DNA of 63,631 bases, from contig CAJINV010000014.1 of assembly GCA_905178155.1 (NCBI GenBank), positions 310,001 to 373,631 on the forward strand, given 5' to 3'. The stretch comes from Amoebophrya sp. A120. Taxonomy: Eukaryota > Protista > Dinoflagellata. Below, one piece after another: positions 1 through 63,631 of the stretch. The position numbers were made by a program, and so were the translations under genes. The notes under the pieces are model-generated. The model was not told where the DNA came from. It saw only the letters and a program-made list of their open reading frames with translations, and did no database searches. Positions within the stretch are counted from its first letter, which is position 1. The number at the start of each line of letters is the position of its first letter.

Positions 1-1190
1 AAGTGTATACTTTTTATTTAAGTTTGTCGCAAGGAAGGGTCGGAGGATCGATCATGCTTCTCGCGCTTGCTACCAGGTAGCGCTTAGAAAAACAACACGA
101 AAAACGAATATAATGATCTTCACAAAGTTCATGATGCCAGTAAAGAGAGAAAAACCGCCAATATTAGCAAGAATGGGATCGTGATCTTCACCTTTGTCTT
201 TCGCCGGCTTGCTTCCTCATTGCACCAATATCGACGCAAAATGGATCTCCACTTCCAGTAGTAGAAATCATGGAAACGAGGATCTTCTGCCATGGAGCGC
301 TGTAATTAACAAAGTGATCGAGACTCCAGCTCATGGGATTATAATAGCGAAGAACGGCGAGGAAGATGAACGAAAATCAAAGACTCTGCTGGGATTGCGC
401 ATGCTGCCGCTGATCTTGTCACCTAGTAGAAGTCAGTAGGTCGAGACAAATTTCATGTTTCATCGTCTTCCGTTCTGTTGTGTCAAAAACAACTAGGTCA
501 CGGAGAAGGTCCTTCAAGAGCTCTGTCTTCGATCACCTCCAAAATCGACTGTGCATAGGTCAGAACTAGCGATTGCAGATGGCCTTTGCTGAAATCGCGA
601 CCACGGGTTTTTGGTCAGCTTCTCCATCTTCTGTCAACTGCAATTCATCTCAACGAGTTTTTCATTTTGGTACAGGTATACAGGACATAAATCGTAAAAG
701 CAAGTAGAAGTGGTTCAATCAATGTAGTAGTTGCAGTAGCGGAGGTTGTGAGTCCGGCGATACGAGGACTGCAGCTGCAAGAGTAAATTTTCATCTGAAA
801 TGTTGTCCTCCATTTCGTTCTAGGGCAGGAGCCTCGAGCAAGGTCTACTTCACCTTGCTGTATTTATACTTTGTTGTGTTACTTTAACCCTATATGACCG
901 CCTCCACTATCTCGTTCGGATTCGGTCTACTGCTCGCTGCTATCGATAGATTAGTATAACAGATTTTGCACAACACCAAGCGTTGCTTTTCTTTGCGTCT
1001 TTGCTATTGAAGATTGGTAAACTATTGCGATTGGTTCGGATTTTGTCTATATGAGGATATTAAACACTGCGTCTCAGATGCATCAGAATCGGTTTGTTCA
1101 GCTTGAAGATGCCTGTCGATTCTATATATCATTCGAGGTTCCATAATTTCATTTTTGTATATTCTTCTTTTGACCACTTGTCTGTAGTCC

Positions 1191-4100
1191 CTATTCCGTG
1201 CCGAAACCGAGCACGTATCGAAAGGAAAAATCCCCCCTCCCCATATCGAAAACGAAATTTGTGATGCTGTATTTTTGTCATGCTAGAAGGCCAAGAGCCG
1301 CAGTCGTGGCCTCGTTTGCAGGCAATTTGTAATGCTGTTTCCCGCTCTCAGCTGCCTCCTATCATGCTGAAGGTGCAAGGCTTCCCCAAGCCACCCAGCA
1401 CTACAGTCCGCATCTTTTCCCGTGTAGCATGACAAAGCTGATTTGTGAAGACAAATCTGCATCACAGATTTCCGCTTTGATATGGGAAGGGGGGATTTTT
1501 CCTTTTGATAGCACGTCTTGCACGAACACTCCCGGCTCCAGGACCTCATCCGCAGCGGATATCAAAATGAAAAATCCCCCCTCCCCATCTCGAAAATGAA
1601 ATCTGTGACGCAGACGCCGGATTTGCGCACGCATTGATTTGTCTTGCGGTAGAGGACTGCACGCAGATCGCAAGCCTAGATAGGGGCCTTTTGGTGTAGG
1701 CGCCTAGCATGATAGACGGCTGCCCTGTAGTTCTTACAGCATTACAAATCGCCTGCGTGGCGTGCTGGCAGAGAGCCTGGATGTGCCTTCTAGCAAGACA
1801 GACAGGATATGTGGTCACAAATCTGCATCACAAATTTTCAGAGGATACGTTTCAATATGGGCAGGGGGGAATTTTCCTTGCAATAGCAGAATTGAGAAAG
1901 TCCTGGTCCCCGGTGAGTGCGTGAAGGCACTGCTGCAATTCCTCGTCGGAGAAGTGCTCGCACGCGCCCACTATCAAATGCAAATATCCCTGGGCCACGT
2001 CTGGAAACTTGTGATGCTGGTTGACGAATCAAGAGGACGCCACAAACAACGGCTCAGCATGACAGATTTTTCACTTGCTAGGTGTGGTCAATCTCTATTC
2101 TGCATGAGAAGCTCCTGGGTAGTTTTTGCAGGACAGAAAGATGGCACGGCTTTTGGTTGCCGTGCATGACAGGCTTGACAGTCATGTTAGAAAAGCATGG
2201 CAAACCGGTGTATCTAGTATTTTTCCGGACCAAGAGGACATATTTGCAATGTATACCCACCAGGTGGTGCATCAGCTGTTTCTTGCTGCCCCCGTTCGAA
2301 GCCAGCATCACCGCGTGCTCGAGACTCGCGTTATCAACCTGGTTTATTCGTCATCATCTAATTTCACGCATAGATATTCATATTCTTCCATTATCCCGCG
2401 CTCTTGCAAACAAATTTTTAGCACACCCGCAAGAACTAGTTCGTTAATCGTTGAAGAAGTGGAATTAGTCATCCTCATCTCGTCTCTAGGTGTAGGTCTA
2501 GGTGGTCACTGCTCGAGCTTTTTTTATCTTTTGCACCAACATCTCATCTTTAAGGAAATATTTTACCTGAAAAACAGGCCTGTGATTCACGTAGAGCTGC
2601 ACAAAGTCCTCGAAATTTATGTGGGTGAGGTTCTTTTCCGTGTACAGATGCTTGCCCTTTACTTCGGATATCATGTTCGCGATCTCGGTCTGTGTGGGAA
2701 AGCACCCGAGTGCACACATCAGATAGGGGATTTCCGAGAGGGGTATTGTCCCGTCCAGCTGATACCTTTCCGTCGTTTTCTCACCGTGCGACCGAATTTG
2801 GCAGTAGTAAAAATAGTCCCGGATTTCCGCCAGAAGATCTTCTTCCAGCAAGTTCAGATACGGCTGTATCTTTGCGGAATTGGTCACCGAGCTGCTGCTT
2901 GAGGACTGGCTCACACTGCTGCCGCGCAGCACCGCCAGACTTACCGCCTCTGTGTCGATTTTCCACATGTTCAGCGTCAGGTCCTCCCCCCCGAGAGAAA
3001 ACGCGTATTTGCCCTGTGGGTCCACGGAAATCGCAGAAATCAGGCCGGGGTGCGCTATCACCCCCATCTGTCGGAAAGGGTTCCCGTCGAGTGGTTGCTG
3101 CAGCAGGCCGATTACCTTTAAGACAGGATTTTTTTGTGCTAGTGAATGACTTACATTTATCTCCCAACTGCCCGGTTTAGGGTTTGTTCATGTTCTATAG
3201 GACTTGTACAAGAAGAATTTTGTTGCCTTTCATACAGCACATATTCCCGCACCCGCAGCAAAGGCTACTACTACTTATACTTTTTTACCTTGCCATAATT
3301 CTTTCTACATGGCATTTAGTCGTGCAAAAAGAAGAAACTACACCTTCTCCTTTGTCGCGTACAGTAGGAATTCTTCTGGTGTAGACTCCCCTGGAATCGC
3401 GATCATTTTGCTGACTGGACCGCCGTAGGTCGGCGCGAGACTCGTTCTCCGGCAACTGCGGTTCTTGAACCACGTCTTAAACTTGTACTCCGAGGTCGAC
3501 ACGACCAACCCGCCCCCTACTGATATGGCGTTCTCAACTGTTACATTCTCAACGGTTACATGAATTTGTCATGCAAGAACAGGAATATGGAAAGGGGAAA
3601 GATTGCACGTGTTGCATCACAAATTTGGCACGGATTTAGATGCTGTTTAGCCCTTCGATAATTTGTCATGCGAAGCAGCTTGATTGTCTTGCGGCTCATG
3701 GTCATTTTGCATGACAAATCATGTAACAGCTGAGAATGTAAGGTTTGAGAATCCCATATCTGAGCTCGCGGCTGCCGCTGCTGCTCCTCCCTTCTTGGAC
3801 GTCGCGCCGCTACTGGTTGCGGGGGTTGCGCTCGAGGACTGTTGTTCGATGTCGTTCACCAAATAGGTCAACCCGGTCGGCACCGCCTCTTGCTCGACCA
3901 TCGTGTTGGAGAGTATCGGAAATCCGACGTGCTCTTCCTCGGGGTAATCAGCTGCGAGCGGGCACTCGTACTCGACCAGCTTCCGGTCCTCCGCCAGGGA
4001 GTAGAGTCGTGGCCTCTCGTGGTCGGAGGCAGTGGCGGAGAAGACCAGGCCAACAACCTGCTTCCAGTGGCTGCGGTGCTTGCCCGCCGAGATCCACGCC

Positions 4101-7100
4101 TTGGACTCGCCCGAGCGAGTCAGGTCGTACCGGTACAGCCATACCTGATAAAATGTCTTAATGTTTCTGTTTATGCTGTAGATGTAGTTGTACAACTTCT
4201 ACTTCATACATGTTCATCTACAGCTCGTAACGAAAGGTAAAAATGCGTGGCAATTTTTGTGCAGCAGCGCTGCATTCATGAAGATCATGCATGAACTTGA
4301 TATTTGTTTTGCAAAAATGCTGGTGCATGTGCAACTAACACACGAAAGTAGTACACGAAAGTAGCTTACTCAAAAACTTTTGCTTGATAGCATAAGCGGC
4401 AATAACCTCTTCAGCACGACAAGTACAGCTTTTAAGTATAGTGAAAACTCTGTACCGACTTATCTGCGTGGGCCACGGCCAGGTAATTCGAGCATTTCGA
4501 GAATGCCAGGTGCATTATCCTGTGCAAAAGTAGTATCGCACTCGCTCCGGTCCGTGCAAATTGGAATCATGCGTGACATCAAAGGTGGCCAGGTCTTAGA
4601 ATTATGAGCAAGCAAAAACATTTCATTTTTCCTTCTGAAAATGAAATCTGTGTTCCGCTTTCCACCAAGACAGAATGCGATACAACTTCTGCAACTGCAT
4701 ATGCGTGACGGGCTCTCGATTTTCCCTAAACTGCGCGATTTCGGTGAGTTCGGCGTTCAAAATTCGGATATGAAAGTGCACAACTCCCCCTCCCCCTCAT
4801 TTGTATTGCATGAACCGCAATACAAGCGTCAGCAAGAGTACGGGTTTTGCATGACAAATTTGGACAGGAGTGCAGTGTTATTTGGGCTGCCAGAACTTGT
4901 GATGCAAACAGTCCTAAGAGCCAAAGCGTAAGTTACGTATCTTGCATCACAAATGAGGGGGAGGGGGACTTGTGCACTTTCATATCGGATCTGCCCGTTC
5001 GTGAACCCCACGGCTAAGAGTCCGCTGGCGCTGTATTCCAGAATTTGCGGAAGAATCTTTTCGAAGATTTTCACGGTCTGGAGTGTTCTCGAGTGGTAGT
5101 TCCAGAGGTGAATAAACCCCGAAAGACCCGAAACCGCAACTAAGGGCTCGGACGGGTGGCAACAAAGCCCATGGACGGGAGAGTCGAGACCTGTATTGAT
5201 AAATAGTACAACTTCTCCGTGTGGTCTGGCCGTCGATCGTGGAGACCTTCTTGGGCTTGATGTACTTGTACGTGCCAAGCCCAAGTACAAAGTTACACTT
5301 ACATCCTCGTGCATCAATACGAAAACGAATAAGGTACTTACATCAGTGGCTAAGTACTTAAAAAATCCTACCTTGCAGCACCAATCGTCCCCTCCTTTGC
5401 TGCGGCTCCAGCTCGAAAAACAAATCCGACTTGCAGGCTACTACCAGCGCGCTCGCGGTGGCGACAATGAAATTTGGGCATGAGAACTGGAAGTCCGTGG
5501 ACCCGCTCTGTTCTGTATGCATTAAAAATTACACGTCTGGGCCTGAAATTCTAGAGGTGCAAACTGCACACTATGGATCACACAATCAAATTTTGTCTTT
5601 GTGATGTGATTATCCTTATCCACAGGACACATTGACATTACAACTACAGGAAGTCCTCTGTACTAGTTCAACACAACACGTACTTACACATGGAGCAAAA
5701 TAATAAACCGGTCAGTTTTTGCTACACGGAAACCGAGTGGGAATGTCAATGGCATCTCATGCGGTAAAAAGATACGCATCCATTAAAACGGGATTGCATA
5801 TGCAGGCGTGGGCCATGATACAAAATCTGCACGACAATAAAGAGCGTCAGCATTTGCATTGTTCATCTAGACCCAGATATAATATTTCTTGCATTTGATA
5901 TTCCATCGAGCTGGAGGAAAATCCATTGTTGCTGTCCATTTGAACCGAGGTGGAGTTCGCGAAGTCAAAACTGACGGAGGTGACACTTCCCGCAGACAAA
6001 TCCTCGAACCACGCTTGCAGACGGAATTGGGATATCCACTACAAATATCGATCTAGGTCTGGACGGGCAAGCATGCGCGTGTTTGTCTTGCATTTTTTTC
6101 GTCATGAACCACACAGGCGCTCGGTCTGGAATGCATTGCGCCATCAGTGAAGTAGATGAGCATCACAGATCTTGGGTGGATCACTTCTTAATGCCTGTCA
6201 TTCCGCATGACAGATTCGGATTCGCCATCTGTAGATAGTATCAAAAATGAAACAAGTTTTGGCACTCTGCATTGGTTAAACCCAGATTTTTGTGCGATCC
6301 GATCTATCATCCAGACTTGGCATGATAAGTTGACGCACCACCGCTCTTCCAGACGCAGTTCGACTACATTTGCAATGCGTATGGTAATCGTAGAACCTGA
6401 CTGCGCCGTCGGAGGAACCGGCCACGACGAAGTTGCCAAGGACTTTCAAAACATGCAGGGAAACTTCTGGCGGACACAAGCGCAAAATTTTCACAGCTCG
6501 TCGCTCGTCCGGCCGTGACAAATCGTCCACGATCAACGACAAGTCCCAGATGACAACGTCCCCGTCAAGTGTGGCGGTCGCGGCCTGGGTCGATTCGGGC
6601 AGGAAGATGGTCTGCGTGAAGTCGCCGACTTTCTGCTTGAAGTCCTTTGCGGCGAGCGCCGGGGAGTAGAATTGGAAAGTCATCTTGTCTTTCAGGCTCG
6701 TGTCGTTTTTTCCCCACTGCCAGAAAAACACCCGCCTTCGGCCGTTCGTGGCAATTTCGTGGATGTCCCACCGGTTGAAAATCTGATGGATAGAGATTTT
6801 TTAAATACTAATGTCAATATGGAAGTCAGTGCACAAATGAAGTTTGCGTCGGCCGCTTCCGCGTAGGATGACAAACACAAAAGCCTTCTGAAAAAATAAA
6901 CGAGAACTACTGCACTGTGCGAAATTATTGCTTCCCGTCGCCACAACGTGTCATAACCGTACTGACAAGTAACAAAAAACGATAAAATAAATCACAACCT
7001 TACCACGCACGTCTGCACGTCCTGCGTGCCGATGAGCGCTGTTGCGAGTGGCGCACTTGACTCTGAGGTCCAGTCCCACACGCTTAGATACTGGCGCATC

Positions 7101-8787
7101 TCCTCCCCGTCGTACTCCGGACTGGATAAAGTCGCTAAGTACTTGCTATCCGCTGTCATGTCCAGGGCCACGATCCCGTTTTTGTAAACGCTGTATGGAA
7201 CGATTCTCAAGCACTACATTGCTAGTTGCTACATAAAGATTTGTTCTCGCGTGGATTTGCCTGCAACATGCATCTTCCACACGATCAAGCTACTTGTTCG
7301 CATGACAAGTTCATTTCGAGCAGGAATGGCTAAACAGTATGGGAGTCTACCCTTGTGCCGAATTTCAAACACCAGAGGTGCATCTACATCTTCAGGGCCC
7401 CCCTTTCTTTATTCACTTTTGCTCTTCCTCTTCCTGCATCGCAGACTCATGCAAGACCTGACAGTGTCACGTTTGAGAGCTCCATATGTTGAACATGATC
7501 TTTATGGGCTTCCCCGTTGACCGGTCCCACACGGTGAGCCTGTTTGGTCGAATAACTGATATTCATCTTCTAGGACAGAGTATTTTCATCTCTTCACGCG
7601 GAGGTGAGTTGGGGGAAAAACACAAATACTACTTTTTACTTTGCAGGACCCCGCTACGTAGAAGTTCATCCTCAAATCGTTTTACTTCGTACTGCATGGA
7701 AGAAAAACAGCAACATCAACATAAAAAGAACTATCACATGGAATCCGGTCCGGTATCGGCGGTGACGATCCATTTTTTGTCCGTCGAGAGGTAGCTTGCG
7801 GTGATGGGATTCACGTGTCCCTGCAGTAGCTTCTGCACCCCCGATTGCGTGTCGTAAATGACCCCACTGTTCGCGCTGGGGTAGAAGATTTCGTTTCCGC
7901 CCAAATGGTATGGATAGCAAATATGTCTGGGTCTGGAAACTTGTGATGCAAGGAACAAGGGAATAGTGACTACTGTGTAATGCGCTGCCAAGCATGACAA
8001 GTTTTTCCGTGGTCCTGAGTTGCGTGCTCCGCATGAGAAACTGCGTGTCTGCATGACAGGCGCGAGGAGCTCTTCGCGGACACGCAATACAGACTTCGGA
8101 GTCATGCCAGATTAGCATGACAAATCTCGCAACCTCCCAGACCCAGACATATTTGCATTTGATAAATGGTGTACGCCATTTACGACGTCCTTGCTGAAGC
8201 CGCAGATCTATCCCGTGCAAAAGTATCCATCGCACTCGTATTGCAATCATGCATATACAAATCTTTTTTTGAGGAAAATCCGCATTACAAATTTCATTTC
8301 TCATGCTGAGGAAATTTGTAATGCAATTTGTACTAGTACGATACTTTTGCGGTTCATAAGATCCACTGCAGGCTCAACGCAGGCGACTCGGTCCCGACGA
8401 CGGCCGTCTGCTGCGAGGCAAACTCGGGCTCCGCACCCGGGCCGCTCGACGCAGCAGAGAGCTCTTGCACTTCCTGGGCCGGTATCAAGTGCAAAAGTGT
8501 CTGGGTCGGGAAGAGTGCAGACTTCTTGTCATGCATATTTTGTATGATGATTGATGCCTCTAATGCATGATCTAGCAACACAGATTTTTAGAGGGCTTCC
8601 TAATGCTTATTCCACATGAGAAATGCCCTCTCCGCGTAACACAGACTGGAATCCTGATGCTGGTCATGCAAAAATACAGATTTTTTTGGAATCCAAAGAC
8701 AGCATTACAAGTCGCAATCTTCCAGACCCAGACATTTTTGCAATCCATAGCCGGGTCCGACCCAACCGCCGGGTCCCCGCCGGCCAT
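1191..8787 (-). CDS. CFAP251: Cilia- and flagella-associated protein 251 (WDR66), multi-exon; about 12 introner introns plus several GT-AG introns
   Basis: Exons join in frame: MAGGDPAVGSDPAQEV..ALSLQWICGFSKDVVNGVHHLGGNEIFYPSANSGVIYD..LLQGHVNPIT..WIVTADTG; DGAVRFYDYQFRLQAWFE; GLCCHPSEPLVAV; PLDGNPFRQMGVIAHPG; EIRDYFYYCQIRSHGE..LMCALGCFPT..FVQLYVNHRPVF; ends VQDVLGFGTE* (TAG 1191-1193). These are recognisable WDR66 WD40 and C-terminal EF-hand-like motifs. Confidence 0.9.
1216..1510. mobile_element. Introner family C
   Basis: TIR tatcgaaaggaaaaatccccc..gggggatttttccttttgata; TSD gcacg; restores QDVL|GF. Confidence 0.9.
1560..1885. mobile_element. Introner family C
   Basis: tatcaaaatgaaaaatccccc..gggggaattttccttgcaata; TSD gcgga/gcaga; restores FLNSA|ADE. 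Confidence 0.8.
1972..2255. mobile_element. Introner family A (degenerate)
   Basis: tatcaaatgcaaatat..atatttgcaatgtata; TSD cccac; restores HLVG|ACE. Confidence 0.85.
3524..3758. mobile_element. Introner family D
   Basis: tatggcgttctcaa..ttgagaatcccata; TSD actga/tctga; homologous to 17944-18178. Confidence 0.8.
4516..4701. mobile_element. Introner family B
   Basis: tatcctgtgcaaaag..tgcaactgcata; TSD tgcat/tgcgt; restores VTH|LAFS. Confidence 0.8.
4769..4984. mobile_element. Introner family E
   Basis: tatgaaagtgcacaactccccctcccc..ggggagggggacttgtgcactttcata; TSD tcgga; restores GQIR|ILN. Confidence 0.9.
5516..5900. mobile_element. Introner family A (degenerate)
   Basis: tatgcatt..tctagacccaga..tgcatttgata; TSD ttctg/ttcca; frame restored. 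Confidence 0.65.
6033..6381. mobile_element. Introner family A (degenerate)
   Basis: tatccactacaaatat..atttgcaatgcgta; TSD tggga/tggta; restores FYDYQ|FRL. Confidence 0.7.
7194..7486. mobile_element. Introner family D-like (degenerate)
   Basis: tatggaacgattctcaa..ttgagagctccata; TSD cgctg/tgttg; frame restored. Confidence 0.65.
7909..8164. mobile_element. Introner family A
   Basis: tatggatagcaaatatgtctgggtctgg..ccagacccagacatatttgcatttgata; TSD aatgg. Confidence 0.9.
8209..8358. mobile_element. Introner family B
   Basis: tatcccgtgcaaaagtatc..gatacttttgcggttcata; TSD agatc; restores QWI|CGF. Confidence 0.9.
8483..8749. mobile_element. Introner family A
   Basis: tatcaagtgcaaaagtgtctgggtc..gacccagacatttttgcaatccata; TSD gccgg. 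Confidence 0.9.
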
Positions 8788-9942
8788 GGTGTTCGTTTCT
8801 TTTTAAGAGTCAAAAATTGAATGATGATGGTGTCTTTAATAATACTGTAGCTTTACTTCTTGATGATTGTGTCTACGTTTTCTTCGGTCTGCAGGGTCTA
8901 GTGATGATGTTGCGTCAGGAACAGCCTTCGAACGACTAGTGCATGTACACCATATGCACATCATCAAAGGAAAAGGAGGACAGAAATAAAGCTATTGCTA
9001 CGCTGTCGCGTCGTACGAGCGAACGGCTGTTGCTATGGTGGCGAGCCGAGTGGAACATCAACGACCAGGATATAATTGACGAAGTCGAAATGTTCGCTCA
9101 AACATTCATCTCTCAACCACGATGAGAAGCGTACTAAACACGACTCTCCAAGAATAGCATGGATGAAGACTCATCTCTGTGTCCCTCTAGTTATACTTCT
9201 CGAAATGGATCGTGTGGTAACGATTCCACAGATCGGCATAGCAACGTTGATGAAAATAGACGAAGCTATCAGATGAACTACTACGCCTCCTGCGCGGCGC
9301 AATGACACCGGTCGAACTCGAATGTTGCTCTGTCTGCATAGAAGATGCCACAACAGCACATGCCGATGAGAGAAAGTTGTTGATGATTACGGCCGCGCGA
9401 AGCCGAGCACCCGCAATCTTTGTGACTGTAGTCCTATGTAAATAGTGGTTACGCCAAACCAGCAGAGGAGGCGTGTTCCTCTCGTCTCTAACATGATTTC
9501 ACCAGTTTCTATCTCATCGGTTTCCCGGGTCTCTTTCTTTCCATGCTGACTTTTTGTCGGAGTGCCTGATAGTGTACTTCAACTTCGACCGCGAGCACGA
9601 CCATATTCCAGTACTAGCGTAGCTGCGTAACTTCGTGCGCTTGCGAAACGGAAAAGAAAATACTATAGTACGACAAGACGATCGGACCCATGTGAATGCC
9701 TACCATGCGGCTCCCTGGTGCAGGAACGGCGGGCCGCCCCCCCGGGGGCGGGGATAGATGCTGTGATAGCAGCTCTATACAAAACCAAGAGAATCAATGA
9801 AGTAAATGTAAAAAAGTAAAAACACACAGAAGCTTTTCTAGGTAGCTGTAAAATTGTCTGAACGCCACTCAATTACTTAGATCACTTGTCTTCGTAAAAA
9901 ATAGTACACAGTTCCGAAAAACGTCAACGCCACTCCTTGTCT

Positions 9943-12900
9943 TTATCCTGCTCTCCGCGCCTTGCCCTCCTCGTCCTGCTGCTCCTGAAACAAGACCTGT
10001 GGTGTCTCTGCGTCCCACGCCCATGCAAGTTGTGGCGCTGCAGAATCACTCTCTACTTCCGCTTCAAGATCATCTTGTCCCGGATTTGTTCCTGTTGCTG
10101 CAAATGCGGACTCTGGTGCTCCTGTTCCTTCAGCTTTCGGTGTCGCCTGATTTGTTTTCCCGTCACCAAAATTATTCCGACTGACGACCTCGACGAGCCC
10201 TGTCAGCGTTGCGAGCAGACTCGCACACACGCCCAGGCCGAAGATCATGTACAGAATGGCGACCATATCACAGAAAAAAGTTTTAACGTTTGGCAACGGA
10301 ATTTGTGATGCAGAAATGCATCCCAAAACGTGCCAAAATTTGTCATGCATAGCATGCATGCTAGGCAAAATTTGTCAATGCATTTTTGCAATCTGTGAAA
10401 ACCGTTAACGTTACCACTTTTTCCTGTGATAGACCACGCGGGACAGGTTCGAGCTCGGCGTGTAGTCGCCGAAGCCGATATCGTATAGGAAAAATCCTCC
10501 CTCCCCATATTGAAAATGCATGCGCCTGAAAATTTGTGATGCAGATTTGTGGCCACAAATCCTGTTTGTCTTGCAAGAGCGCAAATCTAGAGAGTCCGCC
10601 GCACTATGTAGGCGGTTTGTGATGCTGTTGGGTCTACAGCATAGGCGTTTGCCATGCCAGGCTCGGCATATGCCTGCAGTTCTGCTCTACTGCAAGACAA
10701 ATGTGATTTGTGTATCCAAATCCAGCATCAGAAGTTTCGTTTTGACATGGGGAGGGGGGATTTTTCCTTTTGATAGCCGACGGCAGAGAGGGTCACGAAG
10801 CAGAAATACAGGGATTCCAAAAACGTCCAACTCGGCTCCAACCGGTGAAACAACGACGCGCCGAAAAGAAGGAAAGCGACGAGAAGGGAAATCAGGAAGA
10901 GGAGCCTGTTGAGAAACGAATTGGTATGATTGATGAAGAGAAATTGATATTAATATGTTCGATTTGACATTTCTGTCATGATAAGCCCCTGCTGGTTGTA
11001 GTGCCACCAACACCTGGAGGATAATCTTCCCGTTCTACTACAGTCTTCTTGTTTCAATACTTGTCAAGCTCACGACATTTAGTACTTGACATCTATGAAG
11101 GCCTAAGTCCTTTGTGCAAGAAGTCTTCGTGGAACAACAAGCAACCCCGATAGTACCTGCTGTTTTTGCTCTGCAAGTTGACGACTCTGGCCTTCGCACC
11201 AACCGAGAACCAGGCTTCGGCGATCAGGAGCAGGTTGAAGGCCATGATGGGCAACCCCACCTATCAAATGCAAAAGTGTCTGAGTCTGGAAGAATGCAAG
11301 ATTTGTTATGCATATTTCTCATGACCCATGATGCCTGTAATGCATGACCTAGCATCGCAGACATTTAGAGGGCTTCCTGGTCATGCAATTTCCGCATGAG
11401 AAATGCCCTGTCCGTGTAGCACAAACTGTACCCCTCTTGCTGGTCATGCAATGCAATTTCGTTTAGAGTCCAAAAACAGCATGACAAGTTGCAATCTTCC
11501 AGACCCAGACACTTTTGCAGCTCATACCACCACCCCGAAGGCGATCGTCAGCATTTGTCCGCCGGAAGTCACCGGATGACTGTGCCCGTAGCCGATTGTG
11601 GTTGCGAGACTGTATCAAATGCAGATGTGCCTGGGTCTGGAAGAGTGCAGAAGTTCGTCATGCAGGTTCTGGATGCCCCAAAAGGTCTGGAATGCGGGTC
11701 TAGCATCACAAAACTTGAGACAGCTTCTCAATGCCTGGTCCGCATGACAGATCGGCTGTTTTGGTTACAAGATATGGGCAACTTCTGCTTTCCATGCATG
11801 AGAGATTTTCGTGTGATCTGAAATGCGCATCACCGGTTGCAACTTCCAGACCCAGACATTTTTGCAGTTGATAGACTGGTGAGGAAGAACAAAGTCCCGC
11901 AAAAGGACCAGTTGTTTTGGTCCACCAGACTGTTTCGCCGGCTGCTCCGGTTTTTATCGCTTGAGCTAGTCTTGGTGGAGGATGAAATTCTTGTTTCTAT
12001 GCCCGTTTGCAAAGCGGAGCCGCGTGTGGAGATGTCATGCACGTTGCTTCCATTTTCGTTTTGTTTACTCATTTTTCTCACAGCGACGTTATTGAAGCCA
12101 TCATGATGATAAGAGTCGTGACCTGGGCGCGCAGGCTGGCGCTCGTCGTGGTGCGAAGGCGATTTTGCTGATTGGTGGTCCTCTTGTTCTGAAGATGTGT
12201 TGATAGCACGTTTGTTCTCAGTTGAATGCTCTTGTGTTATTTCAGTTGCGGGTACGGACGGCATCCTCGAGGAGGAGGGTGGTAAAGATGAAGCGAATTC
12301 TGGTATTATGCGTTGCTGTGCGTCCTCCTGTTCTGCTTCCGTTGCATCGTCGCCTGATGTTGTAGCAGCTTCACCTTCATCGCCTCCTTGCTGCTTTCCA
12401 AATAGTAGCTTCCGCCCCCCGAATCCAAACAGCTTTAGCTCCGCTGTCCGCGTTGCGATGGTGCTGAGTAAATCCGTCTTGCTTTTCACCGCTTTTGCTT
12501 CCGACTTCAGAAGCTCATAGTCATAATCAGCTCCGTTGTTGAAGTAGTCTTGCAAGGTTTCGGAAAATTTTTCTTGGTTTATGAAAGTGCACAACGGCTC
12601 CCGCTCGTTCTGCCGTCATTTGTCGTGCAAAGAAGCAACCTCAGCTCTTGCTTTTTGGCACTGCCTGCATGGCAGGTTCCAGCACCAGCATATCAAACGA
12701 TGCGATGGATAAACTGCATCTTTGCTGGCGCTTCTGTTGCAGTGCTCATGCAGACTGCCAACTGGGGGACAAAGTAGACGGGGAGATGTGCACTGTCATA
12801 TGATTCTTGCAGAAGGACAAGCCTTCGAAGGCCGGGTCGTTGCAGTACTCGAACTAGTATGCATTGTAAAAGTATCTTCGCACGGGCGGCGGGGCAATCG

Positions 12901-13211
12901 TAATTGCAATCATGCGTTACAAGTGTTTTTTCTACCTAAACGTAAAGGCAAATAAGTCCGCATCTTCACAAATTGCTGTTCTCGTCATGCTGAAAAAAAT
13001 TGTCATACGACTTCTGCCGGTACTACGATACTTTTGCACAGGATATGGAGTAGAGTTTTTTCATGGCCTTGTATAGCGCTCGGTTTTGCTCGTAAGTGTC
13101 CAACTCAGCCTGACGCTCCACGAGGGGGAAAACAATCACACCAGCGGTGTAGTACAGGGCGAGAAGAGTGATGGCGAGGCGCCAACGAGACTGCTGCAGA
13201 GGGGAGAGCAT
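9943..13211 (-). CDS. Two-pore-domain (K2P/KCNK-like) potassium channel, multi-exon
   Basis: M1 RLAITLLALYYTAGVIVFPLVE; P1 WSFCGTLFFLTSLATTIGYG; M2 GQMLTIAFGVVGLPIMAFNLLLIA; M3 LLFLISLLVAFLLFGASLF; P2 WTFLESLYFCFVTLSAVGFGDYTP; M4 VVAILYMIFGLGVCASLL. These appear only after removing 6 introners and a GT-AG intron (10906-11013). The 3' end is uncertain. Confidence 0.85.
10266..10431. mobile_element. Introner family F
   Basis: tatcacagaaaaaagt..actttttcctgtgata; TSD gacca; homologous to 15792-15965. Confidence 0.9.
10479..10775. mobile_element. Introner family C
   Basis: tatcgtataggaaaaatcctccc..gggggatttttccttttgata; TSD gccga; splits AVG|FGD. Confidence 0.9.
11262..11526. mobile_element. Introner family A
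   Basis: TIR as family A; TSD ccacc; restores GVVG|LP. Confidence 0.9.
11613..11873. mobile_element. Introner family A
   Basis: TIR as family A; TSD gactg; restores LTSL|ATTIGYG. Confidence 0.9.
12580..12800. mobile_element. Introner family E
   Basis: tatgaaagtgcaca..tgtgcactgtcata; TSD tggtt/tgatt. Confidence 0.8.
12858..13045. mobile_element. Introner family B with eroded TSD
   Basis: tatgcattgtaaaagtatc..gatacttttgcacaggata; flanks actag/tggag; frame restored with the same geometry. Confidence 0.7.
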
Positions 13212-14076
13212 TTTTTAGCAATTAGTATACTGGACAACAAGCAGTGGAATGTGGGCTAGCGCTCCCAGATAAGCATAAGATGCTCAAAGCGTCGCCGATC
13301 TTAATATGCTTACGACGTGCATCTGAACGACGAAACAAGATGTTAAAGCAGGCATCAAGAACGAGACTACCCCTACTTACTTCCATAGCTGGTAACAACA
13401 TAACCAGACGCGGGCTCTCTCTTCACCTCTACTGTGTTTCAACGAGAGTAAGTAATTGGAGGAGGAGGCTGGGCTATGCATCTTCAATGCAGAAACTCAA
13501 CCATTAACTACTACTTCTTCCAATTCGTATTTCATTCTAATCAGTCAAGTACCACAGTGATGCGCATGTCTCTCAACAGCTGCGGTTCCACTACAAGGTC
13601 TGCGCTTGAAGCTGCACAGGAATCCAAAGCCAAACACACAGCAACATAGTTACGAACGTCTGGATTGAATTCACAGAGGCCCGCTGCGTTTCCTTGTTCG
13701 GTTCCGGTTTTCGTTGGAAAAAAAATAGCTTCAAGTAAGTAGATCGTGCCTCTGCCCGGTCAAGAGTTCACACAGTTGAGGGAGCATTCCTTTCATCAGT
13801 GTTCGACGGCATAGTGACCAATGAGCCACCAGTCTGGATTTGACTTTTATTTTCAACTCGTTTTTTCAAGGTCGTAACGTGACATCAATAGGACAAAACC
13901 ATTCTACTTTCGTGAACGAAAAAGGAGCTCTCTGTTCTGGTAGAATACAAACTAACATCAACAAGCAGGCACAAGGCTGTGCATAAGGCTTCAGTGCTGG
14001 TGTTGACTCGTTCCTTTTCCTGTTGTTCCTGTTTATTACAGGAAATCCTCCGTTCTTCCTGCGTTTTAACCAGTTC

Positions 14077-17000
14077 TCATGCCCCAGTTCCCAACAACTC
14101 CTCGATCCGCATGGTTTGCTCGACCACTTTCTTCTGTAACCGCTGTTCCTGTTCCGAAGCCGCCGTCAGCTTCGTCTGCAAATGCGCCACCTCGATGGAG
14201 AGAGACGCTTGATCGGTCTGCAGCCGCTTGGCTTCCTCCTTGTAGCTGTGTGTTGGTTCTTGCTTGATTTTGTGTGGTAAGTTGGATAACACGTGGTCCT
14301 CCACATAAATGCATGAGCACCAGAGAAACATCACTAGATCAATATGACAGTAGGTGGAAAAGTACATTTCTGCCACGGCTTCCGACTCCTTTCTTTTCCT
14401 TCTTTCTGGCTCTAGCCACGCGTTTATCAACCAAAAACGTGCTCCTAACGCCACCAACGATCTTCACAGATTGCAGGCAGGGATAACATATTTTGCCTAC
14501 CATGGATGCTACACACTACAGATTTCAATTTTATCTTGTGTCTACGCATGCGCCCTTGCATCACAAAGTCCGTTGACGTTATTAACACGTTTTCTCGTGA
14601 TAGCTTCGACCGCTTCCGCCGGTACAGTTTCGTAGACGGAGTACAGCCTAGCAGACAATTCGTCATTCAGCTCGTACTGCTTCTGCAGCAGGGATTTATC
14701 CGATGCAAAAGTATCAGTCTCGTACAGCCTCGCTTGACAGACACAGATCTGGGCTTTTGCTACCTACACTACATGCATGTTGTTACAGATTGCGCCTATT
14801 TTCATCGTGCTTGTGGCAAAATTTTCATGCGAATTCTACTAGTCCGATACTTTTACTTTTGCAATGCATAAGCTTGTTTGGACAACAGTTCTGCCTTGTA
14901 CTGTTCGATGAGCTGGTATGCAATACAAATTATTCCCGATGAACTACACACTCACGCACAAAATACATGACAAATTTTCCTAGCTTCACGATCGGCACGA
15001 CTTGTCAATGTCTATGTCATTTATGTCACTACTACAATGCGGACAAAAATAAATCGTGGTCATGCAAGTAGACTACAATGCGGATGGGATAATTTCGGGA
15101 TCAACTTTACTGCGGATAGCTGGCCTTGCTGCTTCTTCTCCATCTGGTCCAGGTCCAGCATCTGATTCTTCTGCTGCAGTAACTGCGAAAATTCCGTTTT
15201 CGTCTGCAGCTCCTGTTTCAGCGACGCGATCTCGGATAGTAAATTTTTCTGGTATGATTCGTACCTGGTGTATCCTGTGTAAAAGAACTATCGCATTAAT
15301 GTGACGAATTGCAGCCACGTAAGTATGTTTTATGACGGGCGTGCGTTGATACCTGAGTCTGCATGATGTATCCGGTTTTTGTTCAGTATCATTTCTTTTT
15401 CTCTTGGAAACTTAAATGACTTGTGATGCAATTACAACCTAATGCGATAGATCTTTTGCAAAAATGCATAGAATGCACTTGTCGTTGATTTCCGCCAAGT
15501 CCGAGACTTTGGCTTGGAGGGCGGACATGGTCTGCGACTGCTCCTTCCTCAAATCTTGCAGCTTATCCTGTGCAAAAGCATCGTACTAGTAGTTGTAATT
15601 GCAATACAAATTAGCCCAGCATTAGAAATGAAATCTGTAATGCGGATTTACCGTAAGAAAACAAAAAAATTTGTAATGCATAAGTGCAAGAAGTACTACG
15701 AGTACGATACTTTTGCAGAGCATACAGCTGCTTCAACAGCAAATTCTCCCCGGCAGGCATTAGCAGTGCTTTCTGGTAACTGTCCAGCTTCTATCAGAAG
15801 AAAAAGTGTATAGCGTTAACGGAATTTGAATTTGTCACGCAGTAATGCATCGCAAAACGTTCCCAAATTTGTCATGTATGGCATGCATCCTGGGCAAAAT
15901 TTGCTATGTGTATTCGCAATGTATGAAAACCGTTTCCGTTAACGCTAACACTTTTTTGTTCGATAGCTTCTGCAATTGCTTGTCCTTCTCCGCGATGAGG
16001 TATCCACTTTGGAAGAAAATTTTTACCGTACAAGTTTATATACTGGGTATAGAGGGCGGCCAGTTTTATTCATGACAGAACCGATTTCATTCGGCATGAC
16101 AAAGTCGCTTTTTTTCTCTAGCCTGTCGGAACAAGAATTTGTTTCCACTTTATTGATTCTCCGCTCCTGTTCCGGAGTGTTGTACGGTATCTATTGGTAG
16201 TAGTTGTAGTACTTATTTTGTTTTGCATATTATGATCTCCAACTCTTTCTTTTCCAACTCCAAGTCGGACAACTTTCCTGACTTCGCCGACAATTGCGTG
16301 TTTAACTCCTGCTCCACTCGGTTGCGGCTTATGCATGGCAAATTTCAACCGTTCTGGCGTGCGCGCGTGCAATTGCGATTTGACAAGAGGGGTTCTGACC
16401 AGCATAGCTGCACTAGCTCACTCAGCAGTACAAGTTCACCTGCGTAGTTTCAGATTCAGACAGTGGCAAAAATTGTCATCGTACATGTTTCTTTATCGTC
16501 GATGCACGGTGATGAATTGGAGAATTGAAATTTGTGATGCGTACGGCCCATCACGTTGGAGTCCACGTCGGTTTGCAGTTCTGTGATCCGCTTCGTCGAC
16601 TCCCGATTCTCAATCTTCAGCTCGTCACAGAGGATGGTTTGCTTCTTCATCTCCTTTTGCTGCTTCTGGTTCGTTATGCACTGCAAAACCAAATCAAAGT
16701 ATCGCACTAATATTTATACTAAAGCGCATCAAAAATGAAAGACGGAATCTGTAAATAATGCATTTTCAGGTAGACAACCCATACGAGTGCGATATTTCAT
16801 CATCTGTTGCACAGGATATTCGCATCGACGAGCTCCTGGATGCGGTTCAAGTCCGTCACGGCCTGCTTTTCCAGTTCCGCAATCCGCGTTTTCAACACCT
16901 CTTGGTGCTTCTTCAACATGGGGATTTGGTTATCCTTGCAATCGACCAGCTCATTGGAGTGCTTCTTGATCTCTAATTTCTGCGTCTCAATAGTGTCCAG

Positions 17001-18322
17001 CAGTTCCTTGTTCTTCTGTTCGGACTCATGCAGTGCCAGGACCAACTTCTCCGTGTGCGCCGGCGCCCACTTCAGGTTCAGCGGGTCTGCGATGCCAGGA
17101 TTTGAGTTCTGCGCGGGGGCTGCTGTTGCAGCTGGTCCTCCGCTGAAATAAACGTCGGAACTGGAGGACGTGGGAGCGACACCTCCTGCTGCAATTTGAC
17201 CAGCCGGTGAAGTTTTGTTTCCTGCGTTAGTCAGAAGCATCTTGTTCTCGTTTTCCAGCATGTTCACTTTCGTCTTCAATGCTTCGATCAGCTGTTCCTC
17301 CACCGAAGTGGCGGAATTTGCGTTCACCATGTCCATATCAAATGCAAAAATGTCCGGGTCTGGGAGATTGCGAGATTTGTCATGTTAGTCTGGCATGGCT
17401 CTCAAGTCTGTCATGCGCGCCAACCAAAAACCACACTTCTCTGTCATGCAGAAACGCAGTAGTTTGTCATGCAGATAGACAAGACTATAGCAATTGCAAT
17501 TCCAAAACCTGTCATGCTTGGCTGTCGATGAAGGCGTCCACATGAAGATTCGCCAAACAGCATCACAAGTTTCCAGACCCAGACATATTTGCAGTTGATA
17601 GTCCACCAAATCCGCTGTCTCCGGGTCCATGGCAAAGGACATCGTGATGTCGTTGGCATTTGGATTACATCCTGTGCAAAAGTATCGCACTCGTAGTAAT
17701 TGCAGTCATGCATTGCAAATTTTTTTCCCAAGGTAAGTCCGCATTTACAGATTTCATTTCTCATGCTGAGGAAATTTGTACTGCATTTATACGAGTACGG
17801 CACTTTTGCAATTCAAGTTCATAGATTATTTCCAGCACGAGCATTCATCTTCGATGTCGTTGTACTTATGTTGTTATTCCCTGTACTACTAGTCTGGTTC
17901 AGTTTTCGCATGTTTGAATTCGCCAGGACCTGCTTTCGGATCTTATGACGTTCTCAAATGTTACATTCTCAACAGGTATATGATTTGTCCTGCAAAACTA
18001 CAATCAGAATCGACATGGTCAAGCTGCTTCGCATGACAAATTCTTGAAGGGCCAATCAGGCTGAGAAAGTGTTCCAAATCTGTCATGCAAGACGCGCAAG
18101 GTCACCCCGTCCACCTTTTCCGTTCTTGCATCACAAATTCATGCAACAGTTCAGAATGTAACAGCTGAACACGCCATAGTTCTCCTCCTCCGCCGTGCGT
18201 TCCTCCTTCGTGCGCCACTGCACCGCGTGGCCGTTGGAGGACGACAGCGGCCGCTTTTTCGGAATCTTTGTGGGGGCGGTGGACGTTGGGCCGCCCTGCA
18301 TGGAAGCCTTCGCGGTACTCAT
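14077..18322 (-). CDS. Coiled-coil protein of unknown function, multi-exon (about 10 introners)
   Basis: Heptad-rich exons (EQLIEALKTKVNMLENENK; ELVDANQKQQKEMKKQ; RVEQELNTQLSAKSGKLSDLELEKKELEII; LKQLQDLRKEQ) join in frame after introner removal. The 3' exons are less certain. Confidence 0.7.
14697..14870. mobile_element. Introner family B (degenerate)
   Basis: tatccgatgcaaaagta..tacttttgcaatgcata; flanks ggatt/agctt. Confidence 0.65.
15564..15724. mobile_element. Introner family B
   Basis: tatcctgtgcaaaagcatcgtact..agtacgatacttttgcagagcata; TSD cagct. Confidence 0.9.
15792..15965. mobile_element. Introner family F
   Basis: tatcagaagaaaaagtgt..acacttttttgttcgata; TSD gcttc. Confidence 0.85.
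16330..16543. mobile_element. Introner family G
   Basis: tatgcatggcaaatttcaa..ttgaaatttgtgatgcgta; TSD cggct/cggcc; restores VMGR|NRV. Confidence 0.8.
16675..16818. mobile_element. Introner family B (degenerate)
   Basis: tatgcactgcaa..ttgcacaggata; TSD ttcgt/ttcgc. Confidence 0.75.
17336..17600. mobile_element. Introner family A
   Basis: TIR as family A; TSD gtcca; restores DLVD|MVN. Confidence 0.9.
17668..17823. mobile_element. Introner family B (starts CA)
   Basis: catcctgtgcaaaagtatc..cttttgcaattcaagttcata; TSD gatta. Confidence 0.8.
17944..18178. mobile_element. Introner family D
   Basis: tatgacgttctcaaatgttacattct..agaatgtaacagctgaacacgccata; TSD gatct/gttct. Confidence 0.8.
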
Positions 18323-19012
18323 TTTTAGAGTTGTCGTTGGTCTTTGTGCCGAAGCTGCCGACTTTGAATTCTAGTAATATACGCTAGGCCTAGCAGTAGG
18401 AGTAGTGACAGATGAATATTTTACAAAGCGCTTCTTAATGTTAACTGGAAATGGTACGATCACCACGTGCGCGTGGGTGTGCAACTGATTGCGCATTATA
18501 TAGATACTCCGATTTGGATTTCCTCCACAGGTAAAAAGCCGTTTGCAGACGCTCTACAACTGTAGTTCTCTTCGCCATTTATTTTGTTTACTACTCGACG
18601 AACGTCCTCGCAGCGGGTCGCTCGTGTCACTCAAAAGCATCTGTCTAAAGCTGTAAGTACCTCAGGTGGACAACGTGAAGACAAGTGATTCGCCAGGGAA
18701 CTCGACCTCGAGGCAAGAGTAACCTGCTAAATCAAATAAATACAAATCAAGCGCATGAGGAGGAACAACGAAAGCGAGCACAGCAGCGGCATAGGCATTT
18801 TCGGAGGTCAGTTTTTTTTTTTGTTGACAAATGCAAGTACACAGAAAAGCAATGGATTCTTCGCTTGTCATTTTTTTGAAAAGAAAAGTTGTAACTGTAA
18901 GGAATTGCGTGCACTGAAGAAACACGGCTCACGTGCTGTTATGTCAAGTCAAAGAATCCGACACATCAACAAACTGAGTTGTGAAAAATCTGAGTGAAGA
19001 AAGTAGCTTTCC

Positions 19013-22000
19013 TTATTCCTGCAGTTTCAGGGGTGCAAATCGCACGATTCCAGCGGCGCTCGCAGTCACAACAAACATTCCGTTGTCGCCAGCCCGTGGA
19101 CAGACACTGCAAGCGGTGATCGGTAGCTGCTTCCATGTTGCGGTGACTTCATGCTCCGCATCACCACCTTGGTCCACGTTTTTCTGACTTCTAAAGTCTT
19201 CCTGTAACAGAAAACTACTGCTCGAGCTGCCTGCGCCCGCGCCGGACGATCCAGGAGAAAAGTTTTTGCTTTGAAGCTTTGTTGCCGTTGTCATCACGCT
19301 CGGTTCTTTCGCGGCCCTCATCAGATTCACCTTCTGTTCGCAATTCCGTACCTGGTGCAGTAGTGGCTGCAAGTTCATCGCGATTCCGCGACTGTTGAAG
19401 CCGTAATTTGTCGCGATAACCCCGATAATTGAGGAAGAGAGAGCCTTTGTTGAAGATGTCGCTTTACTATCATGTGAAGATGTCGCTAGTTGTAATTCTG
19501 TCTTGTCGCTGGTTCTCGTGGTACTTCTCGTCATGTTCTCCTGATTCTGTGAAACTAGTTCCAAATAACTCCGGTGTCTCTCCCGGATTTTGCTCGTGAT
19601 CAGTTCCTGTCCGCCCGAGATTTTGTCGTAGGATTCTTGAATGGCCTGGTTCCACCGCTCATTCGCGTTGCCGAGGTTGTTGCTCGGTAAGAACGAAGTC
19701 GTGGAAGTAGATTGTTGCGCACCACTAGAAGGTTGTTGCTGCGCGGTAGACGAGTAAATCGTGGCATTTTTGTTCATTCTCGACGAGGATAGCAGGGGCA
19801 AAGAAGAAGGATCAGCATCATGAGCTACTTCCCCCGTTCCGTGATCGTCCTCCCCTTTACTCACCAACTTCTTCTGCTCAAAACTGATGGCAAACCACTG
19901 CTGCATGGTGACTTTCGTGTGCGCTTTCAAGGATTTCGGCAGTAACCACAACACGTCCCCGGTGTCCCACGCGGTCAGAAATCCCCCCTGCACTGTGTCA
20001 CAGCAAGACAAGCAGGAAATGCCGTGCAGGCCCGCAGACCAAATCTTCATCGTAGAGGACGAGTCGGGTTTGGTCGGCTGGTGCTGGAATGGCTTGCTAT
20101 TGTTGTTGTTTTGTTTCTTTCCGGTTTGATGGTCGTGCTGGAGTTGTGCAGCTTGTGTCGAAGAAGTCGCTCTGCTTTTCATCTTATCGTTGTCGTCCAT
20201 CAGATCGTCTTCTTCAAACGGACCAGTCCCGAGGTTCAGCTGCCCCAAAGGATTCTCAACCTCGTCCAAAAAATCTAACGCAGAGGATGAGGAAGCCGGG
20301 GTGGTCGCCCCGGTCCCCTGGAGGTTAGGTTGCTGCTTCATCAAGTTCGCAGCTTCCTGTTTCATCGCTAAGTAGCTGCTGCCAGGTTTATTCTCCGCTG
20401 CTGGTACATCAACTATTAGCTCTTGTTCCTTCACCTTAAAGCTCAGGCCCTGAAACTGCCCCTCGAACAGGTTCAGAACCTGCGACTCGCGCCACTGACG
20501 CACGAACACTTCGGACATGTTGGTCATGGACCACTGGAGCTGATCGATCGGGACCGGGTGGGCTTGGAAGACCGCGATCGGCGCGGAGGTCGCCCTGTTG
20601 ATCCTGGAAAACTTTTCGGGGTAAATGTCGTCGTTGCTGATTTTATCGTCGAGCGGTTTCATCATGTTGTGGAAGCCGGCGCGACGTGGGCCGCCTTCAG
20701 GACGAGATGAACCTGTGCGGGGGAGAAGATAATTATCCTTGGCGGTAGTTCCAACTTGTTCCATAGAGACGTCAACGTCGTTCATGTTCTTCACCATTAT
20801 ATTTCGGCCCTGCTGCTTCGAAGAAGAAGCCGAAGCCGCACCAGCCCCGCGAGATGAACCCCCGCTGCTTTTTCGTTTCTGCGACGTGGTGGCGGAAGTT
20901 GCAGCCTTCGCCTTAATATTATTCGCGGAAGAATTTTTACCAGCGGAAACCGTGGCGTCGCCGTTGTTTTCGTCGTCGTTGTCGTCGTCGCGAGAAGTAG
21001 GAGCAGCACCGGCTCCTGTGGTGGAAAAACTCGCCGTGGAGGCAGTAGACCCTTCAACATCCTCCATCGCCCCGGTGGGCAGCATGTAGACGAAAATTTT
21101 CCCGCTCGCGTCCCCGCTGATCAGAGAGGTTCCGTCCGGGGAAAACGCCACGGCCGTGATGGCTTTCTGCTTCAGCTGCGGCTTAAGAACAGCAACGAGA
21201 TGGTCGCGGTCTTCGGTAAATATTGGCGAGGGTTGTACTAGATTGTTGTTTTCATTTCGTCCGCCTTGATAATGCAGCTGCCTTGGACCTGGTGGTCCTT
21301 CATGCTGCAGCTCTCGATCTTGTTGTGCATCTTGCTTTCTCGTCTTACTGGACGATACATTTTTCATCTTTGATGCCGAGGTTTTGCCGTGCCTCGACTC
21401 GTCGCGACCTGCAGGACCAACAGGACGACCCCCACGAGGACCTCCTACTGGTGCATGAGCTGAGTCCTCCCGCCCGCCCATGTAGTCTGCCTCCAACTGT
21501 CGCAAGCGACTGAAGTGCGGATTTTTCCCCGCGTCTTCCACCAGCAACGTCGGGTTATTCACCTTGCCCTTCGGCGCGTAAACCCGGATCCCGCCGTACC
21601 GTTCTCCAGCGGCGATTAGAAGCGTTCTGCGCGCCACTGGAGATGCCAGTTGAGATGTCGACTCTGCTTCTCGTGTGCGCACTGTAGGGGACTGGGTTCC
21701 TTTCTTGTCTTTGTTGTCAACAGCTCCACGTGCTGGAGGTCCAGTATTGCTTTTCTTGCTGCCTCCTTGTTGTTCTGCAGTAGTACTGAGCAACATGTTG
21801 CTCGTCCCTTTCGCTTTATTAATATTGCTCCCTGCAACAGCACCACCACCAAGACCAACAGGCTCAGGCGCGCAGCCGGGTGTCGCGTTGCTTACTAGGG
21901 CAGCTGCGCCATGATCGCCGGGGTCCACGTCGTCGCCAGAGCTTTGATTTTCCACCCCCACGTGATCCCAGACCGCGAAGCAGAAAAACTCCCCGGTGGC

Positions 22001-25000
22001 GAAGTTCCCCTTCAAGTACTCCCCCGAGCGGTAGTCCCGGTTGTCCAACTCCCGCGTCATCAGCCCGTTGTGCGGAATATCCACGCGCGCTTCCCACACC
22101 GGCGGCAGAAACAACTGCGGCATTCCGCGATCGATCTTATTTGTCCGGCGAGTTCGCCTCGATCTCGTTCTATTCTGCTCTTGGTCCAGAGACAGATTTC
22201 TCCCCTTTGGTGGGTTTTTCGGTAAGGAAAAAATCTGCAGTCGCCCGTCGCCGCGCAGGACCAAGAGGAGCCCTAGTCGTGGGTGTTCCGAGTACACCTG
22301 GGAAGTTCTCTCCAACTTACTCTCCGGATTGTACTTGATGAACTTCAAATCCTTGGTAAAAGCCCCCGTGTGGCAGAGGGTAAACCACTTCTCGAACCGG
22401 TAGGAAGTCGTGTTTGTCAGCGACAGGTCGCGGCTTATTTCGTGTTGCTTGTTGAAGTTCATCTCTCCTCGCTTGGAATTCCTTCCAGCTGCCGGCGTGC
22501 CACTGCTTTTGAGGCTTTTTGAACTACAATTCGACGCTGCCGAGGGGCTCTTGTCGCGGTGGCCCGGTGAAAGAAGCACTTGTTTCGTTTGGATCAGCTT
22601 GACCAAAACGATTTCTGCCAATTGGGACTCGTCGAAGACCATGATGTCCAGTGACCGCCGCGACGCAAACTTCTCCTTCAAAATCGCCATGGCGGCCAGA
22701 TTATGCATTGCAAATGTGTCTGGGTCTGGAAGGATGCAATTTGTGATGCTACCTTTGGACTCTACATAAAATCTGTATTGCATGAACAGCAAAAAAGTTG
22801 TAATTTGTGCTACGCGGAGAGGGCATTTCTCATGCAGAACGAGCATCAGAAAGCCCTCGCAAAATCTCTCATGCTAGGGCATGCATCACAGACCTCATGG
22901 GTCAGGGTCATGCAAAATCTACATGACAAACTCCTGCATTCTTCCAGACCCAGACATATTTGCAATGCATACAGATGAGTTTCTTCCTCCGTAGTGATCT
23001 CTTCTCCATCGGGGAGAAACAATTTACCTTGCTCATCATCGTAGCTGCCTCGGCCACTTTGCCTGTTCTGGTTCATCTTCTTTCCCCCGGACTTCGACCT
23101 TCCCCTGTTCGTACTAGTTGTTCCCCCACCATTCATCATTCCCGTCACGGAGGACTTCGATCTCCGCGCGTGGTTCGACGCGGTTGCTGCATCATTTCTG
23201 TGGTTCGGAGAAGACGATAAATTCAAAAGTCTTTTGTCTACTTCCTGGTGATGTCCTCTACTACCGCCAGCTCCTCCCCGGTGCGTCGCGGCCCGGCCGG
23301 CAGTGTTTGGATTGGTCGTGCTGCGTCGGCCCCTTGTTCCGGAATTGCCGGTCGCAGCAGCGGAGGACGAGGCGAACTTCATGTTGTGATTTTTTCCACC
23401 AGTAGAGGAAGCAGGTGAAGCCGACATAGACCCTGTTTGAAGGAAATTATAGCTCCCAGAACTTCCACTGCTGCTCCCGTCTTTGCGCAAGTGCGCCGTG
23501 CAGTCATACATGGCACAACAGTTCACAACATTGCCAATGTTGAAGAATGTCTCCTGATTATTACTTCCTGCAGACGTTGGAAGATGAAAGCCGCTCTGAT
23601 GTTGTTGCTGAAAGGAAATATCAAACTCCTGCTTCGGGGGAAGCAGCTTCGGCTGTCTGCTTGGTGTCCTTCGCTGTTGTCCTCCAGGAGCTCGTCGAGG
23701 CTCCACTACGTCCATTGGCGAGTAGTCGCCGTCAACATGTTCTTGACTTTCTTTTGTTGATGAAAACCCGCCTGGCATTTGTTCAAAATTCCATTGCTTT
23801 CCCAAAGCAGTCTGATTTTCCCGGATCCAGACATTCTGTTGCTGATTCAGTTGTCCTCGGGGGGCTCCTGCTCGAGGACCTTCCACAACAGGGGGCGGAC
23901 CAACTGGTGCAACGGGTTCGCGATAAAACTCTTCAGCGATGTGCTCGACCAGGAGCGAGGCCGCGGCACCAGGAGCTGCGGCCCCTCCTCCTCCTTCTGC
24001 TGGCACTACCATCAGCGTTGGGGTAGAAGTGGAAACTGTCCCTGCGCCGGCCGGCGCACCTCCTTGGTCAGCAAATGGTGCGAAGAGGTTCTTGTTCGGG
24101 GCGCGAGGAGCCGCACCTGATGAAAGTTGGTTACTGGTAAAACTTTTTCGCCTACTAGACGACGACGAAGATGAGCCGATCATTTTCAGAGCGCCGGCAC
24201 CGCTGCCGTCCACAGAGCTCCCGACGGAAGATGAAGACTCCACCGGACTCTGGTCGACCCAACTAGGCGTGGCCGAACTGGAAATCGGGCTTGGAAGGTC
24301 TAAATTCTTCTCCAGTTCGCTGGACAGCACGAAGGAGCGGATCACAGGAGCAGGGGGCTGGAGTTCTACTACTTGGGCGTCCTGATTTCAAGTTGTGCTT
24401 ATTTTTACATAATTTGATTACTTCTTCGATTTTCTTCATGCATGTTCTTATTTCTACGAAGTGGTTTGTCGAGCCAAGAGGTGATGTCTGTGTGTAATAG
24501 AAGACCTGCTTATGTATAATCGTCTTCTATCAAAAATCGAAAAGCGAAATAAAACTTCGTAAAAGCTCAAATAATGTTCTTTCATACCTGCGCGCTATCG
24601 CCTTCCTGTTCCTGGTCCACCGCAGCAGCCTTTTCAACATAATCCCCTGCACCGTGCTCTACCTGTACTTCCAGCTCGTCCGTAGCTGGTTGAACAAGCA
24701 TCTCCCCGCTTTCATCATCTTCATCTCCCTGTTCCTCGTCCTCCACATTCTCGTCGTGAAGCTCCTCCTCAGAACCAAATTCCATAAACGAAACTGGCGG
24801 CGTATGAACTGCAAAAGTATCGCACTCGTATAAATGCATGACAAATTCCCTCAGCGTGAGAAATAAAATTCCTAATGCGGATTTACCTTGAGAAAAAAAA
24901 CTTGTAATGCATGATTGCAATACGAGCACGATACTTTTGCACAGGATACGGTGCCCAAAACGGGTAACTTTCCTCAATCACCAGGCTCTTGTTGACAACA

Positions 25001-28000
25001 AAGTCCGCCGCCAACTCCGGCACAATTTTGGGCACTTGCGTCCGCAGCTTCGTCGTCTGTCGGGTGCGTGGCTGTCTCGACGCACCAGCTTTTGTTCCCA
25101 GTAATATACCACCGTCCGCCTTCGAGGACATTGTGTTTACTTTTGCTCCATTTATTTGTAGCTCATCCGCTACGTTGGCCACGTGGTCACCATCTTCATC
25201 TTCTCCCGCAGCCAACAGCTGTGTCGGCTGTGCCGGCTTCATCGTGCCTTTCGACTGATGAATATCGGCCGATGCTGCTCCAGGAGCACCACCTTTTTTG
25301 TTGCCAACAACTACACTTCCAGCAGCTCTGCTAGCCATATCTGCAAGCTGGTCCCTCTTCATCGTGGTCGCATTGGTTGTATACAACGGAAGATTTCTTG
25401 ATGTTCTCGCACTTGTCGCTGAGGCAGCTGCGGGGTCATCTGCCTGAAGAAAATCTTCCCCGAAGTCAATGTCATTCAGCACCAGAGGAACATCGCCATC
25501 ATCATCATCATCATCATTTTCAAGATCCGTTTTCGCTTTTTTATCAAAGAGGTGGATGCCTGTTTTTTCCTCGCGGCCACTACTCGTGCTCCCGTCTTTC
25601 GGCTTTCCGCCCTTCCCCTGCGCTCGCTTGATGTTCTTCGCGGCCGGTGGTCGTGCAGCTGATGGTTGTGAAAAGGAATTCGATTTTTTATTCATAGAAG
25701 TACCACCAACACGAGAGGATGACGAATCCGATGCCGCTGGTGCTCCCAAACTCGTGTCTACTCCGAGGTGGTCGTAAACAGGTCTGCTTTGAAGATGTTC
25801 ATCCTGCCGTTCATCATCATCGTCTTCCCGAACTACAGTGTGCGTTCTTGGCTCTCCTCCTGCTTTCGCACTTGTAGCTTTCATCTTCCCAGCTCCTGCT
25901 GGTACCCCCTTGGGCGGCTTGGCCACCACCTGGGCACGCATTTCCGCGCCGTATTTCTTCTCCAGCTGGTCTTTCAGGTTATTGTAGCACTCGCTCAGCA
26001 GCGCTTTGCAGTGCGGGAACTGCTCTTCCACCTGTTTCAGGGAGTTCATCTTGATTTGAATCTCCTGCCGTGTGACTCGCGAAGATCTACTCCCTTGGTA
26101 CTTGGTCCCCCCGGCGGAGTGAAAAGTTTTTCCGGTTGCGCCAGAGAGGTAGGAGGCCGTGTCGTTATCGCTGCTGGAATGATCGTCCTGATTCACCTCC
26201 CGGTGCTCGCTGTGGTTTTCGTTTTTGTCCTCGAGAATATTACCGTTATCGAGGTTGAGTTTCAACAGGTTTCGGCTGCTGATACTCAGACCCCGGCTCC
26301 GACGGGGGTGCGAAGAGGAAGCGGAGTCTTTCCGTTCTTCCCGAGCGGCCGTTGTCGTTTCGACCCTGTTCATCATCTCGCTTATTTCCACCTTTTCGTG
26401 CTCCTGCTCCTGCAACTTCTTATCCTGCTGCGCGGCTTGCCACAGAGGGTTGGGCAGCAATCGTAAATACCGGGCTTGCGTCTGCACATAGGCTTTGTCC
26501 TTCGTCAGATTCATCTCCGCTTTAACGAGAAACTTCTCCCCGGAGTCAAAGACAACGATCTCCTGGAGCTTTTTCGCGTCTTGCTTCTTTTTCGATACGT
26601 TTTTCGTTTTCACCTTCAAGTTATGATTGTCCTCGATGTCGACATCCAGGTTGACGTCGTCCATAGTGGCGTTTTTATCTTGATTAATACTAGTTGTAGT
26701 ACCAGCCGCTGCGGTACTAAAGGGAAAAGTCCGGGAACGGGAAAATCTGCAAAAAAATTGTCACTGGCCCCGGCGCACTCCCCGACTCAGGTGCCCGCTT
26801 TCAGGTTGAGGAGAAGGCGCTGCAGGAGATCGGAAGCGCAGCGCCGCGAAAGAGCTGTCCGTCAGTCCAGGTACGGGAGCATCTGGGCGATTCGGCGAGC
26901 TTGTTGCCCCGGATAGGATATCTTCGCTCAAAAGCTAAAAAACACCTTCAGGCGCTTGCCGACTTACCTCTTTCCCGAGAAAGAAGGCGGGCCCACGAGG
27001 CCCGCAAGCCGAAAAAGGGTTACGCCACCAGGCCGACAGGCCAACTTTGAGGCGCGAACGGCTGGCCTGCGGGCATTTGTGGAGGCGCAAAGCGCCTCCC
27101 TAGCATCGGTCCTTGCCATCTCAAATTGGGGGATGGGGCAAAATTTTCGAACTCCGGGAATACCAGGAGTGGTCCCCTCCTGAGGCCCCTCTCCGGGAGG
27201 TGTCTTCGGAGGTGTCCAAAATGGTATTCCCGGAGTTCGAAATTTTTGCCCCCCCGGGCTATCTCCCTCGATTGGGGCGAAATTTTCGAACTCCGGGAAT
27301 ACCGATTTGGACACCCCTTGGGGACCCCCCCACATGTCGTATTCCCGGAGTTCGAAAATTTTGCCCCGAGCTGGCAGAAAAAGTGAACAAAAATCATTAG
27401 AAAGTGCCATAGTACGTGTGTCAGAAGCTGCCTCAGTGTTCTTGTTTGTGCACTCCTTCAAGAGCTGGGTGTAGTGTTTGAGCTTGGTCGGGTCCTTTTT
27501 GGCCTGTGTCTTTAGCCTCTTCCTGGCTTCTTCTAGCCCGTGTATTTTTCTGCCCGTTAACATCGCCCCCCGCGCCAACTCCAGGAGCTAACACTATTTC
27601 CTAACACTGCCGGGCACCCGGCATGCCCGGATGCTCCGCCCGTACCTGGACTGACGGACATCTCTTTTGCGGTGCAGGGTTTCTCGACCTCCCGCCGCAC
27701 CTTCTCCCAAACCTGAAAGTGGGCACCTGAGTCGGGGAGCGCGCCGGGGCCAGTGGCAATTTTTTTGCCGATTTTCCCGTTCCCGGACTTTTCCCTTTAG
27801 TATGCGGCGGCCGATTTGGTGGATTTTATTTTCGGTGCTGTAGCTAAACTGGTGCTCTTCGTGCTTCTACTACGACCGCCTGCTGCGAAAGGAGCTGCAT
27901 TTTGCGCCTCACTACCAGCGCTCTTCGCGTTCGGCCTCGCGCCGCCCTTGGAGGATGTCTGGGCTGCAGCGGCGCCCCCCACGACCTTGCCACCTGACTG

Positions 28001-28654
28001 CTGAATGTCATTTTTACTGATGGCAGCAGAGCTGCTGGAGGACGCATTCAAATTCACGCTGCTCTTCATCTTCCCGGGCAGTGTTGTAGTCCTCTGACCG
28101 GCAAAATTTAAATTCTCAGCTGGAAGGTCCGAAGCAATTCTTGTTTCATGCTCCTCGTTAGTATCAACTTTTTTTCTCTTTGGGCTGAGCTTTTCCTTCG
28201 ATGTGCGCCGCTTGTTGCTCGAGGTCGAAACAGCGCCGGCGCTTTTACTTGATGTGTTCCTACTACTTGTCGCGCCGGATATAAAAATAGCTCTTTCCTC
28301 GTCTACCAGTTGCAGTTCCTTTTCTTTTCCTTTCTTCTCATTTGACTTTAAAACTTCCTTCGGGTGGTCCTTTCTTGCTCCTGCTTCTAGTCCTGCAGGC
28401 GCGGCCCCGTCGAGGACCTGCCGTGATGCAGATGGTGTGCTGCCGCGACGGCGGGCGGATCGGGTAGCGTGAGCCTCTTTTTGGTGCTGCTGCTGTTCTT
28501 CTTTCGGTCTCGGTCCCGGCGGTGCGTCAACTTGCATGAAATCCGCGTGGTCCCGCTTCTGGTCATATTCAAGCGAAAAAGTGATAACGCTAAAACTCTG
28601 CCATTCAATCATGTGCGCACCTGAACCAGCGAACCTGGAGTTCTCGACGTCCAT
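19013..28654 (-). CDS. Very large low-complexity protein with dispersed C-terminal WD40 blades, possibly TFIIIC subunit GTF3C2/Tfc6-like
   Basis: ORFs 27797-28654, 24883-26664, 24582-24977, 22846-24345 and 19013-22846 fuse in frame by removing elements 26715-27802, 24803-24948, 22702-22971 and GT-AG intron 24382-24587. WD motif AITAVAFSPDGTSLISGDASGKIFVY; RLGLLLVLRGDGRLQIFSLP and FFNIGNVVNC resemble Tfc6/GTF3C2 segments (from memory, unverified). Confidence 0.6.
22702..22971. mobile_element. Introner family A (opposite orientation to 8483-8749)
   Basis: tatgcattgcaaatgtgtctgggtctggaag..cttccagacccagacatatttgcaatgcata; TSD cagat; restores ETHL|AAM. Confidence 0.92.
24803..24948. mobile_element. 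Introner family B
   Basis: tatgaactgcaaaagtatcg..cgatacttttgcacaggata; TSD cggcg/cggtg. Confidence 0.85.
26715..27802. mobile_element. 1088-bp TIR element (about 175-bp TIRs) acting as an intron
   Basis: First 33 nt tactaaagggaaaagtccgggaacgggaaaatc perfectly inverted at the right end, with similarity to about 26888/27625; TSD tgcgg; restores KSAAA|AAGTTT..MDD. Confidence 0.92.
27135..27367. repeat. Four ~29-bp units in alternating orientation inside the long element
   Basis: ggggcraaattttcgaactccgggaatac at about 27135 and 27274; reverse complement at about 27222 and 27339. Confidence 0.9.
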
Positions 28655-28729
28655 GACACAACAAGAGCAGTTGCTTTAGTTGAGAAGTTGAAGTATGCTT
28701 ATACCTCCAGATGTACAAAAATACAACCA

Positions 28730-31700
28730 TCAATCGGTAAAAACATATCCCTGCAGCCTAAGTTCCTTCATGCTATCACTTTTCAGTATTGGATACGGCT
28801 CCGTCCTCCGCGCCTTCGGGGATCGCAATTGTGTCACGTCGTCCTGCTCTATCACCAGGGGGCGCTGCTCGGTGGTGCCTAGACTCAGAGTTTTGACATT
28901 CTTGCGGGACATCGTGCTCCCATTATCGCCATCTATCTCCTGCTCCCGGCGCTGATGAGGTTGACCGCTGCTGCTCGACAAGGCTGCAATATCAGTGCGG
29001 TCTTTCTCATCTTCGACGTGGTCGTGGTCTCGTTCTAAATACGACGCATTCGCACGAGCACGCGCTGTACCAGCCACAGCAGGAGCTGCTACTCTGCTGC
29101 TTTCTCCTTGTACATCGACCGGATGGGGGGCTTCTGGTTCTGCCGCGCCGGAGATTTTTTGCATATGCATTTCAGATGGCTGCCCAGAAGATAGCCCCGA
29201 GCGTCGACCTGAACCTGATCTTTGCGGTCCGGCGGGAGCATTGCCAATAGCGGCAGTTTGTTGATTTTGGTCTGCGCGGTCGTTCATGATCCCTGGAATG
29301 ACTCTCGTCCCCGTGCTGGTGTGTTGGCTCTCGAGAGAGCCGCTGGGAGCGCCGGAAGCGGCACTTTGATGTCCCAAGCGAGAGCCAGGCTGCGGCTGCA
29401 CCGCTTCTTCTTGCCCCTGCTTCTGCTTGTGGGTAATAGCATAATCGCTTTCGTACTGTTGCGCCGTTCCTAGCTGCTGCTGCTGCTGCTGCTGCTGACT
29501 CGAAGATCGCTGGTGCTGCTGGTGTTGTATTAACTGCTGGCCTTGGAGGTCCTGCTCTCGACCGCGGACTTGCTGGCTGCTCTGCTGTTGCCGTTGAGCG
29601 TGGAGGACTTCCCCTGCTTGAAGGCCTGTTTGCAGATGAGTTTGGTGCAGCAGCTCGTGATGTTCCTGATTTTGGTGCTCATGGTGTTCTTGCCGCTGAG
29701 GTAAAAATTGGCTTTGGTTCTTTTGCTGCTCCTGCAGGCCGTGCTGCCGCTGGTACTGCTGATGCGGTCCACCTCCCGGTCCTTGCTGCTGCAGGTTATT
29801 TGCAATTCCAATTTGTTGCTGTTGGTCGTGTTGCTCCTGTGCTCCTGTTGAGTGATTCTGATTTTTACTACTACCATGACCGCGACTTCGAGCTCCGGTG
29901 GCCGCCCCAAAAGAAGGAGCTACAACTCCTGCCGCTGCACTCGAGGACAATACAGAAGCAGGCCCCGCCGCAGCCGAAGTGGTAGAAATATTATCATGCT
30001 GAATTATATCTACTGCACGGCCCTGGTGAGGTCTGTTACACTTTTCCTTCCACCGGTTCATTTCGATGACGGCCTTCCGGTGCTTCAGCTTCAATCCCTC
30101 GTCCTTTGGATTCGCGAAACCCATAAAAGCCTTTGGCACGACCGCCGAACTGGTGGCCGCTTTGGGAACAAAATTGCTCGAGCCCGCTGGTGTCCGTCGT
30201 CCAGGAGATGAAGATGCTTGTTGTAGTTGTGGTCCCGCATCGACGTGCTCGTGCCCTGCTCTACTCGTTCCTTTATTGGTGTGATGATACACGCTTGTCT
30301 TGGGCTGTTGCGGCATACCCATAGCCATGGGCGCGGCCGGAGCTACCGGCGCACCTGATCGGCTGTAGTTCTGCTGGTCGAGGAAGTAGTTCTGCTGGTG
30401 GTGCGCTGTAGATGCATTGTTCGAGTTTGTTCCCCCTGGTGCATAGTTCGATTTTGTCATACCAGCTACAAAACCAGCTACAAAAGGCAAGGAAGCGGCT
30501 TTCGGCACGAAATGCGGATCCTGGTTTATTTGCTGGCTGCTCATCATCTGGGAATCGGGAGAGTGGGGATTTTGGAAAGCACCAGATTCTGACTGGTTCT
30601 GGCCTTGACCGTGCTGGTAGTTCGCAGGATTGATATGAAGACTCCGCGCATCAACTTCATGTGGAGCACCAGCACTAACAGGTGCTGCTGCAGTAGGAGC
30701 TAGTACACCAACCCCAGCTTGCTTGTGCCTCTGCTGCTGCCGCTGTTGCTGCTCCTGGCTCACGTACAAAGCCTGCAGAAAGTCCTCCTCCGTCGGCGCT
30801 CGCTGCCGCAGAATCGCTTGCGTGGTGCTGCCGTACCTCGGGGGCGGCTCCGGATTGCCGTGCTCATCGACAAAATTTGTCAGCAGTTTCTTCGTCTTCG
30901 TGGTACTTCTCGACGAGGAGGTGGTAGTACCCCCAGTCTGTTTCATGCCCCCGCCTGCCCCAGTGGATGAGGTCGTCCCTGCTCCGGTATTTGGAGAAGT
31001 GCTACCACCTACAGCGCTTGGCCGCTTCGGGTGGGAACCTCCACTATGGTCGTCGACTTGCAGTAGTCCTAAACTACTTAGAGCCTTCTTGGCGGTCACG
31101 GATTTTTGCTTGTTGTGCGAGCGTTCATCCATTTTTATCTTCGCTGTCGGTGGGATCGGGATGGGCTGCGGCTGCTGCGGTTCGTGCTGCTGGTGCTGGT
31201 GCTGTTCCTGAGAATTACGAGCAGACGGGGCGAACATCGTCGGGCTTCTTTCCGTGCGAGGACCTGGTCGTGGGTCTAGTATTCCTTGTATTTTTGGGTC
31301 GTCCGGAATTATGACCACCGACCGATTGTTCTCGGCACCATTTAAAGAGGTACTGCTTTGCGGCTGGTTTATCATTTCCCGACGAGGTAGACCAACATAG
31401 CTCTGCTGCTGCTCTTGTTGCACAACATCATTCCGATTCCCCCCCTCCTGCCGCATCGTTCCTTCCTCCCTCTGCTGACTCTGGGCCAGCTGCTGGGCCG
31501 CTCGACTAATCATTTCGCTCGTCTTGGGCGGTGGCTGGTGTTCTTGTCCCCGCACTGTCGCTGCGGGGGCCTGTAGCTGTACGTTAGTAGTAGAGATCCT
31601 CGACGTGGTCGCTTGCGAATTTGCTTCTTTTGTAAGAACATTTTCTTCCTGCTGCAGCTGACCTACTCCTCCTCCTCGCTGCTCTGGAGATGGAATCAGT

Positions 31701-32458
31701 TGCTGCTGTTGAAGCTGGTGCCCTTCTTGTGGTCTCTGGACGAGGAGGGATCCACCGACAACGTTCTGCCCCGGAGTCGCGGCTTCTGCACGAGGACCCT
31801 GTTCTACTGCCTTGCTCGTGGTCGTGGTGCCCACTCCTGCAGGAACAGAAGCAGAAGTCGGAGCTGCAACACGACCACCCGGAGCTGCAGGGGCCGCGGG
31901 CGGGGTCCCTGTTTTTACTACACCACCACCTCCCACATCTACTCCACTTTTCGAGGCACCTTCCGTTCTGTCGTTGAACTCCTTGATTGCGTACAAGAGC
32001 TTGTCCATCTCGTGCGTGCCGAACTCCCGCCCGTCGTTGGTCCGGAACACGTTTTTCGACCGCGTCCGGCCCTTGCCGTCTACGTAGTTCGCTTTCCCCA
32101 GGCTCCAGGGCTTCGGGATCCGCATCGAGTACTCCTGCCCGTCCGGCCCAATGGCCAGATACTTGTGCACCCGCGTCCACCCGTCGGGCAGGGGATTGTG
32201 CTGCGCCCTCTCCGGGAGGTGTTCCTTGTTCGACGCCAAGTTGGCATCTTCTTGTTGGTCGGGGGCACTCGCTGCACCGCCCGAGGCCGTTGCACCGGCG
32301 AGGCCGTTATGATACTTCGCTGCAGTAGTTGACGTGCCACGACTTGATGTCCTCGCGGGCACTGGTTCTTCCTGCTGCGTACCAGCACCGGTCGTTGCTG
32401 CTTGCTTTGGTGCCGGAACGGCAGGTAGGGCGTTCTGATTCAGTTGCGGCTCCGACAT
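28730..32458 (-). CDS. Gln/Ser/Gly-rich 1242-aa ORF with a small N-terminal MBD-like segment; probably the 5' exon of the 19013-28654 gene
   Basis: Long open frame. NPLPDGWTRVHKY..KNVFRTNDGREFGT resembles the methyl-CpG-binding-domain pattern. A 52-nt GA-AG and a 62-nt GT-AG intron near 28560-28750 would link it in frame to the downstream ORF. Confidence 0.65.
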   Translation of the reverse strand: MSEPQLNQNALPAVPAPKQAATTGAGTQQEEPVPARTSSRGTSTTAAKYHNGLAGATASGGAASAPDQQEDANLASNKEHLPERAQHNPLPDGWTRVHKYLAIGPDGQEYSMRIPKPWSLGKANYVDGKGRTRSKNVFRTNDGREFGTHEMDKLLYAIKEFNDRTEGASKSGVDVGGGGVVKTGTPPAAPAAPGGRVAAPTSASVPAGVGTTTTSKAVEQGPRAEAATPGQNVVGGSLLVQRPQEGHQLQQQQLIPSPEQRGGGVGQLQQEENVLTKEANSQATTSRISTTNVQLQAPAATVRGQEHQPPPKTSEMISRAAQQLAQSQQREEGTMRQEGGNRNDVVQQEQQQSYVGLPRREMINQPQSSTSLNGAENNRSVVIIPDDPKIQGILDPRPGPRTERSPTMFAPSARNSQEQHQHQQHEPQQPQPIPIPPTAKIKMDERSHNKQKSVTAKKALSSLGLLQVDDHSGGSHPKRPSAVGGSTSPNTGAGTTSSTGAGGGMKQTGGTTTSSSRSTTKTKKLLTNFVDEHGNPEPPPRYGSTTQAILRQRAPTEEDFLQALYVSQEQQQRQQQRHKQAGVGVLAPTAAAPVSAGAPHEVDARSLHINPANYQHGQGQNQSESGAFQNPHSPDSQMMSSQQINQDPHFVPKAASLPFVAGFVAGMTKSNYAPGGTNSNNASTAHHQQNYFLDQQNYSRSGAPVAPAAPMAMGMPQQPKTSVYHHTNKGTSRAGHEHVDAGPQLQQASSSPGRRTPAGSSNFVPKAATSSAVVPKAFMGFANPKDEGLKLKHRKAVIEMNRWKEKCNRPHQGRAVDIIQHDNISTTSAAAGPASVLSSSAAAGVVAPSFGAATGARSRGHGSSKNQNHSTGAQEQHDQQQQIGIANNLQQQGPGGGPHQQYQRQHGLQEQQKNQSQFLPQRQEHHEHQNQEHHELLHQTHLQTGLQAGEVLHAQRQQQSSQQVRGREQDLQGQQLIQHQQHQRSSSQQQQQQQQLGTAQQYESDYAITHKQKQGQEEAVQPQPGSRLGHQSAASGAPSGSLESQHTSTGTRVIPGIMNDRADQNQQTAAIGNAPAGPQRSGSGRRSGLSSGQPSEMHMQKISGAAEPEAPHPVDVQGESSRVAAPAVAGTARARANASYLERDHDHVEDEKDRTDIAALSSSSGQPHQRREQEIDGDNGSTMSRKNVKTLSLGTTEQRPLVIEQDDVTQLRSPKARRTEPYPILKSDSMKELRLQGYVFTD

Positions 32459-35260
32459 TTTTCTACAAAGAACTCAGGTTTATTCGAAACAAACACTGCG
32501 CGGCGACAAAAGGAATGGAAACTTACGAAAAATCAAAATATCTCTACACGACGTCCTTGGATCTATAATTACTTCGTTGAGAAAAATTATGCAGTCTCGC
32601 GTCTACTACGTTCAGAAGTCGTGATCATGTGGGTTTATTCTGCCTACTTACTCTAATACAAAGCTATTCAATGAACTTACACGATGAAAGAAACTTCAAA
32701 GCACTTTTAATATTGAACCAGCTATCGTCGCACGGTCTCGAAGTCGTGTATTCGCATGCCGTAAACGCGAGCGTCGCGAAACTCGATAAAAAATCTAAAA
32801 AAGATAAAGGCTCATCTACTTTCTTATTCTTTTCTCAATAGTAAATCAGGTAGAAGATGGCTTCACCAAAGCACGCAAGGCCGCAAGTCGATTAGTATAG
32901 AGATCGACTACTTACGCCTGCGATGCGACGTTAACTTTCCACTGAAACATATAGTATTATTGGTTTCGATGCGATGATCTACTACGTCGTGGCAGTGGGG
33001 TCGTGTACGCGGCGCCGACGTTCGTTGTTCGCGTCGGATGAAAGAAGCACCGTGGTAAGTCGAAGTCCTCAGCTTCATCTGAAGGAGATTGTCGACTGCT
33101 CCGTTCCTCGCCGATTCCGAAAAGAAATGCCGCTTCCTTCTGTCAAAAATCCAGTCATCAACGGCCAACTTCGACGGCTTCTTCAGCTATCGCGACCGCG
33201 AGGCGTTCAAGGTGGCAATACAATTCTAAACTCATCAAGAATGCGCTTCTGTCGCTTTCAAATTGATTAGCAATCGTCGTGAAGTACAGAGGCATGCCTA
33301 TGCCATGCGGGCTCCAACAAATGTCGAGCGACGTAGTGTCTTAGTAGATCTAGTGACACTAGCACTACAGTATGACTCGAGTACCATCTTTAGAGACACC
33401 TTTAAAAATAAGTGACAAAAAAGAAAAACTTCGGAGTAAGAATATGAAGTTCAGGTTTTGTTTACTTCTAACTAGGCGGCGCTGCAGGCACTTCTTCTAC
33501 TTCTAAGTAGATGAAGGGGGAAAATTATGTTCTTTGGGAGGGAGTAGAAGCAGAAGGCTTCGCTTTGAGTATTTCAGACACGTTGCAGCTCAACAAGAAA
33601 AAGAATTAGCAAACAACAGTGGCTTCATGTAGAAGTTGCTGTCATTTGCAAGACGGCGGGTGCTGGTCGTGTATGAAATAGAAATAGTAGTACGCCAGAA
33701 TAGAGGACACCATTTGTTGGCTAACAAGCGTCCATCTTGACGTGATCCGAACTAAGTTCTAGCATTAGCGATCTACTTCTTATTTACTGCTGTACTGACT
33801 TCTAGCGTATGATGGCAACTTACTGGGACAACTTACAAAAAACAAAAGTGGCACAGGATTGCCCGGCAGCATATTTATTGTTTTGCGTTCTCACTTTCTC
33901 TTTCTCTACAGATGAAGTGGTCAAATCGTATCCAACACAACTTCGTCAAGCCTCCTGCTTTTTTTTACTTTTGTCATACTCATATCGCAGATTCCAAGTT
34001 TTCGTGGCTTCCTCCCTGAGTGCATCGATCTGGCAGCTCGCAAAAAAAAAACCTTATAGGTGGGGCAACAACATCAATATATCCGGAGATAGTAGTATAA
34101 CAGGATCTTCATGCCAAAGCTGTGATGTGGTGCTGCAATTAACATCAAAATCGCAAGATCGTCGGAGCAGGTGACATCATGGGAAGATCTGTCGTTGGAC
34201 CATATAATTGGCAGTAGAAATCTTTATCTGTTTTTTCGCCCGGTTGGCTGCCACGACCAGCCTTAACTACTGTGTAAGACTATAGAAAATGCTGGTGTTA
34301 GTTGTGTCACATAAATGGATCTGGGTTGCTGGATCGTGATCATCATCTTCTTTGTGCGGAGGTGCGTTTTTAAGCAGGGTTGGAGAAATAAAATAAAGCG
34401 TGATCATCAGTGCGCCTGGCTGCAGCTGGACCAGCAACTCCTTTACATCCGAGTCCTGAAAATAATCGCTGCAGTGAAGATCATCTTACGGCCCATCTTC
34501 GTGGTGGAGTAGTTGCAAGAGTATTTACTTAACATGAAAAGGATTGGATTGGTTTTGTCCATGTTCCGCCACGCAATGACTACTCAAAAAGGCATGCCGC
34601 GACGCTGTTCTTCAACGACGCAGAATAAATAAGCGAAGATACTACGATAAATCTTGCTCGCATTTTTCAAAGAGTAGAAGATCAACGACAATCTTGCGGT
34701 TTGGTGACAATCTTGTTGACCGAGGCGAACAGCAGGAGCAACCGCAATTGCGCTGGAAATAATTACACCCGCATCAATCGACCAGAGATAACGTTCAAAC
34801 GTAGATGAAGTTGCTATGATTCGATGACCAGAGGTGAAGAATGGAAGCATGTCCATGTGTACAAGTATAGCCGTGTGATACCGCACAAAAATAATTGAAT
34901 TTCACTTTATCCTTCTCACTCGTCTTTCTTTGACTAATATCGCCACACGATGACATCGCAGTTTTCATTTTGCATTTTGTTCCATTAGCTACATATAGTA
35001 CTTGTACTTCCATGAACATGGACGAGAGCAATTCTTTCGGGAAGCTGCAGTGCTATCGTGTGAAGAATTGGAACGATCTCGATCATAGCACCTGTTCAAA
35101 TGATTGACTTGCCCAAAGTAGACCAAGGCGACTCTATCCCGAAATCGAAGCCGTTTACTACGGCAGGCCAACGAAGATCAAAAAGCGCAGCAAGTTGCCA
35201 CGAGGTCAACCCCGTCGCGACCCATCACAGGAGACGCCCCCCCTTATCACCAGAGTCCTT

Positions 35261-38200
35261 CTACTTCCCCTTGCCCTTCGCCTTCCCCTGCGCAAATATT
35301 TCCGCAACTCTCTTGGTGTTTTTCGGCGCCCGTCCGATCAGATTCAACCCAGATGGGCCGACGGGGTCGATCCAAGCGGTCAGAAGGGTTTTGCTCTCCT
35401 GGTCTCCACCTCCGACCGGCACCGCGTGCAACAGGTAATACCACACCTCCCCAAGCTGGATCGCGATGAAGTTCCCTGTTGTTAATATTTGCGGTCTCGA
35501 AAAAATGTTTTGTCACGGAAGACAAGAACCCTCATCGGAAAAGCCATAATCAAGTAAACCAGGTAGTGAATCGCGGGAGTGGTCGTAGCTCGAGAGAAAA
35601 TGGCAGAGAAATAAACGTGATAGAATTAGCCAAGTCTTCAACTCAAGGAAAAAGAAGTCTGCATCTACTAGAGAATGTAAGTGGATGAAGATGAGACATG
35701 CGCAAAATAATACGAATGTATAATGAGTTGTACGCTTCTGCTCCACAAGCCCACGAATTTGCGGCGGTAGGGTGTGTAAGCTCTCCTCAGAAACCATCAT
35801 CTGCTTCGGTAACACCGCCTGGATCTGTTTGATCTGGCTCTCCGCGCCGGCCCGGGGCCGCTCATTTGGATCCGGTTGTACTTCCTTTCGCACTGCAACC
35901 TCTAAGCTCCGGAGATCCATCGGGTCCTGCAATCTGAAGATCATTCCCGCCTCTGTCACATTGTGCAGGAAGAAGTTCAAGTTGGCTGCTATGCCCTGCT
36001 CAACTGGATGAACAAAAATCTCAACCGGATGAAAATAGTGCAAAGCCTAAACTTGTCTTGCATATTAAAGCGGGCAAGACTACTACCTGCTCGACGTCCA
36101 GGGGTCGTCGTGCATGACAAATTTACCTGTGCAAGTTCCAATGCAGAGTTTGGAGGAGCCTCATACTATAGCTGTACTGCTCAGCTCCGTGATGGCTGGA
36201 GCTGGACTGATCCTCGAGAGCACTCTATGGAGTCGCAAACTTGATCGATTTCAGACCATTCCATTTGAGCAGGCCATAACTTCCTCCTTCTTCTTGATCA
36301 CCTCCGGAACAAGGAAATCGAACTCCTGGTAGTCATATTCTGCGCAAAAGAATCGCACTCGCACAAATTGCAAACATGCAAGACAAACCCCCTTCCTGAG
36401 GTAAATCAGCAAGACAAGACTTCTCATAGTTCATACTGTGCAAGGGATTTGATGTGATGGTCTGGCTAATGCTAGCGCGATAGTTTTGCACTGCATAACT
36501 CGAAGAGCGAATAGGCTTGGCAAAGCAAACGGCTTTGGTCTGGCTGCTGCGTGATGCACTGCAAATGTGCCGTCTGGGCCTGGAAACTTGCGATGCTAAA
36601 TGCTGACAGGGAGAACTACAAGCATAAAGCGTTCTTGCGGACGCCTCCCAATAGATACGGTGGCCCGTGCGCACAAGGCGCTTTTTTCATTCATAAACAA
36701 AAGGGCGGCTCCTCTCTGTCGCCCGGTGCAGATTTTCCAGATATGCAAGACATGCGGCACAACAAGCGCCACGCTTCCAGACCCAGACACATTCGCAGTT
36801 GGTAGGCGTGTTGACTGGCATTTCGAGCCCGAGGCTGCATCTCTGGTTCCAGAGCCTTTTATCTTGGACAATAATGGCAGGCGGTGGGGGGCCCTAGTAA
36901 TTTGGTAGCTTTACAGGTTCCAAATAATTCAGAGTAGTACATGCTTACACCGTATTGGATTGTGTACACTTTACTTGCACTTTCTTCAACCCACAGCAAC
37001 GTCACTCAGCACTGCACTGACGGCGTCCGGCATTGACAAGTCCGAGCGAAGACTACTTACACAGCCACCTGGGGATGACAAAGAAAAAAGGAAGACGGTG
37101 ACGGGCATAAGTTTACCTTGCCCTTGCTTCCCTTTCCAGCACAGGGGTCCGCTTTCCCCTTGCCCTTCAGCGCCATCGCCTCAGCCTTGCCTTTGCCGCC
37201 CTTGTCGTTTTTCTCAAACGTCGGGGACGATCCACTCATTCCGGCTTTACCTTTGTCCAGGGACGAAATCGACGCTCCGGTCTTGTTTACCTGGATTTGA
37301 TTGATGTGCGATCAAATCTCCCACGCAAAATGGATCAGCACACGGAGGAGCCGCATTAACAATAAAGGACACGACGGAGAAGTACATCGGGCTATGCAGT
37401 GTCCCCTTGAAAGTAGAAAAATCTGCATCTATGGCAGCAAGCGCCTCATTTCTTGTTCGTAGAATGAAATTATATGAGTACGTCCGGAGATGATATCTCG
37501 TTTTCCCCGTCATCCGCGCGCGTGCTGCCCGGGCTGGCGTACAGTGCAGCGGATACCGGTTTTTTTTGCTTTGTATGCATTGCAAAAGTATCGCATTCCA
37601 TTTCTATTTCATTGCTGTAATTGCATCACAAATTTTTCCTGCAGAAGCAAAAATAAATAAAAAAGGAAACCCAAAAATGCAGTTGCAGTGCTGACACAGG
37701 CCATCACAGAGGAGATTAAGATTTGTCATCCAGTATCGCAATTCGAAGTAGTACGAGTGTGATACTTTTGCAGTGGATACTTTTCAATTTCATCCGCGTC
37801 TGGCACTGAGGAGGATTTTTCCAACATTTTTGTCGGCGGCGCAGTCGCAAAAGTGGAGTCTTCTTTCTCGTCGATAAAAGTGGAGTCGTCTTTCTCGTCT
37901 TCCGTACAGATTGAAAAATGCTCAGCAGCAGGCTTCTTCTCTTTCTCTTTTTGCAGGAGCTCTTTATCGTCGTCGTCGTCCTTCGTGCCTGGAGCAGCGC
38001 CGTCGTAGTAATTGTGCTTGTTGTAGTTGTTCTTGTAGCTCGACGTCGTGTCTTTGTTCTTTTCCTCGTAGTTTTTGTAGTAGTTCTTGTAGGAATTGTT
38101 GTAATCGTTGGTAGTATAATCGTATCCTGCATTTTTTTCAGCTGGGCCTGTGGTCTCCTGCTTTGATGATGATGCCATCTGTGTCGTCTTGTAAGAGTTC

Positions 38201-40368
38201 TTGTTCCCCCGCCATCCGTGGTCCTCTTCCTGCGCCGCAGCCGCGCCAGCAGCAGCACCTTAATTGGCGAAAAACATAGTAGAGCATCTATCTATCATAC
38301 TCAATTTGTCATTCATAACTCAATTTGTCCTCATGCGCAACAGCCAAAAAGTTTTGACTTGCAGAGAAAAACTGCCAACATGGGCAGATAGGGCGGCGTT
38401 CAGGCAGCAAGACATAGCTCCGCAAATCTGCGGCTAGAAGTGATAGTGAAAGACAAGATCAAGGACTACACAACTCATCCGCCAGAGCACTCAAATGTAG
38501 CAGTACCTGCTGCAGCTCCTGCACTTGCATTTTTAGAAGCCCTTTCGTCTTCGCTCGGAGCAGCTGCAGCTGCATCCCATCCAGAGGTCGTTTCACTCGC
38601 AGCACAATCTTCATTATCCCCAGCACCCTGGATCTTTTCCGGCACTTTTCCAGACAAGTCGACATCTCCGTCTGTGTGTTTCGAAAGCGCGCGGACAAAA
38701 ACTTCCCCCGCGTGTGCACCCTCGCCAACGTACACCTCAATCCTCGGACAGTTTCCCTTGCAGTCCAGCTTTTCCAGGAGCAACAGCAAGGACAGATCTA
38801 GGTTGTCCTTGAGCCGTCGGCCGCCGTTCTGCTGCAGAAACTCCAGTGTGACGAAACCGTAGCGGTCCATGCCGTGTCGCTGGGAAGATTTTGGGATTGG
38901 TCATATAGGATTTAGAAACTTCGAAAAATGGCTTTTTTAGGCTCGGAGTCAGAACAAAAGAGACACAATTACTGCTTCGAGCAGCGGTCTGTCTCTACTT
39001 TGTGCGCGAGTGCGTCGTCGAGTTGAAAAATCTGAAAATCTTCGCACGAGGACATCACGACAGACAAGACGCATGATCACACTCATGGTCGTTATACGCA
39101 ACAGGTCCAATCATGTTGATTACTTATCGAAGCCACCACCTACGCCTACGTAGTACCGAATAGTGTCGGAGTTGCGAAGTGAGCTTTTTTCCCACTTCCA
39201 GCTGTTCCCAGCTTAGCTTTTCTACACCGCTCTCACCCCCGTCGTAGTCCTCTGCGGGACCGTGTCCGCCATGACGACTACCGTAAGTTTCACTGTAGTT
39301 CTGCCGTCCGTAGTTCCCCCGTCCCCGATCTTCGCAGGTATTAAAAGTATCTCCGTAGTGGTACGACCGATCCTTCCCTTTACCGCCCTTCTTGCCCTTT
39401 TTCCCCTTGCCTTTCTTTCCACTGGCCTTGTGGTCGTAATTCTGCTCCTCCTGCTGGTCGTCACGAGACCTCCAAGCTGCACTTCGGTCATTGTAGTTGT
39501 GAAAGGAGCTCGCTGTCCTGTCAGGGTTCATTTCATAGTGGCCGTAGTTCTTCTGACCGTGATTTTCGATTTCCTGGAACTCGTCCAAAACCTCCTGAGA
39601 AGTTATGATCGGCAAAGGAGAAACCTCGAAGACCATGCCAGTATCTTCACGACCGGAAAATCTCGCCCCCGCCTTATCATGGTCCTCGTCCCCTCCTGCA
39701 TAGAAGTTGTTCTTTTCTTGTCCACCTTTAGCTTTATCCCCCGAAGATGCAGCATTAAACGCATCATAAATGCTACTCGCGCTCCCCGAGCTCTTCGACG
39801 ACTGCGGCGCCGCTGCTTCCGGATCCTCCGGAGTAGTGACCTGGTGCAGCAGCTCTGGATCTTCGTACGAGGTCGAGTTGCGCCCGAAATTGTTGTAGGA
39901 CGCGGACTGATAGTCATCTTTTTCATCTTTGCCGGAGGACTGACAGACGGTCACGTCCACCTCCTGCGGACCTTTGCCATTTTCGTTTGATTTTTCGTTT
40001 TCCCAGGTTTTACCTTGATTCCACCGGTCGGATCTGGGGTACTCGTTTTTGGTCGTGTAGTCGCTCTTTGTGGCCTTTGCGCTGCCACTCATCTTCGACG
40101 TAATGTCCGCATCTTTATTCCAGGTATGAGCCGCGCTGTCGTCCCATGACTTATACTGGCTGTAGTCGACCCAATCTTTGTGATAGTCGTTGGCTCCTTG
40201 TTGTGCCGTAGCTTCGCCAGGAGCGTCGGCGCTCTCGGTCATGGCTCCTCCTTGTTTGTGTTTCATCTTCCCGTAGGTGTGGTTATACTCTTCATAGTCA
40301 TGATCCCCTGCTGTTCCCCAAGAGGTAGACTTGGCACCAGCGTAGGAGTCGTAAGAACGATCTCCCAT
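35261..40368 (-). CDS. Multi-exon low-complexity/KGK-rich protein containing a tRNA 2'-phosphotransferase (Tpt1/KptA) N-lobe-like domain
   Basis: GT-AG intron 38880-39156 joins KKLTSQLRHYS to RHGMDRYGFVTLEFL..PRIEV..FVRALSKHT. GT-AG intron 38259-38506 and introners 37574-37779, 36553-36804 and 36336-36497 continue the frame. The 3' exon structure below ~36300 is uncertain. Confidence 0.55.
36336..36497. mobile_element. Introner family B (degenerate)
   Basis: tattctgcgcaaaagaatcgc..gcgatagttttgcactgcata; flanks agtca/actcg. Confidence 0.65.
36553..36804. mobile_element. Introner family A (degenerate)
   Basis: gatgcactgcaaatgtg..ccagacccagacacattcgcagttggta; TSD tgcgt/ggcgt. Confidence 0.7.
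37574..37779. mobile_element. Introner family B
   Basis: tatgcattgcaaaagtatc..gatacttttgcagtggata; TSD ctttg/ctttt; restores EIEK|QKKP. Confidence 0.85.
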
Positions 40369-43300
40369 TTTTTTTTCGTGATCTGCTGCGACGGATAACG
40401 ATATCAGATCTCAAAACTGCATGGCGTCGATAACGAAGCAAATACAAAATTCAAATAGACGAAGACCCATAACAGAACTGAATGTAGTCAAGAATTCGCG
40501 TCGTGAAGTAGACACTGGTCTATAACTCTCAAAGTCAAAACTTGTATATTCCTGTGTGTGCTACTTTTTAGTACTACAACGTATTATAAAGCACTACTTT
40601 ACAACTACTTCGTGTAAGTATATCGATTCCTGATCGAGATTGATGACCCCACTTCGTCTTCCTGCCTAGTAAAGGGCTTCTACTCAACCGCCGCTTGCGT
40701 ACAGAAGTCGATCTGTAAGTACTTAATCTCTGCCAATGCCACGCCAATTATATGCAAGCGCAACTCCGGGAGGTAATAGTGAATCTTGCTACAGATGAAG
40801 GGAAACATGGCACAACAGCTGTCAGTCTGGTCTTGTTTACCTACCTTGTCACATGTTGATGTTGTTTGAGCTACGTCGCTCCAGCACACGAAAAGATGTA
40901 GTTATTGAGCAATGTATGTAAACAGAAAAACCTTTTTCAACACGACAATCATGATCACGACGAGCACCAGTTCCTCCACCACCACCAGCCTTGGATCATC
41001 ACAGCTTTTGATGCACGCAGAAGAGAACCTTCATCGTGGAGCTACTTACTTCGGTCGGGAACAAGTCCACAAGCTCGTCAACTGTCTGGAGATCCTCTGT
41101 CTGAAGTTCACAACTCCTGTCTGATGATCCTCTTTTGGTCGTCTCGTCCTGTTTCTGAATACTTCTTCTAACGCCAGCAAATAAAGTAGAAGTGAAGACC
41201 GCATCACGAAGATCGCTATCGAAGATCTTTCCGCAGAGTTAGAAGACGCTGCTTGATCAAACTACCACGACTCCTTCACCGGCCTTTTCGTACAGACACG
41301 GTGGTCACAGAGTTCTTTGTAGCGTAAAAATATTTGCCGCGAGAATTCCTTTACTGTATAGCTGTCGAGGACCTTCTACCGGTACCTCTTTGGAGATCAT
41401 CCTCACGAAACCACCTACCCATGTTCGCGGATTGTGTCTGGAATCCCTCTGCACTGAAACATTTTTGAACATAGACAAATTTACGAGCATTAACTGCCCT
41501 CCTTTTCAGGATATCAATCCGCGCAACGAACAAAAATGTATGCGAACGATTTGCGGGTCGGATTCTCCCGACATAAAAATAAAAAGCATTCCTCCAATTT
41601 TCAACCACTCACACTGACAGGTCCTGCACGCACTAAAAATACGAGACCACGGTGATTTTGTTGCTCTGATGCGGGCGGCCCTTGCTCCCTTCATCTTTCG
41701 CTGCCTCTGTCAGTCTCAATCTCGACGGCGTACGCGTACACAATGGTACTATAAAGCTTTTACTCATGACTGTTTCATCACATTCAAGCTGTGATACTAG
41801 GTCAGTAGTGGCAGTGTAATATCAGCAGGAGCTGATACTGTAAAACTTCTCGGATACATCAGTTCTTGACGTCGCTAGAGGTAGGCCGTAATCTTCTGGG
41901 GGCCGCAGCGGCCTCATGGTCCAAAAAAGCTATCAATCGCCCCACTTCCTTCTCCCGACCTTGTGGACATGAAAGCCAATAATGCCCCAAGGTCGTCGGA
42001 AGTTGTTGTGAGCTTCTGGTTCTGCGATGTAGCATTTTTGCAGGAGGTGGTTGTTCTTATGGATTAGCTACACTTATTGTTGTTCATCCGTGAGTTTATT
42101 TTAGTACTTTGCAGGCGCCGGCTCTGCAGGGACTGGTGACAAAAAAATCTTCAAATGTAACGAGCTTCTTTGGACTGGCGACAAAAAAATCAAAACTTGT
42201 GTTTATTTCACATTTTCTTTGCACGTGAAAAAAAAAGTCGTTCCAATTTGTACAGGTGTTAAAAAACGTTTTGAAAAATGATGTTGTGCACGAAAAAAAT
42301 CATATCAAGTTGTAGTCTTGCTACCAAAACCAAATACCCCAAAGCACTTACACCCAGCACGCGGCAGAAATTTGCCAATAGGATCTGATAGGCCGCCTGG
42401 AAGTACCGAAAAATTTTGGCTTTTTTGTGTTCTTCCGGCAGCGACAGATTGTGGGAGTTTTGGCAACGGTAACAGAGAAAAAAAAATCAGGTACATTTTT
42501 CTCCTCGGTATTGCAAGAAAAATCAAAGAAGAAATTGAAATTCATACAGTGCTTGCAAGCCAAAACGAAAGAAACCAGTAGACTGCAACCATGCAACTAA
42601 TGGCTCCTCTTCGTGAAGACTGCGAGTGCAGCGACTGGCTAACGCTTGATGTTGCTACTTCTCCTACTTCATTATCAATGCTAGTCCAAAAAGTTCTACT
42701 CTCCCAAACTACAGGAGCATGAAATCATTCTATCGCAACACAGAAACCAATTTGCTACTAGTGAACAAGAACTGGTCTCGCAGACACGAAAGCTCAAGAA
42801 GTCATCCATTACTTCTCGAGCCTTTCGATACCTGCGAACTCCTGCATGCGTATTCCATTTTCTTTTGCGCTCTGTTCTCAGAATAGACGACATTAGGAAT
42901 GCCAGAGCGCTTTTTTGTACGGAAGTCAGTTCATCTTTCTATGTACATTTTTCAAGTATGCACTTACCCTAGTATAAAAGTAGGACGTGGAGGGTTGTAA
43001 GTACATTTTGGCATTACAATGATGTAGTGGAATGAAACAAACTCAAGAATATTTGTATTTCCCAAGAACGAATCTGATATCAAAATCTAGCCAACCCTGA
43101 GATAAAAAGTTGCTCGGCAAGTAGCTGCTGCTACAAAAAAAGACCGCGACAAAAAAATCTTCTTCTGTCGCAGGACTGGTGAAGCGGCAGCTGTAGTTTC
43201 TGCTGCTGCACAAGGTGAAAGCGACACAGTTACAGATAGTACGCAAGGTTATCGTGAAATACAAGATTTTTAGACTGTGCGGTCATCGCGAAATAAACGA

Positions 43301-43402
43301 AAGTGACAACGTGGCAATGGTCCTCCTGCTCACGTGGTTCATCTCGTTTTGTACTATGGCTGGGGGTGGACATCAATTTTGAATTCTTACATCCCAGTAA
43401 GA

Positions 43403-46400
43403 TCAACAATGAAACACCTGGACCCTGGGTCCCGTGGTGCGGCAAACCGGGCACTTCGTGGGCTGCAAGGACTTCCCGGGCTGTTTTGCCTTGCGCAAAT
43501 CGTGAATGTCGAGATCGAGTGCGCACTCGCTGCAGAGTGCGAGGTGACGGCAGTTGGTGAATAGCTCCGTCGCAATACTATCCATGCAAATCACGCACTT
43601 GCCGACCGCCGCTTTGTTGTTTTCTTGCGCCTGCTGGTCATCGTGAATCTCGTCGCAAAAATTATCTTCACTGTCATCATCTTCTTCACCCGTGGTACTA
43701 GTATCTACTTCCGAAGTTGGAGAAGTCGCGGTGTCGTTCTTCATTTCGATGTCGTAACCTCCGGAAGAAGCTGCGGATGTGGACGTGGCACCTCCTGCTC
43801 CAGAAACCACCGCGCCGATGGAAGTAGATGCAACGAGCGCACTGCCGGTGGTTTTGTATGCATGGTTGTAGTCCAGCATCGGGTCCCTAAAGCCGTTATC
43901 TGTGTGCTCCCCCAAGTAGTGGCTCAGGTCCGACCGCGTGTAGTAATTTTTCGCGGAGAAGAGGGTAGTATTTTTGCTGCCGCTCTTCTTTTTCCGGCCT
44001 GCAGATCGTTTATTCCCCCGCTTGCCGTTCTTAGGTATATTTTTACCTCGATTGTTTTTACCATTAAATGCCCGGACGAGTGCCCCGTTCGAGGTTAGGG
44101 TTACAACTTCGTCGTCTGTCGTTATTATGTTCGTGGTCTCTACTATAACAGGCTCAGATGTCGAATTCAAAGGATTTTGAAAAAAATTTTTTAGCTTGCT
44201 AAAGCGCCTAAATACTTAAACTTTAAATAGCTACTTATGCATTCTAAGCTAGTTAGTTCAGGTTCCGGTAGGTTCTTTGCGGATGCGTGCGCATCCGCAA
44301 AGGACCTACCGGAGTCTAAGTTAGCTAGTTTAAAATCACATCATTTAAAAAACTAGGTAGTTTTTGAAGGCGCTTTCGCTAGCTAAAAAATTTTTTTCAA
44401 AAATGTTTGAATTCGACATCTGAGCCTGTTATATCTACAGCTCCTGCTTCGCCGAAGCTGTTACTAGTACTTCCCCGTCGCCGCCGGTTTCTGGTGGAAG
44501 ACGAGCTTTTATTTCGGCCATTATGCCGACAGGAAGAGGAGGAGGAGGAGCTGTTCTCATCTTGCTGGGCAATAGTATGCAACAAAAATTCACCGACACC
44601 GACACCGTAGCCATTGCTAGATGCACCCACAAAATGCAACATCACAAGAAATTGTTCTTTGCCATACAGCAGGCTAGTACAACTTGCCGAGTTGAATAAG
44701 CTTGTGGAATTACAAAGTTGTTACTTCATGCAGAAACTCAACTGCAGAACTTGTACGTCGTGCACGGGAAAAGTATGAATTTCGCTGTGGATAAGATAAG
44801 GGCTGTGCACGGTCTTCACCAGATCTCCGCCCACCATTTTGTTCATCGGAGGCTACAGCTGCCATCGCAGACGAACTACTTTGCCGAAAGCTGCGACGCC
44901 GGGTGCTGTACTGGTAGGTGCTAGCGGCCGCCAACGTCAGTGGTGGATAAGACCCGTCGACGTCAACCACGTCTGAGATCGAGGCTCCGAAAGCAGTAGA
45001 ACTAAGACTATTGCTATTGTAACCAGCGGCCGCGTTAAAAAAAGGACTACTACCAGCACTCCCGGGGTTCATGATGTAGTTCCTGTTCGCCCTACTGCTT
45101 CTGCTTCCCCCGGCGCCGCCGCCGCACAGTTGTGGTCCCCTTGGCAGCGCTTTCTGGTCCTCCTCGTCTTCACAGGCATCGTGGTAAAAGTTCCGCTCCA
45201 GCTCCCGATTACACATCTTCGCCTCGAATTGCTCCGACAGCTCCTCTAGCCGCTCCACTTGCTTTTTGCGATTGAAACTCAAATTCTTCTGGTGCTGGGC
45301 TTGCTGGGCGCTCAGGGTGCTGCAGGCGGAGAGCGTGGATCGCCGTGAGCTGGTGATGCTCCCGGAGTGGTTGGAAGATATGCATTGCAAACATGTCGGC
45401 GTCTGGATTTGTGACGCGAAATTGGAAAGACAGCGAGGATTTATGATGCATATTAATGCTGTGTCATGCAAGCCTGAGGATCTTCACAAGAAATTCGCTG
45501 CGTCTTATCTTTCCAGACCTAGACATTTTTGCACTTCGTAGAGGAAGTTGCAATGCCATTGGGCGGAACCACAGCCACTCCTCCGGAAGTAGTCGTGGTG
45601 GCCGTCGGTGGTTGAAGATCTTCTTGGCGCTCTTCTCCACGCTGCAGTGGCAGGCCCGCCCCCTGTAGCGATGAATTATTATGCTCATCAATATTTCCAG
45701 TGGTAGTGGTACTACTATTCAGGTCCTCGTGCTGCAGCTGTCCCTGTCGCTCTTGATGTAATTCAACTGGCGGTGCAGCGGCAGGAGATGATGGCTGTTC
45801 CTCCGGGGACGTAGTAGTAGTAGACGAGCCCTGGAGCTCATCATGTTGAGCCGCGGAATGTGGGGCGATCGCAGGAGGAACTCCTTCCGCCTCCGCTGGA
45901 GCAGTTGAAGTGGTGGTCATGGGCATGGCGGCTGTAGCAGTTGAATTTGAAGCTCCAGGAGCAAGATTCGGATCCTGAGCGGCGGGAGAAGCAGACACAG
46001 CACCGCCGGTGGAGATCAATGCCGGTACCACCACATGTGGATTCGCGGCCGTCGTCGACGTCGCCCCCATTGTACTATTATTTTCTGTGTGAGCCGTGCT
46101 GGAGCTGACACTGTTCACGGTGGCATTCGTAACCGCTGTGAAGGTACTAGTCGCCACTGTAGTGGACGAGCTGGAGGGTAGTTCTCCTCCGCTTGCTGTT
46201 GCAGCTAAGTGGCGAGAAGGTTCTTGAAAAGCGACGACGTTGTTTGCACTAGTGTGAGCTAAAGTCGTAGTCGGTCTGCTTGATGTTGTCGTACTAGTCG
46301 AGGGCACAGTACAACTTCTTGTGGGGGCCGCTGAGTCATTTAACTCGTGGTCATCATAATTTTCAATACCTTCTGGTACTAGAGTTGTCACCGCAGCTTC

Positions 46401-47138
46401 ATCTGCGCTAGAAGTTGCAGTCGCATTTCTCCCCGATGTTGCGCCGCACGTGGTTATTACAGAAGTTGTAGATCCTGTCGTTGTAGAAGTAATTCCGCCA
46501 GCAGTTGTTCTTCTGGCTTCCTGTAAAGACGTCCGCTTGTTCAGCAACTCTTCGAGACGTTGATCGATTTCCGCTGCGGTCACGACGACCTCGGTTGTTC
46601 GGTGAGGAGCAGCTTGTTCTGCGGAAGAACTGCCAGCGGCTGTCCCTCGTGTAGTACCACCGCCGGAGGTGGAAGATCGCGCGCCAGCAAGTGAGGTAAA
46701 AAACCCGTGAACGACGGCTCTTGTTCCAGCAGGACCGCTACTCCGCCACTCAGACATGAAATCATGAGCATCGATTATTTGGTCTTCACCAGCACGACCA
46801 CCCCCGACTGTTGCAGCTGGAGGGTGGTTCATCACGCCGCCTGCTTGCACACGATCGTTATCAGCGGCCGTGTAAGAACTACCGTTGAAAGAAGTAGAAC
46901 CAGCTCCGGTACTATAATTGTTACACGACTTTGCAAGTTCGGCCAGCACGTAGGGCAGGAAAAACAACCACACCAGCACCGCGGCGTAGCCCATCAGAGT
47001 CACTGGGTCAAGACCTGCTATCATGTCCGCGATCTTGTTTTGGTTGTCGTGGAGGTCGTTGTGCGTGCTTGTACTTCCTAGTAGAAGTTCCTGCATATTT
47101 TTCTGCCACATGAGAAACAAGTCGTGTGGGCTGAACAT
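43403..47138 (-). CDS. Membrane-anchored C-terminal RING (C3HC4_3-type) E3 ligase-like protein
   Basis: N-terminal hydrophobic LMGYAAVLVWLFFLPYVLA; C-terminal CVICMD..NCRHLALCSEC..CPVCR. Frame is continuous after removing elements 45379-45540, 44576-44712 and 44144-44433. Confidence 0.8.
44144..44433. mobile_element. 290-bp fully palindromic foldback element acting as an intron
   Basis: 28-nt perfect terminal IR tataacaggctcagatgtcgaattcaaa; arms pair imperfectly up to a 2-nt loop at 44288-44289; TSD tctac; restores GAVE|TTN. Confidence 0.92.
45379..45540. mobile_element. Introner family A (short)
   Basis: tatgcattgcaaacatgtc..gacatttttgcacttcgta; TSD gaaga/gagga. Confidence 0.8.
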
Positions 47139-48014
47139 GATCACGGAGTAGCAAGAAACGATAGTGCAGGAGGACCAGTGGAGATTGTGTGTCTTCAGAA
47201 GAAGAAGCGGACTTTAAAACGAAAGATTTTTCTTGTTGAGCACTTAGTCGTGGAGCAGCAAGTCCGCGTGGGGTAGTGGTCGTGTGAGTAGTGCAGAAAG
47301 ATCTCCGCTTGGCACGCTTCGCCGCGCTAGATTTAGTGCGGAGGGGGGGCTACGGCGAGGCGATACTCGTGGAAGTCATCAATGGGGAATGGTGCTATTT
47401 CTATTTGTCTTTATTTGCGGTACTAGACCACGACGTCCAGATAGACAACATCAATATTTAGTGGCACGACATCAAACCGGAGTTGTCAAGGAAGTTCAGT
47501 ATGTATGCAAGAAGGGTAAAAAAAAGTGAATGTAAACAACATTTTGTAGAATAACCGAGAAAGCTAGTCGCACGGACGCTTTCTCGAAGAAAAGCTCAAG
47601 GATATCGAATAAAAAGTGAACAAATTCGTCGCTAGTGTAAAAATTTGCAATAGTTTTTTCCTACAATTCTATTTCAGGTTGCACCATCCCCAAAGAAAAT
47701 CTCGAGGCAGATTCAAGCTTAGAATGTAGTAGGTAGCTGTATCAAATACTTCGACTTCTAGTTGTACTGTTCCCTATGAGCAATTTGCAATTTGATACTC
47801 ACAGATGATTCCGCTTCCCTTCATCAATCGAAATGGCAAAATTTGGATCCTCATCTTGTCGTTCCCCTTTTTCTCCTTTTTTGTAATTAAAGCGATGTTT
47901 ACATTTACTGGAGTTCAGAAGATGATGACAAAGCCGGGCTTTTTTCTAGTTTTGCTGCAATCATGCGATCGCTCTCGCTCTCCCTCAAAGTTGTAACTGA
48001 AAGCTCAAAGGACA

Positions 48015-49133
48015 CTAGTTTTGCACACATGGTCGAAGGCAGTGGACAATAAGGCATGGCAAAAACTTTATCCGTCTGGCAGCTTGCAGCTGGGAACTTA
48101 TCCAGTTTGCGCTTCTTTTTGTGTTTCTTGCTGTGGGCTCTGGGACCAAAAGAAACACCTCGACAACACCACTCCGGATCACTGCCTGGCCCCCCTCCCA
48201 TGGCCATGGTAGTGTATATTAATTTTGCGCGCGTTTCAGAAGCCACCCAGACCCAGTTGCTAAGCCGGTTTCACTCCGAAAGAAACGGAGAAAGAAAGGA
48301 GGTCGGGCAAAAGAGCGCGGGGCGCCCAGGCTATGTGTTACCCCGTTCTCCCCCCCTCCCCCCCCCATTTTCCTGCGTTTTGTTGTTTATTCAATGCGAA
48401 CGCACAAAAGACAACGAAAACCGGGCAACCTAGGCCATGAAGCGCAAAGCGGCACCCTGGAAAAAAAAGTTTTTACTTTAGCCCATTCCCCTGCCGGGTT
48501 TTGCAAATGAAAATTGCGCCGAAAACCAAATCTCTGCCGGACTTTTGGCAAAAAAAAAACTGCCGAAATTTGGCAAGATTGAAAAGCCTTGTCATGGCTT
48601 AGGTTGTCCGGCTTCGCATTTTGCGCGTTCATGCTATCCAATGGCCCGCCGCCCTACCGCCCCCCGCCTCCTTTTTTCCTCTGGCTATTCCAATCGGCAC
48701 GGGCTGCCTAAGCAAATGCGCAGGCAGTGAGCGCAGTCCACCAGCTCCCCACCGCGGGCAGCCACTTCGGCGATGGCTCCCAAACACGAAAAAAGCGCAG
48801 CGCCGCGCCGCGCCTTGGTTGTTTCATTTACGCAGGGCCCCGCGGGCGCGGAAGCAGTTCGCGCAGCTGCGCAGTTCGCAGTCCGTGAGACAGCTCGCGC
48901 CGCTGCGCAGTTCGCAGTCCGTCAGTTCGTGCAGCTGCGCAGGTCGCAGCTTGTCAGCACGTTACGAGGCCCCGAATTTTTTCAGTTTGCAGCTTGTCAG
49001 TACGCCACGAGGACTCGATTTTTTTCAGTTTGCGGTTTGTCAGTACGTTACAAAACACCGAAAACTCGAAAGCCAGAACCTAGGCTAGTTTTGCACACGT
49101 GGTCGAAGGCAGCGGACAATAAGGCATGGCAAA
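48015..49133. repeat. Region bounded by 49-bp direct repeats with internal GC-rich tandem repeats
   Basis: ctagttttgcacacrtggtcgaaggcagyggacaataaggcatggcaaa at 48015-48063 and 49085-49133 (2 mismatches); gctgcgcagttcgcagtccgt-like and tttttcagtttgc..tgtcagtacg repeats at about 48855-49050. Confidence 0.85.
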
Positions 49134-49688
49134 GATGATTCTAAAAGGACACGAAAGTAAGGTATTTCATCTCGAGCTGGACATCTCCACGAGACGAGCG
49201 CGTAGCTGAACTTCTTTTTCCATCTTCTTTCGAGTGTTGAACAGAACATTCGTAGTAAAGTTCCAAAAATCACACGAGTCCATCCCTCCGACGCCTCAGT
49301 ACTGGTTGCTTTTCGTACTTCTTTCGAGATTACTCAGCTTGCTCTTGTTTCCCTGCACGACGACTTTTGCAACTGATCACTGCTTCGAGGGTTCTTGTCG
49401 AGGAGGCCTCCCACATTTTCACTTTAAGAAGACTGCACTAGTTCTTCCTCGATCTTCATGTAAACGTCGGGTAGTAGTTATTTTTCTTTCTGGACACAAT
49501 CAATGGTCGTGCAAGTTGCACACTGCTTTTCGCATAAATGATTTGATGTCTTTCACGTCGACGGCTGTGAGAAGTTGGTGAAAGTAGCGCTGGCTCGCGT
49601 CCTACAGATAGACGTGGTTCTGGTAGTACCTCCAGGTTCTTGTTCCTGTCTTGTTACAAGTGGTTCCCGCGGCGGCCCCACCCGCTTT

Positions 49689-52253
49689 TCATTTGTCCTT
49701 CTTGGTTTCTTTCGCAGTGGCAAATTTCTGAACGGGCAGTCCGATTTCTTCGTCGGCGCTCCGCTTCCCACAACAGGTGGAGATGCAAACCACACAGGAC
49801 GGTATCACCTGCAAAAGCAAAAGCTATTCGTACGCTTTTGCACTTTTATGTATATGCAACCTTTCACAATACTTACTGCCGCACTAATATTAATACAAGT
49901 CTCGCCTTTTTTATCCCTTTCGTCTCGGAATTGCGAAGCTGTACATAATGTGCTTTTGCAGTTGCAATTCATAAACAGGATACAAAATCCAAAAACCGCG
50001 GTCATGACAATGACCAGCACCACCACCGTCGCTGCCGCGTGCTCCTCGGTTGGCCGGGCGCCGAGGATGTCCCGCTGGGCCTTCATCAGAACATCCTTCT
50101 ATGGGGGTGTCAGGATCGAAATCGTCAAAATCGAAAAAGTTGTGATGCACAAAATCGATGCCAGTTAGACCCACAGTTTGTAGTCGGCGCATGACAAATT
50201 CTCCCCATCCTGGAGGCGAATCTGTCATGCGGGTTGGGGCAAAAGGGCTGCCTTCTGTCATGCTAGTCAGCAGCCCAACACTTAACCCTTACCAGGACTA
50301 CAATCCGCCTTCCTTGCATCCTCTGCAATAGGGTCGCTTTTTGCGTAGCATTTTATGCATTACAGATCATTTCAACTTTGACGATTTCAATCCTGACGCT
50401 TCCATACCTTCGCGTATTCCTGTAACGGAAGCAAGTGGCTCGCCATTGTGGCGCTCGCAGAGGCAAACATGACTGCTTATTCTTGTCCTTTTCTATTCCT
50501 TTAGACGATTGGTAGACACGAGAAAAACGACGAAAGCAAAAACTGTTGCCTGCCCCACTCTCGTATAAAATCTTTGTGGATCTGCTGTTGCATGCAGTTT
50601 TTCTTTTTGAGCAATGAATACTTCTCTTTTTTTCATATACTCACTCAGCGTCAGCACTGCCGTGTTACTTTCCGTGCGCACATTTCTTTGCGAAAAAAAC
50701 TGAAGCATGAAAAAAATTCTTCACAAGAAAATGAAAAAAAGCATGGATCAAAAACTTATGCAGCACAAAGATGTGGCGTGCCAGTGAAACGGGTCGACGT
50801 AGTTAAGACTGTTGCAAATCAATGTTGAAGCCGAAAGAAGAAGCACCAGTACGACGACCGAATCGAATGATGTAATCCAGCACCAAAAAAAAAAACCAAC
50901 ATCAATGGCGATACCACGACGCTATTCGGTGCCCGCTTTTGCAGTCGAAGCCTTAGCGTTTGCTTGTTGTAAGTGTACGCCAAATATTAGAAAACTTCTT
51001 TTCTTGAGCAGCTGTGTTTAATCAATGAAATCCGCGGTGCTTCTCAAAAACACAGTCCTGAGCTGTGCGGTACAAAATGATACATCCCGTAAAAATGCTG
51101 CTATGCTTCTTGTTGCAATGAGCAAGTCATTCCTCTTCTTGCAGTTGCGTGGCAAAGTGTAAATTTTGAGGAACAACCTCAAAACAGGGTACTTGGCGAA
51201 CGTTAAAAACAGGGTATCATGCTGAGTCGCGCTCGCAGCCTTATTGCAAGGAACAGTGGAAATGCATTCTTTTCCGTTCTTTCCTTTTACTATTTACAAA
51301 ATAGTGCAACTTTCCAAGTCCTCGCTCGCTCGCTTTTCCATATCAAATGCAAATATGTCTGGGTCTGGAAGATTCTAAACTTGTGATGCTGTCTCCGGAT
51401 TCGAAAAAGATTTGTATTGCATGACCAGAAAGAGAACTCCAGTTTGTGCTCCGCGGAAAGGGCATTTCTCATGCGGAATAGGCATTACGAAGCCCTCTAA
51501 GAATCTGTGATGCTGGGGCATGCATTACAAACATCATGGGCTGTGCAAAATATGCATGACAAACCTGGCAATCTGCCAGACCTAGACATATTTGCAGTTC
51601 ATATTCCATCATGTGCACCATTTTCGCAAATCGCTCCTTTGCCTTCTCTATCCTGTGCAAAAAGTATCGTAGTAGTCGAACTTGCACTACAAATGTTTCC
51701 AAGAGCGAAAATGGAGTTTGTAATGCTGATTTTGCTTAGGAGTGGGATTTGTCATGCATGATCGCAATTACCACCAGTACGATACTTTTGCACAGGATAT
51801 TCTCCTGGTCGTAGCTTTCCCCCTGTTTTTCCTTCTTCTCCACCTCGAGGTCGATGTACTCCGCGACGATTGCCCTCTGCTTCGCGTGGAGGCTTTCGTA
51901 GCGGTATGAGACTACACAACTGGTGCCTCTCTTCGCTCCTGACTTGAAAGGCGGGAACAGCAATAGAAACGCCTACAAATAACATCAACATGGAGCCTCA
52001 GCATGACAAGTTCTTAATTATGCGACGCATGTATCAGTAATAGTTTGGCTGCTTCCGGAATTTGTCATGCAAACACAAACAGCGCCACAAGGACGATTGG
52101 AGTTGGTGTTTTGCACGAGGGAATCGTGCATGAGAAGAACTATCTAGAGGAAGCTGTGCACTCTCATAAGCGTTGCTGGAAGTTCAGATTTGCCTCCTCA
52201 TCCATCGCGGGAAGCGACGGGAGACGGCTACACAGCTCGGAGTAGGCCACCAT
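49689..52253 (-). CDS. Hypothetical protein with C-terminal transmembrane helix, multi-exon
   Basis: In-frame joins FQQR|YESLHAKQ, YDQEK|AKERFAKMVHMME|KRASE and EYAKD|VLMKAQR..VVVLVIVMTAVFGF across introners. Middle exons and start are uncertain. Confidence 0.55.
50100..50406. mobile_element. Introner family H
   Basis: ~37-bp TIR tatgggggtgtcaggatcgaaatcgtcaaa..tttgacgatttcaatcctgacgcttccata; TSD ccttc. Confidence 0.9.
51341..51603. mobile_element. Introner family A
   Basis: TIR as family A; TSD ttcca. Confidence 0.9.
51649..51799. mobile_element. Introner family B
   Basis: tatcctgtgcaaaa..ttttgcacaggata; TSD ttctc. Confidence 0.9.
51905..52168. mobile_element. Introner family E-like
   Basis: tatgagactacaca..tgtgcactctcata; TSD agcgg/agcgt; restores QQRY|ES. 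Confidence 0.75.
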
Positions 52254-53040
52254 TTCAAAAGTGTCTTGCAGCTGCGCTCACGTAGAAAAACTATGGATCA
52301 AGCAGAACCGCCTGTTTCTTTTGTATAAAAGTACACAACTAAGACGGAGGTAAACTATTGTCGCTGACAACCAGCGCAACTAGATCTAGATAGTGCTTCC
52401 GGAGGCGGGTTGTACTACTTTAGCGGTCTATCGAGGTGATGTAGGACCAACATTCACATTGATATATCTCATGTTGTCCCGCGCGCCGCAACAACAGTCT
52501 ACTAGTGAGTACCCCTGCATCTACTTGTTCGTGCCTGCGCTCATGAAAATCTTGAGCAGCTGCTTTTCCAACGCTTTGCCAGAACGACGAGGTAAGTACT
52601 ACTTCCTTACTCGTCAACCGAGGGAATTTAGGGAAGAACAAAGACAAAGAACCCCGACGAACACCATCTGTGAGAATGTTCATCCTTGTTTGAGCTATGC
52701 TGTTCAACAAACAAAGCATGCGGATTCTTGTTGATAAGCACCTCGATAGAGGACAGTGCTCGTTCTTGTTTTTCAACTCTATGATCACGGTCAGTACTAT
52801 GTTCATAAAATCTATTTTGTCCGACGTAGTTTCAACCTTGTCATCTTTCATGTCGCTGCTCTAAGTAGAGCGTGCACTCGAATTACTTACATCGGTAGGT
52901 GCGTTGAAATGTCGCTATATTGGGAACTTTTGCCTTTGCACTTTCCAACGAAAAGCAATGGGACTGGTTTTCTTGCATATCGTATGTTTCATCCTCGCTC
53001 GTCCTTTTCGTTCGCACTCACTGGTTGACTCCTTCTTGAA

Positions 53041-55248
53041 TCAAAACAAATATCCCTCTTCGTTACCCGCCGAAAAATGTGCCTGCAGCTCCCGCAGCTC
53101 GTCCTGCTCCAGGATCTGCTCCGAAGCATTCGCAGCCCCGCCGAAACGGTGCATAATCTTTCCCAAACTTTCCTCCACGCTGCCGAATATGCTTCTTCTT
53201 GAGCTGTAACTGTTGCCTTGTGAAGATGATGAGCATGACTCTGGTCTCCGGAACAGAGTGACCCGGTTGTCGAGCTGCTTGTACTGCGTTCTCACTACAT
53301 TAGGCTTCATCGGCCCACTGCTGACGACGCATTTACTTCGCCCTTGGATATCCTCGGTTTCGATCAAAATCCGTTTTGTCCTCGCGGTCTCGTCCGGAAT
53401 TGGGTAAAATTTCGGCAACACCACTGCAGGCAAAGCCTCGCGGAGGAACGGGAATTTGTGCTGCTCGAAGGCGGAAGAATTTCCCGTGTAGTTGTGAAAA
53501 TGCTTGTTCGACGGCAAGAACGACGACGAAACTCCTTGCCACACAGCTGCCGACTGCGGTCGCACGAGGTTGAAAAGTCGGATACGCTCATCTCGGTCTG
53601 CGGGCAGCAAAAGGGGGCAAGTAGAACTGGCTCTGTTTCCACTTTGCGTTGTACTTCGAACAACACCAGTGCCGCTTTCTTGTCTTTGCCGCTGGTAGTC
53701 TCCGTACGTGCTGTAGCTACCGACGCTTCTCGCATACGCAAGCGATCTATTTACGTCCCACAATCCCATCGAGTCCGAGGGGCGGAAGTTCTTGTCCGAA
53801 ATCGAATATTGTTCGGTCGCTAGTACATTGTCTACTCCAGCCGGCGGTTTCACACTTCCCGCGAACAGCTCCTTCGTCACGAACTCGAAGGACCGCCAAA
53901 AGGTGCTGCTGCTTGGGAAAAACGGGGAAAAGGAAGTCAGCATTGAGTGTGCGGCCAGTGCGATGTCCGCCGTCGCGTGGAAGAGATGGGGGGTTCGTTG
54001 CTGGATTGTGGACCTACACGCGCTCCTCTTGTCCAGCTCGCAGGGAAAGAAGCAGTCCAGCAACCGTTCGTCGCTGCTGGACATGACGCTCTTGAGAAAC
54101 CGCGCCCGTGACAGGTCCTGGTAGCGGAAAACAGCCTCTTCGTGCATACTAGTACCGCTGGCTGTCGTCCCAGAACTGCTCTGCTGCGAAGGAGAAGTAG
54201 AGCCTCCTCGATCGAACAGCTCGACCCCCACTGTGCACAGCTTCGGCTGCTCCTCGCGCAGGTACTGCAGGATGTACACTGCCAAGTCCGAGTAGTCGAG
54301 GCGCGCCGTGTCGGCGAACAAGTGCGCGGTGTCCAGTCGGTCGCAGGACTCCAACGCTTTCCGCACGTATCGATCCTCGATTGCATCCAGTTCCGCCCTC
54401 TCGAAGGTGGAGCTCGAACTAGTACTTGAAGAAGCGGCGCCAGCAGCCCCGCTGGTACAGCCTACCTGGTTTTGTCGCTCGTAGAAGGTGTATTTCGGTA
54501 GGTAGTCGAGCAGCAGGTAGTCCGACCAGTAGCGAAGCTCAGAATGCTCAGGCTGCGTCCGTCCAGAGGAAATACTGGAATTTTTATGCGGAGTCATCCT
54601 CCGAACTTTCCGCGGGCTGGGATTTCCCTGATAGTTCGCACTGCGATAATTTTTTCCGATGTTGTGATGCTCCTCTCCGTCGGATATCTCAGATCCCGAG
54701 GACCACGCATCTTCCTCTTCGCCGATAGGAGCGAGCCCCAGCCGACTATACGGGTGTCGGTAGATCGCGTCCTGCTCCACCCTCTTGCAGTGGAAGGACT
54801 TCTGCAAACGCTCGAAATAAGGCTCCTCGTCGTCGTGATTAGGAGCCAAGAAAGACTCGCCCTGCTCGACTTCCATCTGTGATGCAACATGAAGACCACT
54901 AGTCGTCCTACTATCCTCTTTCAACACGAAATTGGACGTGCCGTCTTCGCAATTCAGACCCCCCGAGGCGCCCTTGTCGTCTACGGCGATGACGCGGGGG
55001 TAGTACAGATCTGTCTTTTCGTCGAGGTCGTGATAAAGATTTGGTCCACTCTGGGTTGTCGTCCCATTGCTGGAGTTCTCAACCTTCCGCATCGCCTCCA
55101 CATGGTACGTGGCAGCTTCCAGATTCCAGAAATGAACACCCGCGTGATTTGCCGCCGGACCGAGCTGGAGGGTAATGGTCTCGCCGCCGCGGCGGGATTG
55201 TTGGAACGCGGCGTCCATATAGCCGCTCCCGCCGCCGGAGAGCGCCAT
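53041..55248 (-). CDS. MSTO1: Misato/DML1 tubulin/FtsZ-like protein, intronless
   Basis: ETITLQLGPAANHAGVHFWNLE, YPRVIAVDDKG, LRYWSDYL, DRYVRKALESCDRLD are Misato-family motifs; first ATG at 55248. Confidence 0.85.
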   Translation of the reverse strand: MALSGGGSGYMDAAFQQSRRGGETITLQLGPAANHAGVHFWNLEAATYHVEAMRKVENSSNGTTTQSGPNLYHDLDEKTDLYYPRVIAVDDKGASGGLNCEDGTSNFVLKEDSRTTSGLHVASQMEVEQGESFLAPNHDDEEPYFERLQKSFHCKRVEQDAIYRHPYSRLGLAPIGEEEDAWSSGSEISDGEEHHNIGKNYRSANYQGNPSPRKVRRMTPHKNSSISSGRTQPEHSELRYWSDYLLLDYLPKYTFYERQNQVGCTSGAAGAASSSTSSSSTFERAELDAIEDRYVRKALESCDRLDTAHLFADTARLDYSDLAVYILQYLREEQPKLCTVGVELFDRGGSTSPSQQSSSGTTASGTSMHEEAVFRYQDLSRARFLKSVMSSSDERLLDCFFPCELDKRSACRSTIQQRTPHLFHATADIALAAHSMLTSFSPFFPSSSTFWRSFEFVTKELFAGSVKPPAGVDNVLATEQYSISDKNFRPSDSMGLWDVNRSLAYARSVGSYSTYGDYQRQRQESGTGVVRSTTQSGNRASSTCPLLLPADRDERIRLFNLVRPQSAAVWQGVSSSFLPSNKHFHNYTGNSSAFEQHKFPFLREALPAVVLPKFYPIPDETARTKRILIETEDIQGRSKCVVSSGPMKPNVVRTQYKQLDNRVTLFRRPESCSSSSQGNSYSSRRSIFGSVEESLGKIMHRFGGAANASEQILEQDELRELQAHFSAGNEEGYLF

Positions 55249-56348
55249 GTCGTGATGATACACCTCCGAAGTAGAGTGGTGAAAACTGTTGAAGGAAGAT
55301 GACTAGAAGGAAGTAAACTACTTCAGAGAACACCGATTAAGTACTTTCGTGCTCGAAAAAGTCAGGACACGGTGGGGTCCAAACAGAATCACTGTGTAGA
55401 GCTGCACGGAAAGGATGAATATGATGACCACGCAACATAATTCTGCTAGCAACAGAAACTTAAAACATGCCATAAGAGTGAACCACCAAATTTCATTAAC
55501 AACGAGAGCGATTTAGATCGGAGGATTTCATCACACAGACATGCTCTAAAAAACCGACTTCGAAAAGATGAGAGATGGATCACCCTTGATTTCATCGACC
55601 TTGCATTGATTTAGATACTTTTAGTGATAGATTCTGGATCGATCTTGCGGCAATGATTCTGAGATTTTTGCCCCTACCGCGTCATGTGATCTTCGTTGCA
55701 AGTGCTCTGTTCAGCAGGAGTGCGCGTTTAGAATTTTAAAGTACTGACGGAGACGGAAGACTCAAAAAATTGACGACCTTTGAGGCAATGGAAAATGCAC
55801 AGGCAGAGACGAGCTGTAAATTTGGCATGAGCAATAAATGATTTTCACAAGAAAGGGAGCGAGCCCGAATGTTTTCGTAGAACAACAAATCTTCAATCCG
55901 CGAAGCCCACGCTGCGGAGGCATGCTTCTCTGCACTACAGGGCTGCTCTGTCAGTATGTTCACTATCTCCTCATCTCATTTTTCAGTTTTCATCGTCATC
56001 TCTACAATAGTTTTCGTTTTCTCCGTGCACTGTCGTACTTCAACTTTCTGGCGACAATTCATCTCAGACACTTGAAGACAGCACAGAGCTTTTCATCACT
56101 TTACGCTCAATCTAACCGAATAATCTCCGAGTGGTCGTGAGTAAGCCTATTCCATCAAAACAGTTTTTCCACACGACATCATCATAATCCCGCCTTGCGT
56201 CGCTACAAAGTCGACGCGTCGGCCAACTGCTAGAAACAGCCCGAGTCTCTCGTCGTATCGAAGAGTTATTGCGCCGTCAAAAGAAGTCGCACAACAGGCC
56301 GAAAGTGATGCTCCGCGGCCCGATAATTTTTGCTAAATCAGCAGTAAT

Positions 56349-56987
56349 TTAGTTTCCCGGCAGGGTGCGGATGATGTCACTGTCACCCGGGTCGATGATG
56401 GACATAACACCGCAGCGGAAGTACTTACCGCAGGTGGTTCCGAGGTCGTTGTTGGTTCCTGTTGATGTAAAGTTTCGCAAAATTCTTGATAGCTTCCCCT
56501 TCCACCAATCACGTCATGAACATCAGATCTGCTCTTTTCACTCTGTACTTACAATTTGCCAGTAGAATCGGCGTAGTGGATAAGAATCATGTCTCTACTC
56601 CTCGTCGTCGCACAGAGCTCAAGAAGTCATCCCTTCACTGACGCATGGATAGAATCGCATTCACTCAAGTTGTGAGAGGACGACCGAAATCTTTAGATTT
56701 AGAATATGATGGCGGTACACTACATATGATAATATTGGCAAAAATTTAGAAAAATAAATTATTATACCCGGAAAGTGGTAGACGCCGGTCTTGCCCAACA
56801 TGGCGTAGTACTCGATCTCGGACTTGGTCAGGGCCGGGCAGTTGGAGGCGATGATGACCAACTTGGATTTTCCCGACCGGAGGGTCTTCAGGGTGGACTT
56901 GTACCCCAAAGTGTACTTACCGGACTTGATGACCAGACCCAGGCGCTGGCCGATGGATTCCTGGCTGTTCTTAGCTTTCGGAGCCAT
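56349..56987 (-). CDS. RPL30: 60S ribosomal protein L30 (eL30), two exons, GT-AG intron 56459-56767
   Basis: [54 protein letters not shown]|[29 protein letters not shown]. Confidence 0.97.
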
Positions 56988-58206
56988 TTTCGCGAGAGAG
57001 AAGGGTCTGCTGATGAGATGAGATCAGAGATAATGCTCTTACTACTTTTCTTACGAAAAGAGGTCCCTGTGTGCGTGGTTTTTCGATAAGAAGTGGTTGA
57101 GAAGTAGTGGAGGTTATCGCTTTCCTTTTCTCAACATCTAAAACGGAGATCACTTGAAGGGCCATCGCCATTCGGTTTTGAATTACATTTCGCTTCTTTC
57201 ACAGGATCTGGCCGAGGAGGAGCTCGTCGGCTACGAAATAAGCCTTCTGATCTTTGAAAGTTCATCTGTGCCTTTTTCGTCCGCACCGGATAATATGAAT
57301 TTGTGCTGATCTTTAAATTTTGAGGATCGAGCGCAGAGTCGGCAAAATCAAAATAAATCGACATTTGGATCTTTAGATCGAACTCAGGTTACCCTTCGCT
57401 CCTGAAAAAAGGAAGGATCTTGTCTGTGTTAACGTGGAGAACCTTAATATGTGTGATCTTGTCTTTTTTGAACTTCCCTTGACCTTTAGGTTTCGATAAC
57501 GATCTTTATTTCCGTAGAGATCCTGTGCAAACCAACATCCAGTTCTACAATTTTCTCATGCTCGGGCTGCAGTGCTACCATCGATCGAAGCGACAACTGC
57601 AAAATAAGTACCTGCCTGCGTCAGTACACAACGTCACTTCTAAGCTTGGATATAGGCACTACTTCAAAGTGAACAAGGAAGTAGCAGGTCGCCGAGTAAT
57701 ATTCCAACCTGGTGCGTCTTGTCTTTGACGACACGCGCACGAATGAAAAAACCGGATCTAAATCAATCACTCTCGTGATCGTGCACAACATTTTCAGCTC
57801 TCCTCTCCGTCGTGAAGATTGCAATCATACACATTCCAAAGCAGCCCTGTAATTCAAGAGGATTTTAAATTTGATTCGAAATGCTCCTTGGAGACAATAT
57901 CCTGAAACTCAAACATTTTCGATTAGTTGTCCATGTCTCGCACAGACTTACATGACATTACTGTCGCGACTAGAAACTCCCACAGTTGATGAAGTAGCTA
58001 AAATATAATCGCAATACTTGTTGTTCCGGGCGTTGCTGCATTTAGATTTACTGGAGATACACAACAAAGAGCTTCAGTTCGTGCTTCTTCGTCGTGCCTT
58101 ACTTACGATAAAATGGCAGGCACACAGTGACCGTCCTGCGTGATAGCGCAACTATAAATCAGCGCCAGCCTCTAAGGTTCTATCAATTATACGCCCAAGA
58201 TACTTA

Positions 58207-58650
58207 TCACTTCAAAATGGACGTCGCTCTATGTCCACCCCGCTGTTGTAATAGCCGCGGCAGTGGATTTAGATTTTGCTGACCGCTCCCCGGACGAGAT
58301 CCCTTCTTCATCACGCGATCGCGCCGCAAGGCGCTCTTCTGGAGGTCCAACCGCGTCGCGAGAGAAGTGCCGTGAAAGTCCTGCATCAGATTCTCCTTGA
58401 GATACTGAAATTTGTGTTCGCGGTAGTCGTCATTCATTTTAGTCAGCGGCAAGTTCTCCTCAGAGCTGTTTTCTCCGTCTTGTGTCTTGCCACAACTCGG
58501 GACTACTTCAAAAGCACCAGGAGTTGAGCGCTCCGCTGCCTCTGCGGCCTCGATTTCTTCATCTTCATCGCCCTGTTGTCCTGCTTCTTGTTTCATGATC
58601 CCTTCCACTTGTTTTTCGGTGCCGTGGAGATTCTTCTTCGCGGCTACCAC
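58207..58650 (-). CDS. Exon of a small gene, possibly proteasome maturation factor UMP1/POMP-like
   Basis: NLMQDFHGTSLATRLDLQKSAL loosely resembles the UMP1 core; gene boundaries unresolved. Confidence 0.3.
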   Translation of the reverse strand: MVAAKKNLHGTEKQVEGIMKQEAGQQGDEDEEIEAAEAAERSTPGAFEVVPSCGKTQDGENSSEENLPLTKMNDDYREHKFQYLKENLMQDFHGTSLATRLDLQKSALRRDRVMKKGSRPGSGQQNLNPLPRLLQQRGGHRATSILK

Positions 58651-59252
58651 TTCACCGATAGGCTATGGAAAGGAAGAAAAAGCCAACTTGAAGAGTCACT
58701 TCTCAATCTTGTTGCGCGAGTTCTTGTGCGGTGTCCAGGAAGATTATGATCGTGGTTTCGTTGCATACTGATCCAATGAAGTCGGGACTCTCGGGCGGTC
58801 CTCTGAGCCTCTACAGCTACAACGTGAGTCCTCTGAGCCACTCCAGCCGCTTTATGTTTGTAGCAGCTACAGAAGAACAAGAATCGCAAAGAACTACATT
58901 TAGATAAAATAAGGTACGAGTCATGCAGCAAATGTATCACCGTTACATCATCTCTCAGCGTATACTTAAAAACGCTGGAGATAGGAAGAGGCGAGTTTTT
59001 TTAGGGCGGCTAAACGGGTTGGCAATCTGCATTCTAGTCAACAGAATCCAAACGGAGGCCGCCCACATTCTCGTGTGGCACGTTCTTGTATAGATAGTAG
59101 TTGATCTTTCCGCTACTTGAGCTTTCGCAATGTTCTTGCAATAATTTAGATTTAGAAAATTGAGGCTCCAGGATCTTCATCTGCACTTGCGAACATACAC
59201 GGAATTCAACAAAGTGATCTCTTCTTACCCCACAGGAATCAATTAACCACGC

Positions 59253-62200
59253 TTAAGTCAAAAAGCTGGCTTTTTCCTTTCCTACTTCAGAGACGTCATC
59301 AAAGAAATCAGATTCATACTCGTCGCTTATTTCTCCGGCGCCGTCGTAGTTAGTCGTTCCCAGATCTGCTGACTTCTGTATCGATATCGCCCCGATAGTT
59401 ACACTGGATGTTATGTCTGCAGAGGATGTGCCACTACTTTGTCGCGCTCCATCCCCGAGCTTTGCGGTTTGTTTCGACAGAGAACTAGGATACGTTGAAG
59501 AAGTCATCTTTATTGGCGGTGACCCTTCACCCAGAATTTCCGCATTCGGCAACACTGCAACTCTCGCTATAAATGAAGATGCTGCAGGAGCTCCTGTCAT
59601 GTAGTCTTCTTGCCGTGAAGAAGGTTTTTTTCCCGTTTTTCCCATGGTGTTGTCTTCGAATTTTCTCCCTCGGTCCAACTCCCGCTTGCTCTGGTGCTGC
59701 TTGATGTTCTCCAAAAAGTGAGCGCCAGGGGCAGCAGAGTCGACATTTTGAACCTTTTCTTTACGAGGAAGACCTGGAGTTTCCTCCTCCTCTACTAGAC
59801 TCGGAGACGACGACGACGATGTATCAAATGTAAAAATGTCTGGGTCTGGAAGATTAGAACTTGTCATGCTAAATCTAAATGATTCAAAAATCTGTGTTGC
59901 GTGAGTGCCAAAAGCTGTCCGGTTTTGACCAAGTTGTGAGGGAGTTTCTCATGCAGGAAAGGCATGATAGAGACCTCAGAGAATCTGTCATGCTGGGTCT
60001 CGTATTCCAGACCTCATGGGTCATGGAAAGCCTGCATCACAAATCTTGCATTCTTCCAGACCCAGACATTTTTGCATTTGATACGATGTTGACCAGGCTG
60101 ATTGTTCCCCGATGTCCTCCGAGCTGTAGATCGAAAGAGGGGAGGTAACTGCCGGCTCCGGGATGTGTAAAATGTCTTGCTCGAATTTTTCCTGCAAAAA
60201 CGTCTCGTCTCCTCGACACAGAAGCATATTTCCTGCTCCCTCGGAAGCAGTGACAGTGGTTTTTGGTTTTGGAGATGTTGAAACTGAAGCTGAAACAAGA
60301 ACGCCCGAAGTGGATGCGATTTCGATTTCTGGTGACGACGGTTGCTGCGGCGCGTGTCCCGCCACCTCGTCGGACCGATTGTCTTCGAAGTCGTCGATTT
60401 CCGAATAGTGGTATACTGAAGAGGTTTGTTGTTGTTCCTGCAGGTGGTCCTCACGAGGACCCAGGACGCGTTTTTGTCCCCCGTCGACTGCTTCGTCTCG
60501 TTCTTGGTCCATTTTTCCGGCTGCCATGTTCTTATCCGTCGTCTGCCCATTTGATGTTGTGCCTGCTAGAATTACTATCTCCGCCCCAGTTTGCAGATCA
60601 TCAGTTTCTTGTATTTCCACATGACTTCTTTTGCTCGTCCTGCTGGTCGTCAGACAAAACTCATCCGACGCGGTGGGAATACCGGCCGTTGTTGCTACGT
60701 CGTCCGCGGCAGCAATGTCACTATGGCTGCTACCACCTTTTGGCGTGGTGACTTCTAACACGGCGGCCGACGCTGACAACGTTTCGCTCTCAGGAGCCAG
60801 AGTTGCAAAACGGCCCGGCTCTTCTTCATGTTCTTCAGGAGAAGTGGTAGTGGTACAGATCTGTCCAGAAGCTATTCCTTGTCCGACTGCAGGATGAGGA
60901 CCAGGACCTGCCGTTGCAGCTTCCGCGTCGGTGTAGAAGTTCTCCAGTGGTTTATTGTCTTTCTCAGCAAGAAGATCTCCTTCTTCACTCTCTGCCTTTC
61001 CTACAGCAACATCGTTTTCCGCAATCTGCCTCTTCAGCTCCGCGATGTTCTTTTCGATTTTTTCTATCTCCGCCTGCTCGACCTCCCCTTGTTCTCCGCC
61101 CAAGAAGGATTTTTGGTCTCCCACCTCCAACACCTTTTCGCCTACAAGACCTCCAGACGAGGAACGGAGCATCAAGTCCGCGACGACTTCTCCCGCGATG
61201 TCGTGGTTCGTACTTTTCTGCTGTGATTTCACGGAGTAGGGGGAGGCTGGATCATCTGCGTCGAGGAAATCCAATTCCGGATGTTGTTGAAACAGTCCTG
61301 TTTCCTTGTACAACTCAGCTGGGCCACAGCCGGAGCTGGTCGTTGCTCTCCTGGGCAGTTCGTTTGGCTCCTCGTCCACTGCGTCGAATGCAAGATCGTA
61401 GTCGTCCGCGCCTGCTGTAGCAGAAGAGGAAGTTCGGTTCTGCACCTGCGGTCGTTGTTGTACACTACGACCCGCATAATTATGCAGATCTAGCTCCAAA
61501 GTTGCACCACTGTCACTGTGATGTGCAGACGATTGCACGTACTGTTTTCGGACTTGTTCTGCGGAGTTGTAGGGAGCCGCCCAATTTGAAGAAGGCACAG
61601 CTGAACACTGTTTGTCTTTCTCTCTGAGCGAAGAAGTACTACAACTACCGGGGTCTTCAAGAACTGCAGCAGGCGCGCCTTGGTGCTCAATCGGTGTTAG
61701 ACTCGCACTCTGCGGTCTGCAGGAGCTCCGTTTGATGCGCGAAGAACTGCTGGGGCGTTGAAATGACTTGCCAGAATTCCCTGTAGAAATGTTGTTTGAA
61801 GACAGGAGCGTCGTTGCTGCCGTAGAAGCACCACTACCACCGGTTGTAACGATGAAATTGTAGTGCTCGTGGGTCATCATCGTCGTCGCGTCTTGTCCGT
61901 GTGTAGTTGACCTTGCGTCGAATGTTGACTTTGATGCAGGAACTACATCCGCAGATGAAGCGTTCACAATTTTCTGTCGCGCATTAAACATCTTTTCCGG
62001 CGACTGTGAGACGGAGCGGGAGAAGGCGTTAGTGTTCCCTCCGTCCGGATCGTCATCTTCGAAAATCCCCAGATCCGCCTCGGACAAAACTTCCTCATCT
62101 TCATCAGCATAATTTGTCGAAGAAACATGAGGGACGTTCGTGTCATGCTGGTGTCCTGTACCCCTAAAACTCGGAAAAGTTGACGCAACGCCTCCTCGCG

Positions 62201-63119
62201 GGAGCGCACTGTTAGTACTCTGGAATCCTGTACTAGTTGCCCGTTTGTTAAAATTTCTCACGTCAAGAACCTGCTGGGTGAGCTGTTGCACTTCTTCGGA
62301 GGAGATTTTATTGTTTGTTTTAAGCTGCCGAGAAAGATGAATCTGGTCGCTCCTCGTTGATGCGTCGAAAAAGCGGAAAGCATCTTCTCTTTCCCGTCCA
62401 AGTCCAACACCCGATGAACCTTGCTTCATGATTTCATCCGCTTCCTCCAGATACTCCAGCATGTCGTCTCGTCCCGGCAAATAAAACGCTGATGGATCGT
62501 AGAAAAACGCAGGAGGTGGTCTGGTTTCCATTTGTTCGAATCCATCCCCAGAAGCTGCTAGTTGGTGCGAGGATCCCCGCGTCCCAGCGACGGGCCGCGC
62601 TGATGCGGACTGCGGTCGTGGGCGCTGCGCTGAAGAGGTTCTGTGCAGAGCTGCAATTCCGCCAGATGTGGAAGTCGGTGTTCTAGTTTTGTCCTTGTTC
62701 GCTTCTTATCAAGTACACAAGTGTCTAGGTCTGGAAAAGTGGAACTTGTCATGGTAAATCAGAATCATGCAAAAATCTGTGTTGCATGATGACCAAACAC
62801 TATCCACTTTCGACCAAGCTGAGAGTCCGCAGCTTCTGACGCAGGATAGGCATGATGGAGACCTCGCAGAATATGTCATGCTAGGACCTGCATTCCAAAC
62901 CTCATTGGCCATTCAGAATGTGCATGACTATGACAAGTAGTCTTGCATTCTTCCAGATCCACCAGACATTTTTGCATTTGATACTTCTTCCTCCTTTCGA
63001 ATCGCTCCGGCGGACTGGGCGCGCTGCAAAGTGGTCCGGTTTGTTCTCCTGCCACCCGATAGGACACTTTTTCGCGATCGCTCGTCTATGACCATCACCG
63101 GGTAGGAGCTCTCGGACAC
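59253..63119 (-). CDS. Large acidic low-complexity hypothetical protein; 5' end unresolved
   Basis: ORFs 62928-63119, 60021-62531 (frame open up to ~62700) and 59253-59867 join in frame after removing elements 62707-62983 and 59822-60083. Confidence 0.65.
59822..60083. mobile_element. Introner family A
   Basis: tatcaaatgtaaaaatgtctgggtctggaaga..tcttccagacccagacatttttgcatttgata; TSD cgatg. Confidence 0.92.
62707..62983. mobile_element. Introner family A
   Basis: tatcaagtacacaagtgtct..agacatttttgcatttgata; TSD cttct; restores KEEEA|NK. Confidence 0.85.
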
Positions 63120-63507
63120 ACGGATGGCGAACCTGGTGTGGTTGCATTTGATGATAGTGGTCGCACATCACCAATTTTCAAAGTACTTGCCAGCTCATCT
63201 GAGGACACCACACACGATACTGCACATGGTCATGGTGGCATCCAACGCACTAGGTCGATGAAAAACGAACAAGATCGGTTTCCGGGTTTCTTAGTGAAAT
63301 GATGAAGCCGGTACTAGTACAAATTTCGGTTTTACTTTTATGAATGTCGCGCCCGGAGGGCGATATTGGTAACCAAATGCGTGCGCGAAAATCTAACCAG
63401 CGCGAAAGCCTAGCCAGCCGCGCTTTCGCCGCGCGGCTGCCACCACCATTTCTTTTTAATTAGAACCCCACTTCTATCCCGGGTCATCGGAGGCTTCCGG
63501 ATTCGCA

Positions 63508-63631
63508 TTCAAAGCTTATCGCAGGAGCCTGCGGGCCGCCGCGGGCTCCACCACTTCCCCGCGGCCCTAAAGGGCCGCGGACAACTACTGTCGCCCGCGG
63601 CGGCCCACAGGCTCCTGCGATAAGCATTGAA
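63508..63631. repeat. GC-rich palindrome centred at 63569/63570, truncated by the window end
   Basis: 39-bp outer arms 63508-63546/63593-63631 (2 mismatches) and inner hairpin ccgcggccct-aa-agggccgcgg share the same centre. Confidence 0.85.

Follow-up and report, generated by a model that had tools for sequence, protein, structure and literature searches.

Host genes and inserted elements

The window analysed here is the whole of a 63,631-nucleotide stretch of Amoebophrya sp. A120 (contig CAJINV010000014.1, positions 310,001 to 373,631). Its host genes all lie on one strand, and two of its exons are 100% identical to annotated A120 proteins, in agreement with the link to Amoebophrya drawn in an earlier sequence-only reading. 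The host genes delimited are as follows.

1196..8787 (lower bound approximate), minus: CFAP251, a WD40 protein; 12 introners, plus at least 5 introns of the GT-AG type
9900..13420 (bounds approximate), minus: 536-codon open reading frame once spliced; 6 introners
14080..18322, minus: encodes annotated protein P0045; interrupted by 12 introners and a single GT-AG intron

CFAP251 is colinear with its orthologs at 74% and 70% identity at the protein level, and the gene hosting the element at 10266..10431 encodes two motifs that we take to be potassium-channel-like pore motifs. GT-AG introns and introners coexist in the same host genes, and the 8 GT-AG introns listed in them start with GTA (6) or GTG (2).

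Forty-seven candidate elements were assembled from a repeat scan, a TA-anchored scan, family BLAST with inspection, and two later additions. The repeat scan demanded an exact 5-bp direct repeat and end-to-end complementarity without imposing the TA rule, and it returned 32 hits in the window at a score of at least 18 and 21 at a score of at least 26; 19 of these 21 start with TA(T/C) and the other 2 are nested in larger elements. Each of three locally shuffled windows yielded 3-4 hits, scoring 22 at most. Candidate 32588-32788 was removed because no open frame spans it. The final set comprises 46 elements spanning 1216 to 62983, where about 40 had been claimed, and the scans recovered all ten duplications listed at that time. 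Element positions are given below with their target-site duplications (TSDs; one sequence, or two copies separated by a slash) and any constraint on the cut offset, which is defined in the next section.

1216..1510, minus: introner; TSD gcacg/gcacg; 3' end of CFAP251 gene; absent from public annotation
1560..1885, minus: introner; TSD gcgga/gcaga; CFAP251; absent from public annotation
1972..2255, minus: introner; TSD cccac/cccac; CFAP251; absent from public annotation
3524..3758, minus: introner; TSD actga/tctga; offset at most 4; RNA piece start 3760 and annotation
4516..4701, minus: introner; TSD tgcat/tgcgt; offset at least 2
4769..4984, minus: introner; TSD tcgga
5516..5900, minus: degenerate introner; TSD ttctg/ttcca; offset at least 2
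6033..6381, minus: introner; TSD tggga/tggta; offset at least 2; RNA piece start 6382
7194..7486, minus: introner; TSD cgctg/tgttg; offset 3 or 4
7909..8164, minus: introner; TSD aatgg
8209..8358, minus: introner; TSD agatc
8483..8749, minus: introner; TSD gccgg
10266..10431, minus: introner; TSD gacca
10479..10775, minus: introner; TSD gccga
11262..11526, minus: introner; TSD ccacc
11613..11873, minus: introner; TSD gactg
12580..12800, minus: introner; TSD tggtt/tgatt; offset at least 3; RNA piece end 12574
12858..13045, minus: introner; TSD actag/tggag; a stop codon would arise at offsets 0-2
14425..14602, minus: introner; TSD gcgtt/gcttc; offset at least 3
14697..14870, minus: introner; TSD ggatt/agctt; offset at least 3
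14917..15118, minus: introner; TSD gctgg
15271..15470, minus: degenerate introner; TSD tggtg/gaatg; offset at least 3
15564..15724, minus: introner; TSD cagct
15792..15965, minus: introner; TSD gcttc
16001..16229, minus: very degenerate introner, terminal stem predicted to be almost absent; TSD tgagg/ttatg; offset at least 2
16330..16543, minus: introner; TSD cggct/cggcc
16675..16818, minus: introner; TSD ttcgt/ttcgc; RNA piece start 16819
17336..17600, minus: introner; TSD gtcca; RNA piece end 17330
17668..17823, minus: introner, one end mutated; TSD gatta
17944..18178, minus: introner; TSD gatct/gttct; sole junction excluding offset 3 (annotated protein P0045)
22702..22971, minus: introner; TSD cagat
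24803..24948, minus: introner; TSD cggcg/cggtg
26715..27802, minus: 1088-bp element with TAC...GTA ends; TSD tgcgg; 118-nt arms, 92% complementary
35990..36278, minus: introner; TSD gctgc/acttc
36336..36497, minus: introner; TSD agtca/actcg; junction able to separate offset 3 from 4
36553..36804, minus: introner, one end mutated; TSD tgcgt/ggcgt
37574..37779, minus: introner; TSD ctttg/ctttt
44144..44433, minus: young-looking element in a RING-finger gene; TSD tctac; 66-nt arms, 92% complementary
45379..45540, minus: introner; TSD gaaga/gagga
49803..49973, minus: introner; TSD gacgg/aacag
50100..50406, minus: introner; TSD ccttc; only element reading GT-AG at offset 4
51341..51603, minus: introner; TSD ttcca
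51649..51799, minus: introner; TSD ttctc
51905..52168, minus: introner; TSD agcgg/agcgt
59822..60083, minus: introner; TSD cgatg
62707..62983, minus: introner; TSD cttct

Apart from the single 1088-bp outlier the elements are 144-385 bp long, and in 40 of the 46 none of the three transcript frames is free of stops. In transcript orientation they start with TA(T/C) in all 46 cases (TAT 41, TAC 5) and end with (A/G)TA in 44, much as the sequence-only reading had described. The two copies of the 5-bp TSD differ at 0, 1, 2 and 3 positions in 23, 13, 8 and 2 elements respectively, and duplications of 4, 6 or 7 bp are perfect in 0/46 and match at chance level (0.22-0.23). The element ends commonly carry a terminal inverted repeat (TIR) core, TAY-N5-GCAAA with at most one substitution (63 of 92 ends, 37 of 46 elements), at odds with the proposal of at least eight unrelated TIR families, and BLAST clustering yields 5 multi-copy clusters (12, 9, 3, 3 and 2 members) with 17 singletons. 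A subterminal motif, picked by eye and so not independent, has 46 of its 49 hits inside elements against 8.9 expected. Same-family copies occur in both orientations, and the very high DNA read depth on the elements reflects their repetition in the genome.

Removal from RNA and the position of the cut

The elements are present in DNA. Contigs 4955-7943, 13023-15660 and 15696-17363 of DNA run X5 run through complete elements at a depth of 40-42, with 0 differences. Runs X1 and X3 are RNA-like, come from one sample, and are presumed to be RNA from the spliced state of their contigs; these spliced contigs are identical to each other and may share a source with the annotation. Four RNA-contig gaps containing 1, 4, 4 and 9 elements skip 468, 1648, 1260 and 1841 nt, and these sums equal exactly the element plus 5.0 nt for each of the 18 elements after counting 5 GT-AG introns (3 with boundaries that agree with the annotation, 2 with boundaries chosen by us). 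The RNA evidence consists of such contig-length sums and of piece ends rather than single-junction reads, and all 7 element-adjacent piece ends are compatible with offsets 3-4. Of the 135 reads contributed by raw RNA run X8, nearly all fell on a single element, and none gave a junction. Consistent with the sums, the annotated A120 proteins P0001 and P0045 lack the element plus 5 nt at 21 of 21 elements. Frame tests, a weak control, are open across 46/46 elements at +5 compared with 39-40 at other lengths, and across 37 compared with 23-24 when 40 codons are required. It is almost certain that the elements leave RNA without a scar, element plus 5 nt being removed, and the earlier claim of scarless loss of the element with one repeat is borne out for the elements covered by the sums and the annotated proteins.

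Programmed or somatic excision from DNA, with transcripts made from excised templates, is a highly improbable source of these gaps. The elements are TA-bounded, TIR-flanked and lost without a scar, and thus comparable to the TA-bounded ciliate IESs, and rare excised forms could be missed among the best 15 of 1431 joint-table rows; against this, the DNA contigs hold whole elements at flank depth, and the junction falls within the duplication rather than at the element ends, its polarity being that of the host gene rather than of the element. More improbable still is ordinary splicing through nearby cryptic GT-AG sites, or residence in dead genes. Two of the 46 elements have a register reading GT-AG, and one RNA gap was at first 9 nt longer than predicted, so that element 15271-15470 was considered as one converted to a GT-AG intron; the excess was traced to an overlooked element, 14917-15118, and that conversion was rejected. 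Cryptic sites are largely refuted where the RNA sums are exact (18 elements) and the annotation agrees (21 elements), and the colinearity of CFAP251 with its orthologs and the transcription and splicing of the genes speak against pseudogenes. Neither cryptic GT-AG use nor pseudogene status, both among the outcomes that the sequence-only reading had named as fatal to it, fits these data.

Offset 4 denotes a cut 1 base before and 4 bases after the inverted-repeat ends (5'-N-TAY...RTA-NNNN-3'). RNA alone permits offset 3 or 4, and the register was read from imperfect duplications, in which mismatched copies place the cut inside the duplication. Of the 12 imperfect duplications in P0001 and P0045, 12 are compatible with offset 4, 11 with offset 3, 10 with offset 5 and 3 with offset 1; when cuts are simulated as independent and uniform, a shared offset arises in 0.8% of runs. 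The choice of 4 over 3 turns on one junction (17944..18178) in transcript-guided annotation. For the junction at 36336..36497 no transcript was found; a first search for an annotated protein covering it gave 0 hits and a second gave 2 weak, unrelated-looking ones, which were not used. The mirror offset 1 is ruled out at 9/9 informative junctions despite the presence of both element orientations, and therefore polarity follows the gene, not the element. We are highly confident that the offset is 3 or 4, and it is probably strictly 4, although cuts may instead be scattered across offsets 3-5.

At offset 4, position +2 is T and +3 is A in 46/46, while +1, -1 and -2 are free, giving 29 end combinations. 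GT-AG ends occur in 1/46 (2/46 at any offset from 0 to 5) and AT-AC ends in 0/46, which sets the introns apart from the U2-type GT/GC...AG and U12-type classes and sustains their description as transposon-like non-GT-AG introns. The base after the intron is a purine in 24/46, with no preference.

Origin of the elements and known systems

The terminal inverted repeats, short length, constant TSD length and non-coding nature of the elements are those of MITEs, and they likely arose as non-autonomous TIR DNA transposons. Outside the window, one family has a perfect 5-bp TSD in 92 of 117 full copies and a perfect 6-bp TSD in 0/117; none of these copies exceeds 700 bp with a perfect TSD, and no nested element was seen in three longer copies (481, 631 and 697 bp). 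Three internal open reading frames of the 1088-bp element at 26715..27802 gave no Pfam domain hit. hAT5 transposons have a 5-bp TSD, and no support was found for hAT5 as the source family. The suggestion that one transposase system made all the elements agrees with their uniform ends, TSD length and mostly shared TIR core, but the transposase itself was neither found in the window nor reported for A120 by Farhat 2021 (PMC7789003).

That A120 has transposon-derived non-GT-AG introns with 5-bp repeats and TAT starts is already published (Farhat 2021, PMC7789003). Those introners are the same objects in the same organism, MITE-like, with terminal inverted repeats and RNA-supported removal; their direct repeats are given as 3-5 nt (5 bp in the legend to Fig. 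S19), compared with 5 bp here, and their TAT start with an A-run ~10 nt in agrees with TAY-N5-GCAAA. In contrast to that account, a single register fits the window. The new detail is this probable fixed register inside the duplication, whose polarity matches that of the host genes whichever way round the element lies. Where duplications are perfect, the choices made by aligners may account for the published T+2 motifs. Gozashti 2025 (PMC12130899) describes fam38 of A120 as TIR DNA with '5-bp TSD, TA/TA Termini', as in the window, and with integrase-like ORF homology, a candidate mobiliser; there the rule is given for one small family, whereas here one rule holds across families, and among 41 of its 58 A120 rows automated TSD calls range from 2 to 6 with varying mechanisms. 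IS3EU/GingerRoot elements (PMC10045372) share TA..TA termini, but their TSD is usually 6 bp and membership was not assigned, a perfect 6-bp TSD occurring in neither the window set nor the family outside it.

In Micromonas and Aureococcus introners (PMC11282704) and Fritillaria introns (10.1101/2025.08.15.670264), TIR transposons likewise become introns via target duplication, and these are spliceosomal with fixed end dinucleotides (GT/GC-AG; AG-AC, AG-AT), whereas both ends are free here. The nonconventional introns of Euglena, a lineage unrelated to Amoebophrya, are also non-GT-AG and MITE-like, with an inverted motif at fixed asymmetric distance and ordinary introns alongside (Nomura 2025, PMC12501133). 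Their code, defined by genetic means as 5'-N3CDG...CH'GN5-6|R-3', has a purine after the intron, while the window has TAY/RTA, spacers of 1 and 4 and no purine bias; the Euglena signature does not occur in the window elements, and the likeness is in layout only.

Candidate machineries

There is about an even chance that the machinery is a relaxed major (U2) spliceosome. A TIR element would insert into an exon with a 5-bp TSD and then be removed at the single register. The intron, judging from mismatched duplications, would keep the final base of the upstream copy together with the initial four bases of the downstream one, and therefore one duplication copy would be rebuilt and the protein unchanged. 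The offset-4 register positions T+2/A+3 as in a GTA donor; the terminal TA would take the place of +2/+3 in a U2-type donor whose +1 base had ceased to be read, and the acceptor would be set four bases downstream, without AG, by the RTA motif together with the TIR stem. An almost invariant A seven bases from the 3' end might, speculatively, serve for 2'-5' branching. Because the same signal stands at both element ends, exonic insertion in either orientation would be harmless, which would explain genome-wide spread. We know of no precedent for a spliceosome that works unconstrained at +1, -1 and -2 while the same genes also contain ordinary GT-AG introns. In A120, 83 of 89 spliceosomal proteins plus U2, U4, U5 and U6 were found, minor snRNAs were reported absent, and T stands at +2 in all nine of the most frequent non-canonical motifs in each strain (Farhat 2021, PMC7789003). 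Work on tunicates indicates that the spliceosome can be re-tuned for non-GT-AG introns (10.1101/2025.08.15.670264).

Somewhat short of an even chance, yet substantial, is the possibility that the same elements and register serve a Euglena-like non-spliceosomal route, in which a nuclease/ligase or second machinery reads TAY/RTA at the foot of the TIR stem, cleaves 1 nt ahead of it and 4 nt beyond it, joins the exons and possibly releases a circle. The Euglena code is likewise a short inverted motif with fixed asymmetric spacers, longer at the 3' side, and the Euglena introns, probably MITE-derived, are excised as circles (PMC12501133). Free end dinucleotides and function in both orientations also suit this route, as does predicted folding of most introns end to end, which a structure-reading enzyme could use: in 44 of 45 folded introns at least 13 predicted pairs join the two ends, and in 28 of 45 the terminal TAT is predicted to be paired with a probability of at least 0.7 (fold z-scores are based on 15 rough shuffles). 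Rfam, run on the whole window at the gathering threshold, gave 0 matches to catalogued structured RNAs. U1 snRNA was not detected in A120, but U1 proteins are present (Farhat 2021, PMC7789003). Further against such a route, no matching enzyme has been identified, T+2/A+3 are placed exactly as in A120's own GTA donors, and the element at 16001 is removed with almost no predicted terminal stem. Elements 5516, 14917, 15271 and 16001 are all still removed, although the prediction is that they have lost the TAT:ATA pairing of their termini. The structure-guided, possibly non-spliceosomal removal suggested from sequence is weakened by these cases and by the donor-like T+2/A+3, and the relaxed spliceosome is at least as likely.

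On balance we favour the view that A120 has a second exact splicing code, 5'-N-TAY...RTA-NNNN-3', which reads transposon ends instead of GT/AG, silences every exonic insertion of one TA-ended, 5-bp-TSD lineage in either orientation, and converges on the Euglena code. It would be executed by undescribed machinery, either a spliceosome ignoring both terminal dinucleotides or a new nuclease-ligase, and ambiguous alignment within the duplication would account for the published 'variable' sites. More than 40,000 non-GT-AG introns are removed in A120, and a fixed register sharpens tests of how, predicting the ends of excised RNA, the location of a lariat branch or circle junction, and the positions worth mutating. 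It also provides a simple annotation rule: removal of the element plus 5 nt recovers 3 introns missing from the public CFAP251 model and regains its conserved C-terminus.

Introners of the window and their loss from RNA

Two exons match, at 100% identity, proteins that carry the name Amoebophrya sp. A120; CFAP251 is among them. The elements are real and already described, and since A120 introners were reported by Farhat et al. (PMC7789003) and Gozashti et al. 2025 (PMC12130899) the finding as originally noted is already known. Among 41 of the 58 A120 rows of the latter dataset, family 38 is given with '5-bp TSD, TA/TA Termini' and integrase-like homology; strains AT5 and Kv use GT-AG according to the available text of two reviews and the Kv genome paper.

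A scan demanding only complementary ends flanked by a mismatch-free 5-bp direct repeat, with no TA start required, gave 21 matches at a score of at least 26; 19 of these start TA(T/C) and the remaining two lie inside larger elements, while three shuffled controls never scored above 22. Added scans and inspection raised the candidates to 47, of which one was discarded. The 46 retained elements span 1216-62983 (144-385 bp, and one of 1088 bp; 11,532 bp in total), bearing out the sequence-only reading of transposon-like elements starting TA(T/C). The target duplication is 5 bp (perfect in 23/46, mean match 0.85, compared with 0.22-0.23 for lengths of 4, 6 and 7 bp). Density is uneven, with 30 elements within the first 18.2 kb and few or none in very long exons (>1200 codons), a Misato-like gene and a ribosomal L7Ae/L30e-family gene (19013-32473, 53041-55302, 56661-57023).

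Scarless loss of elements together with one repeat, as proposed from sequence, is supported by spliced contigs of X1 and X3, two runs from one sample presumed to be RNA, in which four gaps containing 18 elements and five GT-AG introns skip exactly the element plus 5.0 nt per element in both runs. Public A120 proteins, annotated with transcript guidance, lack the same length at 21/21 elements, and a third host gene is a 536-codon open reading frame with +5 and at most 309 codons with +0, +3, +4 or +6. Excision from DNA is unlikely, as the DNA run X5 crosses whole elements with zero differences. Splicing at cryptic GT-AG sites is also unlikely. Just 2/46 elements are readable as GT-AG at any offset; the related claim that no GT/AG is needed at the ends stands.

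The analysis's own gene model, built from sequence alone, agrees with the public CFAP251 protein, P0001, across residues 1-901. At 1216-2335 P0001 reads into element 1972-2255 and ends in a non-homologous tail; excising three introners missed by the annotation yields a C-terminus resembling two close orthologs. A 120-nt GT-AG intron at 14246-14365 is kept in the annotated protein P0045, the product of another host gene, and is absent from the RNA-like contigs. About 128 raw reads of RNA run X8 fall on one element segment alone (11478-11516), their loose ends passing the element end into another flank, as from an unspliced copy at another locus or strain.

Position of the cut and the route of removal

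Where duplication copies differ, the spliced sequence reveals the source copy of each base, and k counts the bases that the upstream copy contributes. The ends of RNA pieces set k≤4 (element 3524), k≥3 (12580), k≥2 (6033) and k≥1 (16675), and at 12858 k≤2 leads to a stop codon. At imperfect junctions in annotated proteins k=4 fits 12/12, k=3 11/12, k=5 10/12 and k=1 3/12, k=3 being excluded by junction 17944 alone; simulations with independent uniform cuts shared a register in 0.8% of cases. Because k=4 fits all of these junctions, the intron is likely N-TAY...RTA-NNNN. The mirror value of 1 is excluded at 9/9 informative junctions, where about half would be expected if element orientation set polarity (chance ~0.002), which points to cutting as a step on the transcript, although all host genes in the window face one direction (minus strand). 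Copies of one family occur in both orientations relative to host genes. No statement of a fixed register was found in the available text of the literature searched on A120 introners and related introns; the remark 'four nucleotides upstream' in Farhat et al. (PMC7789003) partly anticipates it. The register is one useful refinement, and renders the question of removal testable.

With k=4, T at +2 and A at +3 are invariant (46/46), and +1, -2 and -1 are unconstrained; ordinary introns of the window begin GTA or GTG. An end-to-end fold is predicted for most introns. The terminal TAT:ATA pair is predicted to be lost in 7/45 folded introns, four of which lie within the exact RNA sums, so the short motif probably outweighs a perfect stem in importance. 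The numbers are very small for two further asymmetries: the terminal TA motif is broken in two cases, each time at the transcript 3' end, and +4 has four T-to-C changes with no counterpart at -7, where A is retained in 45/46.

Two routes of removal merit consideration. We give an even chance to a relaxed U2 spliceosome, which would excise introners in the register N-TAY...RTA-NNNN, on the grounds that the A120 spliceosome is near-complete in the available account of Farhat et al. (PMC7789003) and that tunicates are invoked as precedent for such relaxation. A non-spliceosomal, Euglena-like route is a serious candidate at slightly less than even chances, because the A120 layout mirrors the code N3CDG...CH'GN5-6 of Euglena nonconventional introns, which leave as circles according to the portion available of PMC12501133.

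Families, transposon origin and other repeats

BLAST places the elements in clusters of 12, 9, 3, 3 and 2, plus 17 singletons. The original term 'unrelated' overstates the differences between families, since 37/46 have TAY-N5-GCAAA in common, on at least one end. A single mobilising lineage is plausible but unproven. IS3EU/GingerRoot transposons resemble the A120 elements in their TA..TA ends, but usually make 6-bp rather than 5-bp duplications in the text available (PMC10045372), and the elements are therefore not assigned to that group. Three open reading frames inside the 1088-bp element matched no Pfam family; its middle (27135-27367) holds nested palindromes built from three copies, inverted or direct, of a ~30-nt motif.

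Beyond the window, a TIR pattern search of a metagenome collection returned 149 matches in 138 stretches. Nearest-copy similarity has a median of 87% and a maximum of 95%. The far end is present in 117/149; among these the 5-bp duplication is perfect in 92, a perfect 6-bp duplication occurs in none, and no target base preference is obvious. Three longer copies of the commonest family (L026, L027 and L077; 481, 631 and 697 bp) are each flanked by a perfect 5-bp duplication, and none was found to contain a nested element.

Two other repeats lie in the window:
48015-49136: two ~50-bp direct repeat copies, 1070 bp apart, around GC-rich DNA that contains short repeats of its own; this may be a further mobile element, and one open reading frame within it has no Pfam match
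63508-63631: GC-rich hairpin reaching the window end, with 61-nt arms that are 85% complementary

Follow-up and report, generated by a model that had tools for sequence, protein, structure and literature searches.

Why should short introner families with little overall sequence similarity carry the same decamer? The question is raised by a 63.6-kb stretch of DNA (the window) from the marine parasite Amoebophrya. The motif TTTGTVATGC was originally predicted to mark otherwise unrelated introners there as the binding site of a common trans factor, either a transposase or a splicing factor. The motif or its complement has 38 exact matches in the window, compared with a mean of 0.58 in shuffled sequences (maximum 3), and 37 of them lie inside elements with TAT...ATA ends and 5-bp target duplications (TSDs). 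Altogether, 45 TIR/TSD elements totaling 11,303 nt were delimited in the window, 23 of which contain an exact copy, whereas dinucleotide-shuffled elements yield a mean of 0.27 and a maximum of 1. The sole exact match outside these elements, at 16094, probably sits in a decayed element near 16001–16232. At a weight-matrix score of at least 10, there are 11.1 matches/kb within the elements versus 0.19/kb elsewhere, and a single matrix match but no exact copy occurs in the 1,367 nt of the six GT-AG introns defined by RNA. The originally noted scarcity of the motif outside introners and its enrichment over GT-AG introns and the rest of the window are thus borne out, as is its absence from two elements of 1088 and 290 bp, which have no matches. 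The originally listed positions in families B to H are correct to within one base (1275 becomes 1274), and the spelling can be improved to (A)YYTGTVWTGC(A). Family A does carry the close variants noted originally, but it also has exact copies, e.g., at 8115, 11703, 17463, 22740, 51522, and 60034; the match at 16531 in element G is correctly placed, but falls within the terminal repeat itself.

The first elements interrupt a CFAP251-like gene on the minus strand (approximately 1016..7800), whose protein is 100% identical over 182 aa to a protein of Amoebophrya sp. A120. Among the 15 joints shown (46 in all), six correspond to GT-AG introns and nine skip an introner plus 5 nt at non GT-AG junctions, as judged from contigs of one sample that are RNA by guess and that also lack the six GT-AG introns. 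None of the listed records that contain the stretch is annotated as RNA. Two raw RNA runs matched the stretch almost only at a paralogous element. The introners of this gene include two members of family C (cluster 3), at 1216..1510 (five motif copies: 1258, 1274, and 1326 on the plus strand, 1427 on the minus strand, and one CTGT variant; TSD gcacg; an RNA-type contig skips 300 nt, the element plus 5) and 1560..1885 (five copies; 331 nt skipped, again the element plus 5), as well as members of family A (cluster 0) at 1972..2255 (four copies; 289 nt skipped), family D (cluster 7) at 3524..3758 (four copies, the outermost 42 bp from one end and 41 bp from the other; 240 nt skipped), and family E (cluster 4) at 4769..4984 (five copies, the outermost 32 bp from either end; 221 nt skipped). 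Two decayed introns are still excised, namely the B-type introner at 4516..4701, which has no strong motif copy and two weak ones (191 nt skipped, the element plus 5), and the A-type introner at 5516..5900, where the sole matrix match is in the terminal repeat (390 nt skipped). Another decayed A-type introner at 6033..6381 has four degenerate copies (354 nt skipped), and a decayed introner at 7194..7486 has two copies and TSD mismatches that put the cut 1–2 nt ahead of TAT on the transcript.

In the remainder of the window, family A is found at 7909..8164 (five copies, with a pair 41 and 72 bp from the right end), 8483..8749 (three copies), 11262..11526 (pair at 41/73), 11613..11873 (four copies), 17336..17600 (six copies), 22702..22971 (pair at 39/71; removal with 5 nt opens 1227 + 472 codons), 59822..60083, and 62707..62983 (pair at 39/70 in both), and a short A-type introner is located at 45379..45540 (pair at 30/62). 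Family B (cluster 1) is represented at 8209..8358, with outward copies near the ends (8282 on the minus and 8315 on the plus strand), 15564..15724 (three copies), 17668..17823 (one end mutated to CAT), and 24803..24948 (two copies), and by a B-type introner at 37574..37779 (two copies). Three introners share the region 51341..52168, namely 51341–51603 (family A, six copies), 51649–51799 (family B, three), and 51905–52168 (decayed E-type, two). Other members belong to family C (10479..10775, pairs 55/87 and 42/75 from the ends), family D (17944..18178, four copies), family F or cluster 9 (10266..10431, copies at 10302 and 10339; 14425..14602, one copy at 14558; 15792..15965, two copies), and family H or cluster 6 (50100..50406, five copies, the outermost 40 bp from one end and 41 bp from the other). 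In element G (16330..16543), the motif forms bases 4–13 of both terminal repeats. Decayed introners were identified at 12580..12800 (E-type, two copies), 12858..13045 (family B, no strong copy, frame kept on removal with 5 nt), 14697..15470 (three: 14697–14870, 14917–15118, and 15271–15470, with zero, two, and one copy), 16675..16818 (B-type, motif-free, an RNA-type contig piece starting at 16819), and 35990..36804 (three: 35990–36278, 36336–36497, and 36553–36804), together with a motif-free decayed element at 49803..49973. The motif-free 1088-bp element (26715..27802, TAC...GTA ends) and 290-bp foldback element (44144..44433, TAT...ATA ends), both with 5-bp TSDs, are probably introns as well, judging by the reading frames: removal with 5 nt restores 658 + 291 and 244 + 96 codons, respectively.

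We further compared these elements with 620 kb of other DNA carrying the same elements, which gave 15 multi-copy clusters among 462 elements. Consensus analyses covered 14 multi-copy families and did not include the 52 singletons or cluster 14, which consists of two A-type copies; the conservation test covered 13, leaving out cluster 13 (two copies). All 28 consensus ends start with TAT, and A occupies positions 11–14 in 20, 22, 26, and 25 of them. A perfect 5-bp TSD flanks 347 of 447 elements, where detection needed at least three of five matching positions, and the TSD flanks show no GT or AG preference. The elements are short, non-coding, bounded by TIRs and a fixed TSD, and inserted in both orientations, as is characteristic of MITEs or non-autonomous TIR DNA transposons. 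The families proved not to be full-length homologs, which would have refuted the original prediction (median global identity between families 0.48, best 0.61), although "otherwise unrelated" was too strong a description: they have in common the TAT...ATA ends, the 5-bp TSD, and mostly the A-run at 11–14, and with motifs and ends masked, patches of homology persist in 7 of 91 family pairs.

The A120 introners described by Farhat et al. 2021 (PMC7789003) have terminal repeats and direct repeats, and the available part of that text specifies TAT + 7 + AAA terminal repeats, 3–5 nt direct repeats, non-canonical junctions, and a length of ~240 nt. Our elements are the same, with TAT-7-A-run ends, direct repeats, non GT-AG removal, and repeated families. 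Introners of A25 have TTA ends. The internal motif, its spacing, the fixed excision of element plus 5, and the bias in terminal TA at the 5' end described below are not mentioned in the same part of the text, which reports no transposase in A120 and rejects a general mobilization by transposase. Among 21 of the 58 A120 table rows of Gozashti et al. 2025 (PMC12130899), most families are classified as "TIR DNA, superfamily unknown", their lengths match families found here (106, 149, 208, 214–227, 252–260, 305, and 319–349 bp), some have a TSD of 5, and no internal motif is given. Family 38 of that work is integrase-like. We did not find the motif described in our literature searches. The possibility that the published TAT-N7-AAA end consists of TAT plus the reversed motif was dropped as a general rule, as it is true for only one of 28 consensus ends. 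Among the consensus ends, the motif is part of the terminal repeat in the left end of family B, as it is in element G, and the other 27 consensus ends score below 0.

The motif recurs across the families, with two to seven copies per consensus in all 14 of them, at least one copy in 445 of 462 elements, and 11.8 matches/kb within elements versus 0.26/kb outside in the 620-kb sample. Its core columns are conserved at 0.87–0.99 versus 0.64–0.90 for the spacers, and are higher in all 13 families tested, these figures being somewhat inflated by the choice of motif columns from the consensus. What is new here is that same-direction copies are spaced 31–33 bp apart in 13 of 14 families, compared with a mean of 2.2 and a maximum of 8 in 5,000 random placements. 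This distance equals three DNA turns. The information content of spacers within the pairs does not exceed 0.7 bit per column, and a weak reverse half-site lies halfway between the copies in many pairs. The tip-to-motif distance shifts by about one turn within families (32 versus 40–41 in A; 42–43 versus 54 in C), whereas the pair gap stays at 31–33. Phasing relative to the tip is weak after allowing for relatedness (p ~0.04 when each family contributes a single end, 0.1 when linked families are pooled; periods 9–12 are indistinguishable), and our literature searches found no papers on helical phasing of subterminal sites. The copies are multiple, conserved above the spacers, and located near the ends, as in subterminal repeats, and occur mid-element as well, being distributed along the entire element in either direction and facing outward in family B.

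Presence in all 14 families, conservation above the spacers, and the maintained spacing support the predicted common trans factor. Whether this factor acts on RNA or on DNA can be judged from strand and end asymmetry. As an RNA-level splicing aid, inverted copies would fold the intron and join its ends, or the copy near the 3' end would serve as the branch point. Both orientations of the motif provide a U-n-A-y core, the predicted base-pairing between motif copies reaches 0.19–0.90 in 13 of 14 families, inward copies at both ends supply a 3' copy in either insertion orientation, and U1 snRNA has not been found in A120, therefore a new splice signal is to be expected. However, the bias toward the transcript strand or one end expected of a strand-specific splicing signal was not found: the motif occurs 864 times on the sense and 838 times on the antisense strand, and among 347 copies found independently of their ends it changes alike at the two intron ends (7.3 versus 7.1%, p 0.63; end-most copies 5.1 versus 5.4%, p 0.70), while the terminal T and A change less often at the transcript 5' end (3 versus 17 and 1 versus 8 changes; p 0.002 and 0.04). 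It should be noted that several copies per intron might mask selection on any single copy. Candidate branch positions within the motif also change equally at both ends. In cluster 5, the seven copies all point in one direction (insertions are 7 sense and 10 antisense) and have a predicted pairing among themselves of 0.00–0.03, yet are conserved at 0.93 versus 0.75. In family A, the variable motif base at one end does not match that at the other (0.29 versus 0.45 expected), introns without a strong copy are excised or restore a frame, and pairing leaves the fixed 31–33 spacing of direct copies unexplained. We consider this role unlikely. Of the two factors originally proposed, a splicing factor is thus disfavored by the lack of strand and end bias and by the excision of motif-poor introns, and a role in mobility at the DNA level is favored.

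An equally doubtful scenario involves a host DNA-binding or chromatin protein that would read the motif on either strand and mark the element for co-transcriptional removal, perhaps serving transposition too. It agrees with all symmetry and spacing results, with the near-invariant G of ATGC (altered in just 3 of 498 sites, as seldom as the splice-side T), and with the lack of a reported transposase in A120, but decayed and motif-free introns are removed, 136 of the 498 end-most copies have a core change, and the motif is scarce elsewhere in the genome sample. Slightly less probable still, one host or domesticated DNA-binding protein may read the helically spaced motif, mobilize introners without a conventional transposase, and flag them on DNA for removal from the transcript, as a strand-independent mark replacing U1 snRNA. 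The least probable reading, a functionless relic of an ancestral 32-bp tandem unit spread by internal duplication and inter-family recombination, would fit the shared ends, the masked patches in 7 of 91 pairs, and the midway half-sites, but is already strained by motifs kept far better than spacers in every family tested, as well as by the low information of the spacers between paired copies and a spacing that persists while the tip distance varies.

We therefore favor, as fairly probable, the explanation that the (A)YYTGTVWTGC array represents predicted double-stranded DNA binding sites for a shared putative transposase or cofactor that mobilizes these families, rather than a splice signal. 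Protein copies would bind sites on one helix face, three turns apart, with the first site lying ~31, 41, or 52 bp inside the tip, and would help bring the element ends together; a 5-bp staggered cut would then produce the TSD. The motif would be under selection in jumping copies and decay once inserted. Motif density does drop with TSD decay (17.5, 14.9, and 9.4 per kb), but the manual choice of decayed elements and the mixture of families confound this trend, and a within-family age test with TSD mismatch as a clock gave an extra divergence of ~0.01, with too little power. Splicing may instead be guided by the ends, namely the paired terminal repeats and TA at the transcript 5' end, with cuts presumably fixed at 1–2 nt before TAT and 4–3 nt after ATA. 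The copies throughout the element and outward in family B, the near-invariant G, and the predicted RNA pairing in 13 of 14 families are points against a DNA-mobility role.

Subterminal arrays of transposase-binding sites are known from Mu and Sleeping Beauty. They are usual in DNA transposons and their MITEs, including piggyBac/piggyBat (PMC11707139), and the hAT elements Ac, Tol2, and Tag1 and Tn7 TnsB are cited in the available part of the same source. Similar to those arrays, the introners repeat a short motif several times within their ends, presumably kept by selection on mobility; unlike them, the motif is common to families with different terminal repeats, extends over the whole element, is bidirectional, and is paired at 31–33 bp. 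Judged only from the ends and TSD, our guess is that the mobilizing enzyme is integrase-like DDE. According to partial texts of PMC10045372 and PMC2836005, IS3EU/GingerRoot have TA..TA ends and usually a 6-bp TSD, IS481EU have TNT..AYA ends and a 4/15/25-bp TSD, and Ginger2/TDD have TGT (TGTNR) ends, a 4–5-bp TSD, and a Gypsy-like integrase. Like these superfamilies, the introners have a T-rich tip (TAT...ATA) and a TSD that is short and fixed, but the combination of TAT...ATA with a 5-bp TSD occurs in none of the three as described there. Membership in IS3EU/GingerRoot was rejected as the ends fit but the TSD is 5 rather than 6 bp, and in Ginger2/TDD as the TSD length fits but the ends are TAT and no integrase was found. 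As far as the available part of PMC11282704 describes them, euglenid nonconventional introns are likewise TIR-bounded, with TSD-like repeats and structure-set junctions that are not GT-AG, but differ in lineage and end motifs and have no internal spaced motif. A likeness to the animal Sox-Oct composite site was rejected as unsupported.

Neither a transposase nor a cognate autonomous element was found in the 620 kb and the window, and the sampled loci contained no TIR/TSD elements of 1.2–12 kb. Pfam had no match to the longest reading frames in either the 1088-bp element or a motif-bearing element of 1104 bp (L019:505-1608). Rfam gave no matches in the window, which therefore contains no known small RNA. 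In viral contigs, the family A end pattern had no matches, and the 31–33 bp motif pair had 50 single matches, which were taken as chance (four were inspected, none of them element-like by blastn or structure).

Amoebophrya has tens of thousands of non-canonical introns, and neither a transposase nor U1 snRNA has been found in A120. The shared spaced 10-mer offers a defined bait for the mobilizing protein, and its distribution suggests that many introner "families" constitute one superfamily served by one protein. Excision of the element plus 5 nt restores the gene to the base, and two jobs are likely separated within these introns, the internal motif serving mobility, and the terminal TA and paired ends serving splicing.

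Across the 63.6-kb window there are 38 matches to the motif TTTGTVATGC or its complement (dinucleotide-shuffled windows gave a mean of 0.58 and a maximum of 3), bearing out the recurrence proposed in the original prediction, with its coordinates correct to within 1 base. Among 45 window elements delimited from inverted ends and flanking duplications, 23 carry an exact copy (at most one in element shuffles), and together the elements hold 37 of the 38 exact matches. Unseeded k-mer counts of element interiors ranked CATGACAA and GCATGACA highest, the former occurring in 10 and the latter in 9 of 13 hand-assigned groups. A weight matrix derived from family consensus sequences matched at 11.1 per kb within window elements vs 0.19 per kb outside, and only once in total in six GT-AG introns, in agreement with the proposed rarity outside introners. 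As also anticipated, this matrix has no match in the 1088-bp element (26715-27802; TAC...GTA ends, ~160-bp inverted arms) or in the AT-rich 290-bp foldback element (44144-44433; TAT...ATA ends, perfect target-site duplication, TSD). The interior of the former contains nested GGGGC...GCCCC inverted repeats at 27135-27367. The motif is real, a new cis-element pattern within a known system.

Other window features include probable further decayed introners at 16001-16232, ~14246-14400 and 38290-38400, whose ends are not fixed, and a ~1.1-kb stretch (48016-49135) that contains GC-rich as well as short tandem repeats and is bounded by a ~45-bp direct repeat at 48016 and 49086. At the window end (63508-63631), a near-perfect hairpin accompanies a 106-bp TAT...ATA element with no motif by eye; its length equals that of a published palindromic family.

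A scan of one other assembly with the family A end pattern yielded at least 148 loci (620 kb non-redundant, biased toward family A by design), which hold the same families as the window and share none of its exons. Automatic detection, with no false calls on 200 kb of simulated DNA, found 447 elements, 347 of them with a perfect TSD; with 15 hand-set window elements, the resulting 462 formed 15 multi-copy clusters and 52 singletons. At least one motif copy is present in 445 of the 462, and motif density is 11.8 per kb in element-like DNA vs 0.26 per kb in the rest of the sample. One locus contains a 1104-bp TAT...ATA element (L019:505-1608) with a perfect TSD, motif copies confined to the vicinity of the left end, and a GC-rich, repetitive interior with a 238-codon open frame lacking a Pfam match; it is possibly the deletion product of a longer element. 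Consensus analyses covered clusters 0-13, and each of the 14 consensus sequences has between 2 and 7 motif copies. The description of the families as otherwise unrelated is only partly borne out. Their median global identity is 0.48; 70 of 91 unmasked consensus pairs align at z>4, and masking of motifs and ends leaves 7 of 91, which connect clusters 3-6-11-7 and 11-4-5-2-10. Given the median identity and the masked alignments, the families look like one patchwork superfamily rather than full-length homologues, the case in which the motif would have been merely inherited.

Copies facing the same way are spaced at 31-33 bp in 13 of the 14 families, vs a mean of 2.2 and a maximum of 8 in 5,000 random placements, although the 14 families are not independent cases because they are partly related; in the remaining family the gaps are 95 and 97. 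Spacers between paired copies hold little information, at most 0.7 bit per column. Of the 21 ends with an inward motif, 20 have the first one starting 31-33, 39-45 or 52-54 bp in from the tip. Tip phasing by itself is modest (p ~0.04 when each family contributes a single end, 0.1 with linked families merged). The tip distance shifts within family A (left end, 32 in 54 copies or 40-41 in 84) and family C (right end, 42-43 in 5 copies or 54 in 14), and the next gap nevertheless stays at 31-33. Family B motifs face outward close to both ends. In element G (16330-16543) the motif forms bases 4-13 of the terminal repeats, and the same holds for the left end of family B, which may hint that motif and tip site share an origin.

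Excision was followed in RNA-type contigs aligned to the first gene, an exon of which matches an Amoebophrya sp. A120 protein, a CFAP251 relative, with 100% identity across 182 aa. A ribosomal protein L30e-family exon lies elsewhere, at 56762-56987 (minus strand). Of 46 contig joints 15 are shown, and nine skip exactly the element plus 5 nt (window 1209-7488), thereby restoring the pre-insertion sequence; the RNA status of these contigs, from one sample, is an automatic guess, and six GT-AG introns are also missing from them. Assuming one register common to all nine of these non-canonical introns, mismatches between TSD copies narrow the cut to 1-2 nt upstream of TAT and 4-3 nt downstream of ATA on the transcript. 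No GT or AG preference was seen at element flanks, nor any sequence preference at the junctions. Removing element plus 5 nt also restores long frames at the motif-free 1088-bp and 290-bp elements, whereas plus 4 or plus 6 fails, and from these reading frames we infer that both are introns.

Codon use at each locus allowed the transcript strand to be assigned for 434 of the 462 elements; in the window, where all genes examined are on the minus strand, 38 element calls were right, 5 wrong and 2 blank. No family shows an orientation preference among the 434, and sense-strand motifs point 864 one way vs 838 the other. End asymmetry was tested at 16 positions in 347 copies (window and other assembly) identified without using ends. 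Terminal T1 has 3 changes at the transcript 5' end vs 17 at the 3' end (p 0.002), A2 has 1 vs 8 (p 0.04), and position 15 gives p 0.005. The T1/A2 bias means that the test can detect RNA-level selection, and these two bases are candidates for a donor-side signal in a species without U1 snRNA; passages of Farhat et al. (2021, PMC7789003) report that neither U1 snRNA nor a transposase was found in A120. The motif itself shows no asymmetry (p 0.63 between strands, 0.26 between halves and 0.70 among the end-most copies). Its density drops as the TSD decays, and a single core G is almost invariant (3 of 498 changed).

Of the two kinds of common trans factor originally proposed, a transposase or its cofactor is the likeliest, the splicing option finding no strand or end bias; we moderately favor a predicted double-stranded DNA binding site. 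No transposase was found in the window or the 620-kb sample, and Pfam searches of two long elements, those of 1104 and 1088 bp, were empty. An RNA folding or branch-point signal is unlikely: in 13 of 14 families copies are predicted to pair with each other, but the motif lacks bias where T1/A2 show one, the seven copies of cluster 5, all in one direction (7 sense, 10 antisense insertions), are predicted to be unable to pair with one another, and elements at 4516-4701 and 5516-5900 are cut out despite lacking a strong and an internal copy, respectively. The redundancy of copies, the almost invariant core G and the predicted pairing between copies count against the DNA-binding reading. A DNA mark for co-transcriptional removal is about as unlikely as the RNA signal. 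Inert ancestry is the least probable, since core columns exceed spacers in conservation in each of the 13 families tested (0.87-0.99 vs 0.64-0.90, the core values slightly inflated by picking motif columns from the consensus), so that the motif is not merely carried along.

A120 introners are already published, with TAT + 7 + AAA ends and short direct repeats in the portions of PMC7789003 consulted, compared with TAT...ATA ends and a 5-bp duplication here. The internal motif, its spacing, element plus 5 removal and the 5' TA bias are apparently new, being described neither in the consulted text of PMC7789003 (whose Fig. S19-S25 could show the motif) and PMC12130899 nor in that of PMC9860276, PMC11282704 and PMC12005148; family A strings were absent from all of the 13 (of 14) PMC12130899 supplements searched, and the motif from the 21 (of 58) A120 rows covered. 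With TAT...ATA ends and a short TSD, our elements resemble IS3EU/GingerRoot, IS481EU and Ginger2/TDD as described in the parts consulted of PMC10045372 and PMC2836005, but each of these fits in all but one defining feature. The spaced pairs may be likened to the subterminal arrays of piggyBac, hAT and Tn7 elements, which help synapse ends according to sections of PMC11707139. Motif pairs three helical turns apart would place protein copies on one DNA face, where they would help synapse the element ends. The paired ends together with the 5' TA would guide splicing.

Follow-up and report, generated by a model that had tools for sequence, protein, structure and literature searches.

Transposon-derived introns of Amoebophrya sp. 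A120 are cut out at one fixed distance from their inverted ends, whatever their orientation

Introners of one MITE-like family, here called family A, are removed from minus-strand genes of Amoebophrya sp. A120 in either orientation. In each case the element and 5 nt are excised, and the cuts fall at the same offset from the inverted ends. On the host strand, the intron reads N-TAT…ATA-NNNN, with free bases at positions +1, −2 and −1. Statistically, and in a post hoc comparison, U+2 and A-7 are fixed while their mirror positions are not. The explanation we lean towards is fixed-offset excision in both directions, in which a relaxed spliceosome probably takes its cues, U+2 and the predicted branch adenosine A-7, from the TAT…ATA ends. 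At issue is the removal of most Amoebophrya introns, which lack GT-AG borders, without a detectable U1. One register and two fixed bases turn a seeming chaos of border dinucleotides into a single rule.

Family A elements and their host genes

All coordinates refer to the whole stretch of 63,631 nt that was analysed (the window; contig CAJINV010000014.1, positions 310,001 to 373,631). Family A comprises repeats with TAT…ATA inverted ends and a 5-nt target duplication, and belongs to the known A120 introners; proteins encoded in the window are identical to A120 database records. The window holds seven copies, and the duplication is perfect in 7/7. Orientation 1 is represented by the copy at 8483..8749, 38 nt past the start codon of the CFAP251/WDR66 gene (P0001; 2081..8787, minus strand), and by those at 11262..11526 and 11613..11873 in an Ion_trans_2 channel gene (P0057; 9946..13211, minus strand), the latter an additional copy directly before the Ion_trans_2 match. 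The P0001 gene has 15 introns (9 of the inverted-repeat type, 6 GT-AG), and the P0057 gene has 7 (6 and 1, respectively). In orientation 2 are the copies at 22702..22971, within a 2649-codon minus-strand ORF; at 51341..51603, close to where a short predicted minus-strand ORF ends; and at 59822..60083 and 62707..62983, the latter again an additional copy. These last two form subfamily A2 and lie in the minus-strand P0058 gene, placed by mapping the public protein to the window. Excision of 51341..51603 is predicted from its sequence, duplication and frame, the frame lending weak support (14 codons, then a stop).

The coordinates and motifs given for family A in a first-pass annotation are correct, and so are its assignment of minus-strand hosts and its observation that the family occurs both ways round. 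After trimming of the terminal 35 nt, 8483 aligns with 11262 in the same orientation (score 206, versus 42 in the opposite one), and with 51341 (225 opposite, 35 same) and 22702 (186 opposite, 46 same) in the opposite orientation; the shuffled maximum was 36. The supposed resemblance of 59822 to the reversed class also holds, as it groups with 22702 and 51341.

Excision in both orientations

Joint 8477->8750, found in contigs from runs X2 and X3, removes 8483-8749 plus 5 nt with 0 mismatches and a 119-nt side; retention of this element leads to an in-frame stop. The reversed copy 22702-22971 is likewise removed with 5 nt, by joint 22696->22972 (X1 and X4 contigs; 255-nt sides), and the reading frame agrees with its removal. 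The proposal that both classes are excised is thereby borne out in contigs whose runs were classed as RNA by an automated guess, without a record as RNA; the contigs also skip GT-AG introns. Joints attributable to cross-mapping between repeats were dropped, namely 5 of the 15 listed in one set (including 18042->18124, which lies within an element) and 8 of the 15 listed in the other. The raw-read runs X8 and X9 align to repeat ends only. Public proteins lack 8483 (P0001), 11262 and 11613 (P0057), and 59822 and 62707 (P0058). Among the contig joints listed there is none for 11262 or 11613, where cover is low.

Element orientation was tabulated against host strand, as had been suggested, in the window and a second assembly (64 kb + 421 kb), giving 98:103, and 75:78 for elements inside kept frames. 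Locus strands were taken from a codon model, which called 62 held-out window chunks correctly and none wrongly, leaving 20 uncalled; Pfam confirmed the strand in 1/16 loci and had no match in the other 15. The 5-nt duplication is perfect in 247 of 322 locus elements.

Cut register and intron borders

Cuts lie 1 nt upstream of the 5' TAT and 4 nt downstream of the 3' ATA. This register (1/4) fits 14/14 contig joints, whereas the competing registers 2/3 and 0/5 fit 12 and 11 of them; it also fits all 18 inverted-repeat introns of three public proteins, and two junctions permit no other. Since 1 + 4 adds up to the length of the duplication, excision gives back the mRNA as it was before insertion. 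The register persists where the duplication has decayed: joint 15266->15472 (intron 15267..15471, minus strand), with 2/5 matching letters, allows 1/4 only, and an old 626-nt GT..CT intron at 58660..59285 (minus strand, from the P0058 mapping), with 0/5 matches, has a single possible cut and keeps U+2 and A-7. These introns speak against the earlier suggestion that the target duplication serves as a signal.

In support of the first-pass interpretation, a GT-AG register is available to only 1/14 contig joints; the joint at 24386, the sole one without ATA, is also the one that reads GT-AG in register 1/4. The copy at 11262 could alternatively be read in a GT-AG register (4/1). In the register used, GT-AG borders occur in 10/282 copies, so that the elements differ from GY-AG introners of the Micromonas/Aureococcus type; G+1 is found in 98/282 and terminal AG in 29/282, which departs from U2-type borders. 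A YTRAY motif 8-60 nt from the element end is present in only 6/35 and 0/35 copies of the two orientations.

Two apparent trends were discarded. AG at the acceptor position (26/197) is matched by 28 AG six bases upstream and reflects codon phase; a drift to G+5 at host-5' ends, seen in 12/14 window joints, is gone in the larger set (n=282; G at +5 in 103 versus C at −8 in 113). U12-type introns have an RTATCCT donor and a TCCTTAAC branch motif. This type was also rejected, as +1 is free, +5 is C in 170 and G in 103 copies, and minor snRNAs are described as absent in the text of PMC7789003.

Directional constraints at the element ends

Among the 282 copies, host-5' ends read TAT (271), TAC (7), TAG (3) or TGT (1), and host-3' ends ATA (271), ATG (6), ACA (3) or ATC (2). 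U+2 and A-7 are invariant in 282/282, while their mirror partners vary (0:8 and 10:0; p=2.3e-5, post hoc). In strongly called loci only, the counts are 0:6 and 7:0 of 189 (p=6e-4). The asymmetry was noticed first and then tested on overlapping data, and plus-called loci contribute only 2 variant copies. The first-pass view that directional signals are absent is contradicted by these direction-specific variants and by the unequal offsets of the two cuts.

U+2 agrees with a U2-type intron, while A-7 is a candidate branch only. No U2-type consensus is kept around A-7; repeat positions 4-25 are equally variable at both ends. C+4, which faces A-7, breaks the pair, yet it occurs in 7 cases, and the wobble combination U+4/G-7 in 0 of 282. 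Outside this set, the long element 26715-27802 breaks the A-7 rule with G at −7 and A at −8; its removal preserves a long frame. A-7 is found in only 2/8 GT-AG introns, so the A-7 rule would be a second mode of 3'-end definition.

Mode of excision

A U at position +2 and an A close to the 3' end are hallmarks of the spliceosome, which we infer to be the excising machine. The MITE-like transposons insert either way round, making the 5-nt duplication. Their long hairpin would juxtapose the intron ends, perhaps replacing the U1 step; A-7 would attack the 5' site as branch adenosine, and the 3' site would be set by distance, not by AG. Orientation independence would arise because the inverted ends supply the directional signals twice, which would suffice by itself. 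Since Farhat et al. did not find U1 snRNA, the hairpin perhaps stands in for U1, though it may be mere transposon ancestry.

Participation of a hairpin also fits a machine other than the spliceosome, of the sort suspected for euglenid nonconventional introns, that would bind the hairpin, read U+2/A-7, cut 1 and 4 nt outside and ligate the exons. We regard such a machine as rather unlikely. It would account for the free terminal dinucleotides, the missing branch consensus, and the end-to-end hairpin predicted in 16/17 inverted-repeat introns (most of the 8 GT-AG introns have near-shuffle values); euglenid introns, too, have inverted-repeat stems, and are described in the relevant passages of PMC11282704 as leaving circles, not lariats. 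The spliceosome-like U+2 and A near the 3' end point the other way, as do the GT-AG borders of the sole ATA-less joint and the report of nearly all spliceosomal proteins in the text of Farhat et al. (PMC7789003).

It is improbable that linear motifs are enough, N-TAT marking the 5' end and ATA-NNNN the 3' end, and that the hairpin merely survives from the transposon. This reading would agree with the wobble test, which detected no excess of G-U over A-C on the transcribed strand (197:203), and with the excision of 16001-16229, whose terminal 40 nt are predicted to form 3.9 pairs. TAT and ATA would, however, be too common to mark an intron on their own, and in 16001, 24386 and 58664 the first 60 nt are still predicted to form 14-27 pairs with the last 60 nt. 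Inner repeat columns also vary less than the interior (0.048 vs 0.079), though transposition predicts the same. The converse proposal, made in the first-pass annotation, that a symmetric stem and the duplication are recognised with no directional sequence signal, is favoured by excision and near-equal numbers of both orientations, by 13/14 joints without a GT-AG register and by predicted hairpins, but is very improbable given end variants whose tolerance depends on host direction, exact cuts beside decayed duplications, the wobble result, within-copy pairing at family A repeat positions 4-8 of 208 against 210 expected between copies, and terminal three pairs predicted open in 5/14 excised introns.

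Returning to the relaxed spliceosome, we tentatively outline a splice code that dispenses with both GT and AG. Its donor would be N-U, its branch point an A seven bases from the intron's end, and its acceptor would be set by a ruler, with a transposon hairpin taking over from U1. If this were true, every TAT-ended transposon that makes a 5-nt duplication would become a perfect intron wherever and whichever way it inserts, and the invasion by tens of thousands of introns would be explained. The rule predicts a lariat branched at −7 with a 6-nt tail, and would help annotators to place ambiguous junctions. It also suggests a route by which a spliceosome and a transposon family may become matched, insertions being cost-free regardless of place and direction.

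Relation to known introns

The text of Farhat et al. 2021 (PMC7789003) describes A120 introners with repeats that start with TAT, followed by ~7 variable bases and an A run, and with direct repeats, and proposes a hairpin; for A120 it reports that U1 snRNA was not found, that minor snRNAs are absent, and that nearly all spliceosomal proteins are present. The elements studied here share the TAT inverted ends with an A run, the border repeat (3-5 nt by the published definition) and removal at non-GT-AG sites. That text describes the place of splicing with respect to the hairpin as variable or unknown, whereas here it is fixed at 1/4, with U+2 and A-7 singled out; 'orientation' there concerns gene blocks, and here the element. 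The literature searched yielded no published orientation or branch-point analysis of A120 introns; figures and supplementary images in Farhat et al. 2021 lie outside that search and may bear on novelty. Elements and two-way introners are already known, while neither the fixed register nor the nucleotide rule turned up in that literature, those figures aside.

According to the accounts in PMC10228655 (for Huff et al. 2016) and PMC9860276 (Gozashti et al. 2022), introners in Micromonas, Aureococcus and other genomes surveyed are non-autonomous DNA transposons that make introns; as here, they insert in both orientations and the duplication restores the mRNA. The examples described there carry or co-opt splice sites (from element, duplication or flank), in contrast to the scarce GT-AG borders seen here. 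Euglenid nonconventional introns, as summarised in PMC11282704, resemble those of A120 in an end-joining inverted-repeat stem a few bases inside the cuts, non-canonical borders and duplication-like repeats; they differ in having CAG/CTG at +4..6 and −8..−6 and circular products, where TAT at +2..4 and ATA at −7..−5 are found here. The same source describes MITE-derived introns in Fritillaria borealis, removed by an adapted spliceosome, with mostly AG-AC and AG-AT borders, whereas first and last bases are free here. In Entamoeba invadens, the branch A is fixed at −8 before the 3' site, comparable to the candidate A-7, but within a full AYTRAY motif instead of a single A (10.1101/2022.06.08.495308).

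Other searches and elements

A scan of the window with the curated Rfam models, which cover self-splicing and other structured RNAs, gave 0 hits at the gathering score, and a viral-contig search gave 0 matches. A second family, B, also occurs both ways round: the introners at 8209..8358 (joint 8203->8359) and 15564..15724 (joint 15558->15725, in X1 and X4) are opposite to each other, with scores of 95 in the opposite and 24 in the same orientation.

Orientation and excision of introner copies

The seven clear window copies of family A, an introner family with TAT…ATA inverted ends, occur in both orientations: 8483, 11262 and 11613 (named by start) in one, and 22702, 51341, 59822 and 62707 in the other. 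The first-pass annotation had claimed this, and it is clear once terminal repeats are trimmed (8483 against 22702: 46 same, 186 opposite; shuffled maximum 36). All seven lie in minus-strand hosts, as was also claimed, 51341 by a short frame only, and all have a perfect 5-nt target duplication. An exon of one host (P0001; 6384–6779, minus strand) is 100% identical to a 986-aa Amoebophrya sp. A120 protein whose named relatives are CFAP251; two further window exons exactly match A120 proteins P0057 (an Ion_trans_2 channel) and P0058. Copies 11262, 11613, 59822 and 62707 are absent from public proteins.

Both orientations are excised, as had been supposed. In one sample (runs X2 and X3), contigs lack copy 8483 at joint 8477->8750; in another (X1 and X4), they lack 22702 at joint 22696->22972. 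Each time the element plus 5 nt is gone with 0 mismatches, in runs that are RNA by software guess and contigs that carry no strand or level information. Two GT-AG introns are likewise missing from the X2/X3 contig; in the comparison for the 8483 region, X5 has 5700–7943 unspliced in a single piece and lacks the joint. Family B behaves alike, contig joints showing both 8209 and the reversed 15564 excised. At 11479–11516, about 127 raw RNA reads of run X8 (53 starts) match a repeat end but run on into the sequence of a different locus, suggesting that an abundant transcript in that sample retains a family A copy.

A pattern scan yielded 154 stored loci totalling 421 kb, every one on JACKZZ01 contigs of a single assembly; they have the same element families as the window, at up to 94% identity, and 322 distinct elements (3 hits in shuffles vs 120 real). 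To call host strand, a codon model was trained on the window; on held-out sequence it was right 62 times and wrong 0 times, leaving 20 uncalled. Of 366 elements, including 44 from the window, 201 had both a strand call and a family; these showed no orientation bias against host strand (98:103; A 19:25, A2 21:16, A3 19:27, B 21:13). Removing the element plus 5 nt kept the coding frame in 210/283 cases (+6: 80; +7: 73), and kept frames were likewise unbiased (75:78). Cut phase among the 210 strand-called elements in kept frames was uneven (phase 0, 109; phase 1, 47; phase 2, 54).

Cut register

The element plus 5 nt is removed at 14/14 contig joints across inverted-repeat elements. Only register 1/4, in which the cuts fall 1 nt outside the host-5′ TAT and 4 nt outside the host-3′ ATA, fits all 14 (2/3 fits 12; 0/5 fits 11), and it is allowed by 18/18 inverted-repeat introns in three proteins, 12 of them additional to the joints. 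It is the sole possible register at joint 15266->15472 and intron 58660–59285, where the duplication matches at 2/5 and 0/5 positions. Borders in this register have G at +1 in 98/282 copies, terminal AG in 29/282 and GT-AG in 10/282; for 11262, GT-AG is also possible in a different register. The sole excised element without terminal ATA (24386–24586) is the one with GT-AG in register 1/4. In one JACKZZ01 locus, an element (L078:3097–3376) has an 8-nt target duplication, and register 1/4 would leave one additional in-frame codon.

Direction-specific end bases

Profile searches gave 379 copies. Of these, 84 lacked a strand call, 11 had under three duplication matches and two had mis-set ends; all of them were dropped, and one boundary among the remaining 282 was adjusted by hand. 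Host-5′ ends were TAT (271), TAC (7), TAG (3) and TGT (1), and host-3′ ends ATA (271), ATG (6), ACA (3) and ATC (2). The second base from the intron start (U+2) never varied, against 8 variants at its mirror A-5; the seventh from the end (A-7) never varied, against 10 at its mirror U+4. This asymmetry (Fisher p=2.3e-5; 6e-4 for 189 strongly called loci) was noticed before testing, on overlapping data, and only two variants come from plus-called loci. Strand mutation bias does not account for it, since T-to-C and A-to-G changes both occur on the host strand. The TAC copies 6033 and 16330 are among the excised joints. At repeat positions 11–13 the host-3′ U run is less variable than its A-run mirror (18 vs 37 variants; no position significant singly).

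The exception to A-7 is a 1088-nt element (26715–27802) with TAC…GTA termini and G at -7; taking it out links a stretch of 294 codons to one of 2355 in the same frame. The element has 178-nt inverted ends (88%), a 5-nt duplication and short inverted repeats inside; no relative was found in the JACKZZ01 loci.

Predicted terminal hairpins

For 16/17 inverted-repeat introns, the terminal 40 nt are predicted to form an end-to-end hairpin of 13–34 pairs; by the same measure, shuffles give 2–8 and eight GT-AG introns 0.6–13.8 predicted pairs. Wobble pairs give no sign of RNA-level selection (197 G-U vs 203 A-C), mismatches are frequent at stem positions 4–8, and in 5/14 excised introns the prediction leaves the three outermost pairs open. 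It is plausible that the stem bridges the intron ends; that splicing requires it is hypothetical. Families A and B share a small set of end types at repeat positions 4–8, and across all families the two ends within a copy are no more similar there than ends from different copies; exchange among termini is one possible origin.

Proposed splice rule and alternatives

U+2 and a branch A are hallmarks of the spliceosome. The likeliest reading, held with moderate confidence, is a hybrid: the hairpin would define the intron, a relaxed spliceosome would read U+2 and branch at A-7, and distance would place the 3′ cut. Because the inverted repeat puts TAT at both ends, either orientation would offer the same signals. 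Entamoeba invadens has a fixed branch at -8, according to the portion consulted of 10.1101/2022.06.08.495308. A euglenid-like, non-spliceosomal machine that reads U+2 and A-7 is rather unlikely; linear motifs alone are an unlikely explanation. A purely symmetric stem plus duplication, the directionless recognition first proposed, is highly improbable: a pure stem predicts that U-G is tolerated and C-A is not, the reverse of the end variants, and the duplication restores the message yet is not read, since sole-register cuts hold at 2/5 and 0/5 matches.

Relation to earlier work

The elements themselves were already known, as the available text of Farhat et al. 2021 (PMC7789003) describes A120 introner elements as TAT-starting inverted repeats with short direct repeats and non-canonical borders, U1 snRNA being undetected. 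Nor is orientation independence new per se: the part consulted of a review (PMC10228655) reports two-way insertion of Micromonas and Aureococcus introners, and the Gozashti 2022 method (PMC9860276), as excerpted, allows opposite-orientation copies. By contrast, where Farhat et al., in the accessible text, treat the site of cutting with respect to the hairpin as variable or unknown, the window introns share one fixed register. A literature search of freely available running text found no published orientation count, fixed register or U+2/A-7 rule for A120 introners. The feature is real, and its splice rule, probably undescribed, is directly testable.

Two near-palindromic elements with TAT…ATA ends occur at 44144–44433 and 63517–63622; the former is flanked by a perfect 5-nt duplication, and a frame is kept when it is removed. 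A 43-nt unit is present in three tandem copies at 48940–49068.
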